A stretch of 64,000 nucleotides of DNA from Macrostomum lignano (GCA_002269645.1 NIVC01001096.1:248001-312000); one strand, 5' to 3'. Counted from the first letter of the stretch, positions 1 through 64,000 are shown. Numbers and translations: made by a program. The notes: generated from the letters alone by a model not told the origin.

Positions 1-396
1 AAAGAATGGTAGTCTTCACTGCCCCAGATCAAATACAATCACAGATTTTGTGACGAAAAACAGATTTTTTCCTATCTTCGCAGTGTATTTTTTCCAGGAA
101 ATCGTGGCCTCCAAAAAATTGCACGATCTTTGAGTTTTACGTCCTGTTAGTCTAGAAGTCCTTGGGTAGAAGCCAAGCTTTAAGCCCCAACAGCTGGGAA
201 AACTGCAGGGTCCTGTGGAATTATTTTCATTTTCAACTGTTTAGAGATTCATATTTAAACACGCCGCAACCCCCACCTTTCCTGGTGCGGCTTGACTATT
301 AACATGCATTTTTGATGACGAAATTGCGGGAGTCTGACAGGAAAAGGAGAGGGGCGCAGAGAGTGGGGAATCAGGCAATCAAGTACGGCTCGTAGG

Positions 397-1050
397 CAGG
401 GACCTCTGCGCTTACCTGGACTGGAATCGGGCATCGCCATGGGGCAGGGTCCTCTGCGCTTAGCTGGACTGGAATCGGGCATCGCCATGAGTTCAGGGAC
501 CTCTGCGCTTAGCTGCACTGGAATCGGGCATCACCATGAGGTCAGGAACCTCTGCGCTTACCTGGACTGGAATCGGGCATCGCCATGAGTTCAGGGACCT
601 CTGCGCTTAGCTGCACTGGAATCGGGCATCACCATGAGGTCAGGAACCTCTGCGCTTACCTGGACTGGAATCGGGCATCGCCATGGGGCAGGGTCCTCTG
701 CGCTTAGCTGGACTGGAATCGGGCATCGCCATGAGTTCAGGGACCTCTGCGCTTAGCTGGACTGGAATCGGGCATCGCCATGAGTTCAGGGACCTCTGCG
801 CTTAGCTGCACTGGAATCGGGCATCGCCATGAAGTCAGGGACCTCTGCGCTTAGCTGGACTGGAATCGGGCATCACCATGAGGTCAGGGACCTCTGCGCT
901 TAGCTGGACTGGAATCGGGCATCGCCATGGGGCAGGGACCTCTGCGCTTACCTGGACTGGAATCGGGCATCGCCATGGGGCAGGGACCTCTGCGCTTACC
1001 TGGACTGGAATCGGGCATCGCCATGGGGCAGGGACCTCTGCGCTTACCTG
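397..1050. repeat. 48/49-bp minisatellite, ~13 copies (GGGACCTCTGCGCTTAGCTGGACTGGAATCGGGCATCGCCATGAGTTCA)
   Basis: Unit recurs at 401, 449, 498 and onward. ORF 878..1120 shows the 16-aa period GAGTSALTWTGIGHRH. Confidence 0.95.
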
Positions 1051-1529
1051 GATTGGAATGGAGACAGGGAGCTACACATGGACAGCTGAAATTGAAGTAA
1101 GCTACACTCGGTTTTCTTAGAAATGAGCTGCATGGATGCCGGTAAAGAACATAGATTTGCTGGATTGGCCATAGACAAATTCGGTCGATTCTCGAGCAAT
1201 CCAGTACATTTCTTAGAAAATCGAGTGTAGCGACCTACTGTATCTTCAGTCTCAGTTGCAAGCTCTCAGTATTTTCTAGGATTTATAGGAAAATTATATA
1301 AAAGATATTCGGCTATACATAAATAGATCACGACGTGACATTTCGAGCTGGATTAGCGGCTAAAATCGATGCTGCATGCCACAGAGCCAATGTTCTTCAC
1401 TTCTCAGAACATGTGGGGCACCAAAGGACTGCATGAGAAGAAAAACATTGGCAAGAAAGCCAAGACTTCTGTTTATAGGTCTCAGCTGCTCCGCCTAGCT
1501 GGTCACGATACTATTTATGTTTTCATAAA

Positions 1530-1600
1530 TCTTGAAAATCTTCATAAATCTTGAAAATCTTCATAAATCTTGAAAATCTTCATAAATCTTGCAAATCTTC
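1530..1600. repeat. Short 19-bp tandem repeat (AAATCTTGAAAATCTTCAT), ~3.5 copies
   Basis: Read directly from the sequence. Confidence 0.85.
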
Positions 1601-1721
1601 AAGGGAAATAAATCGATAGATTGACTGTTTGAACTTGTCAGGAAGGCGGGGGGGGGTAGTAGTGTAGGCTTTAGTGTCTGACATCCTGCCTGACTCCACC
1701 CTAAACCTCAGTTCGACTGCT

Positions 1722-2222
1722 GACACTCAGTCTGACTCCTCCTGACATCCAGTCTGACTCCTCCTGACATCCAGTCTGACACCCCTGACACCCAGTCTGA
1801 CACCCCTGCTGACACCCAGTCTGACACCCCTGCTGACACTTAGTCTGACACCCCTGCTGACACTTAGTCTGACACCCCTGCTGACACCCAGACCCAGTCT
1901 GACACCCCTTCTGACACCCAGTCTGACACCCCTGACACCCAGTCTGACACCCCTGCTGACAGCCAGTCTGACACCCCTGACACCCAGTCTGACACCCCTG
2001 ACACTTAGTCTGACTCCCCCTGACACTCAGTCTGGCACCCCTGACACCCAGTCTGACACCCCTGCTGACACCCAGTCTGACACCCCTGCTGACACCCAGT
2101 CTGACACCCCTCCTGACACTTAGTCTGACACCCCTCCTGACACCCAGTCTGACACCCCTGACACCCAGTCTGACACCCCTGATACTTAGTCTGATTCCCA
2201 CTGATACCCAGTCTGACACCCG
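1722..2222. repeat. 21-24-bp minisatellite (CAGTCTGACACCCCTG[CTG]ACACC/TTAG)
   Basis: Tandem units read directly. Periodic pseudo-ORFs at 1701..2238. Confidence 0.9.
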
Positions 2223-2319
2223 CCCATTTGTGTGTCAAAAATCGTTAAACCTATCTAAATTCGTTTAATAAAAACGCCAATATATAGCTAATTTATATCA
2301 AATCGCCACCAATTAACAG

Positions 2320-2520
2320 GTGAATTTGGACAGTACAACGCGCTTGACAACCATCAACTCCATGGGCAGCATTGACAAGCATCTGTTCGAGCAGGCCCAG
2401 AAACGAATCCAAGCCCTGATGGAGAAAGATTCTTACCAGCGCTTCCTGCGATCTGAGGTTTACCTGTCACACCTGAACAGCGCCTCAGCTGCTAGCAATA
2501 GGTCGAGCGGATTTAAGTAG
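2320..2520 (+). CDS. Terminal coding exon of an RGS-domain (regulator of G-protein signalling) protein
   Basis: Acceptor aattaacag|GTG at 2319/2320. VNLDSTTR...FEQAQKRIQALMEKDSYQRFLRSEVYL matches the RGS C-terminal signature (VNID..TR; F..AQ..I..LM..DSY.RF..S..Y). Upstream exons not identified in the window. Confidence 0.9.
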   Translation: MNLDSTTRLTTINSMGSIDKHLFEQAQKRIQALMEKDSYQRFLRSEVYLSHLNSASAASNRSSGFK

Positions 2521-3420
2521 GGTAATTAGGGGTATTATAGAACAGTATAGCTGGGACCGATTCGCATTATCAGGAAATGAACTAGCGCGCAACTGTACGC
2601 AGGCAAGCACTCAAACACACGCTCACACAAGGTGTACAGCCGCCCCTGACTTTCTGATGGTCAGGCATGTGCACTGTCTGTGCTTTGGGGGTTGCCACCG
2701 ACCTCAATTAAATTTACAAACCGAAAACACGCACTCAATGTCAGAGTATAGTATAATAAAAATATTTAATAACTGCAATTATAACTTGATAACCAACATG
2801 TTTCCCTGGTTTCTTGTTTCCTCATGCATAAATACGTTTGTGCACACCGATGAATATACACTGCGTTGGTACATTTGACATGTATAGTGAATAATTTATG
2901 TTTTATTATGCAATATTTTTAATTTTAATAGTTGAGTTCGTTAGTTAAGTTAAGTATGTATAACTTTCGATCATAGCTAGTGACTTCATACTGTAACCGT
3001 AATCTTCATACTTACTGCGGAAAAAGCTATCGTTTGGAACAAAAGTTAATCTAAAGTTTTCAAGCCTTTTACCTTTTTAATAGTGGCTCTTTAGGCAGAA
3101 AAATGCACCAATGTTTTTTTATATTTTTATAACAATTGATATTTTTTATCGCAAGTTTAAAATCTCCCGGGCTTGGGCCCAGCTAATCTACTGTACTTTT
3201 CAAGGGTACTTGTTCCAACTGGACTATTTTAAAGCTGTAAAATGGATTGAAATTATGTTATATATATACTGATATGGTATATCTACCAGGTGACTCAAAA
3301 TAAACAATATAATATAGTGTAGATATAGCCAATGTTAGTCATCACTGCAGTATGTATTGTAACTTGCCTATGCAATGTTCATTCCCTCCATATATTAATT
3401 TACAAATATCTACTTATTTA

Positions 3421-3690
3421 GGCACTCATTGTCGCGCCGCAGACACTCATTGTGGCGCCGCAGACACTCATTGTGGCGCCGCAGACACTCATTTTGGCGC
3501 CGCAGGCACTCATTGTGGCGCCGCAGGCACTCTTTTTTTCACCGCAGGCGCTATATTTTGTCGCCCTGAAGCAAAATTATTGACTTCCATAAATGGTCAC
3601 AATGTTAGATGATGGGGGCATTGGCATGTCCCCCACCATAGCTTTTACTGGGGGGGGGGTCATGTCCCACTTGCCCCCCCAATGGCGACG
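3421..3690. repeat. 21-bp minisatellite (GGCGCCGCAGACACTCATTGT, ~5 copies) plus conserved right flank; member of a dispersed family
   Basis: Same unit family as 15.9-16.4, 21.1-21.6, 35.6-37.2 and 47.4-48.1 kb. Flank TTTTGTCGCCCTG...TTGGCATGTCCCC...TGGCGACG is shared with 48130-48240. Confidence 0.8.
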
Positions 3691-3840
3691 AGTAAAAACG
3701 ATACTCGTTACGATTCAGTTTTTAATAGTTACCATTCATTTTCACATCTTCACCGCACATCTTCTATAGCTTTATGAATACGAGCTAGCATTCCACTCCA
3801 GCTCAAATGCAGATCAAAATGGCAGGTCCAAGAGCAGGGT

Positions 3841-4175
3841 ACCTCTCATTTCACCGATTCTCGTTTCGCCGATTCTCGTTTCGCCGAATCTCATTTCGCC
3901 GATTCTCGGTTCGCCGACATTCTCATTTCGCCGATTCTCATTTCGCCGACATTCTCATTTCGCCGATTCTCGTTTCGCCGACATTCTCATTTCGCCGATT
4001 CTCGTTTCGCCGACATTCTCATTTCGCCGATTCTCGTTTCGCCGACATTCTCATTTCGCCGATTCTCGTTTCGCCGACATTCTCATTTCGCCGATTCTCG
4101 TTTCGCCGACATTCTCATTTCGCCGATTCTCGTTTCGCCGACATTCTCATTTCGCCGATTCTCGGTTCGCCGAAA
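3841..4175. repeat. Left TIR array: alternating 15-bp (TTTCGCCGATTCTCG) and 17-bp (TTTCGCCGACATTCTCA) units
   Basis: Read directly from the sequence. Confidence 0.9.
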
Positions 4176-4399
4176 TTAGTTTCATAACCATCTGGACATT
4201 AGACCATAGACAACTACACTAATGCAAGTGTGATTTAGATGTCTATGGCTTGAAAAATAAAGTTAAAATTAGGAATTCTTCCTTCTGTATAGTCTATGGT
4301 AATCCTTCTGCATAGTCTATGGTAAAAAGTCTATAGCCAGTGGTATATATGTATGGTAGGAGGTTGAGGAATAACATCCAACTTTCAAGCAAACGCACC

Positions 4400-5815
4400 A
4401 TGGCTCAAGCAGCACTACAATTAGCTACCTTTTGTCCCAAGTTCGCGTGGAGGGCAGCTGCTTCACATTATGGGATATTTGTACCGGCTCGATAAGAAGA
4501 CTGAAGCAAAAGCATTTTACAAGTGTCGCCGCGAAGGTTGCAATGCCAGGGCCATCGTCGAGGGTGGATATGTGTCGCACACGAGTGGAGAGCATCGTCA
4601 TGCAATTGATGAAACTGAAGCCCAGAGGATGAAGTTTGTGCAGCATATCAAGAACGAGTGTACCAACAACAACGCTCCAATGCCTCAAGTATACCGGCAG
4701 GCCATTGCTATGGACGCCTTTCAAACAAACCCGGCAACATTGCCGACATTCGGTAGTATCAAGGATGCAGCATACCGTGCTTGGCACAAAAACTTGCCCC
4801 CTCATACTGCCACTCGAGCTGATTATATCGTTGATCCAGAGACTCAACAAACTCTGCGGGTTTTCGACATCAATGGAGGCACACCGAATCGCATCGTTGA
4901 GTTTTCATCGAACCAGCTGATCCGCGCACTCACAGAAACTGATCGCCTTCAAATCGACGGTACTTTCAACTCTGTTCCGAATATATTTGAGATGCTGACA
5001 ATTATCCATGGCAAGGTGCTTGGAGCGTGGGAACCACTGGCTTTTTTCTCATGCCCAACAAGCAGCAAGTCACCTACGAAGCAATGTGGCACTACTTGCA
5101 TGATGCCTGCAGACAACTGACTGGCCACTACCCAATGTGCAACCACTTCTTGGCCGATTTTGAGCTCGCCAGTATTTCAGCCATATCAGGACGATGGCCA
5201 GTTCACCCGCCACCGACAATCAAAGGCTGTCTCTTTCACTTCAACCAAGCTGTCTTGCGAAACACTCAGCGTCTTGGACTGCAGATAGCTTACCAGCAAG
5301 ATCCAGATGTTCAGAAAATGGTTCGCAGACTGATGGCGCTTCCGTTGGTTCAACTTGATCACCTGGATGAGGCCTTCACTGATGTGATTATGGCCGACAT
5401 GCCTGAACCCGGGCATGCTGCTCATCAAAACTGCCATGCGTTGTTAGACTACTTCCTGACCACTTGGTTGCAGCCAAACGCTCGCTATAGCCGATAAATG
5501 TGGAACCATTTTAATGAAGATGCAGACAGAACTATCAATGCCGCGGAGAGCCGACACCATGCGCTAAATTCAATAAGTCGCTACCATCGGCTCAATGTCC
5601 ACGAATTCGTAAAGGAGTTGCGAGTTGAAATTGTCAATGCAGAGACACGCATTCAGCAGCGAGCCACGGGGAGTGTACCACCGCAGCCGAGGCTCCGAAC
5701 CCGGCAACTAGCGAATGCTCTAGCGACCTTCAAAGGGCAGTTTCTCAGCGGCCAAAGAAATCTACGGGACTACGTGGATGCTTGCAGCTACACTTTGCAC
5801 GACGCGGTTGTCTGA
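4400..5815 (+). pseudogene. FLYWCH + MULE DDE transposase, inactivated
   Basis: FLYWCH-like SRGGQLL..GYLY...FYKC....C...H.H. Catalytic motifs LQIDGTF, FLADFE, KGCLFHF and RTINAAESRH. Frameshifts near 4430 and 5045; in-frame TAA at 5495-5497. Confidence 0.9.
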
Positions 5816-6259
5816 GTTTCAATTGAACTGAACTCGTAACGATATTAACAGTTTAAATTTTGTTGAAATGTCTGCTTCTGTGGTCTGTTATTCGACTTCT
5901 TACTGTTTGTGTTACGTAAGGATTTCATGGGTCCAGTATGAATGAAAAATAGAAATAGAATTGATTGCGAATGTGAAAGAAACAAATGCCGATTGAAATC
6001 GTTTCTGGTGGCTTTTGTGGTGAAATAAATATGTGGTTTTATTGCACTGACTTCTGAATTGAATATGAGTTAAAACTACGCTCGTAATGCTGGTAAGCTA
6101 ACGAAATTAAGCTGCAAAGAGGCTATGGTAGGTAACTACTCGCGCAATATATATATTACCAATACAATACTTTATTTTTCAAGCCATAGACATCTAAATC
6201 ACACTTGCATTAGTGTAGTTGTCTATGGTCTAATGTCCAGATGGTTATGAAACTAATTT

Positions 6260-6635
6260 CGGCGAACCGAGAATCGGCGAAATGAGAATGTCGGCGAAAC
6301 GAGAATCGGCGAAACGAGAATCGGCGAAATGAGATTCGGCGAAACGAGAATCGGCGAAACGAGAATCGGCGAAACGAGAATCGGCGAAACGAGAATCGGC
6401 GAAACGAGAATCGGCGAAACGAGAATCGGCGAAACGAGAATCGGCGAAATGAGAATCGGCGAAACGAGAATCGGCGAACCGAGAATCGGCGAAACGAGAA
6501 TCGGCGAAACGAGAATCGGCGAAACGAGAATCGGCGAAACGAGAATCGGCGAAACGAGAATCGGCGAAACGAGAATCGTCGAAACGAGAATCGGCGAAAC
6601 GAGAATCGGTGAAACGAGAATCGGCGAAATGAGAG
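6260..6635. repeat. Right TIR array: almost pure 15-bp units (GAGAATCGGCGAAAC), ~24 copies
   Basis: Read directly; reverse complement of the left-array unit. Confidence 0.9.
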
Positions 6636-6799
6636 GTACCCCCAAGCAAGAGCATCTTAAGAACAGTCTACTTGAGAAGTCCTTGGACAGGTCATTTAGT
6701 ACAGGCCATCCTGCGCCCTCTGTTAATTCGAGAACCGTTGTCGCTGGAAGCTTATGAAAACCTGAAGAGCTCACGTTCTCTCATGCTACTCTTAGTAAT

Positions 6800-7889
6800 A
6801 TCGTCACCCACAGCCATGGTTACAGCAGGTTCCCAGCAAACACTCTAGCTCAAAGCTCAAACACCCAAAAAAACAAACAACGGAGCCAAGAGTGAGTGAA
6901 GCATCAGAGTAGTCAAGGCGACAGGCACTGCTCATGGTTGTGCTGTACGAGCGTGGTTTTGAGAATGAGTAACCAAAACGCGTGAGGCTCGCCTCACTGC
7001 GCATGTTCATATATTTTGAGCCAAAACGGAGTGGTGGTCACACCGACCCCAACATGCACGCAATAACAAAAAACCCCTCTAACAGTGCCCACGCACTAAC
7101 AAGTCGACTACACCACTTTTCCCCTAGAAGCAAAAGTAAGAGTCACGCAAATCTCGCCATGTAAAAGTCGGGCGGCCGCCGCTCTCTCGCTGACCGTCGT
7201 GGACCATTGCCCAGCTCCGCTGGAACAGCCGGCTCTGGCTCCTTGGGCACCTGTGGCTCCTCAGGCACCTCTGGCTCCTCAGGCACCTGTGGATCCTCAG
7301 GCACCTGTGGCTCCTCAGGCACCTCTGGCTCCTCAGGCACCTCTGGCTCCTCAGGCACCTCTGGCTCCTCGGGCACCTCTGGCTCCTCAGGCACCTCTGG
7401 CTCCTCGGGCACCTCTGGCTCCTCGGGGACCTCTGGCACCGGGTCCGATTGCAAATTTTACCGGTATGCGACACTCGTCCGAGACCACCAGCACGCGAGC
7501 AGGCAGGATGGCGGTCGACTTGACGACGTCCTCAGACGGCTCGAATACCCCTTGCTCGCCAGTGGAATCCACCTTGAGCCACACCAGTTTCTCGCTGCGT
7601 GCGGGCAGCTCCTTGGTTGCCAGGGCCGGTGCTGGCCCAAGGCTGCCGACCCTCAGGCTGACGCCTGTCCCTATCGGATGAGCCCACTGAAGCCGGAGTC
7701 GCATGGCCCATCAGCTCGAGTCACGCAGCTCGGTCGACGATGCCTGCCAGAGAGCACGAGTCAGCGTCCTTGTCCTTCAGCAGCGCAGCTCTCACGGCCG
7801 CTGGGAGGAGGAAGCTTTACATCCTTTTCTCGGGCTGCAATAAAAAACAACACCTCTAACAGTGCCAGAGCACTAACAAGCCGACTACA
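6800..7889 (-). mobile_element. Internally deleted Gypsy-like LTR retrotransposon relic
   Basis: Minus strand: LPARSEKLVW...GVFEP...ARVLV...IPVK (post-protease linker-like) joined to a pol-tail-like RRSARERRPPDFY. Then a polypurine tract (7113-7127) followed by TGTAG at 7112, with a ~50-bp direct repeat of this LTR start at 7840-7889. Left LTR boundary uncertain. Confidence 0.55.
7215..7440. repeat. 18-bp tandem repeat (GGCACCTCTGGCTCCTCA; VPEEPE on minus), ~12 copies
   Basis: ORF 7143..7454 shows a 6-aa period. Confidence 0.9.
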
Positions 7890-8539
7890 GTGCTAAGAGC
7901 TGTATCATCAGACGCCTCAGTGTATCCACAGCCTCCCTGTCAGTCTATTTAGGTGTTTTAATGCATTGTTTCTTAATCCATGATAAAGCATTTATTAAAC
8001 AATGAGAAACCTCGTGCTTGCAAGACGTCACAGAATGCTCACTGCTTGCCCAGTGATTGGCAGGTGCCCTTAGCTACTGTATATTTGAATTGTCAAACAG
8101 CACTTACAACTTAAATGTGATCAGTTTCCCTATCTTAAATCTGCAGATAAGACTAATTGCTAAATATAGTTACATACCTGTGAAGAGAATTTGCAATTCT
8201 AAAAAAACATTCGCTGGTACAGAAGAAGCACATTGATTTAATGCTTACAGAAGCCTAACTGTATAATACAGCTGTTTATGAAGAGCAAAGGAGATTAGAC
8301 AGGGTCTAAAAACAAAAAGGTATCCTGACAGAGTCGCATGTCCCTCAGCAGAAAAGCTACGAGCCCGGTGCTTAAACATGCAGTAATTCCTCATTGGCAT
8401 TTTTATAGGCGCTTGCAGTTGTCCAATCACGGGAGCATGACCTGTTGTGAAAAAGATAAACAGTGAATGAGTGAGCTGACCTTGCAACACTTTCACTGCA
8501 GGTTCCACCTGACTTGATGCAGACTTTCTAAAGAGACAC

Positions 8540-9330
8540 TCCGACACTGAGACACTCACTGAGACACTGAGACACTGAGACACTGAGACACTCAGACACT
8601 GAGACAGTGAGACACTGAGACACTGAGATACTGAGACACTGAGACACTGAGACAGTGAGACACTCAGACACTGAGACACTGAGACACTGAGACACTGAGA
8701 CACTCAGACACTGAGACACTGAGACACTGAGACTGTGAGACACTGAGACACTGAGACTGTGAGACAATGAGACAATGAGACAATGAGACAATGAGACACA
8801 GAGACACTGAGACACTGAGACTCTGAGACTCTGAGACACTGAGACACTGAGACACTCAGACACTGAGACAATGAGACAATGAGACACTGAGACACTGAGA
8901 CACTGAGACTCTGAGACACTGAGACACTGAGACACTGAGATACTGAGACACTGAGACACTGAGACACTGAGACACTGAGACACTGAGACACTGAGACACT
9001 GAGACACTGAGACACTGAGACACTGAGACACTGAGACACTGAGATACTGAGACACGGAGACACTGAGACAGTGAGACACTCAGACACTGAGACAGTGAGA
9101 CACTGAGACTCTGAGACACTGAGACACTGAGACACTGAGATACTGAGACACTGAGACACTGAGACACTGAGACACTGAGACACTGAGACTCTGAGACACT
9201 GAGACACTGAGACACTGAGATACTGAGACACTGAGACACTGAGACACTGAGACACTGAGACACAGAGACACTGAGACACTGAGACTCTGAGACACTGAGA
9301 CACTGAGACACTGAGACACTGAGACACAGT
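8540..9330 (-). repeat. (TGTCTCAG)n 8-bp satellite in the post-stop intron of WSC A1
   Basis: Read directly from the sequence. Confidence 0.97.
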
Positions 9331-9392
9331 GCTGAGACCGAGACTAATGGGTCTACAAGTATAAAAAGGCCACTCACTTGGCTTGCGGAAAC

Positions 9393-10649
9393 TCAGTCCT
9401 GCAATCGGTGATAGGTGTACACAGAGGCGAATGAGTCGTTGTCGGCTCCACAGGTCTGTGTGTAGCTTCCTCCACAACGGCGATTGCAATAGTGATCATC
9501 CATTTTTGTCCCTCGGTTAAGCAGTTTAGTGTCTCTACAGTAACAGTATTCTCCTTTACTTAAGCCGAATGCAGTTTTGTCCCTTACATATGCTGTGCAC
9601 AGATAAGCGCAGTGCTCGACCGTCATGTCCTTAGATTTTTGGCCCTCTGTTAGGAACTTGCCGTGCCCGTAAAAGCAGCCAACATATTTCGCTGTAAAAA
9701 AGAATTAATAGCAAAATAATTTGAGCACAAAGTCTCATTGACAACAGTTATGCATGGTTTAGTGAGACAGCGAAGCAGTGACACAGAGAGATGGTGGGGC
9801 AGTGAGATGCGAGACAAAAAGAAAGGAGGCACCCCACTGTTGCTATGGACAGAGTAGTCAATGAAAATTATGAAAAATCGTTAACTTACGTTTGGAGTAA
9901 AGAGATAGTGGTGAAGCTCTCTCTTCTTTCTCTGAAATTTGACGAGCGGTTCTTGCTGAAGTGACTGCATGCAGAGGGGCTGCAGAGGGGCTGCAGAGGG
10001 GCTGCAGAGGGGCTGCAGAGGGGCTGCAGAGGGGCTGCAGAGGGGCTGCAGAGGGGCTGCAGAGGGGCTGCAGAGGGGCTGCAGAGGGGCTGCAGAGGGG
10101 CTGCAGAGGGGCTGCAGAGGGGCTGCAGAGGGGCTGCAGAGGGGCTGCAGAGGGGCTGCAGAGGGGCTGCAGAGGGGCTGCAGAGTGGCTGCAGAGGGGC
10201 TGCAGAGGGGCTGCAGAGGGGCTGCAGAGGGGCTGCAGAGGGGCTGCAGAGGGGCTGCAGAGGGGCTGCAGAGGGGCTGCAGAGGGGCTGCAGAGGAGCT
10301 GCAGAGGGGCTGCAGAAGGGCTGCAGAGGGGCTGCAGAGGGGCTGCAGAGGGGCTGCAGAGGGGCTGCAGAGGGGCTGCAGAGGGACTGGAAAGACGGGG
10401 AGATGAGAGGTCGAATAAATGGGGCAATTAGGTTATAAGAACACAATGGGAATTTATCTTGGGTCAGGCGGCAGGCCGTGTGAGTTGGAGCAGGTGTGGG
10501 CAATGCGGGGAGTTAACATGGAGTAAGCAGACAGGCGGTGGATTCGAGTTGAATCGAATTGACTTACTTTTCTTGGCAGATGAGCAGCCCAGCCCGCAGA
10601 GCAGTGTTGCAGCAAGACAGCTCAGAAGCAGCAGACGTCTGACAGACAT
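9393..10649 (-). CDS. Secreted single-WSC-domain protein, copy A1 (exon 1 10649-10568, exon 2 9691-9393; 126 aa)
   Basis: Exon 1 [27 protein letters not shown] (signal-peptide-like) ends A|GTAAGT. Exon 2 after TTTTTACAG: TKYVGCF...MTVEHCAYLC...FGLSKGEYCYC...C...CGG..QTCG...SVY, 8 Cys in WSC spacing. Phases are compatible. Confidence 0.88.
9970..10385 (-). repeat. 11-bp minisatellite (CTGCAGCCCCT)n in intron 1 of WSC A1, ~38 copies
   Basis: Read directly from the sequence. Confidence 0.97.
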
Positions 10650-11098
10650 TTCCAATGCAGAAAAAGCAGCAGAATCCCTTTGTACTCAAAGCTTGAGATG
10701 TCGAATTCGACTTACAGTAAACTCTTCTGTTAAGTGGACCTTCGCTCCGAGGGTGAAAAAACGATTGCGAGCCTCTCAGCTGCTGAGCTGCAGCCACAGA
10801 CAGTTCTGTACAAAGCGATTCCTGTCTCACTGGCAGCGTCTGAGGGCCGCGATTGTCTATGGCTAACACCAGCTATATGGGCATGCGGAGCCGTGCACTT
10901 TTATTGGAGTGCAAGGGGAACCCGTTCTCAAATTTACCAGCTTTTTAATGAGCGTCGTCGTAGTGAGCGTGTTGTTAAACACTGCAGTCTAACAGTGGTT
11001 TAATGGTAGATTGTGTAGTATGATTTTCCTTTACTAAAGGCTCTTTAAAGGGTCTGTTTTCTAAGGCAAGACCAGAGGATTTTCACGCTCGTCTTAAA

Positions 11099-12434
11099 AT
11101 GGCTTTGATCAATTGGAAACATCTTCCCTGCGAATCGTTAGATGGAGTTAGCGACAGTGAACTGAGCTTTATTACTGCGCTAAGTTATACTGATCACCAT
11201 GGCGACACCGATCTGCAGAATATTATTGGCTTCCTCACGGATCTGCAGGCTAACTCGGAAGATGATGTTTCCGGAGTCAAATTGCCAGAATTACCTGAGT
11301 CTGTGGCTGCCGACATGGACCAAGGCGAGTTAGACTCGCTACCGCGCTCCACCCAAGAACAAATGATGCAACAGGGAAGTCGATTCATTGCCTTCATGCG
11401 CAAGCATACGACCAAAGAAGTACAAAGCATGACTAACGAGAAGCTAGGAGAGTATCTTCGTTTCTATTATTTTGGACTAAAGAAATCTGATGGAAGTCTG
11501 TATTCGCCTGCTACCCTTGTATGCATTCGAGCTAGTGTGCAGCGTTACCAAAGAAAGATACTCAAAGATGCAGACAGACATTATGAATGGGCCAGAGTTT
11601 GAAGCGGCGAACAGAATGCTTCGAGTGAAAGTTCGTCATTTCAGCGTTGAGGGTGCAGGAGTTGTTCAACAGTTTCAGCCTATTGAGGACGGAGACCTTC
11701 GAAAAATCAGGCAGCATTTTGACAGATCGACCGCAGAAGAACTTCAAGATGAGGTAGTTTTTGTCATTTTCTATACTCTAGGAGAGAGGCCAGGAGCATT
11801 TGGAGTCGATTCGAAAACGTGGGGCACGGATGGGCACAGCTACCTGAAGCTTCCGCCTTTGCCAACTAAAAACCAGTCTTCGGATCCGACCAAGTGCAAG
11901 GGCAACGTTGCAAAGCAGAGTCGCATCTATGGAGCTGAGAGAGATCTTATTCTTCACTACCAGTTATTGTTGCCAGAAGGAGACAATTTCTTTCCACGAC
12001 CACTCGCTAATGCTTCTAATGGAGTCTTGAGGTTTTCTAGTCGCCAAGTGCGTGGCGTCAACTGGTTGTGCTCATTCATGGGACATCTCAGTGAAGTGTG
12101 TTCGCTTTCGCAGCGATACACGAACCATTGCATTCGCGTCACGCGCATCTCGGACCTATTTGTCAGCGGTCACAGCATGGACGAGATAATGGCCGTTACC
12201 GGACAACGTAGTGAAGCTACGGATGTGAAAAGTCTGTCAGCTGCAAGTGACAGCACGCTGGATAGTTCGTTGACTACACCATTCAACAATTTAGCAGGTA
12301 CTTCGTTTATTACTTCACCAGCCGGTAGCACAGTGGCCGTTTCAGTAGCGCAACAACAATTGGATGTGAGTACAGCAGTGCGTAAGCCGATGTTTGCCAA
12401 CTGTAGCTTTTCTAATTGTACTTTTAATTTATAA
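11099..12434 (+). pseudogene. Crypton-type (DUF3504-like) tyrosine recombinase, degenerate
   Basis: Two overlapping ORFs (frameshift ~11560). Motifs LRFYYFGLKKSDGSLYSPATL..IRAS, DIMNGPEF..AN, PIE..DL.KI, LQDEVVF, GVNWL..FM..LS, YTNHCIRVT (H-x-x-R), IMAVTGQRS. The second His is replaced by Gln and no catalytic Tyr follows. Confidence 0.82.
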
Positions 12435-12929
12435 TAAGTTAGGCTTCGACATCAGATTAATAGACACTTCGTATTTGGACAGTGACAAAGTTTGCTTTTG
12501 AGACCCTTTTTTCTTTTGCATGATTTGTTTGTCAATGCTTAATCCCGATCCGAATCTTCTAATTTCTTAAAATCTTAATCTTCTAATAATGTTAGAAATC
12601 CCAATCTTCCAATGCTAGGAATCCAAATCTCCTACTACTAGGAATCCCACTCTCCAAATTCTAGTAGTCACAATCTCCCAATCACTTTAATCACACCCTC
12701 CTTTAATCAAATTTATTTCAAAATACAAAATTTACGCATAGTTTGCTTTATTATATCATTGTTTGTTGTACCTGTACGCATATTTCATATCTATTTATGC
12801 CATTCTCAATTGCCTAGTGTATCTATCGTCATTTTTGTTAAATAAACTGTTAACTGATTATTCAGCAAGTTTTGTCTATGGTTGAAATTCGCTTTGGAAG
12901 TCTGAAATAATGGCGTTTTTTGGACAATC

Positions 12930-15240
12930 ATTAAGACTCGGGTGGGCCATAGAACAATGGAGTCTTGGGGGTGTTGAGGACGTCCTTTGGGACATCGACG
13001 GCGGGCATGTAGATCGGAGCCGCCATGCGAGGGCGGTGATTGGCCAGCGCCGGCCATCCGGAGTCTGGAGGTCGAAGCTTACAAGATCCGCGGTGACAGG
13101 GCGCCTGGACTCTGCATGAAGGTAGAGGCTGCAATCGTAAGCTTCCTGGCGGCCTTGAGACCAAGCTTGCGAGCGAGAGTAGAGAGTAGGCGTGAGAGTC
13201 CTTTGGGTTGACGGCCATTGGGGCGGAGGGTCGCCATGATGGTCGGAACGAGGCCTCCGTTCGCTAAGGCAGAGACGAGAGAGTGGACTGTTCCATTGGA
13301 GTTTGCATTTCCAACGGCAGCGTTAAGGTGGGCGTTTGAACGAGGAATCGACGAACGTTGATTGGAACTCGCAAAGGTGGCTTCTGGAGATTAGTGTGGT
13401 GCAGCCCATCGCACTCGTGGCATCGTCGGGTGTCACGGCAGTCTCGAGTGTGGTGTCGGCGGAGGCAGTTGCGGCAGAGATTTTTCTTTCGGACAATCTT
13501 GAGGCGATCATGGGGCTTCCGCACCTCGCTGCAGGACATGGCGATGTGGTCGGAGCTGCTGGCGGTCGGTGGGCGCTTGTGCTGCGAGTGGATGGTGGCC
13601 GGGACGCAGCGTTGCTCGGAAGACTGGCGGAGGCAAATGCGCAGCTGGCACTGTGCTGAGGCGGCTCTGAGGGTCTTAAGCTTGCAGTCAAGATGGTCCT
13701 GGAGCTCTGCCATGATGGGCATGAGAGGCTACCTGTTAGAAGCGCGAAGATTGCGGATCTCGCTTTGTAATTCAAGCGGCAGGCGGCTCCAGAGCGCGTA
13801 GACGTCGCTGTCGAGGGTGCAGGCAAGCTCGCCGAGTCGAAGAAGCTGGCCAGTGGCCAGGCGGAGGGCATCCGTGAATTCCTCGAGCTCACCAAAGTTG
13901 GAAGCAGAACTGCAGTGAAGGGCGAGGAGACGCTGGAAGGAGGCGTTCTTTTGCTCCTACGTGTTGGAGTAGTTGGCCTGGAGGACACGGCAGGCCTCAG
14001 CGTAGTCGTTCGGCTGGTAGCCGTCGAAAGCACCGAGCTTCTTGAGAGCGGAGCCGGAGAGCAGACAGCGGAGTGCCTCGTATTTGTCGACGTCGTTAAG
14101 GCTGGAGCGGTCGACGCGGTATACGAAAGCGTCCCAGAAGCCCAGAATTGCAGCAGGGTCGGGCAATGCGTTCTTGAGAATGGTGGAGCGGATGAGCCCG
14201 GCCGGATCGTGAGCATCTGATGCGGGCGTTGAGGCAACTGGTGTCGAGGCAGGACGGATGGTGGTAGCGAGCTGTTGCATGGGCTGCTGGTTCTGCTGCA
14301 TCATCGCGGTCATGGAGGCGAGGAGGGCTGGTCACGCCGGGTGTAGCAGGAGAGGCGGCAGAGATCGGTGCAGCGGCCTGAGCAGCAGGAAGAGCCATTG
14401 CTCCGGCTGAAGGAGTGGTGACGGGCCACTGAGGTGGAAAGGCGATTGCTGGTTTCCCTCAATTGGCCACGCTGATTGCTGTTCCCACTGACGGCGTGGA
14501 AGGCTTCTGTGGCGGACTGTGCAGAGTCATCTTCAAGCAGACCTCCTCGAGGAAAAGTGCGGCTGCGAGGACCATCCTAGGGGATCAGACCCTGGCGATG
14601 CATCTGGTCACACAGGGAGCCGCGGCCTTCGATTGGTATCATAGCAGAGATGGCTGCGGAATTCGATGTTAGCACATCGAGTCTTCCTGGGCTCGCAGTA
14701 GGTGCTGAAAGAGGGCCTTGGAGACGGTGCCAGCAGGCATAAAGGCGGAGTCTAGACAGGGACGGCGGAGATGACGCAGCAGGCAGTGCATCGGAAGAGT
14801 TCGGAGCTGTGCATCTGGCGAGAGACATTTGCGCAGATAATATAGAGTCGTCGATGAAGATAGTTTTCGTAGTGGTAGTCACTCTCTGCTGTGAAGATCG
14901 TTGTGGTGAATCTTTTAAGACGGGCTGGTTGGCAGGTTCTTAACCACGCTCTACTCCCAAATTGGCCAAGTGCTGATAGGACGACAAGTAACGAAGAATG
15001 AGCTAACTCTTGGCAGAGGCTATATTTAGCAACAGGCGGGCAGTGAAAGACCAGGCTTAAATTTAAAGGTAACAAAACTGGACCTCTTCGTGTGGCACGC
15101 GCACGGAGAGGCCTAAAATATCGATCGTGAAACTATTATACTGTACGGACCGCTCTAAATACGCGCACAACAAGCACAAGGTAAAACGACCCAATTGGGG
15201 GCCACACCAAACGCAAAAATACACGGAGAAGAAAGGAAAT
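12930..15240 (-). mobile_element. BEL/Pao LTR retrotransposon fragment (gag + degenerate protease), decayed
   Basis: DUF1759-like FWDAFVYRVDRSSLNDVDKYEALRCLLSGSALK..DYAEACRVL..NY. BEL zinc knuckle NLCRNCLRRHHTRDC...RCHECDGLHHTNL. Stops and frameshifts; no RT. Outer boundary approximate. Confidence 0.82.
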
Positions 15241-15279
15241 AATACGAATTTTGTCAGTTTATAGGCGTAAATCTGACAT

Positions 15280-15490
15280 GTGGACACACCCTATAGACAC
15301 TCACCCTATGGACACTCACCCTACGGACACTCAAATTATGGACACTCTACGGACGCTCAAATTATGGACACTCACCCTACGGACACTCACCATATGGACA
15401 CTCATCCTATGGACACTCACTCCTCTTATGGACACTTAAATCCTGGACACTTACCTTCTGGACACTCACCTATTGACACTCACCTATAGT
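15280..15490. repeat. ~15-bp minisatellite (GGACACTCACCCTAT); mirror at 22040-22250
   Basis: Read directly from the sequence. Confidence 0.85.
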
Positions 15491-15919
15491 GTTCCATCCT
15501 ATGTATTCATTTAATAATATACTGTACAAGTATTTACCTACTCAGTTTATCAAATTGTCGGCAGAAAGAAAATCAAAAAAATGATAATAAAATATAAAAA
15601 CTCATAAAGGTTTCCAGCTATGAGCTATTCGCGTACTAAAGACTTGTTTATTTGACTTCCAAAAAGTTGAACTTTTTAGAAATTTTTAATAGCTACTACT
15701 GAAGAAACAGCTTTTTAAGAGCCTGGCTAAAATATGTACTTAGGAAAATAACTTGATCCAAAAATCCATATTTTTGGCGTTATAACTGCTATAACTCGCG
15801 ACCAGCTATAGCTTCAGTTAGCGAGAAGAGGCGTCGCCATGGATTTTATGGTAGAGGGACAAAGCCAAGAATTCAACATGTACATGCACATTATATTCAG
15901 CATCGGTGTTGTCACCGCT

Positions 15920-16395
15920 CACTTGGCGCCGCAGACTCATTTAGTGCCACAGATACTTATTTTGGCGCCACAGCCACTCATTTCAGCGCAGCAGGCACTC
16001 ATTTTGTTGTGCAGTCGCGCATTTTGGTGTCAATGGCACTTAGTTTAGCACCACAGACACTCATATTGGCGCTACGGACACTCATTTTGGCGCCACAGAC
16101 ATTCATTTTAGCGCCGAAGACTCTCGTTTTAATGCCAGAGACACTCATTTTGGTGCCGAGGGCACTTATTTTGGTGCCGCAGACACTCACTTTAGCGCCA
16201 GACACTCACTTTAGCGCCACAGACACTCAATTTAGCGCCACAGACACTCACTTTAGCGCCACAGACACTCACTTTAGCGCCACAGACACTCACTTTAGCG
16301 CCACAGACACTCACTTTAGCGCCACAGACACTCACTTTAGCGCCACAGACACTCATTTTCGCGCTTGCCGCGGACACTCATTTTGGTACCGCAGA
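15920..16395. repeat. 21-bp minisatellite (TTTAGCGCCACAGACACTCAC), degenerate to pure; mirror at 21133-21608
   Basis: Read directly from the sequence. Confidence 0.9.
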
Positions 16396-16967
16396 CACTC
16401 GTTCAATATTTTATAATCCATGATAAAGCATTTATTAAACAATAAGAAACCTCGTGCTTGCAAGACGTCACAGAATGCTCACTGCTTGCACAGTGATTGG
16501 CAGGTGCTCTTAGCTACTGTATATTTGAATTGTCAAACAGCACTTACAACTTAAATGTGATCAGTTTCCCTATCTTAAATCTGCAGATAAGACTAATTGC
16601 TAAATATAGTTACATACCTGTGATGAGAATTTGCAATCCTGCTACAGAAGAAGCACATTGATTTAATGCTTACAGAAGCCTAACTGTATAATACAGCTGT
16701 TTATGAAGAGCAAAGGAGATTAGACCAGGGTCTAAAAACAAAAAGGTATCCTGACAGAGTCGCATGTCCCTCAGCAGAAAAGCTACGAGCCCGGTGCTTA
16801 AACATGCAGTGATTCCTCATTGGCATTTTTATAGGCGCTTGCAGTTGTCCAATCACGGGAGCATGACCTGTTGTGAAAAAGATAAACAGTGAATGAGTGA
16901 GCTGACCTTGCAACACTTTCACTGCAGGTTCCACCTGACTTGATGCAGACTTTCTAAAGAGACACTC

Positions 16968-17290
16968 CGACACTGAGACACTGAGACACTGAGACACTGA
17001 GACACTGAGACACTGAGACACTGAGACACTCAGACACTGAGACAGTGAGACAGTGAGACACTGAGACACTGAGATACTGAGACACTGAGACACTGAGACA
17101 CTGAGACACTGAGACACTGAGACACTGAGACACTGAGACACTGAGACACTGAGACACTGAGACACTGAGACACTGAGACACTGAGACACTCAGACACTCA
17201 GACACTGAGACACTGAGACACTGAGACACTGAGACACTGAGACACTGAGACACTGAGACACTGAGACACTGAGACACTGAGACACTGAGA
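16968..17290 (-). repeat. (TGTCTCAG)n satellite of a truncated WSC cassette (3' part only, 16405-17290)
   Basis: Read directly. 16405-16968 mirrors 20560-21123. Confidence 0.95.
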
Positions 17291-17579
17291 CTTTTGAGTA
17301 AACCTCAAACCCCTTGCACTCCAATAAAAGTGCACGGCTCCGCATGCCCATATAGCTGGTGTTAGCCATAGACAATCGCGGCCCTCAGACGCTGCCAGTG
17401 AGACAGGAATCGCTTTGTACAGAACTGTCTGTGGCTGCAGCTCAGCAGCTGAGAGGCTCGCAATCGTTTTTGTCATCCTCGGAGCGAAGGTCCACTTAAC
17501 AGAAAAGTTTACTGTAAGTCGAATTCGACATCTCAAGCTTTAAGTACAAAGGGATTCTGCTGCTTTTTCTGCATTGGAA

Positions 17580-18945
17580 ATGTCTGTCAGACGTCTGCTG
17601 CTTCTGAGCTGTCTTGCTGCAACACTGCTCTGCGGGCTGGGCTGCTCATCTGCCAAGAAAAGTAAGTCAATTCGATTCAACTCGAATCCACCGCCTGTCT
17701 GCTTACTCCATGTTAACTCCCCGCATTGCCCACACCTGCTCCAACTCACACGGCCTGCCGCCTAACCCAAGATAAATTCCCATTGTGTTCTTATAACCTA
17801 ATTGCCCCATTTATTCGACCTCTCATCTCCCCGTCTTTCCAGCCCCTCTGCAGCCCCTCTGCAGCCCCTCTGCAGCCCCTCTGCAGCCCCTCTGCAGCCC
17901 CTCTGCAGCCCCTCTGTAGCCCCTCTGCAGCCACTCTGCAGCCCCTCTGCAGCCCCTCTGCAGCCACTCTGCAGCCCCTCTGCAGCCCCTCTGCAGCCCC
18001 TCTCCAGCCTCTCTGCAGCCCCTCTGCAGCCCCTCTGCAGCCCCTCTGCAGCCCCTCTGCAGCCTCTCTGCAGCCCCTCTGCAGCCCCTCTGCAGCCCCT
18101 CTGCAGCCCCTCTGCAGCCCCTCTGCAGCCCCTCTGCAGCCCCTCTGCAGCCACTCTGCAGCCCCTCTGCAGCCCCTCTGCAGCCCCTCTGCAGCCCTCT
18201 GCAGCCCCTCTGCAGCCCCTCTGCAGCCCCTCTGCAGCCCCTCTGCAGCCCCTCTGCAGCCCCTCTGCAGCCCCTCTGCAGCCCCTCTGCAGCCCCTCTG
18301 CAGCCCCTCTGCAGCCCCTCTGCAGCCCCTCTGCAGCCCCTCTGCAGCCCCTCTGCAGCCCCTCTGCATGCAGTCACTTCAGCAAGAACCGCTCGTCAAA
18401 TTTCAGAGAAAGAAGAGAGAGCTTCACCACTATCTCTTTACTCCAAACGTAAGTGAACGATTTTTCATAATTTTCATTGACTACTCTGTCCATAGCAACA
18501 GTGGGGTGCCTCCTTTCTTTTTGTCTCGCATCTCACTGCCCCACCATCTCTCTGTGTCACTGCTTCGCTGTCTCACTAAACCATGCATAACTGTTGTCAA
18601 TGAGACTTTGTGCTCAAATTATTTTGCTATTAATTTTTTTTTACAGCGAAATATGTTGGCTGCTTTTACGGGCACGGCAAGTTCCTAAGAGAGGGCCAAA
18701 AGTCTAAGGACATGACGGTCGAGCACTGCGCTTATCTGTGCACAGCATATGTAAGGGACAAAACTGCATTCGGCTTAAGTAAAGGAGAATACTGTTACTG
18801 TAGAGACACTAAACTGCTTAACCGAGGGACAAAAATGGATGATCACTATTGCAATCGCCGTTGTGGAGGAAGCTACACACAGACCTGTGGAGCCGACAAC
18901 GACTCATTCGCCTCTGTGTACACCTATCACCGATTGCAGGACTGA
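17580..18945 (+). CDS. Secreted single-WSC-domain protein, copy A3 (exon 1 17580-17661, exon 2 18647-18945)
   Basis: Same exon structure and GT-AG sites as A1/A4. Lies in the spacer of the palindrome. Confidence 0.88.
17840..18368 (+). repeat. 11-bp minisatellite (CTGCAGCCCCT)n in intron 1 of WSC A3, ~48 copies
   Basis: Read directly from the sequence. Confidence 0.97.
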
Positions 18946-19009
18946 GTTTCCGCAAGCCAAGTGAGTGGCCTTTTTATACTTGTAGACCCATTAGTCTCGG
19001 TCTCAGCAC

Positions 19010-20565
19010 TGTGTCTCAGTGTCTCAGTGTCTCAGTGTCTCAGTGTCTCAGAGTCTCAGTGTCTCAGTGTCTCTGTGTCTCATTGTCTCATTGTCTCAGT
19101 GTCTCAGTGTCTCAGTGTCTCAGTGTCTCAGTGTCTCAGTGTCTCAGTGTCTCAGTGTCGGAGTGTCTCAGTGTCTCAGTGTCTCATCGTCTCATTGTCT
19201 CATTGTCTCACAGTCTCAGTGTCTCAGTGTCTCATTGTCTCATTGTCTCATTGTCTCATTGTCTCACAGTCTCAGTGTCTCAGAGTCTCAGTGTCTCAGT
19301 GTCTCTGTGTCTCATTGTCTCATTGTCTCATTGTCTCATTGTCTCACAGTCTCAGTGTCTCAGTGTCTCACAGTCTCAGTGTCTCGGTGTCTCAGTGTCT
19401 GAGTGTCTGAGTGTCTCAGTGTCTCAGTGTCTCAGTGTCTCAGTGTCTCAGTGTCTCACAGTCTCAGTGTCTCAGTGTCTGAGTGTCTCAGTGTCTCAGT
19501 GTCTCAGTGTCTCAGTGTCTCAGTGTCTCAGTGTCTCAGTGTCGGAGTGTCTCAGTGTCTCAGTGTCTCAGTGTCTCAGTGTCTCAGTGTCTCAGTGTCT
19601 GAGTGTCTTAGTGTCTCAGTGTCTCAGTGTCTCAGTGTCTCAGTGTCTCAGTGTCTCAGTGTCTCAGTGTCTCACTGTCTCAGTGTCTCAGTGTCTGAGT
19701 GTCTCACTGTCTCACTGTCTCAGTGTCTGAGTGTCTCACTGTCTCAGTGTCTCAGTGTCTCAGTGTCTCAGTGTCTCAGTGTCTCAGTGTCTCAGTGTCT
19801 CAGTGTCGGAGTGTCTCAGTGTCTCAGTGTCTCATCGTCTCATTGTCTCATTGTCTCACAGTCTCAGTGTCTCAGTGTCTCACAGTCTCAGTGTCTCAGT
19901 GTCTGAGTGTCTCAGTGTCTCAGAGTCTCAGTGTCTCAGTGTCTCTGTGTCTCATTGTCTCATTGTCTCATTGTCTCATTGTCTCACAGTCTCAGTGTCT
20001 CAGTGTCTCACAGTCTCAGTGTCTCAGTGTCTGAGTGTCTCAGTGTCTCAGTGTCTCAGTGTCTCAGTGTCTCAGTGTCTCAGTGTCTCAGTGTCGGAGT
20101 GTCTCAGTGTCTCAGTGTCTCAGTGTCTCAGTGTCTCAGTGTCTCAGTGTCTCAGTGTCTCAGTGTCTCAGTGTCTCAGTGTCTCAGAGTCTCAGTGTCT
20201 CAGTGTCTCTGTGTCTCATTGTCTCATTGTCTCATTGTCTCATTGTCTCACAGTCTCAGTGTCTCAGTGTCTCACAGTCTCAGTGTCTCATTGTCTCACA
20301 GTCTCAGTGTCTCAGTGTCTCATTGTCTCATTGTCTCATTGTCTCATTGTCTCACAGTCTCAGTGTCTCAGTGTCTCAGTGTCTCAGTGTCTCAGTGTCT
20401 CAGTGTCTCAGTGTCTCAGTGTCTCAGTGTCTCAGTGTCTCAGTGTCTCAGTATCTCAGTGTCTCAGTGTCTCACTGTCTCACTGTCTCAGTGTCTGAGT
20501 GTCTCAGTGTCTCAGTGTCTCAGTGTCTCAGTGTCTCAGTGTCTCAGTGTCTCAGTGTCGGAGTG
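19010..20565 (+). repeat. (TGTCTCAG)n satellite in the post-stop intron of WSC A3
   Basis: Read directly from the sequence. Confidence 0.97.
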
Positions 20566-22289
20566 TCTCTTTAGAAAGTCTGCATCAAGTCAGGTGGAAC
20601 CTGCAGTGAAAGTGTTGCAAGGTCAGCTCACTCATTCACTGTTTATCTTTTTCACAACAGGTCATGCTCCCGTGATTGGACAACTGCAAGCGCCTATAAA
20701 AATGCCAATGAGGAATCACTGCATGTTTAAGCACCGGGCTCGTAGCTTTTCTGCTGAGGGACATGCGACTCTGTCAGGATACCTTTTTGTTTTTAGACCC
20801 TGGTCTAATCTCCTTTGCTCTTCATAAACAGCTGTATTATACAGTTAGGCTTCTGTAAGCATTAAATCAATGTGCTTCTTCTGTAGCAGGATTGCAAATT
20901 CTCATCACAGGTATGTAACTATATTTAGCAATTAGTCTTATCTGCAGATTTAAGATAGGGAAACTGATCACATTTAAGTTGTAAGTGCTGTTTGACAATT
21001 CAAATATACAGTAGCTAAGAGCACCTGCCAATCACTGTGCAAGCAGTGAGCATTCTGTGACGTCTTGCAAGCACGAGGTTTCTTATTGTTTAATAAATGC
21101 TTTATCATGGATTATAAAATATTGAACGAGTGTCTGCGGTACCAAAATGAGTGTCCGCGGCAAGCGCGAAAATGAGTGTCTGTGGCGCTAAAGTGAGTGT
21201 CTGTGGCGCTAAAGTGAGTGTCTGTGGCGCTAAAGTGAGTGTCTGTGGCGCTAAAGTGAGTGTCTGTGGCGCTAAAGTGAGTGTCTGTGGCGCTAAATTG
21301 AGTGTCTGTGGCGCTAAAGTGAGTGTCTGGCGCTAAAGTGAGTGTCTGCGGCACCAAAATAAGTGCCCTCGGCACCAAAATGAGTGTCTCTGGCATTAAA
21401 ACGAGAGTCTTCGGCGCTAAAATGAATGTCTGTGGCGCCAAAATGAGTGTCCGTAGCGCCAATATGAGTGTCTGTGGTGCTAAACTAAGTGCCATTGACA
21501 CCAAAATGCGCGACTGCACAACAAAATGAGTGCCTGCTGCGCTGAAATGAGTGGCTGTGGCGCCAAAATAAGTATCTGTGGCACTAAATGAGTCTGCGGC
21601 GCCAAGTGAGCGGTGACAACACCGATGCTGAATATAATGTGCATGTACATGTTGAATTCTTGGCTTTGTCCCTCTACCATAAAATCCATGGCGACGCCTC
21701 TTCTCGCTAACTGAAGCTATAGCTGGTCGCGAGTTATAGCAGTTATAACGCCAAAAATATGGATTTTTGGATCAAGTTATTTTCCTAAGTACATATTTTA
21801 GCCAGGCTCTTAAAAAGCTGTTTCTTCAGTAGTAGCTATTAAAAATTTCTAAAAAGTTCAACTTTTTGGAAGTCAAATAAACAAGTCTTTAGTACGCGAA
21901 TAGCTCATAGCTGGAAACCTTTATGAGTTTTTATATTTTATTATCATTTTTTTGATTTTCTTTCTGCCGACAATTTGATAAACTGAGTAGGTAAATACTT
22001 GTACAGTATATTATTAAATGAATACATAGGATGGAACACTATAGGTGAGTGTCAATAGGTGAGTGTCCAGAAGGTAAGTGTCCAGGATTTAAGTGTCCAT
22101 AAGAGGAGTGAGTGTCCATAGGATGAGTGTCCATATGGTGAGTGTCCGTAGGGTGAGTGTCCATAATTTGAGCGTCCGTAGAGTGTCCATAATTTGAGTG
22201 TCCGTAGGGTGAGTGTCCATAGGGTGAGTGTCTATAGGGTGTGTCCACATGTCAGATTTACGCCTATAAACTGACAAAATTCGTATTAT

Positions 22290-24600
22290 TTCCTTTCTTC
22301 TCCGTGTATTTTTGCGTTTGGTGTGGCCCCCAATTGGGTCGTTTTACCTTGTGCTTGTTGTGCGCGTATTTAGAGCGGTCCGTACAGTATAATAGTTTCA
22401 CGATCGATATTTTAGGCCTCTCCGTGCGCGTGCCACACGAAGAGGTCCAGTTTTGTTACCTTTAAATTTAAGCCTGGTCTTTCACTGCCCGCCTGTTGCT
22501 AAATATAGCCTCTGCCAAGAGTTAGCTCATTCTTCGTTACTTGTCGTCCTATCAGCACTTGGCCAATTTGGGAGTAGAGCGTGGTTAAGAACCTGCCAAC
22601 CAGCCCGTCTTAAAAGATTCACCACAACGATCTTCACAGCAGAGAGTGACTACCACTACGAAAACTATCTTCATCGACGACTCTATATTATCTGCGCAAA
22701 TGTCTCTCGCCAGATGCACAGCTCCGAACTCTTCCGATGCACTGCCTGCTGCGTCATCTCCGCCGTCCCTGTCTAGACTCCGCCTTTATGCCTGCTGGCA
22801 CCGTCTCCAAGGCCCTCTTTCAGCACCTACTGCGAGCCCAGGAAGACTCGATGTGCTAACATCGAATTCCGCAGCCATCTCTGCTATGATACCAATCGAA
22901 GGCCGCGGCTCCCTGTGTGACCAGATGCATCGCCAGGGTCTGATCCCCTAGGATGGTCCTCGCAGCCGCACTTTTCCTCGAGGAGGTCTGCTTGAAGATG
23001 ACTCTGCACAGTCCGCCACAGAAGCCTTCCACGCCGTCAGTGGGAACAGCAATCAGCGTGGCCAATTGAGGGAAACCAGCAATCGCCTTTCCACCTCAGT
23101 GGCCCGTCACCACTCCTTCAGCCGGAGCAATGGCTCTTCCTGCTGCTCAGGCCGCTGCACCGATCTCTGCCGCCTCTCCTGCTACACCCGGCGTGACCAG
23201 CCCTCCTCGCCTCCATGACCGCGATGATGCAGCAGAACCAGCAGCCCATGCAACAGCTCGCTACCACCATCCGTCCTGCCTCGACACCAGTTGCCTCAAC
23301 GCCCGCATCAGATGCTCACGATCCGGCCGGGCTCATCCGCTCCACCATTCTCAAGAACGCATTGCCCGACCCTGCTGCAATTCTGGGCTTCTGGGACGCT
23401 TTCGTATACCGCGTCGACCGCTCCAGCCTTAACGACGTCGACAAATACGAGGCACTCCGCTGTCTGCTCTCCGGCTCCGCTCTCAAGAAGCTCGGTGCTT
23501 TCGACGGCTACCAGCCGAACGACTACGCTGAGGCCTGCCGTGTCCTCCAGGCCAACTACTCCAACACGTAGGAGCAAAAGAACGCCTCCTTCCAGCGTCT
23601 CCTCGCCCTTCACTGCAGTTCTGCTTCCAACTTTGGTGAGCTCGAGGAATTCACGGATGCCCTCCGCCTGGCCACTGGCCAGCTTCTTCGACTCGGCGAG
23701 CTTGCCTGCACCCTCGACAGCGACGTCTACGCGCTCTGGAGCCGCCTGCCGCTTGAATTACAAAGCGAGATCCGCAATCTTCGCGCTTCTAACAGGTAGC
23801 CTCTCATGCCCATCATGGCAGAGCTCCAGGACCATCTTGACTGCAAGCTTAAGACCCTCAGAGCCGCCTCAGCACAGTGCCAGCTGCGCATTTGCCTCCG
23901 CCAGTCTTCCGAGCAACGCTGCGTCCCGGCCACCATCCACTCGCAGCACAAGCGCCCACCGACCGCCAGCAGCTCCGACCACATCGCCATGTCCTGCAGC
24001 GAGGTGCGGAAGCCCCATGATCGCCTCAAGATTGTCCGAAAGAAAAATCTCTGCCGCAACTGCCTCCGCCGACACCACACTCGAGACTGCCGTGACACCC
24101 GACGATGCCACGAGTGCGATGGGCTGCACCACACTAATCTCCAGAAGCCACCTTTGCGAGTTCCAATCAACGTTCGTCGATTCCTCGTTCAAACGCCCAC
24201 CTTAACGCTGCCGTTGGAAATGCAAACTCCAATGGAACAGTCCACTCTCTCGTCTCTGCCTTAGCGAACGGAGGCCTCGTTCCGACCATCATGGCGACCC
24301 TCCGCCCCAATGGCCGTCAACCCAAAGGACTCTCACGCCTACTCTCTACTCTCGCTCGCAAGCTTGGTCTCAAGGCCGCCAGGAAGCTTACGATTGCAGC
24401 CTCTACCTTCATGCAGAGTCCAGGCGCCCTGTCACCGCGGATCTTGTAAGCTTCGACCTCCAGACTCCGGATGGCCGGCGCTGGCCAATCACCGCCCTCG
24501 CATGGCGGCTCCGATCTACATGCCCGCCGTCGATGTCCCAAAGGACGTCCTCAACACCCCCAAGACTCCATTGTTCTATGGCCCACCCGAGTCTTAATGA
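22290..24600 (+). mobile_element. BEL/Pao LTR retrotransposon fragment (mirror copy)
   Basis: ORFs 23215..23571 and 23806..24264 are identical to the minus copy. Confidence 0.82.
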
Positions 24601-25093
24601 TTGTCCAAAAAACGCCATTATTTCAGACTTCCAAAGCGAATTTCAACCATAGACAAAACTTGCTGAATAATCAGTTAACAGTTTATTTAACAAAAATGAC
24701 GATAGATACACTAGGCAATTGAGAATGGCATAAATAGATATGAAATATGCGTACAGGTACAACAAACAATGATATAATAAAGCAAACTATGCGTAAATTT
24801 TGTATTTTGAAATAAATTTGATTAAAGGAGGGTGTGATTAAAGTGATTGGGAGATTGTGACTACTAGAATTTGGAGAGTGGGATTCCTAGTAGTAGGAGA
24901 TTTGGATTCCTAGCATTGGAAGATTGGGATTTCTAACATTATTAGAAGATTAAGATTTTAAGAAATTAGAAGATTCGGATCGGGATTAAGCATTGACAAA
25001 CAAATCATGCAAAAGAAAAAAGGGTCTCAAAAGCAAACTTTGTCACTGTCCAAATACGAAGTGTCTATTAATCTGATGTCGAAGCCTAACTTA

Positions 25094-26429
25094 TTATAAA
25101 TTAAAAGTACAATTAGAAAAGCTACAGTTGGCAAACATCGGCTTACGCACTGCTGTACTCACATCCAATTGTTGTTGCGCTACTGAAACGGCCACTGTGC
25201 TACCGGCTGGTGAAGTAATAAACGAAGTACCTGCTAAATTGTTGAATGGTGTAGTCAACGAACTATCCAGCGTGCTGTCACTTGCAGCTGACAGACTTTT
25301 CACATCCGTAGCTTCACTACGTTGTCCGGTAACGGCCATTATCTCGTCCATGCTGTGACCGCTGACAAATAGGTCCGAGATGCGCGTGACGCGAATGCAA
25401 TGGTTCGTGTATCGCTGCGAAAGCGAACACACTTCACTGAGATGTCCCATGAATGAGCACAACCAGTTGACGCCACGCACTTGGCGACTAGAAAACCTCA
25501 AGACTCCATTAGAAGCATTAGCGAGTGGTCGTGGAAAGAAATTGTCTCCTTCTGGCAACAATAACTGGTAGTGAAGAATAAGATCTCTCTCAGCTCCATA
25601 GATGCGACTCTGCTTTGCAACGTTGCCCTTGCACTTGGTCGGATCCGAAGACTGGTTTTTAGTTGGCAAAGGCGGAAGCTTCAGGTAGCTGTGCCCATCC
25701 GTGCCCCACGTTTTCGAATCGACTCCAAATGCTCCTGGCCTCTCTCCTAGAGTATAGAAAATGACAAAAACTACCTCATCTTGAAGTTCTTCTGCGGTCG
25801 ATCTGTCAAAATGCTGCCTGATTTTTCGAAGGTCTCCGTCCTCAATAGGCTGAAACTGTTGAACAACTCCTGCACCCTCAACGCTGAAATGACGAACTTT
25901 CACTCGAAGCATTCTGTTCGCCGCTTCAAACTCTGGCCCATTCATAATGTCTGTCTGCATCTTTGAGTATCTTTCTTTGGTAACGCTGCACACTAGCTCG
26001 AATGCATACAAGGGTAGCAGGCGAATACAGACTTCCATCAGATTTCTTTAGTCCAAAATAATAGAAACGAAGATACTCTCCTAGCTTCTCGTTAGTCATG
26101 CTTTGTACTTCTTTGGTCGTATGCTTGCGCATGAAGGCAATGAATCGACTTCCCTGTTGCATCATTTGTTCTTGGGTGGAGCGCGGTAGCGAGTCTAACT
26201 CGCCTTGGTCCATGTCGGCAGCCACAGACTCAGGTAATTCTGGCAATTTGACTCCGGAAACATCATCTTCCGAGTTAGCCTGCAGATCCGTGAGGAAGCC
26301 AATAATATTCTGCAGATCGGTGTCGCCATGGTGATCAGTATAACTTAGCGCAGTAATAAAGCTCAGTTCACTGTCGCTAACTCCATCTAACGATTCGCAG
26401 GGAAGATGTTTCCAATTGATCAAAGCCAT
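25094..26429 (-). pseudogene. Crypton-type tyrosine recombinase, degenerate (mirror copy of 11099..12434)
   Basis: Identical translations to the + copy. Confidence 0.82.
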
Positions 26430-26878
26430 TTTAAGACGAGCGTGAAAATCCTCTGGTCTTGCCTTAGAAAACAGACCCTTTAAAGAGCCTTTAGTAAAGG
26501 AAAATCATACTACACAATCTACCATTAAACCACTGTTAGACTGCAGTGTTTAACAACACGCTCACTACGACGACGCTCATTAAAAAGCTGGTAAATTTGA
26601 GAACGGGTTCCCCTTGCACTCCAATAAAAGTGCACGGCTCCGCATGCCCATATAGCTGGTGTTAGCCATAGACAATCGCGGCCCTCAGACGCTGCCAGTG
26701 AGACAGGAATCGCTTTGTACAGAACTGTCTGTGGCTGCAGCTCAGCAGCTGAGAGGCTCGCAATCGTTTTTTCACCCTCGGAGCGAAGGTCCACTTAACA
26801 GAAGAGTTTACTGTAAGTCGAATTCGACATCTCAAGCTTTGAGTACAAAGGGATTCTGCTGCTTTTTCTGCATTGGAA

Positions 26879-28036
26879 ATGTCTGTCAGACGTCTGCTGC
26901 TTCTGAGCTGTCTTGCTGCAACACTGCTCTGCGGGCTGGGCTGCTCATCTGCCAAGAAAAGTAAGTCAATTCGATTCAACTCGAATCCACCGCCTGTCTG
27001 CTTACTCCATGTTAACTCCCCGCATTGCCCACACCTGCTCCAACTCACACGGCCTGCCGCCTGACCCAAGATAAATTCCCATTGTGTTCTTATAACCTAA
27101 TTGCCCCATTTATTCGACCTCTCATCTCCCCGTCTTTCCAGTCCCTCTGCAGCCCCTCTGCAGCCCCTCTGCAGCCCCTCTGCAGCCCCTCTGCAGCCCC
27201 TCTGCAGCCCCTCTGCAGCCCTTCTGCAGCCCCTCTGCAGCTCCTCTGCAGCCCCTCTGCAGCCCCTCTGCAGCCCCTCTGCAGCCCCTCTGCAGCCCCT
27301 CTGCAGCCCCTCTGCAGCCCCTCTGCAGCCCCTCTGCAGCCCCTCTGCAGCCACTCTGCAGCCACTCTGCAGCCCCTCTGCAGCCCCTCTGCAGCCCCTC
27401 TGCAGCCCCTCTGCAGCCCCTCTGCAGCCCCTCTGCAGCCCCTCTGCAGCCCCTCTGCATGCAGTCACTTCAGCAAGAACCGCTCGTCAAATTTCAGAGA
27501 AAGAAGAGAGAGCTTCACCACTATCTCTTTACTCCAAACGTAAGTGAACGATTTTTCATAATTTTCATTGACTACTCTGTCCATAGCAACAGTGGGGTGC
27601 CTCCTTTCTTTTTGTCTCGCATCTCACTGCCCCACCATCTCTCTGTGTCACTGCTTCGCTGTCTCACTAAACCATGCATAACTGTTGTCAATGAGACTTT
27701 GTGCTCAAATTATTTTGCTATTAATTCTTTTTTACAGCGAAATATGTTGGCTGCTTTTACGGGCACGGCAAGTTCCTAAGAGAGGGCCAAAAGTCTAAGG
27801 ACATGACGGTCGAGCACTGCGCTTATCTGTGCACAGCATATGTAAGGGACAAAACTGCATTCGGCTTAAGTAAAGGAGAATACTGTTACTGTAGAGACAC
27901 TAAACTGCTTAACCGAGGGACAAAAATGGATGATCACTATTGCAATCGCCGTTGTGGAGGAAGCTACACACAGACCTGTGGAGCCGACAACGACTCATTC
28001 GCCTCTGTGTACACCTATCACCGATTGCAGGACTGA
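26879..28036 (+). CDS. Secreted single-WSC-domain protein, copy A4 (exon 1 26879-26960, exon 2 27738-28036)
   Basis: Donor AAGAAAA|GTAAGT at 26960/1; acceptor TTTACAG|CG at 27737/8; open to TGA at 28036. Confidence 0.88.
27143..27457 (+). repeat. 11-bp minisatellite (CTGCAGCCCCT)n in intron 1 of WSC A4, ~29 copies
   Basis: Read directly from the sequence. Confidence 0.97.
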
Positions 28037-28099
28037 GTTTCCGCAAGCCAAGTGAGTGGCCTTTTTATACTTGTAGACCCATTAGTCTCGGTCTCAGCA

Positions 28100-29000
28100 C
28101 TGTGTCTAAGTGTCTCAGTGTCTCAGTGTCTCAGTGTCTCAGAGTCTCAGTGTCTCAGTGTCTCTGTGTCTCTGTGTCTCATTGTCTCATTGTCTCATTG
28201 TCTCATTGTCTCACAGTCTCAGTGTCTCAGTGTCTGAGTGTCTCAGTGTCTCAGAGTCTCAGTGTCTCAGTGTCTCTGTGTCTCATTGTCTCATTGTCTC
28301 ATTGTCTCAGTGTCTCAGAGTCTCAGTGTCTCAGTGTCTCACAGTCTCAGTGTCTCAGTGTCTCAGTGTCTGAGTGTCTCACTGTCTCAGTGTCTCAGTG
28401 TCTCAGTGTCTCAGTGTCTCAGTGTCTCACTGTCTCACTGTCTCAGTGTCTGAGTGTCTCAGTGTCTCAGTGTCTCAGTGTCTCAGTGTCTCAGTGTCTC
28501 AGTGTCTCAGTGTCTCAGTGTCTCAGTGTCTCAGTGTCTCAGTGTCTCAGTGTCTCACTGTCTCACTGTCTCAGTGTCTGAGTGTCTCAGTGTCTCAGTG
28601 TCTCAGTGTCTCAGTGTCTCAGTGTCTCAGTGTCTCAGTGTCTCAGTGTCTCAGTGTCTCAGTGTCTGAGTGTCTCACTGTCTCAGTGTCTCAGTGTCTC
28701 AGTATCTCAGTGTCTCAGTGTCTCACTGTCTCACTGTCTCAGTGTCTGAGTGTCTCAGTGTCTCAGTGTCTCAGTGTCTCAGTGTCTCATTGTCTCAGTG
28801 TCTCAGTGTCTCAGTGTCTCAGTGTCTCAGTGTCTCATTGTCTCAGTGTCTCAGTGTCTCACTGTCTCAGTGTCTGAGTGTCTCACTGTCTCAGTGTCTC
28901 AGTGTCTCAGTGTCTCAGTGTCTCAGTGTCTCAGTGTCTCATTGTCTCAGTGTCTCAGTGTCTCAGTGTCTCAGTGTCTCAGTGTCTCAGTGTCGGAGTG
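28100..29000 (+). repeat. (TGTCTCAG)n satellite in the post-stop intron of WSC A4
   Basis: Read directly from the sequence. Confidence 0.97.
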
Positions 29001-30504
29001 TCTCTTTAGAAAGTCTGCATCAAGTCAGGTGGAACCTGCAGTGAAAGTGTTGCAAGGTCAGCTCACTCATTCACTGTTTATCTTTTTCACAACAGGTCAT
29101 GCTCCCGTGATTGGACAACTGCAAGCGCCTATAAAAATGCCAATGAGGAATTACTGCATGTTTAAGCACCGGGCTCGTAGCTTTTCTGCTGAGGGACATG
29201 CGACTCTGTCAGGATACCTTTTTGTTTTTAGACCCTGGTCTAATCTCCTTTGCTCTTCATAAACAGCTGTATTATACAGTTAGGCTTCTGTAAGCATTAA
29301 ATCAATGTGCTTCTTCTGTACCAGCGAATGTTTTTTTAGAATTGCAAATTCTCATCACAGGTATGTAACTATATTTAGCAATTAGTCTTATCTGCAGATT
29401 TAAGATAGGGAAACTGATCACATTTAAGTTGTAAGTGCTGTTTGACAATTCAAATATACAGTAGCTAAAGGCACCTGCCAATCACTGGGCAAGCAGTGAG
29501 CATTGTGTGACGTCTTGCAAGCGTGAGGTTTCTCATTGTTTAATAAATGCTTTATCGTGGATTAAGAAACACTGCATTAAAACACCGAAATAGACTGACA
29601 GGGAGGCTGTGGAGACACTGAGACGTCTGATGATGCATCGGCTTGTTAGTGAGAAATTTGTAGCACTGGCCGACTATGATACATGTACTCGTATTTCGTG
29701 ATATCTCATTTACTCTGGGTCTGCTCATATGGTTGTGTTAACCTGAGCAAGATTTTCACTGGTCTGACTGACTGATGACAGATCTATAGACACCCACGAG
29801 CTGGCCATTTGCAGCACTCCTGCAGCAGCCGTTGCGCGGGATAAAAAACTTGAATCATTTTATAGCCAGTGTCCTCGAGGTTCCTGCCCACTACCCCACT
29901 CTAACTCCCCCGCCGCTTCGGATCTGTCCTCTGACATGAGCCTGGCTTCAAATGAAATCGTCTTCTCCACCACTCATGACTCATAATGCACGATTTTACA
30001 CGTTTAAATCCTGTTACATTTTTATTTGATTCTGCGTGCAGGATTGCTGATCTTGCAGGCTTAAGCGTGCAGAATTGGTTTTGTCTATGGCTTTGAAACT
30101 GAGGCAAATGTGCGAGTGAAGGCGTGCACACTTGAAAGTTTGGCTGCCTCTATATTTATTAGTTTGCAAAGAGTTGGTAGGCGCAGAACAGGCGCGCACG
30201 AGGTGAGGGTGAATGCAAGCTCGTAAAAATCGACAACAACAACAATCAAATGCGATATTGTTTAAGTAACCAATCGATACAACTGCTTATGCATAGTAAT
30301 GGAATCAGCATGGGTTTTAAAACCAAAAAGTCGGTCTCCTGACAGAGGCACAGGGGCCACTCAGCAGAAATCTGATTATTGAATATTTATTAGAGTTTCA
30401 TAAATATATTCATCCGCGATTGTGGCTCTCAAATCACTGGAGCAGAACCTGTTGCGAAATGAGGAGCAGTGAGTGCTGGACTGATACTTTAACACGTTTA
30501 TTGC

Positions 30505-31790
30505 AGACACTGAGACACTGAGACACTGAGACTGCGAGATACTGAGACACTGAGACACTGAGACAATGAGACACTGAGACACTGAGACACTGAGACACTG
30601 AGACACTGAGACACTGAGACTGCGAGATACTGAGACACTGAGACTGTGAGACAATGAGACACTGAGACACTGAGACACTGAGACACTGAGACACTGAGAC
30701 ACTGAGACAATGAGACACTGAGACACTGAGACACTGAGACACTGAGACACTGAGACACTGAGACACTGAGACACTGAGACACTGAGACACTGAGACACTG
30801 AGACTGCGAGATACTGAGACACTGAGACTGTGAGACAATGAGACACTGAGACACTGAGACACTGAGACACTGAGACACTGAGACACTGAGACACTGAGAC
30901 ACTGAGACACTGAGACACTGAGACACAGAGACACTGAGACACTGAGACAGTGAGACTGCGAGATACTGAGACACTGAGACTGTGAGACAATGAGACACTG
31001 AGACACTGAGACACTGAGACACTGAGACACTGAGTCACTGAGACACTGAGTCACTGAGACACTGAGACACTGAGACACTGAGACACTGAGACACTGAGAC
31101 ACTGAGACACTGAGACACTGAGACTGCGAGATACTGAGACACTGAGACTGTGAGACAATAAGACACTGAGACACTGAGACACTGAGACACTGAGACACTG
31201 AGTCACTGAGACACTGAGACACTGAGACACTGAGACACTGAGACACTGAGACACTGAGACACTGAGACACTGAGACACTGAGACACTGAGACACTGAGAC
31301 ACTGAGACACTGAGACACTGAGACACTGAGACACTGAGACACTGAGACACTGAGACTGCGAGATACTGAGACACTGAGACTGTGAGACAATGAGACACTG
31401 AGACACTGAGACACTGAGACACTGAGACACTGAGACACTGAGACACTGAGACACTGAGACACTGAGTCACTGAGACACAGAGTCACTGAGACACTGAGAC
31501 ACTGAGACACTGAGACACTGAGACAGTGAGACTGCGAGATACTGAGACACTGAGACTGTGAGACAATGAGACACTGAGACACTGAGACACTGAGACACTG
31601 AGACACTGAGTCACTGAGACACTGAGACACTGAGACACTGAGACACTGAGACACTGAGACACTGAGACACTGAGACACTGAGACACTGAGACACTGAGAC
31701 ACTGAGACACTGAGACACTGAGACACTGAGACACTGAGTCACTGAGACACAGAGTCACTGAGACACTGAGACACTGAGACACTGAGATAC
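30505..31790 (-). repeat. (TGTCTCAG)n satellite in the post-stop intron of WSC paralogue B
   Basis: Read directly. Carries its own variant units (TATCTCGCAG, TGACTCAG). Confidence 0.97.
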
Positions 31791-31810
31791 CAAACGACTG
31801 ACTTACCTTC

Positions 31811-32546
31811 TCAGCTCTGCAGTTTGTACACACTGAGTGCACTGAAACCTCCACATCTGTTCTTTGTGTACCCCTTATCACAATAGGAGTTGCATAGAGA
31901 ATCATCTGGCAGTGAATGGAAATCCAGCAGTTGGTCCAGTTCGGCACAGTAGCAGTAGACTTCTTGAAAGATACCCATCATACTGGCACCAGTGTAATTT
32001 TTCCCCAGGCACTCATAAACGCACTGCGTTCTAATCTTGATTTTATAGCTTTGAGCTTTGAGATAGTTAGTAGTGCGTTCGTTAAAATAGCAGCCAAGAT
32101 ACGTCCCTGTAAAAATTCAATAGGTAATGAAAAATGAAAAAGGAATGCACAAAACCGTGCAGGAATGCATTTCTGCGCCTAATGCTTTTTCAGTGAGATT
32201 TTACCATAGACACCCATTTCTGCACGCAAAAGAGTGCAAGAATGCCATTCCTGCATGGAAAATCAGCCGACAATGGAAATGACTGCACAGGGGCTGCAGA
32301 AACGAGGAGATGAGAGGTAGGAGATTCTAATAAATGGGGAGTAATTAGGGATATGAACACTATCGGAATTTTTCCGTGTGAGTTGGAGCAGGTGTGGGCA
32401 ATGCGGGCAGTTGACTGGAGTGAGCAGACGGGCGGTGGATTTGAGTTCAGTCAATCCGTCTTACATTTCACAGAAGATGAATCGCCCAGCCCGCAGAGCA
32501 ATGTTGCAGCAAGACAGCTCAGTAGCAGCAGACGTCTGACAGACAT
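31811..32546 (-). CDS. Diverged secreted single-WSC-domain paralogue B (exon 1 32546-32465, exon 2 32106-31811; ~125 aa); not in ORF track
   Basis: Exon 1 [28 protein letters not shown]|GTAAGA. Exon 2 after TTTTTACAG: [98 protein letters not shown], 8 Cys, no stops. Confidence 0.85.
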
Positions 32547-33248
32547 TTCCAATGCAGAAAAAGCAGCAGAAGCCCTTTGTACTCACAGCTTGAGATGTCG
32601 AATTCGACTGACAGTAAACTCTTCTGCTAAGTCGGTCTTCGCCCCGAGGGTGACAAAAACGATTGCGAGCTGCAGCCACAGACAGTTCTGTACAAAGCGA
32701 TTCCTGTCTCACTGGCAGCGTCTGAGGGCCGCGATTGTCTATGGCTAACACCAGCTATATGGGCATGCGGAGCCGTGCACTTTTATTGGAGTGCAAGGGG
32801 AACCCGTTCTCAAATTTACCAGCTTTTTAATGAGCGTCGTAGTGAGCGTGTTGTTAAACACGCTATACCATTGTCGTTTACCACAGCGTGCAAGAAATAC
32901 TTCTAGCATGCAGGAATGCAGCATGCATGCTAGCGCGCACTCGTGCAGATGTTATTCCCGCACTCATGACCGTGCTGGAATCATTCATTATTTCAGCATT
33001 AGCAGGCGTTTGAACCATAGTCGATTAGTTAACTATGCATGTATCCCCCTTTTGCCCCGGGCGAGTGTCTATGTGACGCATGTTTTCATTTATTTCCCTA
33101 GGTGAATAAATCATTTATTTCCCGCTGCCCCGCGGGCTGATAAATTTGTCTGTGGCCTAAATGTGGGGCTTCGCCCCCACACCCCCAGCGAGCAATCTGC
33201 CCCTCATCCCTGCTAGCAGCCAACATACCGAACGGGGGATACATATCA

Positions 33249-33380
33249 TATTCCCCACTCATTTAGCTGTCTAGGGCCAAAAGCACTCGGTGTCTCGATC
33301 ATTGACCTCGGCTTCGCCTCGGTCAATAAACGAGACACATCTTGCTTTTGCCCGCTAGACAACAAAATAAATGGGGAATA
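33249..33380. mobile_element. ~130-bp imperfect palindromic (hairpin) element
   Basis: Nested pairs TATTCCCC/GGGGAATA, TGTCTAG/CTAGACA, CAAAAGCA/TGCTTTTG, GTGTCTCG/CGAGACAC, ATTGACC/GGTCAAT around TCGGCTTCGCCTC. Non-autonomous TE status is inferred. Confidence 0.6.
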
Positions 33381-34642
33381 TATACCATTTATCCCCACTT
33401 GGGCCGGGCCAAATAAATGGCTAAGCCATAGAAAAGAGCCATTCATTTATTTGGCGTCTCCCTTCTCCTTTTTCTCATTCCTTCTCGTTTTTTACCATAG
33501 ACTACAGACCTTGGCACCGTCAGCCAAGCGAGGGATAAATAGAGTATTACCCCTATGGATTCATTTGAATAATCGCAAACAGTCTAACGTTACATGGCAT
33601 TCTATAATGCACTGAAAAAGGATAGTCAAGACATTTTAGCTAACAAACAATGGAAAACGCGCGCATTAAGCACAAAAACAACACAGTAGTCATCGACTGC
33701 TCATCAGAAGTTGCTCATTAAAACTGAAACGTGCAATTCTTGAAGTGGCAGTTCTCGAAGAATCGAACTGCGCGTTCCGAATCCATCCGACCTGCAGATT
33801 AATGGACAATGTAAAAAATTCAGTTTCTATATAGCCATTAGTATAGCCACAAATTTACTTACAATGTTGACATATTACACTTACCATGCTTCACCCGCAT
33901 CTCCTGTGTCACCTCCACTGAAGCATAGGTCGCACGGTTCGTTCAGTCGTCGACAGGAAGATTTTTCCAAATAATAAGCGGGGCTGTTTCACGAGATGCA
34001 CCAGCCATAGTTGTTTGGCAAGACAAGTAGCTTTCACTCGCACTAGGTAGGGTCCGCTTTCCTGATTTCTTGCGAGACGTAAGCGAAATCAGCACTCATC
34101 AGTGTTGTCTATGGTCAAACTAAGACACACATCTCAGTCGTCTATGGGTAAAATAACTCTCAAAACAGCCAATTAAAGTGTGATAAAAAAGTGTGAAATA
34201 ATGACCGCGCCCGGAACGCTGAAATAATGGCCGCCAGACTACGCTATGCTAAAATTAATGGCCTATATGTGTCTTATAGACAATGAAGTTGCGTACGCGC
34301 ACTCGTGTTTGGCCATTATTTCAGTCCCTACCTATTACGCAATCTACCATTGTCGTTTACGAGCGTACCACAGCGTGCAAGAAATACTTCTAGCATGCAG
34401 GAATGCTTTAGTCTATGGGCAATTCTCCTTATTCTTCTAATGATTACACAGTATCTTGGCGTGCAGGAATGACTTCTGCATTCCTGCACGATCATGCCGT
34501 TTTATTTATAGAACAGAACTAATTAAGTAAAGACAACGTGCACAAAACAAGAAGAAAGAAACAAAGAAACATAGAGAAACTTCTCCCATATTCAATGTAA
34601 ATTAAATCGCCCACTCAGTGACTTAGTTCTCGGTTCTTAGTC

Positions 34643-35190
34643 TCACTCGAATATAAACTCTACCGTATTTGTCTCTCCGTTGGCGAGAATCTTCACTCGC
34701 TTCGATTGGGCTGTTGTTAGGGTTGTCGATGATTCTGCAACCACAAGTGACGTCTTAACAACCGATGTTGACGCTGCACTTCCCGCGGCAGTAACCACCG
34801 CTGTAGTCTGAATCGCTGCTGTGGAACTGTTGCTAGTCGATGCTGACGCCGGCAATGTTCCATCCAGAGCAGTAGTAAGATGGCCACTCATCCCTGCCAT
34901 TATTGAGTCTCTCTTCTTGCCTCGCCGAATGTATCGCTCCACCGATGCACTAGTCTATGGTAGTAAAAAGAGACATCTTTCGTTATCATTAAGCTCTACT
35001 ATTTCAAACATTTATCCATATACTTTCAAGTAATTTCAAACTATTTTGCTTCTCACCTTGTGACCAGTAACCTTTGCTATCTTTTCGCGCTCGCAGAGAT
35101 CTTCTTGAACAGCGGTCCCAATGTGTTAATTCCAATCGGCTGTTTGGTGTACCAGATGCCATCTCTTTGAAACTCTCGCTCATTTTTATT
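34643..35190 (-). pseudogene. Second Crypton-type tyrosine recombinase relic, C-terminal part with one intron (34955-35056)
   Basis: EFQRDGIWYTKQPIGINTLGPLFKKIS (35180-35095), then after a frameshift or deletion EKIAKVTGHK|GTGAG...CCATAG|TSASVERYIRRGKKRDSIMAGMSGHL... to a stop at 34643. His and Tyr retained; H-x-x-R segment missing. Confidence 0.7.
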
Positions 35191-35623
35191 TTTAAAACTT
35201 CAGTATTTTAACCTTCCAAACCCACACTTTTGGTTTCGTTTCTTATACTGTAGCTTATTTTCTAGAAAAACGTGCAGGAATGACTTTGTCTATGGTCAAA
35301 GGACAATGCAGTCTAATATTGGTTTTTGCATGCTAAGTGAGACATTTTTCAAGCAATCTGAGACTGCATAGCAAAAACACTATTGTCTATGGCCACCCCT
35401 CGCTGCAGCCCAACTTTTTGGGATCGCCTTGCAAGCAAAGTGAGAAATTTTTTAAAGCTAAGTGAGAACCATATTGAAAACAAAGGCTGGGCTATGGCAA
35501 ATCAACTGCGTCTAACAAGCAACCACCCCTTTTAATTTCGTAAAACCACCCCTTTGTTTTTAGAAAGTTTGTTTTTAGAACAATATTTTCAGAATGGTGC
35601 TGTCAGCGATTATTATTTTGGCG

Positions 35624-37228
35624 CCGCAGGCACCATTTTAGCGCCGCAGGCACTCATTTTAGCGCCGAAGGCACTCATTTTAGCGCCGAAGGCACTCATT
35701 TTAGCGCCGCAGGCACTCATTTTAGCGCCGCAGGCACTCATTTTAGCGCCGCAGGCACTCATTTTAGCGCCGCAGGCACTCATTTTAGCGCCGCAGGCAC
35801 TCATTTTAGCGCCGAAGGCACTCATTTTAGCGCTGCAGGCACTCATTTTAGCGCCGCAGGCACTCATTTTAGCGCCGAAGGCACTCATTTTAGCGCCGAA
35901 GGCACTCATTTTAGCGCCGCAGGCACTCATTTTAGCGCCGAAGGCACTCATTTTAGCGCCGCAGGCACTCATTTTAGCGCCGAAGGCACTCATTTTAGCG
36001 CTGCAGGCACTCATTTTAGCGCCGCAGGCACTCATTTTAGCGCCGAAGGCACTCATTTTAGCGCTGCAGGCACTCATTTTAGCGCTGCAGGCACTCATTT
36101 TAGCGCCGCAGGCACTCATTTTAGCGCCGCAGGCACTCATTTTAGCGCCGAAGGCACTCATTTTAGCGCTGCAGGCACTCATTTTAGCGCTGCAGGCACT
36201 CATTTTAGCGCCGCAGGCACTCATTTTAGCGCCGAAGGCACTCATTTTAGCGCCGAAGGCACTCATTTTAGCGCCGCAGGCACTCATTTTAGCGCCGAAG
36301 GCACTCATTTTAGCGCCGCAGGCACTAATTTTAGCGCCGAAGGCACTCATTTTAGCGCCGAAGGCACTCATTTTAGCGCCGCAGGCACTCATTTTAGCGC
36401 CGCAGGCACTCATTTTAGCGCCGAAGGCACTCATTTTAGCGCCGCAGGCACTCATTTTAGCGCCGAAGGCACTCATTTTAGCGCCGAAGGCACTCATTTT
36501 AGCGCCGAAGGCACTCATTTTAGCGCCGCAGGCACTCATTTTAGCGCCGCAGGCACTCATTTTAGCGCCGCAGGCACTCATTTTAGCGCCGCAGGCACTC
36601 ATTTTAGCGCCGAAGGCACTCATTTTAGCGCCGAAGGCACTCATTTTAGCGCCGCAGGCACTCATTTTAGCGCTGCAGGCACTCATTTTAGCGCCGCAGG
36701 CACTCATTTTAGCGCCGAAGGCACTCATTTTAGCGCCGCAGGCACTCATTTTAGCGCCGAAGGCACTCATTTTAGCGCCGCAGGCACTAATTTTAGCGCC
36801 GAAGGCACTCATTTTAGCGCCGAAGGCACTCATTTTAGCGCCGCAGGCACTAATTTTAGCGCCGAAGGCACTCATTTTAGCGCCGAAGGCACTCATTTTA
36901 GCGCCGCAGGCACTCATTTTAGCGCCGAAGGCACTCATTTTAGCGCCGAAGGCACTCATTTTAGCGCCGAAGGCACTCATTTTAGCGCCGCAGGCACTCA
37001 TTTTAGCGCCGCAGGCACTCATTTTAGCGCCGAAGGCACTCATTTTAGCGCCGCAGGCACTCATTTTAGCGCCGAAGGCACTCATTTTAGCGCCGCAGGC
37101 ACTCATTTTAGCGCCGAAGGCACTCATTTTAGCGCCGAAGGCACTCATTTTAGCGCCGAAGGCACTCATTTTAGCGCCGCAGGCACTCATTTTAGCGCCG
37201 AAGGCACTCATTTTAGCGCCGAAGGCAC
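35624..37228. repeat. 21-bp minisatellite (TTTTAGCGCCGCAGGCACTCA), ~76 copies
   Basis: Read directly; 7-aa periodic pseudo-ORFs. Confidence 0.98.
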
Positions 37229-37824
37229 TCTATTGATTTCACAGCCCATGTCGGCGAGACCGCCAACAGTATCCGCGGCCGCATGCCTGTGGTGCTCGCC
37301 TACACCAAGGGGAGAAGCCTCCGAACTCTGTTTTGCCATAGTCGGCTCGGTCCTGCCAACTAATTCCTTTTTTGACGCCTGTACAGAGACCATTTTGCTT
37401 CTATTTTTTGCACTCTGCGCTTTCATTAGTTATATATATTGATGTTTTATGCGCTTGTGCACACCGCTCAATCGATTTTCCCTCACTGGCGTTATCGATC
37501 GCGTTAAAATATTGACGGCAATTCGCACCAAATACATTTTACTCGCATTCTGCCCTGACGAGGAGCAACTCACTTGAAATATCGGCAAATCTAACTAAAC
37601 TGACTTTGTCAGTCCTTATATTTTATCGTGTCAGCGCCTGAGATTGGAGGCGCTCTCCTCTCTCCCACTCTCTCGATCTCCCTCTCTCTCTCTTCCCCTC
37701 TCACGCTAGAGTGCCAAAGCGAACTTTTTAAGAGCGAGACAGAGACTGGGAGTATCGTCAGCCGGGATTCGACATCTCAAGCTTTCGAGTACAAAGGGAT
37801 TCTGCTGCTTTTTCTGCATTGGAA

Positions 37825-39602
37825 ATGTCTGTCAGACGTCTGCTGCTTCTGAGCTGTCTTGCTGCAACACTGCTCTGCGGACTAGGCTGCTTATCTTCCA
37901 AGAAAGGTAAGAAGGATCGATTAAACTCAGATCCACTGCCCGTCTGCTCACTCCAGTCAACTGCCTGTCCTCATTGCCCCTTGACCCAGGATAAATTCCC
38001 ATTGTGTTCATATCCCTAATTGCTCCTTATTTTTTCGAATCTCCCTGTATCTCCAGGCCCTCTTCAGACTCTTCTGCCTCTTCAGCAAGACTCCACACCT
38101 TAAATTTCAGAGAAAGCTACAGCTGAGAGCTACTCCCGTAAGCTAAAGTATGTTTTCAATTTTTTTACGATTCATTGCTTTTCCAGGAACAGTGCAGTGG
38201 AGTAGTGTCTCCCACTCTTTGCCTCACTGTCTCACTGTCTGTCTCACTGTCTGTCTCACTGTCTGTCTCACTGTCTGTCTCACTATCTGTCTCACTGTCT
38301 GTCTCACTGTCTGTCTCACTGTCTGTCTCACTGTCTGTCTCACTGTCTGTCTCACTCTCTGTCTCTCTGTCTGTCTCTCTGTCTGTCTCACTGTCTGTCT
38401 CACTGTCTGTCTCACTATCTGTCTCACTGTCTGTCTCTCTGTCTGTCTGTCTCACTGTCTGTCTCACTGTCTCTCTGTCTCACTGTCTGTCTCTCTGTCT
38501 GTCTCTCTGTCTCACTGTCTGTCTCACTGTCTGTCTCACTGTCTGTTTCACTGACTGTCTCACTGTCTGTCTCACTGTCTGTCTCACTGTCTGTCTCTCT
38601 GTCTGTCTGTCTCACTGTCTGTCTCACTGTCTCTCTGTCTCACTGTCTGTCTCTCTGTCTGTCTCTCTGTCTCACTGTCTGTCTCACTGTCTCTCTGTCT
38701 CACTGTCTGTCTCTCTGTCTGTCTGTCTGTCTCTCTGTCCGTCTCACCGTCTGTCTCTCTGTCTCACCGTCTGTCTCTCTGTCTGTCTGTCTCACTGTCT
38801 GTCTCTCTGTCTGTCTCACTGTCTGTCTCTCTGTCTCACTGTCTCTCTATCTCACTGTCTGTCTCTCCTTCTGTCTCTCTGTCTCTCTGTCTCACTGTCT
38901 GTCTCTCTGTCTCACTGTCTGTCTCACTGTCTGTCTCTCTGTCTGTCTGTCTGTCTCTCTGTCCGTCTCACTGTCTGTCTCTCTGTCTCACCGTCTGTCT
39001 CTCTGTCTGTCTGTCTCACTGTCTGTCTCTCTGTCTGTCTCACTGTCTGTCTCTCTGTCTCACTGTCTCTCTATCTCACTGTCTGTCTCTCTGTCTGTCT
39101 CTCTGTCTGTCTCACTGTCTCTCTATCTCACTGTCTGTCTCTCTGTCTGTCTCTCTGTCTGTCTCTCTGTCTCACTGTCTCACTGTCTGTCTCACTGTTT
39201 CTCTGTCTCAATGTCTGTCTCACTGTCTGTCTCTCTGTCTGTCTCTCTGTCTCATTGTCTCTCTGTCTGTCTGACTGTCTCGCTGTGCTCAATTTTTTCT
39301 TGCTATTCTTTTTTACAGCAAAGTATCTTGGCTGTTATGTTAGTAAAGCAGAGGTTTTAAAAAATGCGAGTTATAAAACCAAGGACATGACGATCGAGAA
39401 CTGCGCTCAGCTGTGCACGGTGAAGAGACCGGGAAAAACATTAATGGGCTTGACTGAAGGAAAATACTGTCTCTGCGACAACGCAAAGTCCTCGTTTGGT
39501 TTATTTGCCATCAATCAGTGGTGCGACTTTGCTTGTGGCGGCGACCGCACACAGCACTGTGGGGGTAAAGAAGCCACCTCTGTGTACCAATTGCAGAACT
39601 GA
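37825..39602 (+). CDS. Diverged secreted single-WSC-domain paralogue C (exon 1 37825-37906, exon 2 39319-39602; 121 aa)
   Basis: Exon 1 [28 protein letters not shown]|GTAAGA. Exon 2 AKYLGCY...DMTIENCAQLC...GLTEGKYCLC...WCDFACGGDRTQHCGGKEATSVYQLQN*, 8 Cys. Confidence 0.88.
38210..39290. repeat. TGTC/TCAC/TCTC low-complexity array in intron 1 of WSC paralogue C
   Basis: Read directly from the sequence. Confidence 0.95.
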
Positions 39603-39679
39603 TTTGCTGCAGCCAAGTATGCGGCTTTTTTATGCGTGTAATCACATTTATCTCTGTCTGTGTCCCTGTTACAGGTTCT

Positions 39680-42600
39680 TAGTGTCTCATTGTCTCAGTG
39701 TCTCAGTGTCTCAGTGTCTCAGTGTCTCAGTGTCTCAGTGTCTCATTGTCTCAGTGTCTCAGTGTCTCAGTGTCTCAGTGTCTCATTGTCTCAGTGTCTC
39801 AGTGTCTCAGTGTCTCAGTGTCTCAGTGTCTCAGTGTCTCAGTGTCTCAGTGTCTCATTGTCTCAGTGTCTCAGTGTCTCATTGTCTCAGTGTCTCATTG
39901 TCTCAGTGTCTCAGTGTCTCAGTGTCTCAGTGTCTCAGTGTCTCAGTGTCTCAGTGTCTCAGTGTCTCATTGTCTCAGTGTCTCAGTGTCTCATTGTCTC
40001 AGTGTCTCATTGTCTCAGTGTCTCAGTGTCTCAGTGTCTCATTGTCTCAGTGTCTCAGTGTCTCATTGTCTCAGTGTCTCAGTGTCTCAGTGTCTCAGTG
40101 TCTCAGTGTCTCAGTGTCTCATTGTCTCAGTGTCTCAGTGTCTCATTGTCTCAGTGTCTCATTGTCTCAGTGTCTCAGTGTCTCAGTGTCTCATTGTCTC
40201 AGTGTCTCAGTGTCTCATTGTCTCAGTGTCTCAGTGTCTCAGTGTCTCAGTGTCTCATTGTCTCATTGTCTCAGTGTCTCATTGTCTCAGTGTCTCATTA
40301 TCTCAGTGTCTCAGTGTCTCAGTGTCTCAGTGTCTCATTGTCTCAGTGTCTCAGTGTCTCATTGTCTCAGTGTCTCATTGTCTCAGTGTCTCAGTGTCTC
40401 AGTGTCTCAGTGTCTCAGTGTCTCAGTGTCTCATTGTCTCAGTGTCTCATTGTCTCAGTGTCTCAGTGTCTCAGTGTCTCAGTGTCTCATTGTCTCAGTG
40501 TCTCAGTGTCTCATTGTCTCAGTGTCTCATTGTCTCAGTGTCTCAGTGTCTCAGTGTCTCAGTGTCTCATTGTCTCAGTGTCTCAGTGTCTCATTGTCTC
40601 AGTGTCTCATTGTCTCAGTGTCTCAGTGTCTCAGTGTCTCAGTGTCTCAGTGTCTCAGTGTCTCATTGTCTCAGTGTCTCATTGTCTCAGTGTCTCAGTG
40701 TCTCATTGTCTCAGTGTCTCAGTGTCTCAGTGTCTCAGTGTCTCATTGTCTCATTGTCTCAGTGTCTCATTGTCTCAGTGTCTCAGTGTCTCAGTGTCTC
40801 AGTGTCTCATTGTCTCAGTGTCTCAGTGTCTCATTGTCTCAGTGTCTCATTGTCTCAGTGTCTCAGTGTCTCAGTGTCTCAGTGTCTCAGTGTCTCAGTG
40901 TCTCAGTGTCTCATTGTCTCAGTGTCTCATTGTCTCAGTGTCTCAGTGTCTCAGTGTCTCAGTGTCTCATTGTCTCAGTGTCTCAGTGTCTCATTGTCTC
41001 AGTGTCTCATTGTCTCAGTGTCTCAGTGTCTCAGTGTCTCAGTGTCTCAGTGTCTCAGTGTCTCAGTGTCTCAATGTCTCAGTGTCTCATTGTCTCAGTG
41101 TCTCAGGGTCTCAGTGTCTCAGTGTCTCATTGTCTCAGTGTCTCAGTGTCTCATTGTCTCAGTGTCTCATTGTCTCAGTGTCTCATTGTCTCAGTGTCTC
41201 AGTGTCTCAGTGTCTCAGTGTCTCATTGTCTCATTGTCTCAGTGTCTCAGTGTCTCAGTGTCTCAGTGTCTCATTGTCTCAGTGTCTCAGTGTCTCATTG
41301 TCTCATTGTCTCAGTGTCTCAGTGTCTCAGTGTCTCATTGTCTCAGTGTCTCAGTGTCTCAGTGTCTCATTGTCTCATTGTCTCAGTGTCTCAGTGTCTC
41401 AGTGTCTCAGTGTCTCATTGTCTCAGTGTCTCAGTGTCTCAGTGTCTCAGTGTCTCATTGTCTCAGTGTCTCAGTGTCTCAGTGTCTCATTGTCTCAGTG
41501 TCTCAGTGTCTCAGTGTCTCAGTGTCTCAGTGTCTCAGTGTCTCAGTGTCTCAGTGTCTCATTGTCTCAGTGTCTCAGTGTCTCATTGTCTCAGTGTCTC
41601 AGTGTCTCATTGTCTCAGTGTCTCAGTGTCTCAGTGTCTCAGTGTCTCATTGTCTCAGTGTCTCAGTGTCTCAGTGTCTCATTGTCTCAGTGTCTCAGTG
41701 TCTCAGTGTCTCAGTGTCTCAGTGTCTCAGTGTCTCAATGTCTCAGTGTCTCATTGTCTCAGTGTCTCAGTGTCTCAGTGTCTCAGTGTCTCAGTGTCTC
41801 AGTGTCTCAGTGTCTCAGTGTCTCAATGTCTCAGTGTCTCAGTGTCTCAGTGTCTCAGTGTCTCAGTGTCTCAGTGTCTCAGTGTCTCAGTGTCTCAGTG
41901 TCTCAGTGTCTCAGTGTCTCAATGTCTCAGTGTCTCAGTGTCTCATTGTCTCATTGTCTCAGTGTCTCAGTGTCTCAGTGTCTCATTGTCTCAGTGTCTC
42001 AGTGTCTCAGTGTCTCAGTGTCTCATTGTCTCATTGTCTCAGTGTCTCAGTGTCTCAGTGTCTCAGTGTCTCATTGTCTCAGTGTCTCAGTGTCTCAGTG
42101 TCTCAGTGTCTCATTGTCTCAGTGTCTCAGTGTCTCAGTGTCTCATTGTCTCAGTGTCTCAGTGTCTCAGTGTCTCAGTGTCTCAGTGTCTCAGTGTCTC
42201 AGTGTCTCAGTGTCTCATTGTCTCAGTGTCTCAGTGTCTCAGTGTCTCAGTGTCTCAGTGTCTCAGTGTCTCAGTGTCTCAGTGTCTCAGTGTCTCATTG
42301 TCTCAGTGTCTCAGTGTCTCAGTGTCTCATTGTCTCAGTGTCTCAGTGTCTCATTGTCTCAGTGTCTCAGTGTCTCATTGTCTCAGTGTCTCAGTGTCTC
42401 AGTGTCTCAGTGTCTCAGTGTCTCAGTGTCTCAGTGTCTCATTGTCTCAGTGTCTCAGTGTCTCATTGTCTCAGTGTCTCAGTGTCTCAGTGTCTCAGTG
42501 TCTCATTGTCTCAGTGTCTCAGTGTCTCAGTGTCTCATTGTCTCAGTGTCTCAGTGTCTCAGTGTCTCAGTGTCTCATTGTCTCAGTGTCTCAGTGTCTC

Positions 42601-45600
42601 AGTGTCTCATTGTCTCAGTGTCTCAGTGTCTCAGTGTCTCAGTGTCTCAGTGTCTCAGTGTCTCAATGTCTCAGTGTCTCATTGTCTCAGTGTCTCAGTG
42701 TCTCAGTGTCTCAGTGTCTCAGTGTCTCAGTGTCTCAGTGTCTCAGTGTCTCAATGTCTCAGTGTCTCAGTGTCTCAGTGTCTCATTGTCTCAGTGTCTC
42801 AGTGTCTCAGTGTCTCAGTGTCTCAGTGTCTCAGTGTCTCAGTGTCTCAATGTCTCAGTGTCTCAGTGCCTCAGTGTCTCATTGTCTCAGTGTCTCAGTG
42901 TCTCAGTGTCTCAGTGTCTCATTGTCTCAGTGTCTCAGTGTCTCAGTGTCTCATTGTCTCAGTGTCTCAGTGTCTCAGTGTCTCATTGTCTCAGTGTCTC
43001 ATTGTCTCAGTGTCTCAGTGTCTCAGTGTCTCAGTGTCTCATTGTCTCAGTGTCTCAGTGTCTCATTGTCTCAGTGTCTCATTGTCTCAGTGTCTCAGTG
43101 TCTCAGTGTCTCAGTGTCTCATTGTCTCAGTGTCTCATTGTCTCAGTGTCTCATTGTCTCAGTGTCTCAGTGTCTCAGTGTCTCAGTGTCTCATTGTCTC
43201 AGTGTCTCAGTGTCTCATTGTCTCAGTGTCTCATTGTCTCAGTGTCTCAGTGTCTCAGTGTCTCAGTGTCTCATTGTCTCAGTGTCTCAGTGTCTCATTG
43301 TCTCAGTGTCTCATTGTCTCAGTGTCTCAGTGTCTCAGTGTCTCAGTGTCTCAGTGTCTCAGTGTCTCATTGTCTCAGTGTCTCATTGTCTCAGTGTCTC
43401 AGTGTCTCATTGTCTCAGTGTCTCAGTGTCTCAGTGTCTCAGTGTCTCATTGTCTCATTGTCTCAGTGTCTCATTGTCTCAGTGTCTCAGTGTCTCAGTG
43501 TCTCAGTGTCTCATTGTCTCAGTGTCTCAGTGTCTCATTGTCTCAGTGTCTCATTGTCTCAGTGTCTCAGTGTCTCAGTGTCTCAGTGTCTCAGTGTCTC
43601 AGTGTCTCATTGTCTCAGTGTCTCATTGTCTCAGTGTCTCAGTGTCTCAGTGTCTCAGTGTCTCATTGTCTCAGTGTCTCAGTGTCTCATTGTCTCAGTG
43701 TCTCATTGTCTCAGTGTCTCAGTGTCTCAGTGTCTCAGTGTCTCAGTGTCTCAGTGTCTCAGTGTCTCATGTCTCAGTGTCTCATTGTCTCAGTGTCTCA
43801 GGTCTCAGTGTCTCAGTGTCTCATTGTCTCAGTGTCTCAGTGTCTCATTGTCTCAGTGTCTCATTGTCTCAGTGTCTCAGTGTCTCAGTGTCTCAGTGTC
43901 TCATTGTCTCATTGTCTCAGTGTCTCAGTGTCTCAGTGTCTCAGTGTCTCATTGTCTCAGTGTCTCAGTGTCTCATTGTCTCATTGTCTCAGTGTCTCAG
44001 TGTCTCAGTGTCTCATTGTCTCAGTGTCTCAGTGTCTCAGTGTCTCAGTGTCTCATTGTCTCATTGTCTCAGTGTCTCAGTGTCTCAGTGTCTCAGTGTC
44101 TCATTGTCTCAGTGTCTCAGTGTCTCAGTGTCTCAGTGTCTCATTGTCTCAGTGTCTCAGTGTCTCAGTGTCTCATTGTCTCAGTGTCTCAGTGTCTCAG
44201 TGTCTCAGTGTCTCAGTGTCTCAGTGTCTCAGTGTCTCAGTGTCTCATTGTCTCAGTGTCTCAGTGTCTCATTGTCTCAGTGTCTCAGTGTCTCATTGTC
44301 TCAGTGTCTCAGTGTCTCAGTGTCTCAGTGTCTCATTGTCTCAGTGTCTCAGTGTCTCAGTGTCTCATTGTCTCAGTGTCTCAGTGTCTCAGTGTCTCAG
44401 TGTCTCAGTGTCTCAGTGTCTCAATGTCTCAGTGTCTCATTGTCTCAGTGTCTCAGTGTCTCAGTGTCTCAGTGTCTCAGTGTCTCAGTGTCTCAGTGTC
44501 TCAGTGTCTCAATGTCTCAGTGTCTCAGTGTCTCAGTGTCTCAGTGTCTCAGTGTCTCAGTGTCTCAGTGTCTCAGTGTCTCAGTGTCTCAGTGTCTCAG
44601 TGTCTCAGTGTCTCAGTGTCTCAGTGTCTCATTGTCTCATTGTCTCAGTGTCTCAGTGTCTCAGTGTCTCATTGTCTCAGTGTCTCAGTGTCTCAGTGTC
44701 TCAGTGTCTCATTGTCTCATTGTCTCAGTGTCTCAGTGTCTCAGTGTCTCAGTGTCTCATTGTCTCAGTGTCTCAGTGTCTCAGTGTCTCAGTGTCTCAT
44801 TGTCTCAGTGTCTCAGTGTCTCAGTGTCTCATTGTCTCAGTGTCTCAGTGTCTCAGTGTCTCAGTGTCTCAGTGTCTCAGTGTCTCAGTGTCTCAGTGTC
44901 TCATTGTCTCAGTGTCTCAGTGTCTCAGTGTCTCAGTGTCTCAGTGTCTCAGTGTCTCAGTGTCTCAGTGTCTCAGTGTCTCATTGTCTCAGTGTCTCAG
45001 TGTCTCAGTGTCTCAGTGTCTCAGTGTCTCAGTGTCTCAGTGTCTCAGTGTCTCAGTGTCTCATTGTCTCAGTGTCTCAGTGTCTCAGTGTCTCAGTGTC
45101 TCATTGTCTCAGTGTCTCAGTGTCTCATTGTCTCAGTGTCTCAGTGTCTCATTGTCTCAGTGTCTCAGTGTCTCAGTGTCTCAGTGTCTCATTGTCTCAG
45201 TGTCTCAGTGTCTCAGTGTCTCATTGTCTCAGTGTCTCAGTGTCTCAGTGTCTCAGTGTCTCATTGTCTCAGTGTCTCAGTGTCTCAGTGTCTCATTGTC
45301 TCAGTGTCTCAGTGTCTCAGTGTCTCAGTGTCTCAGTGTCTCAGTGTCTCAATGTCTCAGTGTCTCATTGTCTCAGTGTCTCAGTGTCTCAGTGTCTCAG
45401 TGTCTCAGTGTCTCAGTGTCTCAGTGTCTCAGTGTCTCAATGTCTCAGTGTCTCAGTGTCTCAGTGTCTCAGTGTCTCAGTGTCTCAGTGTCTCAGTGTC
45501 TCAGTGTCTCAGTGTCTCAGTGTCTCAGTGTCTCAATGTCTCAGTGTCTCAGTGTCTCAGTGTCTCATTGTCTCAGTGTCTCAGTGTCTCAGTGTCTCAG

Positions 45601-45825
45601 TGTCTCATGTCTCAGTGTCTCAGTGTCTCAGTGTCTCATTGTCTCAGTGTCTCAGTGTCTCAGTGTCTCAGTGTCTCAGTGTCTCAGTGTCTCAGTGTCT
45701 CAGTGTCTCAGTGTCTCAGTGTCTCAGTGTCTCAGTGTCTCAGTGTCTCAGTGTCTCAGTGTCTCAGTGTCTCAGTGTCTCAGTGTCTCAGTGTCTCAGT
45801 GTCTCAGTGTCTCAGTGTCTCATGT
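39680..45825 (+). repeat. 6.1-kb (TGTCTCAG/TGTCTCAT)n satellite (~770 units) in the post-stop intron of WSC paralogue C
   Basis: Read directly from the sequence. Confidence 0.98.
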
Positions 45826-47414
45826 CAAGTCAGCTGCAACGTGCAGTAGAAGTACAGAAATTTCAGACCACTGACTTACTGTTTATCATTTCACAACAGG
45901 TCATGCTCCAGTGATTCGACAGCCACAATCACCTATAGAAATTCAATGAGGAACCAATACATCCTTAAGCATCAAGTTAGCTTCTCTGCTTGAGTCACGT
46001 GCGACCGATCTGTCAGCACGCATTTATGTTTTGTAAAAAATTCTGATCATATGCTCTTCATAAACAGCTGTATTATACAGTTAGGCCTCTGTAAGTATTA
46101 AAGCCAATGTGCTTCTTCTGTAGTAGCGAATGCTTTTTATAATTGCATGTTCTCATCATAGTTCTCATTTAGCAACTAGTCTTGTTTGCAGATTTAAGAT
46201 AGGGAAACTATAGATAATCACATTTATGTTGTAAGTGCTGCTTGACAATTTAAATATACAGTAGCTTGAGGTTTCTCATTCTTTAAATTAAATTATTTAT
46301 CATGGACCATGAAATACTAACTTAAAACCCTGAAATCGACTGACAGGGAGGCTGTAGAGACACTGAGACGTCTGATGATGCAGCGTCCTCCAGCACATGA
46401 GCAGTGCCCGTCGTTTTGACTTCTGGGGTGGCTGCACTGTGACTTGTCTAATTGGTTCTGTGCATTTTTGAGTTGTCTAATTTACTACTCTGGACCGGCT
46501 CCGTGGGCCTCGGTGTAAATTGTATATATCCGCAAATCAGCCTTAGAGCAGTGTCCTTCATCCACAGGTCAACGGCAGCACCGGACTGAACTTCTTTGCT
46601 GGTCGCCGTTTTGGTGGGGGGTCTTTGTGGTGGGGTGGTGGCAAGCTGCTTCCATCTACCCCTTAATGCCGGTTTGCGTTGCGGTGCACTAGCTGTCCAA
46701 GGACTACTAAACACTCGAAATCTATGGAAAATCTTTTGAAGGCCACTTTTTCAAACAATGTCACTTTTGAATGGATGCACGTAGAAATTAATGGTCTTTT
46801 TTTCGCAGGGACTTTCGAACTTTATTACCCTTAATGATTAAATAGCATTTGCGGCATTGGCTTAACTTAATTTTCTTTAAATTTCCCTTTTCTTGTGTAA
46901 TTAAGGTAACCAATTTTTTCAACAGGGTATGCCTTTCTATCTAAAATGAATTACATGCCTTAAACTCCATTTCTAACTCTTCTGAGGGTTCGATTAGCCA
47001 TTTAGAATCTGTAAACAATATAAATAAATGTTAATTTTAAAGCGGTATAGTATCCAGCAAAATATTTAACTAAAGTGGCCTTCAAAACTTTTTCCCCATG
47101 AAAAGTGAGTCTAGCGTTGCTTTAGTTGTCCTTGTAGATGTCTACCTGCCCCGGCGTCCTTCGCCTAATCTCGACCTTGACGCCCCTCTGGGCACGTCCT
47201 GGTAAATTATATGCGATTCCCTGTACCAGCAGGATCCCTCTTTATCGCAGAACGTTGCTTCCTTCAGACGTGGACGCCGCCTCGATCTCAATGGTCACCT
47301 TTTCCGTGGCGGGGTCAAGGCAACCTGCAGGCCCTCAGACATGGCTCCGCTCTGTCTGCAGGGTGGCCTTTGCTAAAAACTGCACCGCTTATAACGGCTG
47401 GATGTCGTTATAAG

Positions 47415-48130
47415 GCACTCATTCTGGCACCGCAGGCACTCATTTTGGCACTGCAGGCACTCATTTTGGCACTGCAGGCACTCATTTTGGCACTGCAGGC
47501 ACTCATTTTGGCACTGCAGGCACTCATTTTGGCACTTCAGGCACTCATTTTAGCACTGCAGGCACTCATTTTGGCACTGCAGGCACTCATTTTGGCACTG
47601 CAGGCACTCATTTTGGCACTGCAGGCACTCATTTTGGCACTGCAAGCACTCATTTTGGCACTGCAGGCACTCATTTTAGCACTGCAGGCACTCATTTTGG
47701 CACTGCAGGCACTCATTTTAGCGCCGCAGGCACTCATTTTGGCACTGCAGGCACTCATTTTGGCACTGCAGGCACTCATTTTGGCACTGCAAGCACTCAT
47801 TTTGGCACTGCAGGCACTCATTTTGGCACTGCAGGCACTCATTTTGGCACTGCAGGCACTCATTTTGGCACTGCAGGCACTCATTTTGGCACTTCAGGCA
47901 CTCATTTTAGCACTGCAGGCACTCATTTTGGCACTGCAGGCACTCATTTTAGCGCCGCAGGCACTCATTTTGGCACTGCAGGCACTCATTTTGGCACTGC
48001 AGGCACTCATTTTGGCACTGCAGGCACTCATTTTGGCGCCGCAGGCACTCATTTTGGCACTGCAAGCACTCATTCTGGCGCCACAGGGACTCATATTAGC
48101 GCCAAAGACACTCATTTTTGCGCCGCAGGC
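47415..48130. repeat. 21-bp minisatellite (TTTTGGCACTGCAGGCACTCA), ~33 copies
   Basis: Read directly; right flank homologous to 3545-3690. Confidence 0.95.
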
Positions 48131-48439
48131 GTTATGTTTTGTCGCCCTGCAGCAAAATTTTTGCGATTTCAAAAAACGGGTCACAAAGTGCGGGGTGATG
48201 GTACAGAGTATTGGCATGTCCCCCATGTGGCGACGGCCTGCCTGCAACGTCGGATACTTTGGAGAGGGACTGGATGGGGGCTGGAGAGGGACTGGGGAGA
48301 GGTGACCACAATGGGAATTTTCGCTGGATCAGGCGGCAGGCAGGACATCCTGTGAGTTGGTTCTTGCGGCACAGAGACTGTAACATGACAATGATTGAAT
48401 CAGGCCGCAACCTGTGTGAGACGCAGAGATGAAGACAAT

Positions 48440-48705
48440 AAAGGAGAGACTGGAGGCAGGACACAGCAGGGTGAGAGGCAGGACACAGCAGGGTGAGAGG
48501 CAGGACACAGCAGGGTGAGAGGCAGGACACAACAGGGTGAGAGGCAGGACACAGCAGGGTGAGAGGCAGGACACAACAGGGTGAGAGGCAGGATACAGCA
48601 GGGTGAGAGGCAGGACACAACAGGGGGAGAGGCAGGACACAGCAGGGTGAGAGGCAGGACACAGCAGGGTGAGAGGCAGGACACAGCAGGGTGAGAGGCA
48701 GGACA
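48440..48705. repeat. 22-bp minisatellite (GGACACAGCAGGGTGAGAGGCA), ~12 copies
   Basis: Read directly from the sequence. Confidence 0.95.
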
Positions 48706-48982
48706 CAAAAGTTAGCATTGGCTCATTGCACAGCCCATGTACAATTAAAAGTGCTCAGTTGTACTTAGCATTCTGCTATCTGAAGCATATCTGCAATTCT
48801 CACCTCTAGAAGATCTTATCGCATGCAGGCGGCTGCTCTAGCCAGTTGACTCTACATGTATATTATTAAAAAGCCAAGAAAAACTTGGCTGCAGAAAAAG
48901 CAGGCAAGCAATCGACAACAGAAGAGTGCCAATCCAGAAGCAGAGAGTCAAAGTTTGTGTCAGCTGGCCGACCTGACCCGTC

Positions 48983-49321
48983 ATGAGCAAGGAGCCGCAG
49001 CCACCGCCGCCGCCCTATCAGCAGCAGCAGCAGCAGCCGCCTCCGATGGGAGCCTACCCACCCAACACTGTGATTATCACCCCTCCTACTCTATTCAGAG
49101 ATTTCCCAGTCAGCATCCAGTGCCCGCACTGTCACTGCAATGTCAGCACCCAGGTGACCAAGGACACAGGAGTGCTGCCATGGATAGCCTGCGGCGGCCT
49201 GGCGTTGCTTGGCTGTTGGCTCGGCTGCTGCCTGATCCCGTTCTGCATTGACGGACTGAAAGACGACATTCACTCGTGTCCCCAGTGCGGCAAGGTCGTC
49301 GGGCAGCACAAGAAGATTTGA
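48983..49321 (+). CDS. LITAF-domain protein (112 aa), intronless
   Basis: Pro-rich N-terminus with PPPY, CPHC, hydrophobic GCWLGCCLIPFC, HSCPQC...G. Confidence 0.93.
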   Translation: MSKEPQPPPPPYQQQQQQPPPMGAYPPNTVIITPPTLFRDFPVSIQCPHCHCNVSTQVTKDTGVLPWIACGGLALLGCWLGCCLIPFCIDGLKDDIHSCPQCGKVVGQHKKI

Positions 49322-49614
49322 TAACGCAAAAGGACTCTGATGACCTCAATCATGGATTATCTATCAACTTTTTTGTTACAGATTTTGATTGAGGATTAAT
49401 TGGTGAACTTCATAGTTCCAAATTCTGATTGATTAAATATTTTGTTCGTTCAAAATTGATTGAAAATATTCGACAGCGATCAAGCGTGGTCCGCTGCGAG
49501 AAATAAATGCGAATTACTAAATTTTGTCATGACTGACTGAATGTTGTCATGACTCTGTGGAAAGGTGCAGTTAACGGAATATCTGGAAAATGTCTGTTGT
49601 ATCTGATCCGTCTA

Positions 49615-50500
49615 TATCTGGATGACGTCAGTGTTATACCTGGATGATGTCAGTGTTATACCTGGATGATGTCAGTGTTATATCTGGATGATGTTAGGGT
49701 TATATCTGGATGATTTCAGTGTTATATCTGGATGATGTTAGGGTTATATCTGGATGATTTCAGTGTTATATCTGGATGATGTTAGGGTTATACGAGCTAT
49801 CTGGATGATGTCAGTGTTATATCTGGATGATGTCAGTGTTATATCTGGATGATGCCAGTGTTATATCTGGATGATGTCAGTGTTATATCTGGATGATGTC
49901 AGTGTTATATCTGGATGATGCCAGTGTTATATCTGGATGATGTCAGTGTTATATCTGGATGATGCCAGTGTTATATCTGGATGATGTCAGTGTTATATCT
50001 GGATGATGCCAGTGTTATATCTGGATGATGTCAGTGTTATATCTGGATGATGTCTGTGTTATATCTGGATGATGTCTGTGTTATATCTGGATGATGTCAG
50101 TGTTATTTCTGGATGATGTCTGTGTTATATCTGGATGATGTCAGTGTTATATCTGGATGATGTCAGTGTTATATCTGGATGATGCCAGTGTTATATCTGG
50201 ATGATGTCAGTGTTATATCTGGATGATGTCAGTGTTATTTCTGGATGATGTCAGTGTTATATCTGGATGATGTCTGTGTTATATCTGGATGATGTCAGTG
50301 TTATTTCTGGATGATGTCAGTGTTATATCTGGATGATGTCTGTGTTATATCTGGATGATGTCAGTGTTATTTCTGGATGATGTCAGTGTTATATCTGGAT
50401 GATGTCTGTGTTATATCTGGATGATGTCAGTGTTATTTCTGGATGATGTCAGTGTTATATCTGGATGATGTCTGTGTTATATCTGGATGATGCTAGGGTT
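49615..50500. repeat. 22-bp minisatellite (ATATCTGGATGATGTCAGTGTT), ~40 copies
   Basis: Read directly from the sequence. Confidence 0.96.
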
Positions 50501-50997
50501 ATATCTAGATCTATATTACAGCTGGAAAATGCCTGTGCTATAAATAGATGTCAGTTTGATAGTCGGAAGATATCAGTGAAATCTCTGGGGTGTCAGTGAA
50601 TTCTATCAAGCTCTAGGAGGTAGGCAATTATTGATTAGGGGCCAATATTTAATTGCATGCTGCATGTGACTCTATTATAAACTTTGACGTCAACGTTGCT
50701 ATGGTGACACGATAGAGCAATTATTATAATAATTATCCAACTACACTAAATCTAGATTATACTTGATTGCCTATCCAGCTATATTCACATGCGCAGGAAT
50801 GGCGAACTTCTATCTAAACTCGATCGTTTCTAAGCAATAGCTGGAGCCCTTATCTCTCTATGTACTCCTATGCGTCACGGCGGGGAGGGTTGTCAGTGAA
50901 GCCAGTTAACAGTATATAATACTGTAGCGGTTGCCGCTGCTCAAGTCGGACCTCAAGTCCAAACAGATTACAGTAATTGGAAAGCTATAGGCCAACC

Positions 50998-51381
50998 ATG
51001 AGTCAACCAGGTGAACCCGTTGTGCAGCAGCAGCCGCCGCCTGCCTACCCGATGCCGCCGCCGCAGCAGGGTGGCTACCCGCCACCTCCGCAGGGTTACC
51101 CTCCCGGTCCGGGCGGCTACCCCGGAGTCGTCACGGTTCCCCCGCCGGTGGTCTTCCGGGAATTACCTGTGACAATGACTTGTCCACACTGTCACGCCAG
51201 CATCAGCACACAGGTAACCATGGATACGGGCCTGTTGCCTTGGCTAATCTGCGGCGGCCTGTGCCTATTCGGCTGCTGGCTGGGCTGCTGCCTGATCCCA
51301 TTCTGCATGGACGGCGTCAAGGACGCGATCCACACCTGTCCGCAGTGCCGAAAGGTGGTCGGGCACTACAAAAGAATTTGA
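50998..51381 (+). CDS. LITAF-domain protein (127 aa), intronless paralogue
   Basis: ATG at 50998 (track start 50977 is TTG). PPAY/GGYP-rich N-terminus, TCPHC, GCWLGCCLIPFC, HTCPQC...GHYKR. Confidence 0.93.
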   Translation: MSQPGEPVVQQQPPPAYPMPPPQQGGYPPPPQGYPPGPGGYPGVVTVPPPVVFRELPVTMTCPHCHASISTQVTMDTGLLPWLICGGLCLFGCWLGCCLIPFCMDGVKDAIHTCPQCRKVVGHYKRI

Positions 51382-51604
51382 TTGCTGCAGGGCTCTGCCG
51401 CGGAGCAAGACTTTATAATCAGTGTTTTATGATTTCTCTTTACTAAATTTTTCCAAATAAACAGATATAGATCAACAGAATCAACTAATTAACGGCACCA
51501 CATGCAGATGAATAAGCGCCTTCATCCTTTTAATTTCTAAGAATTGCAACACCGCATTCTTTTACTACTTTTATGCTATGCGATAGACAATCTCTATGCG
51601 AATT

Positions 51605-52140
51605 AGTAAGTGCAGGGAGCGACACAAGTGCAGGGAGTGACACACAAGTGTAGGGAGTGACACAAGTGCAGGGAGCGACACAAGTGCAGGGAGTGACACA
51701 CAAGTGTAGGGAGTGACACAAGTGCAGGGAGTGACAAAAGTGCAGGGAGTGACACACCAGTGCAGAGAGTGACACACACCAGTTCAGGGAGTGACACACA
51801 CAAGTGCAGGGAGTGACCCACATCAGTGAAGGGAGTGACACAAGTGCAGGGAGTGAAACACACCAGTGCAGGGAGTGACACACACCAGTGCAGAGTGACA
51901 CACACACAAACACCAGTGCAGGGAGTAACCCAAACTAGTACAGGGAGTGACACACATCAGTGCAGAGTGACACACACACACACATACACACCAGTGCAGG
52001 GAGTGACCCAAACTAGTGCAGAGTGACACACACACACACATACACACCAGTGCAGGGAGTGACACACAGTGCAGAGTGACACACACACACACATACGCAC
52101 CAGTGCAGTGAGTGACCCACACCAGTGCTGGGAGTGGCAC
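51605..52140. repeat. 18-24-bp minisatellite (GTGACACACAAGTGCAGGGA and variants)
   Basis: Read directly from the sequence. Confidence 0.9.
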
Positions 52141-52504
52141 ACAATGTGCAATTAGCCACACCCCAAAGCGAGCAAAAGCTGGAGTTAGTCAGAAAATCTC
52201 AGCCAAGCGTCGTGAGCGAGGTTGGCTGTTAGCAACCAGTGGTATCTACTGTCAACATATGGCAAATCAATGCGCAGATAAGACTGTAAGAGACGTTGAT
52301 AATGAATTTAGTCCCTCACAGCTATGGAATCGCTTCATTAGTTTTTATCGGTGCACAGCATGAGGCTAAATTTCGAAAAAAGGTCTTCTGAGTCGTGCGT
52401 GTGCGCAGAAAGCAAAGCCGTACTGAATTGCTTGATGTAAAACGCATTCAAACAAATAATTAATTGCGAAAGTCTTCTTTAACACGAGTAACTACCGATA
52501 GAAG

Positions 52505-53035
52505 TCTCACCCATAACTAAGAGAATATCCAAGATACTTACCCATAGACAGGGGAATATCCAACATATCTCACTCATAGACTAGAGAATATCCAAGATAT
52601 CTCACCCATAGCTAAGAGAATATCCAAGATACCTACCCATAGACAGGGGAATATCCAACATATCTCACTCATAGACTAGAGAATATCCAAGATATCTCAC
52701 CCATTGATAAGAGAATATCGAAGATATCTCACCCATAGCTAAGAGAATATCCAAGATACCTACCCATAGACAGGGGAATATCCAACATATCTCACTCATA
52801 GACTAGAGAATATCCAAGATATCTCACCCATTGATAAGAGAATATCGAAGATATCTCACCCATAGCTAAGAGAATATCCAAGATACCTACCCATAGACAG
52901 GGGAATATCCAACATATCTTACTCATAGACTAGAGAATATCTGAGATACCCCACCCATAGATAGGAGAATATCCAAGATATCATCTTACTAATAGACAAG
53001 ATAATATGCAATATATCCTACCCATAGACGAGAGA
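52505..53035. repeat. ~32-bp minisatellite with a 127-bp higher-order unit
   Basis: The CCATAGACAGGGG variant occurs at 52542, 52637, 52764 and 52891 (spacings 95, 127, 127). Confidence 0.88.
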
Positions 53036-53479
53036 TAATCTACAAATTGAAAAGACAAATGAAAGGACAAAATAAAATTTGCACAAACTCTTCACAAAAA
53101 GCAGCGATCTCAGCGAGAATCGGAATGAAACCCGGCAACAGGAAAAAGCACTCGCTAAGAATTGGGTGCATCTTTTTAATTGGAAACAAAAAAAGAAAGA
53201 GATATTGATTTATAATCATAGAAATAATGTCGTATTGATCGAATAGGCCCGGTGCAGTTAAGGGAAAATTTATGATGCAGTGAAATTAATAATAAGTTTT
53301 GAAGCTGCAGTTATACATTAAAAGTAACTTGAAGCTTTGCGTTAAAACTTACGAGTAAGTTCAATTTTTTTAAAGTACTCAGACGGCAGAAAAACAAAAG
53401 TACAAACAGTTATAATTAAAATCGATGAAGTGACCTTCAGTTACATTTTTGATTAACGTATGGATGAGGTTGGGGCAGA

Positions 53480-54230
53480 GGGGAGAGAGGGTGAGACAGA
53501 GGGGAGATGTGAGACGGGGGGATGAGACAGGGGAGAGAGGGTGAGACAGAGAGGGGAGGTGAGACAGAGAGGGGAGGTGAGACAGGGGGATGAGACAGGG
53601 GAGAGAGGGTGAGACAGAGAGGGGAGGTGAGACAGGGGATAAGACAGGGGAGAGAGGGTGAGACAGAGAGGGGAGGTGAGACAGAGGGATGAGACAGGGG
53701 AGAGAGGGTGAGACAGAGAGGGGAGGTGAGACAGGGGATAAGACAGGGGAGAGAGGGTGAGACAGAGAGGGGAGGTGAGACAGGGGGATGAGACAGGGGA
53801 GAGAGGGTGAGACAGGGGAGAGAGGGTGAGACAAAGGAGAGAGGGGAGACAGGGGAGAGAGGGTGAGACAGAGAGGGGAGGGGAGACAGGGGAGAGAGTG
53901 TGAGACAGAGAGGGGAGGGGAGACAGGGGAGAGAGGGTGAGACAGAGAGGGGAAGGGAGACAGGGGGATGAGACAGGGGAGAGAGGGTGAGACAGAGGGG
54001 AGGTGAGACGGGGGGATGAGACAGGGGAGAGAGGGTGAGACAGAGAGGGGAGGGGAGACAGGGGAGAGAGGGTGAGACAGAGAGGGGAGGGGAGACAGGG
54101 GAGAGAGGGTGAAACAGAGAGGGGAGGGGAGACAGGGGAGAGAGGGTGAGACAGAGAGGGGAGGGGAGACAGGGGAGAGAGGGTGAGAAAGAGAGGGGAG
54201 ACGAGACAGGGGAGAGAGGGTGAGACACCG
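53480..54230. repeat. Purine-rich (GAGGGTGAGACAG...) compound array
   Basis: Read directly from the sequence. Confidence 0.92.
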
Positions 54231-55199
54231 TGGTTTGAAAATAGATGGACGAACAAAAGCAAAAGCAAGCAAGCAAGCCAGACAATACATAGAAGCAAAT
54301 AGTTGGAGACCAAAAACAAGAAGAGAACAGACGTGGATACAGAGCAAAGTAGACATAAACAGTAGTTTAATAATAAAAAAACAATATAGAAAAACCTTCG
54401 AATGAAAATGGAGCCGAAAAATCAACTGGGCCTTTCGATGTGACAACTTAATTAATGACCTATTAAAATGATGCCAAAAAATATGGACAAAACTTTCGTT
54501 AGCCGAATAAAATATCCATAAAGTGTCGCCATGGTAACAGTAATTTCGGCGTTTGGTTAATAAAAACAAAAAATAACCAAGCCAGAAAATGGTTAGCAAA
54601 TAAAATTGATCAAGAGAAACACAATAATGTCGTTAATATAAACACGAGAAAACATTGACATACTACTGTTCACATAAAACTGTATCAGTAGTACTAATAG
54701 TGAACTAAAAAAAGCCATGGAATATGCTGGAAAATTTAAGATAAATGAAGTTAGCTCGTAAGTAAAACACAAATAAGGAATGATGATAATTTTTTGTTTA
54801 ATTTAAATTCTTAAATTGTCAGAAAAAAACAAAGAAAAACGCGCTAGTAGCTACTTATCAGCCGGGACAAATGATTTAGTAGTATGATGCGCCTATTTCA
54901 GGTTAGACGGATTTTCAAAACTCCAGAAACATTGGAAGAGACAAGGACACAATTACAAGGACAACAACGACAACAACTGGATTTGAAACGCCTTTAGAAT
55001 TGAAACGATAATAAATGTGCGGACATTGGAAAATTGTCAACTGTGGAGCGCTAGATTGTTAGTGCCTGTTAAGCTAAGTTTTAAAACTGCTCGAATTCTT
55101 TTCAAACGCGATAACATGCACTACAGAGAACAGTGGGAATTGATACGGAGAGGCGAGACATAGAGGTGAAACGTATGTAGAGGTGAGAGGGAAAGGTGG

Positions 55200-55500
55200 G
55201 ATGGGGAGGTGAGATGGGGAGGTGAGATGGAGGGCTGAGAGAGATGTGGAGGTGAGATGGAGGGCTGAGAGAGATGGGGAGGTGAGATGGAGGGCTGAGA
55301 GAGATGGGGAGGTGAGATGGAGGGCTGAGAGAGATGGGGAGGTGAGATGGAGGGCTGAGAGAGATAGGGAGGTGAAATGGAGAGCTGAGAGTCAGGGAGG
55401 TGAGATGAGGTGAGATCGAGAGCTGAGAGTCAGGGAGGTGAGATGAGGAGGTGAGATAAAGAGCTGAGAGACAAGGAGAGGAGATGAGGAGGTGAGAGAT
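55200..55500. repeat. 30-bp purine-rich minisatellite (GAGGTGAGATGGAGGGCTGAGAGAGATGGG)
   Basis: Read directly; 10-aa period in ORF 55222..55413. Confidence 0.9.
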
Positions 55501-55646
55501 GCAGAGGGGAGTTGGAGAAGTGGATAGGGATGACCAACTGGCCTATTCAATGGCTGTAGATCAAAGACCAACCATTGCAAGAACCAACCCAACACTCGAA
55601 CAGCAAAGCTAGACTTCATCAGCGCGTCTCATCAACAATAGCGATA

Positions 55647-56063
55647 TCACAGGCTCAGATCGTCCATCTGCTCTGTGAGATTCAGATGCTCCACGTTGCT
55701 GCCGCCGCCGCAATCGCGCCTGCCGCCGGCTGACGGCAAGATGGACCGCTTGAGCTTGGACAGCACGGCCGAGCCGCCTGCGCCACCTCCACCGGATCGT
55801 CGACCACCCCGAACCGACACGTCCAGCTCGCCGTCGTCGTTGCCGGCGCCCCTGAACCGGTTGTCATCGTCGTCTTCGTCGTCGCCTTCGTTAACGGCGC
55901 AGGATTCTACGCCGGGCAGCTCGCCCTCCTTGGACTCCACCAACTGCATGTACTTGTATTGGAGGCTGCGGGAGGGAGGGGAATTGCGACTGCTGTAGGG
56001 CTGGGAATGACAGGCGGAGAGACAGACAGACACTAAGACAGACAGACAGACAGACAGACAGTA

Positions 56064-56138
<75 letters not shown>

Positions 56139-56313
56139 TAGACAGACAGACAGTAAGACAGACAGACAGTAAGACAGACAGACAGACAGACAGACAGAAA
56201 GACAGTAAGACAGACAGACAGACAGAAAGACAGAAAGACAGTAAGACAGACAGAAAGACAGAAAGACAGACAGACAGACAGAAAGACAGAAAGACAGACA
56301 GACACTAAGACAC

Positions 56314-56369
<56 letters not shown>

Positions 56370-59300
56370 GCAGAGACAGAACTCACGTCTTATTCTTTCT
56401 GTAGCAGTGGCAGGCCAGGGCCAGAGACAAGAAGCCGATGAACAGCACGACAACCATAACAATGCCAACCGGCTTGTTCACCAGCGGACAGTCCACAACC
56501 TGCGTCTTTTTCGTTGGCTCTCCGCCAGGCAGGTAGCAGCGCCTGAAGTGCGGGCATTGGGAAGTATTGAAACGCAGATAGGGTTAAAAATTAATAGGTA
56601 AGAGAGGTGAGAGGGAGAGGCAAGTGGGAGGTGTGTGATAAAGGTGAGGAGCTGATAAGGCATATGAGGAATCTCATTAATACAGAGCCACAGTGCTTAT
56701 TGCAATCAATCAGACTCACTTTGGCGGGTACATGTGTACAGTCTGCTTGCCCATGACGCACTCTCCGTTCACCCTTTCGTATTCCTTAGTCTGGCACAGT
56801 TTGCAGGCCTCCTTGGCCTCCATTAGCAGGTGAAAATTGCAGCCGTCGCAGGTGCCGTCGGGACAATTTGGCGGCAGGCTGAGGCGCGGAGTGGCGGCCT
56901 TGGGATCGCAGCGCAGAGTTACCAAGGTGACGCGGTGCTTGGAGCAGACCTGGATTGGATTGCAATTGTTTTTAGTTAATTATTATAAACTTCGGAAAAA
57001 GAACCAATTATCGATCGATGGTGAGTTCCCGGAAAAAATCAATAATCGATCGATGGGGAACTTCAGGAAAAGAATAAATTATCGATCGATGGTGAGTTCC
57101 CGGAAAAATCAATAATCGATCGATAAGAAACTTCCGGAAAAATCAAGAAACGATCGATGGAAACTTCCAAAAGAATAAAATTATCGATCGATGAGGAATT
57201 TCCGGAAAAATCAATAATCGATCGATGAGGAACTTAATAGAAAAACATCAAATAAATGCATGAAAAATAGGAGAAAATCAAAGAATCAAAAAGAAACCAG
57301 CAACAAGTTTGTGATCACCTCAGTAGTATAATCCGACTCAAAGAAGATGTGAGTGTCCATTTTGTCCGGATCGCTTTTCCAGCCGGACGCCTTGAGCATT
57401 GCCTCAGCGCCCGGGCTCTGCTCAGAATTGGTGGCGTTCACTAGCCGATCGGCGAAGGAGTTCGGCAGGGCGGCCAGGGTCAGACTGGAGTTGCCGTGAT
57501 TCGGGACAATGGTGACGCGGCAGACAAAGGATTCAACAGATTTGTCCGCCAACTGAAAGGGGCGTAGGTTTGAACTTCTAGTTGACATTCTTGAAGATGC
57601 ATGGATGTTAAGGTATATAGGAATGTGGATTTCTGTAGGTTAGAGATTTGGGACCTTGGGGTGACTCAGCACTTCTGCTCATTCCACCATTCTTTAAGAT
57701 TAGGGATTGATGATTCTAGTTTAGGGATTTGGGATTCTTGTAGATTATGGATTTTGAATTCTTGTGCATTATGGATTTGGGGTTCTTGTAGATTATGGAT
57801 TTGGGAATCTTGTAGATTATGGATTTGGGATTCTTGTAGATTCTGGATTTGGGAATCTTGTAAATTATGGATTTGGGATTCTTGCAGATTAGGGATTTAG
57901 GATTCTTGTAGATTATGGATTTTGAATTCTTGTGCATTATGGATTTGGGATTTATGGATTTGGGATTTTTGCAGATTTGGGATTTGGGATTCTTGTAGAT
58001 TATGGATTTTGGATTCTTGTGCATTATGGACTTGGGAATCTTGTAAATTATGGAGTTCCCTAATTCTTGCAGATTAGGGATTTGGGATTCTTTTAGATTA
58101 TGGATTTGGGATTCTTGTAAATTTGGAATTTGGGATTCTTGTAGATTAAGGATTAGGTAATCTTGAGATTTGGGATTTGGGAATCTTGAGATTTGGAATT
58201 TGGGATTCTTTTAGATTATGGATTTTGGATTCTTGTAGATTCTGGATTTTGGATTCTTGTAGATTATGGATTTTGAATTCTTGTGCATTATGGATTTGGG
58301 ATTCTTGTAGATTATGGATTTGGGAATCTTGTAGATTATGGATTTGGGATTCTTGTAGATTCTGGATTTGGGAATCTTGTGCATTATGGATTTGGGATTC
58401 TTGTAGATTATGGATTTGGGAATCTTGTAGATTATGGATTTTGGATTCTTGTAGATTTGGGATTTGGGATTCTTGTAGATTATGGATTTGGGATTTTTGC
58501 AGATTTGGGATTTGGGATTCTTGTAGATTATGGATTTTGGATTCTTGTAAATTATGGATTTGGGATTCTTGTAGATTATGGATTTGGGATTCTTGTAGAT
58601 TATGGATTTGGGATTCTTGTAGATTATGGATTTTGAATTCTTGTGCATTATGGATTTGGGATTCTTGTAGATTATGGATTTGGGAATCTTGTAGATTATG
58701 GATTTTGGATTCTTGTAAATTATGGATTTGGGATTCTTGTAGATTATGGATTTGGGATTCTTGTAGATTATGGATTTGGGATTCTTGTAGATTATGGATT
58801 GTGAATTCTTGTGCATTATGGATTTGGGATTCTTGTAGATTATGGATTTGGGAATCTTGTAGATTATGGATTTTGGATTCTTGTAGATTTGGGATTTGGG
58901 ATTCTTGTAGATTATGGATTTGGGATTTTTGCAGATTTGGGATTTGGGATTCTTGTAGATTATGGATTTTGGATTCTTGTGCATTATGGACTTGGGAATC
59001 TTGTAAATTATGGAGTTCCCTAATTCTTGCAGATTAGGGATTTGGGATTCTTTTAGATTAAGGATTTAGGATTCTTTTAGATTATGGATTTGGGATTCTT
59101 GTAAATTTGGAATTTGGGATTCTTGTAGATTAAGGATTAGGTAATCTTGAGATTTGGGATTTGGGAATCTTGAGATTTGGAATTTGGGATTCTTGTAGAT
59201 TCTGGATTTGGGATTCTTGTAGATAATGGATTTGGGAATCTTGTAAATTATGGATTTCGGATTCCTGCAGATTAGGGATTTGGGATTCTTGTAGATCAAG

Positions 59301-62300
59301 GATTTGGGATTCTTGTTGGAATTCTTGACCGACAAAATAGTTTTCTTTTTAAGACTCGGACTTTGAGAACTTTGCGAGTAATTCACAATACCTAATGACT
59401 ACTCACCTTAGTAGCGTTGGACTCGCACTTAGCTTTAGTGCCAGCCGTCAGTGACACATTGTACACGTGAGTATATTGATTGCCCCGTCCAGTGAACAGT
59501 TTCGCTCCTCGAGCTAAATAATACTGACCGGGACTGAGCAGGTTAGTGAAATCGAACTCGGGACCGCCGAGGTGATCCGACTGTTTTGGTCCCTTGGGAT
59601 TTAGCACGCAGGCGACGCCGTCAAGGGCTCGCATGCCGGCGGGGCAGGGAGCGCAGGAGTTCACGCCTTCGGCTGGGTGCTTGGCAACCACTTGGCCAGT
59701 TGGACAGGGGTAGCAGGTGATATTTTTCGAATCGTAGTACTTTCCAGCAGGACAGGGGATGCATCTGCAGTAGCAGTGGCGGTGGGTGGATGTAAATAAT
59801 TTACTATGGAATATGAGAATCTGGAAGCTGAAGACCTGCGGATGTGCGATATGGAAACTGGGAATCGAAGGTTTGAGAATTTGGGATTTGGCAATGTGAG
59901 AATTTGGGATCTGGGAATGTGAGAATTTGGGATCTGGAAATGTGAGAATTTGGGATCTGGAAATGTGAGAATTTGGGATCTGGAAATGTGAGAATTTGGG
60001 ATCTGGGATTCTGGGAATGTGAGAATTTGGGATCTGGCAATGTGAGAATTTGGGATCTGGCAATGTGAGAATTTGGGATCTGGCAATGTACGAATTTGGG
60101 ATCTGGGAATGTGAGAATTTGGGATCTGGGAATGTGAGGATTTGGGATCTGGGAATATGGGAATTTGGGATCTGGGAATATGAAAATTTGGGATCTGGGA
60201 ATGTGAGACTTTGGGATCTGGGAATGTGAGGATTTGGGATCTGGGAATATGAGGATTTGGGATCTGGGAATGTTAAGATTTGGGATCTAGGAATGCGAGG
60301 ATTTGGGATCTGGGAATATGAGAATTTGGGATCTGGGAATATGAGAATTTGGGATCTGGGAATATGAGAATTTGGAATCTGGGAATGCGAGGATTCGGGA
60401 TCTGGGAATATGAGGATTTGGGATCTGGAATATGAAAATTTGGGATCTGGGATTTGGGAATATGAGAATTTGGGATCTGGGAATGTGAGGATTTGGGATC
60501 TGGAAATATGAGGATTTGGGATCTGGGAATGTGAGAATTTGGGATCTGGGAACCGAAGATTTGGGACCTTAGAATGTGAGGATTTAGGATCTGGGAATGA
60601 GGATCTTGGAGCTGGAAACTGAGGATTTAGGATCTGGGGGAATTTTAAGATCTGGGATCTGGGAATGTTAAGATTTGAGATTTGGGAATGTGAGGATTTG
60701 GGATCTAGGAATGCGAGGATTCGGGATCTGGGAACTGTGAATTTGAGATCTGGGGACTGTGGATTTGGGATCTGGGGACTGTGGATTTGGGATCTGGGAA
60801 CTGTGAATTTGAGATCTGGGGACTGTGGATTTGGGATATGGGAACTGTGGGTTTGAGATATGGGATCGGGGAACTTGGTAAGTGAGGATGTGGCATTCAG
60901 AATTTGACGATTTAGAAATTTACTCACTTATTGCCCTGAATGCCCAGAGGGCAGGCCTGACATCTGACTCCTCCGCTGCCAAGAGCATTGGGCGCCCTCA
61001 CACTGTACACAGTGAGCACATTGCGCGACCAGTCTACACTTTCGCCGGTTGACGCAGCCGAACCAGCAGCGCTTTCATTGTCTTCAATAAATGGGGCCGG
61101 CTCGAAGATTAGGAAAAATTTGTGACGATCAGTTCGGCGGATTATGTACCTGGGAATTGCGTGGATTTAGGGTGATGCCATGTACGTAAGTACGTAGGAT
61201 GTACATACGTGTAAGTACATGATAGATAGGATGTACATCGGTTTGTGGATTCTTCTGTTGTATCTTATTCAATATTCAACTTACTTGAATTGCGATCTTT
61301 TCTGCGACCCAGCCCAGGTCTTGATTTCCACGTGACGACGACTCTCGTACTGAATATAGAATAGTTTGATTTTATATAATATGACGCTGATAATACTGAG
61401 TGAAAAAGATCTAAGAGGCTTTACTTAGGATTGATGGTTTGAGCTAGTCCTAGAGAATTAGCATAGTTTGTGACTTCATCCGGCAAAAGGTGATGGTTTT
61501 AGTGGCCTAGCAACTGAGAATCTGGGAGGCTGGCCCAGCAACTGAGGATGTGGGAGGCTGGCCCAGCAACTGAGGACCTGGGAGGCTGGCCCAGCAACTG
61601 ACACTCTGGGAGGCTGGCCCAGCAACTGAGGATCTGGGAGGCTGGCCCAGCAACTGACACTCTGGGAGGCTGGCCCAGCAACTGAGGATGTGGGAGGCTG
61701 GCCTAGCAACTGAGGACCTGGGAGGCTGGCCCAGCAACTGAGGATCTGGGAGGCTGGCCCAGCAACTGAGGATGTGGGAGGCTGGCCCAGCAACTGACAC
61801 TCTGGGAGGCTGGCCCAGCAACTGACACTCTGGGAGGCTGGCCCAGCAACTGACACTCTGGGAGGCTGGCCCAGCAACTGACACTCTGGGAGGCAGGCCC
61901 AGCAACTGACACTCTGGGAGGCTGGCCCAGCAACTGAGGATCTGGGAGGCTGGCCCAGCAACTGAGGATCTGGGAGGCTGGCCCAGCAACTGACACTCTG
62001 GAGGCTGGCCCAGCAACTGAGGATCTGGGAGGCTGGCCCAGCAACTGACACTCTGAGAGGCTGGCCCAGCAACTGAGGATCTGGAAGGGTGGCCCAGCAA
62101 CTGACACTCTGGGAGGCTGGCCCAGCAACTGAGGATCTGGGAGGCTGGCCCAGCAACTGACACTCTGAGAGGCTGGCCCAGCAACTGAGGATCTGGGAGG
62201 CTGGCCTAGCAACTGAGGATCTGGGAGGCTGGCCCAGCAACTGAGGATGTGGGAGGCTGGCCCAGCAACTGACACTTTGGGAGGCTGGCCCAGCAACTGA

Positions 62301-63391
62301 GGATGTGGGAGGCTGGCCCAGCAACTGAGGACCTGGGAGGCTGGCCCAGCAACTGAGGATCTGGGAGGCTGGCCCAGCAACTGAGGATGTGGGAGGCTGG
62401 CCCAGCAACTGACACTCTGGGAGGCTGGCCCAGCAACTGACACTCTGGGAGGCAGGCCCAGCAACTGACACTCTGGGAGGCTGGCCCAGCAACTGACACT
62501 CTGAGAGGCTGGCCCAGCAACTGAGGATCTGGAAGGGTGGCCCAGCAACTGACACTCTGGGAGGCTGGCCAAGCAACTGAGGATCTGGGAGGCTGGCCCA
62601 GCAACTGACACTCTGGGAGGCTGGCCCAGCAACTGAGGACCTGGGAGGCTGGCCCAGCAACTGACACTCTGGGAGGCAGGCCCAGCAACTGACACTCTGG
62701 GAGGCTGGCCCAGCAACTGAGGATCTGGGAGGCTGGCCCAGCAACTGAGGATCTGGGAGGCTGGCCCAGCAACTGACACTCTGGGAGGCTGGCCCAGCAA
62801 CTGAGGACCTGGGAGGCTGGCCCAGAAACTGACACTCTGAGAGGCTGGCCCAGCAACTGAGGATCTGGGAGGCTGGCCTAGCAACTGAGGATCTGGGAGG
62901 CTGGCCTCTGGGAGGGTGGCCCAGCAACCGAGGATCTGGGAGGCTGATGATGGCCCAGCCTAAGCATTAATGCCGACAGCAAAGAATCTCACCTTAAGCA
63001 GGAACAGCCTACAGCGAGTGTCGCAGGTAACCTCAAAGTCGATAATCAGGGATCCAACAGGCGTGACATCGGCGGCAGCAGCAGCAGCGGCGGCAGCAGC
63101 AAATGACGCAGAAGTGTCGTCACCCTGCTGAGCACCCTGAGGCTGGTGAAATCCGGGCAAGTCCAAAGTCAAAACGCGCGAGTGGCGCGTACGGGTTGGC
63201 GCAGTCTGCACCCGGTCACCCATGAGCTGCCAGGCCTGCTCAGAGCAGGTGCTGGAGCCGTCCACTTGCAGCACCAGACAGGACAGGTTCATCAGCGGTG
63301 GAGTCACCAGCCAGTTGGAGGCCACGTATTCGTGCACGACCTGGCACAGGGGATCGGGGTCGGATTGGGATTGCGGATTACGGCGCTTCTG
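55647..63391 (-). CDS. ELAPOR: ELAPOR/KIAA1324 (UPF0577) family type-I membrane protein, 3' part. Exons ~63391-62993, 61349-61285, 61149-60928, 59764-59407, 57552-57319, 56949-56720, 56542-56387, 55965-55647
   Basis: All internal junctions are GT-AG and phase-compatible. Family motifs: [28 protein letters not shown]...CYPCP...[37 protein letters not shown] helix [20 protein letters not shown], then [14 protein letters not shown] and [14 protein letters not shown]. The 5' exons lie beyond the window and the first acceptor is approximate. Confidence 0.92.
56020..56380. repeat. (GACA)n intronic microsatellite
   Basis: Read directly from the sequence. Confidence 0.95.
56995..57240. repeat. ~32-bp degenerate intronic minisatellite built on ATCGATCGAT and TTCCGGAA cores
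   Basis: Read directly from the sequence. Confidence 0.8.
57700..59315. repeat. 24-bp intronic minisatellite (GATTCTTGTAGATTATGGATTTGG)
   Basis: Read directly; KNPKSIIY 8-aa period. Confidence 0.95.
59870..60870. repeat. 23-bp intronic minisatellite (GGGATCTGGGAATGTGAGAATTT)
   Basis: Read directly from the sequence. Confidence 0.93.
61510..62945. repeat. 28-bp intronic minisatellite (GGAGGCTGGCCCAGCAACTGAGGATCTG), ~51 copies
   Basis: Read directly from the sequence. Confidence 0.96.
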
Positions 63392-63419
63392 CCTTAGGTA
63401 ATTAGGCGATTTTATTAAT

Positions 63420-64000
63420 GGCTACTCTAATTGGCGATTTAATTAGGCGATTTTTACATGACTACTTTTATTAGGCGATTCTTAAATGGCTACTCTAATT
63501 GGGCGATTCCTAAATGGCTACTCTAATTGGGCGATTCCTAAATGGCTACTCTAATTGGGCGATTCCTAAATGGCTACTCTAATTGGCTGATTCCTAAATG
63601 GCTACTCTAATTGGCTGATTCCTAAATGGCTACTCTAATTGGGCGATTCCTAAATGGCTACTCTAATTGGGCGATTCCTAAATGGCTACTCTAATTGGGC
63701 GATTCTTAAATAGCTACTCTAATTGGGCGATTCCTAAATGGCTACTCTAATTGGCTGATTCCTAAATGGCGGCTACTCTAATTGGCTGATTCCTAAACGG
63801 CTACTCTAATTGGCTGATTCCTAAATGGCTACTCTAATTGGCTGATTCCTAAACGGCTACTCTAATTGGCTGATTCCTAAATGGCTACTCTAATTGGCTG
63901 ATTCCTAAATGGCTACTCTAATTGGCTGATTCCTAAATGGCTACTCTAATTGGCTGATTCCTAAATGGCTACTCTAATTGGGCGATTCCTAAATGGATAC
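63420..64000. repeat. 28-bp intronic minisatellite (AATGGCTACTCTAATTGGGCGATTCCTA), runs off the window
   Basis: Read directly from the sequence. Confidence 0.95.

Follow-up and report, generated by a model that had tools for sequence, protein, structure and literature searches.

Introduction

In beta-defensin and conotoxin families, the signal peptide occupies a highly conserved exon or region of its own, and the mature peptide, built on a cysteine framework, is driven apart by positive selection once the gene has been duplicated in tandem. We analysed a 64-kb stretch of DNA (hereafter, the window) in which genes for small secreted WSC proteins of the Macrostomum lineage form a tandem cluster. 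Of the 76 M. lignano transcripts limited to the prostate, more are annotated with WSC-type matches than with anything else (PMC5977470 Table S1; PMC4490696). The only close database relative of the family is the M. lignano hypothetical protein PAA77628.1 (BOX15_Mlig013254g1; UniRef A0A267FUY6), which is encoded on scaffold NIVC01000732.1 (L001 in coordinates below) and comes from an RNA-seq-guided annotation (PMC5730564).

Organization of the cluster

Five intact WSC genes (A1, A2, A3, B and C) were recovered in the window at the positions proposed by a first-pass annotation. In all five, an 82-nt exon-1 coding segment encodes a signal peptide and ends at a phase-1 junction, the donors read GTAAG, the acceptors combine a polypyrimidine tract with CAG (GT..AG splicing), and the spliced frame is open for 121-126 aa, a design more regular than expected by chance. 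The 82-nt signal exon, phase-1 splicing and lone 8-Cys WSC exon previously described thus hold for every copy; the distinct paralogues, however, are only three (A, B and C), because the WSC exons of A2 and A3 are identical and that of A1 differs from them by 2 nt (1 aa, R->T), making A1-A3 near-identical copies.

Gene A1 occupies positions 9393-10649 on the minus strand (exon-1 CDS 10568-10649; candidate 42-nt micro-exon 9890-9931; WSC exon 9393-9691, including the stop). On the plus strand, A2 spans 17580-18945 (exon-1 CDS 17580-17661; candidate micro-exon 18407-18448; WSC exon 18647-18945, Pfam WSC 4.3e-11) and A3 spans 26879-28036 (exon-1 CDS 26879-26960; candidate micro-exon 27498-27539; WSC exon 27738-28036). 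Their introns hold a minisatellite with a period of 11 nt, located at 9970-10389 in A1 (11-bp unit), 17840-18368 in A2 and 27139-27459 in A3. Gene B lies at 31811-32546 on the minus strand (exon-1 CDS 32465-32546; 358-nt intron; WSC exon 31811-32106) and gene C at 37825-39602 on the plus strand (exon-1 CDS 37825-37906; 27-nt micro-exon 38111-38137; WSC exon 39319-39602), with a 12-bp repeat array in its second intron (38227-39280). In A and C, in-frame micro-exons with good splice sites (42 and 27 nt, respectively) lie inside what had been described as a single intron, a description that probably does not stand for these genes; the deposited PAA77628.1 model uses the C-type micro-exon. No usable micro-exon was found in the 358-nt intron of B.

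Gene A was amplified to three near-identical copies by recent tandem and inverted duplication. Read in reverse complement, the arm 10069-17291 matches 20237-27459 at 99.68% over 7.2 kb. In the spacer between the two arms (17292-20236) lies the 5' half of A2, and the M. lignano scaffold has the inner junction (17291/17310) as well (L001 1906/1913). The region as a whole is rich in satellites and transposon remnants.

An 8-bp satellite (GTGTCTCA) lies downstream of every gene: directly 3' of the C stop (39677-45826, plus strand) and 3' of A1 (8533-9327), A2 (19011-20569), A3 (28102-29004) and B (30505-31787), with a truncated array at 16959-17291. A donor-like GT stands 4-16 nt past each stop codon, and each array is followed by a conserved acceptor (ttcacaacag/GT). 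As these motifs suggest, the satellite probably sits in a 3'UTR intron, which would make the conserved sequence beyond it a terminal UTR exon. Splice and poly(A) motifs place the putative terminal exon of C at 45900-46120 (plus strand; ATTAAA at about +197) and its putative starts in the other copies at 8441 (minus, A1), 20661 (A2), 29096 (A3) and 30448 (minus, B); an orphan copy in mirrored orientation begins at 16867 (minus). Identity over this putative exon is 77% for A-C, 64% for A-B and 59% for B-C. For the 3' flank, earlier estimated by eye to be about 80-85% identical, 90 of 99 positions agree over the stretch then compared, and identity over the whole post-satellite flank is 80%. The gene would run from a 5'UTR and the 82-nt signal exon through the 42- or 27-nt micro-exon (A and C only) to the WSC exon with the stop, a satellite-filled 3'UTR intron and a short terminal UTR exon.

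A near-constant leader and a diverged WSC domain

The predicted protein opens with a signal peptide, which a short variable linker joins to a single 8-Cys WSC domain of the carbohydrate-binding type. The leader begins MSVRR and ends G-L-G, its invariance stopping exactly at G21. With a 9-residue Kyte-Doolittle mean of 2.0-2.7 across residues 5-20, it has the basic n-region, hydrophobic core and small residues at -3 and -1 of a signal peptide by heuristic criteria. Within the first 63 coding nt, A differs from B at 2 positions and from C at 2, exactly as first counted, and all the differences are synonymous and at the level of the flanks. Identity among A, B and C is 94-97% across -65..+63 and 71-87% over the first 215 nt of the intron, and A and B have in common an extra ~215 nt upstream (93%) that C lacks. 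This 5' module lies at 37760-38077 in C (plus strand; exon 1 flanked by ~65 nt of putative 5'UTR and ~200 nt of intron), 10430-10982 in A1 (minus), 17310-17800 in A2, 26546-27160 in A3 and 32283-32861 in B (minus). Real excess change is confined to the 19 nt directly after the signal peptide (exon-1 nt 64-82, past the predicted cleavage site), where 8 of 19 positions differ between A and B versus 17 of 216 in the flanks (p = 2e-4); tests of the local excess gave p = 2e-4 and 1e-3.

The WSC exons of the paralogues are 50-59% identical in nucleotides, and the mature domains 42% (A-C), 34% (A-B) and 37% (B-C) identical in amino acids, with the 8 Cys aligned throughout. The hand-aligned value of about 40% for A-C was therefore close; that for A-B was rightly low, with all Cys kept, but at 25-30% fell short of the 34% found. 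A leader at 94-97% nucleotide identity over a mature part at 50-59% (34-42% in amino acids), with its Cys framework retained, is the pattern of a conserved-leader family. The eight Cys columns are invariant, in canonical order, in A, B, C and three M. lignano copies. Pfam WSC (PF01822) matched A at 43.3 bits (4e-11) and C at 56.6 bits (3e-15) over model positions 1-82, above the gathering cut-off of 27.8; B scored below it (24.5 bits, E = 3.2e-5) but can be aligned with A and C from end to end of the domain, all 8 Cys included. The A/B/C profile also matched the entire cysteine-rich domain of yeast Wsc1 (7pz2; E = 1e-9) and Kremen1 (5fww, 7bzt; E = 9e-7 to 1.6e-6). An AlphaFold2 model from a 4-sequence alignment had a mean pLDDT of 40, too low for it to bear on a WSC/PAN-like fold. 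Gene models, Pfam matches and leader comparison thus agree with the first-pass view of a locally amplified family of small proteins in which a signal peptide precedes a lone WSC domain. We infer that the proteins may serve in extracellular glycan binding as a gland secretion, for which immunity, adhesion, reproduction and predation, all suggested at first, would each be a possible setting.

Comparison with the M. lignano scaffold

The CDS of PAA77628.1 comprises exactly exon 1, the micro-exon and the WSC exon of the syntenic scaffold. It shares with C the leader and the three-coding-exon plan, and its WSC exon is 97.5% identical in nucleotides and 95% in amino acids; the C counterpart in M. 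lignano is a transcribed, spliced gene. Both the scaffold and the window contain a collinear A-B-satellite-C-LITAF block. Unlike the window, however, the scaffold has a single A copy with its ATG destroyed and a B copy without exon 1, and only C is annotated. Divergence between the two is 6-12%, exceeding the 1.4-2.4% by which the M. lignano subgenomes are reported to differ (PMC10733133), so the window and the scaffold probably represent sister species or diverged paralogous blocks.

Origin of the contrast between gene ends and WSC exons

The reading that we favour, with a probability of about 0.5, is that A, B and C are old paralogues whose ends have been held alike by recombination or conversion plus constraint, with excess change after the signal peptide. 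The WSC exons and adjoining intron would be old, with synonymous sites near saturation, and the 5' module (5'UTR, signal peptide and first ~200 nt of intron) and the 3'UTR would have been homogenised by exchange between neighbouring copies, through gene conversion or unequal crossing-over, for which the shared satellites may have been the seeds. The likeness of the leader would also owe something to ordinary purifying selection on the signal peptide, and the first residues of the mature protein would have changed faster than their surroundings on top of the exchange. Conversion alone cannot explain the 19-nt hot spot after the signal peptide.

Among the paralogues, dS in the WSC exon ranges from 0.7 to above 1, a near-saturated value that depends on the method, and omega is about 0.5-0.7 (NG86, LWL85 and ML), with one unstable YN00 estimate of 1.75. 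The dN/dS above 1 that marks the mature region of conotoxins and beta-defensins was not found among them. At conserved residues, 15 of 37 four-fold sites differ versus 22.6% in the 5' intron (p = 0.026). Nor is the intron next to the mature exon conserved as on the leader side: over its last 50 nt identity is 51-71%, indistinguishable from that of the exon (p = 0.11-0.76), and past ~60 nt it is unalignable. Furthermore, the closest pair changes along the gene, from A-B in the 5' block to A-C in the WSC exon and 3' end. The proposed exchange is read from three paralogues and one outside scaffold; the alignable non-coding blocks are a biased and possibly constrained sample, so ends that seem younger could be constrained ends.

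As a tentative alternative, a fairly recent duplication, dated by the likeness of leader, intron and UTR, could have been followed by strong diversifying selection on the mature WSC domain, on the model of conotoxins, beta-defensins or seminal-fluid proteins. This would account for a leader at 94-97% identity beside a mature domain at 34-42% with every Cys retained, and for a stretch at exon-1 nt 64-82 much more diverged than both flanks. If the duplication had a single age, positive selection would also predict that dN (0.5-0.7) exceeds the divergence of the 5' intron (about 0.15-0.35), as it does. The prostate transcripts that evolve fast in M. lignano also include WSC proteins at high frequency (PMC5977470 Table S1; PMC4490696), and A differs from its M. 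lignano counterpart by 23 replacements, 4 silent changes and a 3-codon indel. The 23:4 ratio (omega 1.6) is, however, not significant (p = 0.28), and of the 10 changes that can be polarised at least 7 occurred in the M. lignano copy, whose start codon and one conserved Tyr are gone; omega against that scaffold is 0.19 for B and 0.63 for C. Nearly all paralogue estimates of omega are also below 1 with dS saturating, where residues are conserved the silent four-fold sites have diverged about twice as far as the 5' intron, and the intron beside the WSC exon has diverged as much as the exon. The first-pass annotation had set accelerated, positively selected exon evolution against an exon-2 dN/dS well below 1 with saturated Ks; it is approximately the latter that the paralogues display, and the cause it had proposed is not supported. 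Current hypermutation of the WSC exon is likewise absent: 6 of 121 four-fold sites differ between the window and L001, and this recent synonymous change (about 5%) equals the divergence of the flanks (about 6-7%).

We consider it unlikely that old paralogues kept their 5'UTR, signal exon, early intron and 3'UTR alike without exchange, by strong purifying selection on shared regulatory, targeting or splicing elements. The best-conserved stretches are indeed exonic (5'UTR, signal peptide, terminal UTR exon) or splice-proximal, and where the intron is unconstrained A, B and C each have different repeats in its place. Yet identity of 71-97% extends to the silent sites of exon 1 and to ~200 nt of the intron, the further ~215 nt upstream is common to A and B and missing from C, the closest pair in the 5' block is not that of the rest of the gene, and the divergence of the 5' and 3' blocks between the window and L001 is not clearly below that of neighbouring DNA. 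Slightly more doubtful still is a cassette system, in which a fixed secretion module (promoter, 5'UTR and signal exon) and a fixed 3'UTR would be recombined time and again, via the satellites bracketing the WSC exon, with divergent WSC lectin cassettes. Such a system, if true, would yield secreted glycan binders in a repertoire of fast turnover, perhaps in seminal fluid under sexual conflict; copy number does vary between close relatives, with three intact A genes here versus one broken A in the M. lignano scaffold. That the copies are simply decaying in a region dense in satellites and transposon remnants, as the ATG-less A, the B without exon 1 and the sole annotation of C in M. lignano might suggest, is highly improbable given that the five window copies retain frames, splice sites, signal peptide and 8 Cys, that B has an omega of 0.19 against its counterpart and that the C-type gene is transcribed in M. 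lignano.

Comparison with known systems

The domains of yeast Wsc1 and Kremen1, which align with A, B and C over their whole length and 8-Cys pattern, are parts of membrane receptors, whereas the window genes encode proteins of ~100 residues in which a signal peptide is followed by the single domain. The best profile matches in 1.84 billion representatives were multi-WSC secreted proteins of bivalves, fungi and protists from the same domain family, such as a 'putative fungistatic metabolite' and fungal WSC lectins; unlike the window genes, the multi-WSC proteins carry 3-23 repeats in 300-2300 aa. No other small single-domain relative appeared among the best 150 profile matches. Closer to home, the prostate-limited candidates Mlig-pro46, Mlig-pro5/RNA815_80.4, Mlig-pro4 and Mlig-pro11 resemble the window genes in being secreted, WSC-built and from the same genus, but the prostate-limited WSC transcripts are longer and often have 2 or more WSC domains. 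Mlig013254 is absent from the 18 prostate candidates with published Mlig_3_7 ids, none of whose primers matches the window, and its id was not found in the paper supplements searched; protein searches gave no sequence-level match between the prostate WSC candidates and the family. A role in the prostate or seminal fluid is plausible for the window genes only by analogy with these WSC-bearing transcripts.

Like beta-defensins and conotoxins, the window family has been amplified in tandem and joins a conserved leader to a variable mature part on a Cys scaffold. Of the conotoxin-like interpretation first proposed, the almost invariant leader, the diverged mature part and the 19-nt excess are upheld, but not positive selection as the driver: the family departs from those systems in that an omega above 1 was not found for the mature region and the adjoining intron has diverged too. 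Its variable part is, moreover, a lectin-type fold of ~90 residues, where beta-defensins and conotoxins have a short peptide.

Gene models and protein features

The window is rich in repeats and eukaryotic in character. A Cys-pattern scan in six frames identified five WSC-like exons in it, and a search with the leader sequence found five matching first exons. Joined at canonical GT..AG sites, these exons give five open frames of 121-126 aa, each with an 82-nt exon-1 coding sequence and a phase-1 junction to an exon encoding an eight-Cys WSC domain, as the first-pass annotation had described. The A genes, whose WSC exons differ from one another at 0-2 nt, are A1 (exon-1 CDS 10568-10649 and WSC exon 9393-9691, minus strand), A2 (17580-17661 and 18647-18945, plus) and A3 (26879-26960 and 27738-28036, plus); the others are B (32465-32546 and 31811-32106, minus) and C (37825-37906 and 39319-39602, plus). 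In the A, B and C proteins a predicted signal peptide is followed by just one WSC domain. The leader combines a basic n-region with a hydrophobic core of 15 residues and a G-x-G ahead of the point where invariance ends. Pfam WSC matched across the whole model, with A and C above the curated cut-off and B, in which all eight Cys align, just below it. The A/B/C domain profile also matches the solved structures of the yeast Wsc1 cysteine-rich domain (7pz2, 1e-9) and Kremen1. Right behind the predicted cleavage site, A and C have a ninth Cys followed by KK or KKKK (residues 22-27; window 17643-17661 and 37888-37906), and B has Asp in place of this Cys. Possible roles of this A/C segment are dimerisation through the unpaired Cys or processing at a dibasic site.

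The exons of the original gene plan stand, but its single intron probably does not hold for A and C. PAA77628.1 is the annotated C-type protein of the M. lignano scaffold NIVC01000732.1 (hereafter L001), from an RNA-seq-guided annotation (PMC5730564), and its coding sequence corresponds exactly to exon 1, a 27-nt micro-exon and the WSC exon of L001. C in the window has a micro-exon of the same type (38111-38137), and A has a candidate in-frame micro-exon of 42 nt with tttcag/AG and /gtaagt sites (A1, 9890-9931; A2, 18407-18448; A3, 27498-27539). In B, we found no micro-exon that keeps the frame. Past every stop codon lies a donor-like GT at 4-16 nt, followed by an 8-bp satellite 0.8-6.1 kb long and, beyond each array, a conserved polypyrimidine tract with ttcacaacag/GT. 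Downstream of this post-satellite acceptor come ATTAAA at ~200 nt in A and C and AATAAA at 57 nt in B. The arrangement suggests that the satellite lies inside a putative 3'UTR intron, with a terminal UTR exon beyond the array. The conserved 3' flank of the first-pass annotation would then be this putative exon; its similarity, at first judged by eye, was borne out by 90/99 identical positions over the segments originally compared and by 80% identity over the whole post-satellite flank. The satellite itself (GTGTCTCA) is stop-free in three frames, and the resulting ORFs of up to 2117 aa ('SVSVSQCL...'; 39496-45914, also 8528-9489, 19011-20827, 28102-29262 and 30376-31947) are spurious and not genes.

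Relatives and genomic context

Queried with the spliced A protein or an A/B/C/PAA77628.1 alignment, the protein databases returned PAA77628.1 ('hypothetical protein BOX15_Mlig013254g1') as the sole relative. Exact look-up of the A, B and C proteins gave no entry, and the best 150 HMMER matches against 1.84 billion representatives included no close small relatives, being mostly multi-repeat WSC proteins of oysters, fungi and Diplonema. The window and L001 share one order of elements (A, B, 21-bp satellite, C, LITAF-like gene), at ~88-94% identity. With 6-12% divergence from L001, the window exceeds the 1.4-2.4% published for SNPs between the subgenomes of M. lignano (PMC10733133). It is therefore unlikely to be simply the homeologue of L001 in M. 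lignano; a sister species, or else a paralogous block that has diverged, is the more likely source. L001 has only one A copy, in which 9 nt stand in place of the 21 nt holding the ATG and n-region (L001 2190-2215), and its B copy has lost both exon 1 and the greater part of the intron (L001 6543-6812), so the number of intact genes differs between the genomes. Both the A-type and the B-type WSC exons of L001 remain open.

An inverted duplication carries the A copies: read on the opposite strand, 20237-27459 repeats 10069-17291 (7.2 kb, 99.68% identical, with a spacer of 2.9 kb). An assembly artefact is unlikely, since the arms are 0.3% apart and the inner junction of this palindrome (17291/17310) recurs in the independent assembly of L001, itself 6-7% diverged. 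Either the arms homogenise each other, or a recent second duplication gave rise to the outer copy. Within the arms are transposon-like ORFs at 11099-12434 (+), equivalent to 25094-26429 (-), and at 13264-14313 (-), equivalent to 23215-24264 (+). One is 314 aa long and without a Pfam match; the other is Gag-like, has a knuckle of the CCHC type and matches DUF1759 only weakly (4e-4, under cut-off). A 21-bp satellite family (ATTTTAGCGCCGCAGGCACTC and variants) occupies 35615-37230 between B and C, 47413-48130 past C, and 15935-16364 and 21164-21593 within the two arms, and is found in the syntenic place in L001. Beyond C lie two single-exon LITAF-like zinc-ribbon genes on the plus strand (48983-49321 and 50977-51381; PF10601, 2e-23 and 4e-24), the second of which corresponds in position to the LITAF-like gene annotated in L001 (17562-17948). 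A long ORF at 59392-60927 (-) consists mainly of a repeat typified by a 12-residue string and has a Cys-rich C-terminal stretch (CPAGKYY...CYPCPTG), with only a weak NCD3G match (1e-3, under cut-off). Scans against Rfam and for tRNAs found nothing in the window.

Divergence among the paralogues

Identity among A, B and C is 94-95% in the putative 5'UTR (-65..-1) and 94-97% over exon 1 nt 1-63, where all differences are synonymous and A-B and A-C alike show the two originally counted. It is 58-84% over exon 1 nt 64-82, 71-87% in the first 215 nt of the intron, 51-71% in the last 50 nt of intron ahead of the WSC exon (unalignable further upstream) and 50-59% in the WSC exon. In the putative terminal UTR exon, A-C are 77%, A-B 64% and B-C 59% identical. 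For the mature domains the early hand estimates hold: ~40% was given for A-C, now measured at 42%, and roughly 25-30% for A-B, now at 34%; B-C stand at 37%. In both the window and L001, the 5' block (putative 5'UTR, exon 1 and first ~200 nt of intron) was found nowhere but ahead of WSC exons, which speaks against a dispersed repeat independent of the genes.

The first-pass annotation attributed this pattern to a conserved leader and a rapidly diversifying, conotoxin-like WSC domain. Recent duplication followed by diversifying selection as the main cause of the divergence finds its support in the 19 coding nt past the predicted cleavage site, which in comparisons with B diverge much more strongly than either flank (p = 2e-4 and 1e-3), a local excess that fits such selection. 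Against it, the high divergence extends beyond coding sites to the adjoining intron, the WSC exon being no more diverged than the preceding 50 nt (p = 0.11-0.76). Paralogue WSC-exon dS is 0.7-1.5 (NG86, LWL85), unstable or larger by ML, with dN of 0.5-0.74 and omega of ~0.5-0.7. At residues conserved between paralogues, 15/37 four-fold sites differ, compared to 22.6% in the 5' intron (p = 0.026). As read from the sequence, the silent sites of the WSC exon predate the 5' module, and this too counts against recent duplication. Finally, the modules conflict on which paralogues are nearest: A and B are the closest pair in the 5' block and have in common another ~215 nt upstream at 93%, and A and C are closest in the WSC exon and 3' end. 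Taken together, divergence beyond coding sites, older silent sites and conflicting modules favour old WSC exons whose gene ends would have been held alike through exchange among tandem copies, with constraint on the leader probably adding to the likeness, over recent duplication with conotoxin-like acceleration; both processes can coexist. Given saturation and the few copies, diversifying selection as the main cause keeps a real, if clearly minor, chance. The original observation is thus confirmed with a corrected gene plan and its interpretation only partly upheld.

Comparisons of the window with L001 cover a shorter divergence. Four-fold sites differ at 6/121 positions, about the divergence of the flanks, which argues that the exon is not hypermutated. 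B has an omega of 0.19 and C one of 0.63; A reaches 1.6, with a 23:4 ratio of replacements to silent changes that is not significant (p = 0.28). Polarisable changes in A number seven on the M. lignano copy and three on the window copy; the former copy, which is without a start codon, has lost a conserved Tyr among its changes.

Function and significance

The host of the cluster is a model flatworm amenable to RNAi, in situ hybridisation and transgenesis. The domain content suggests that each gene encodes a putative secreted glycan-binding protein. WSC domain is the commonest annotation among prostate-limited seminal-fluid candidates of M. lignano (PMC5977470 Table S1; PMC4490696; PMC6953679). 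None of the 18 prostate-limited transcripts with published Mlig_3_7 ids matches Mlig013254, an id also not found in the full texts and supplements searched on these transcripts; none of 36 published dsRNA primers matches within the window, and protein searches gave no sequence-level tie between the window WSC family and the prostate-limited candidates. If expression in a gland, reproductive or other, proves true, the locus would be a compact and tractable case of the birth and death of lectin-like secreted genes, with leader, linker and WSC domain as clear modules of separable histories. It also carries a caution, because a conserved leader beside a divergent mature domain is on its own no evidence of positive selection. 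The present yield is corrected gene models and a lineage-specific, previously unannotated WSC subfamily, within a class of secreted WSC-domain proteins that is already known.
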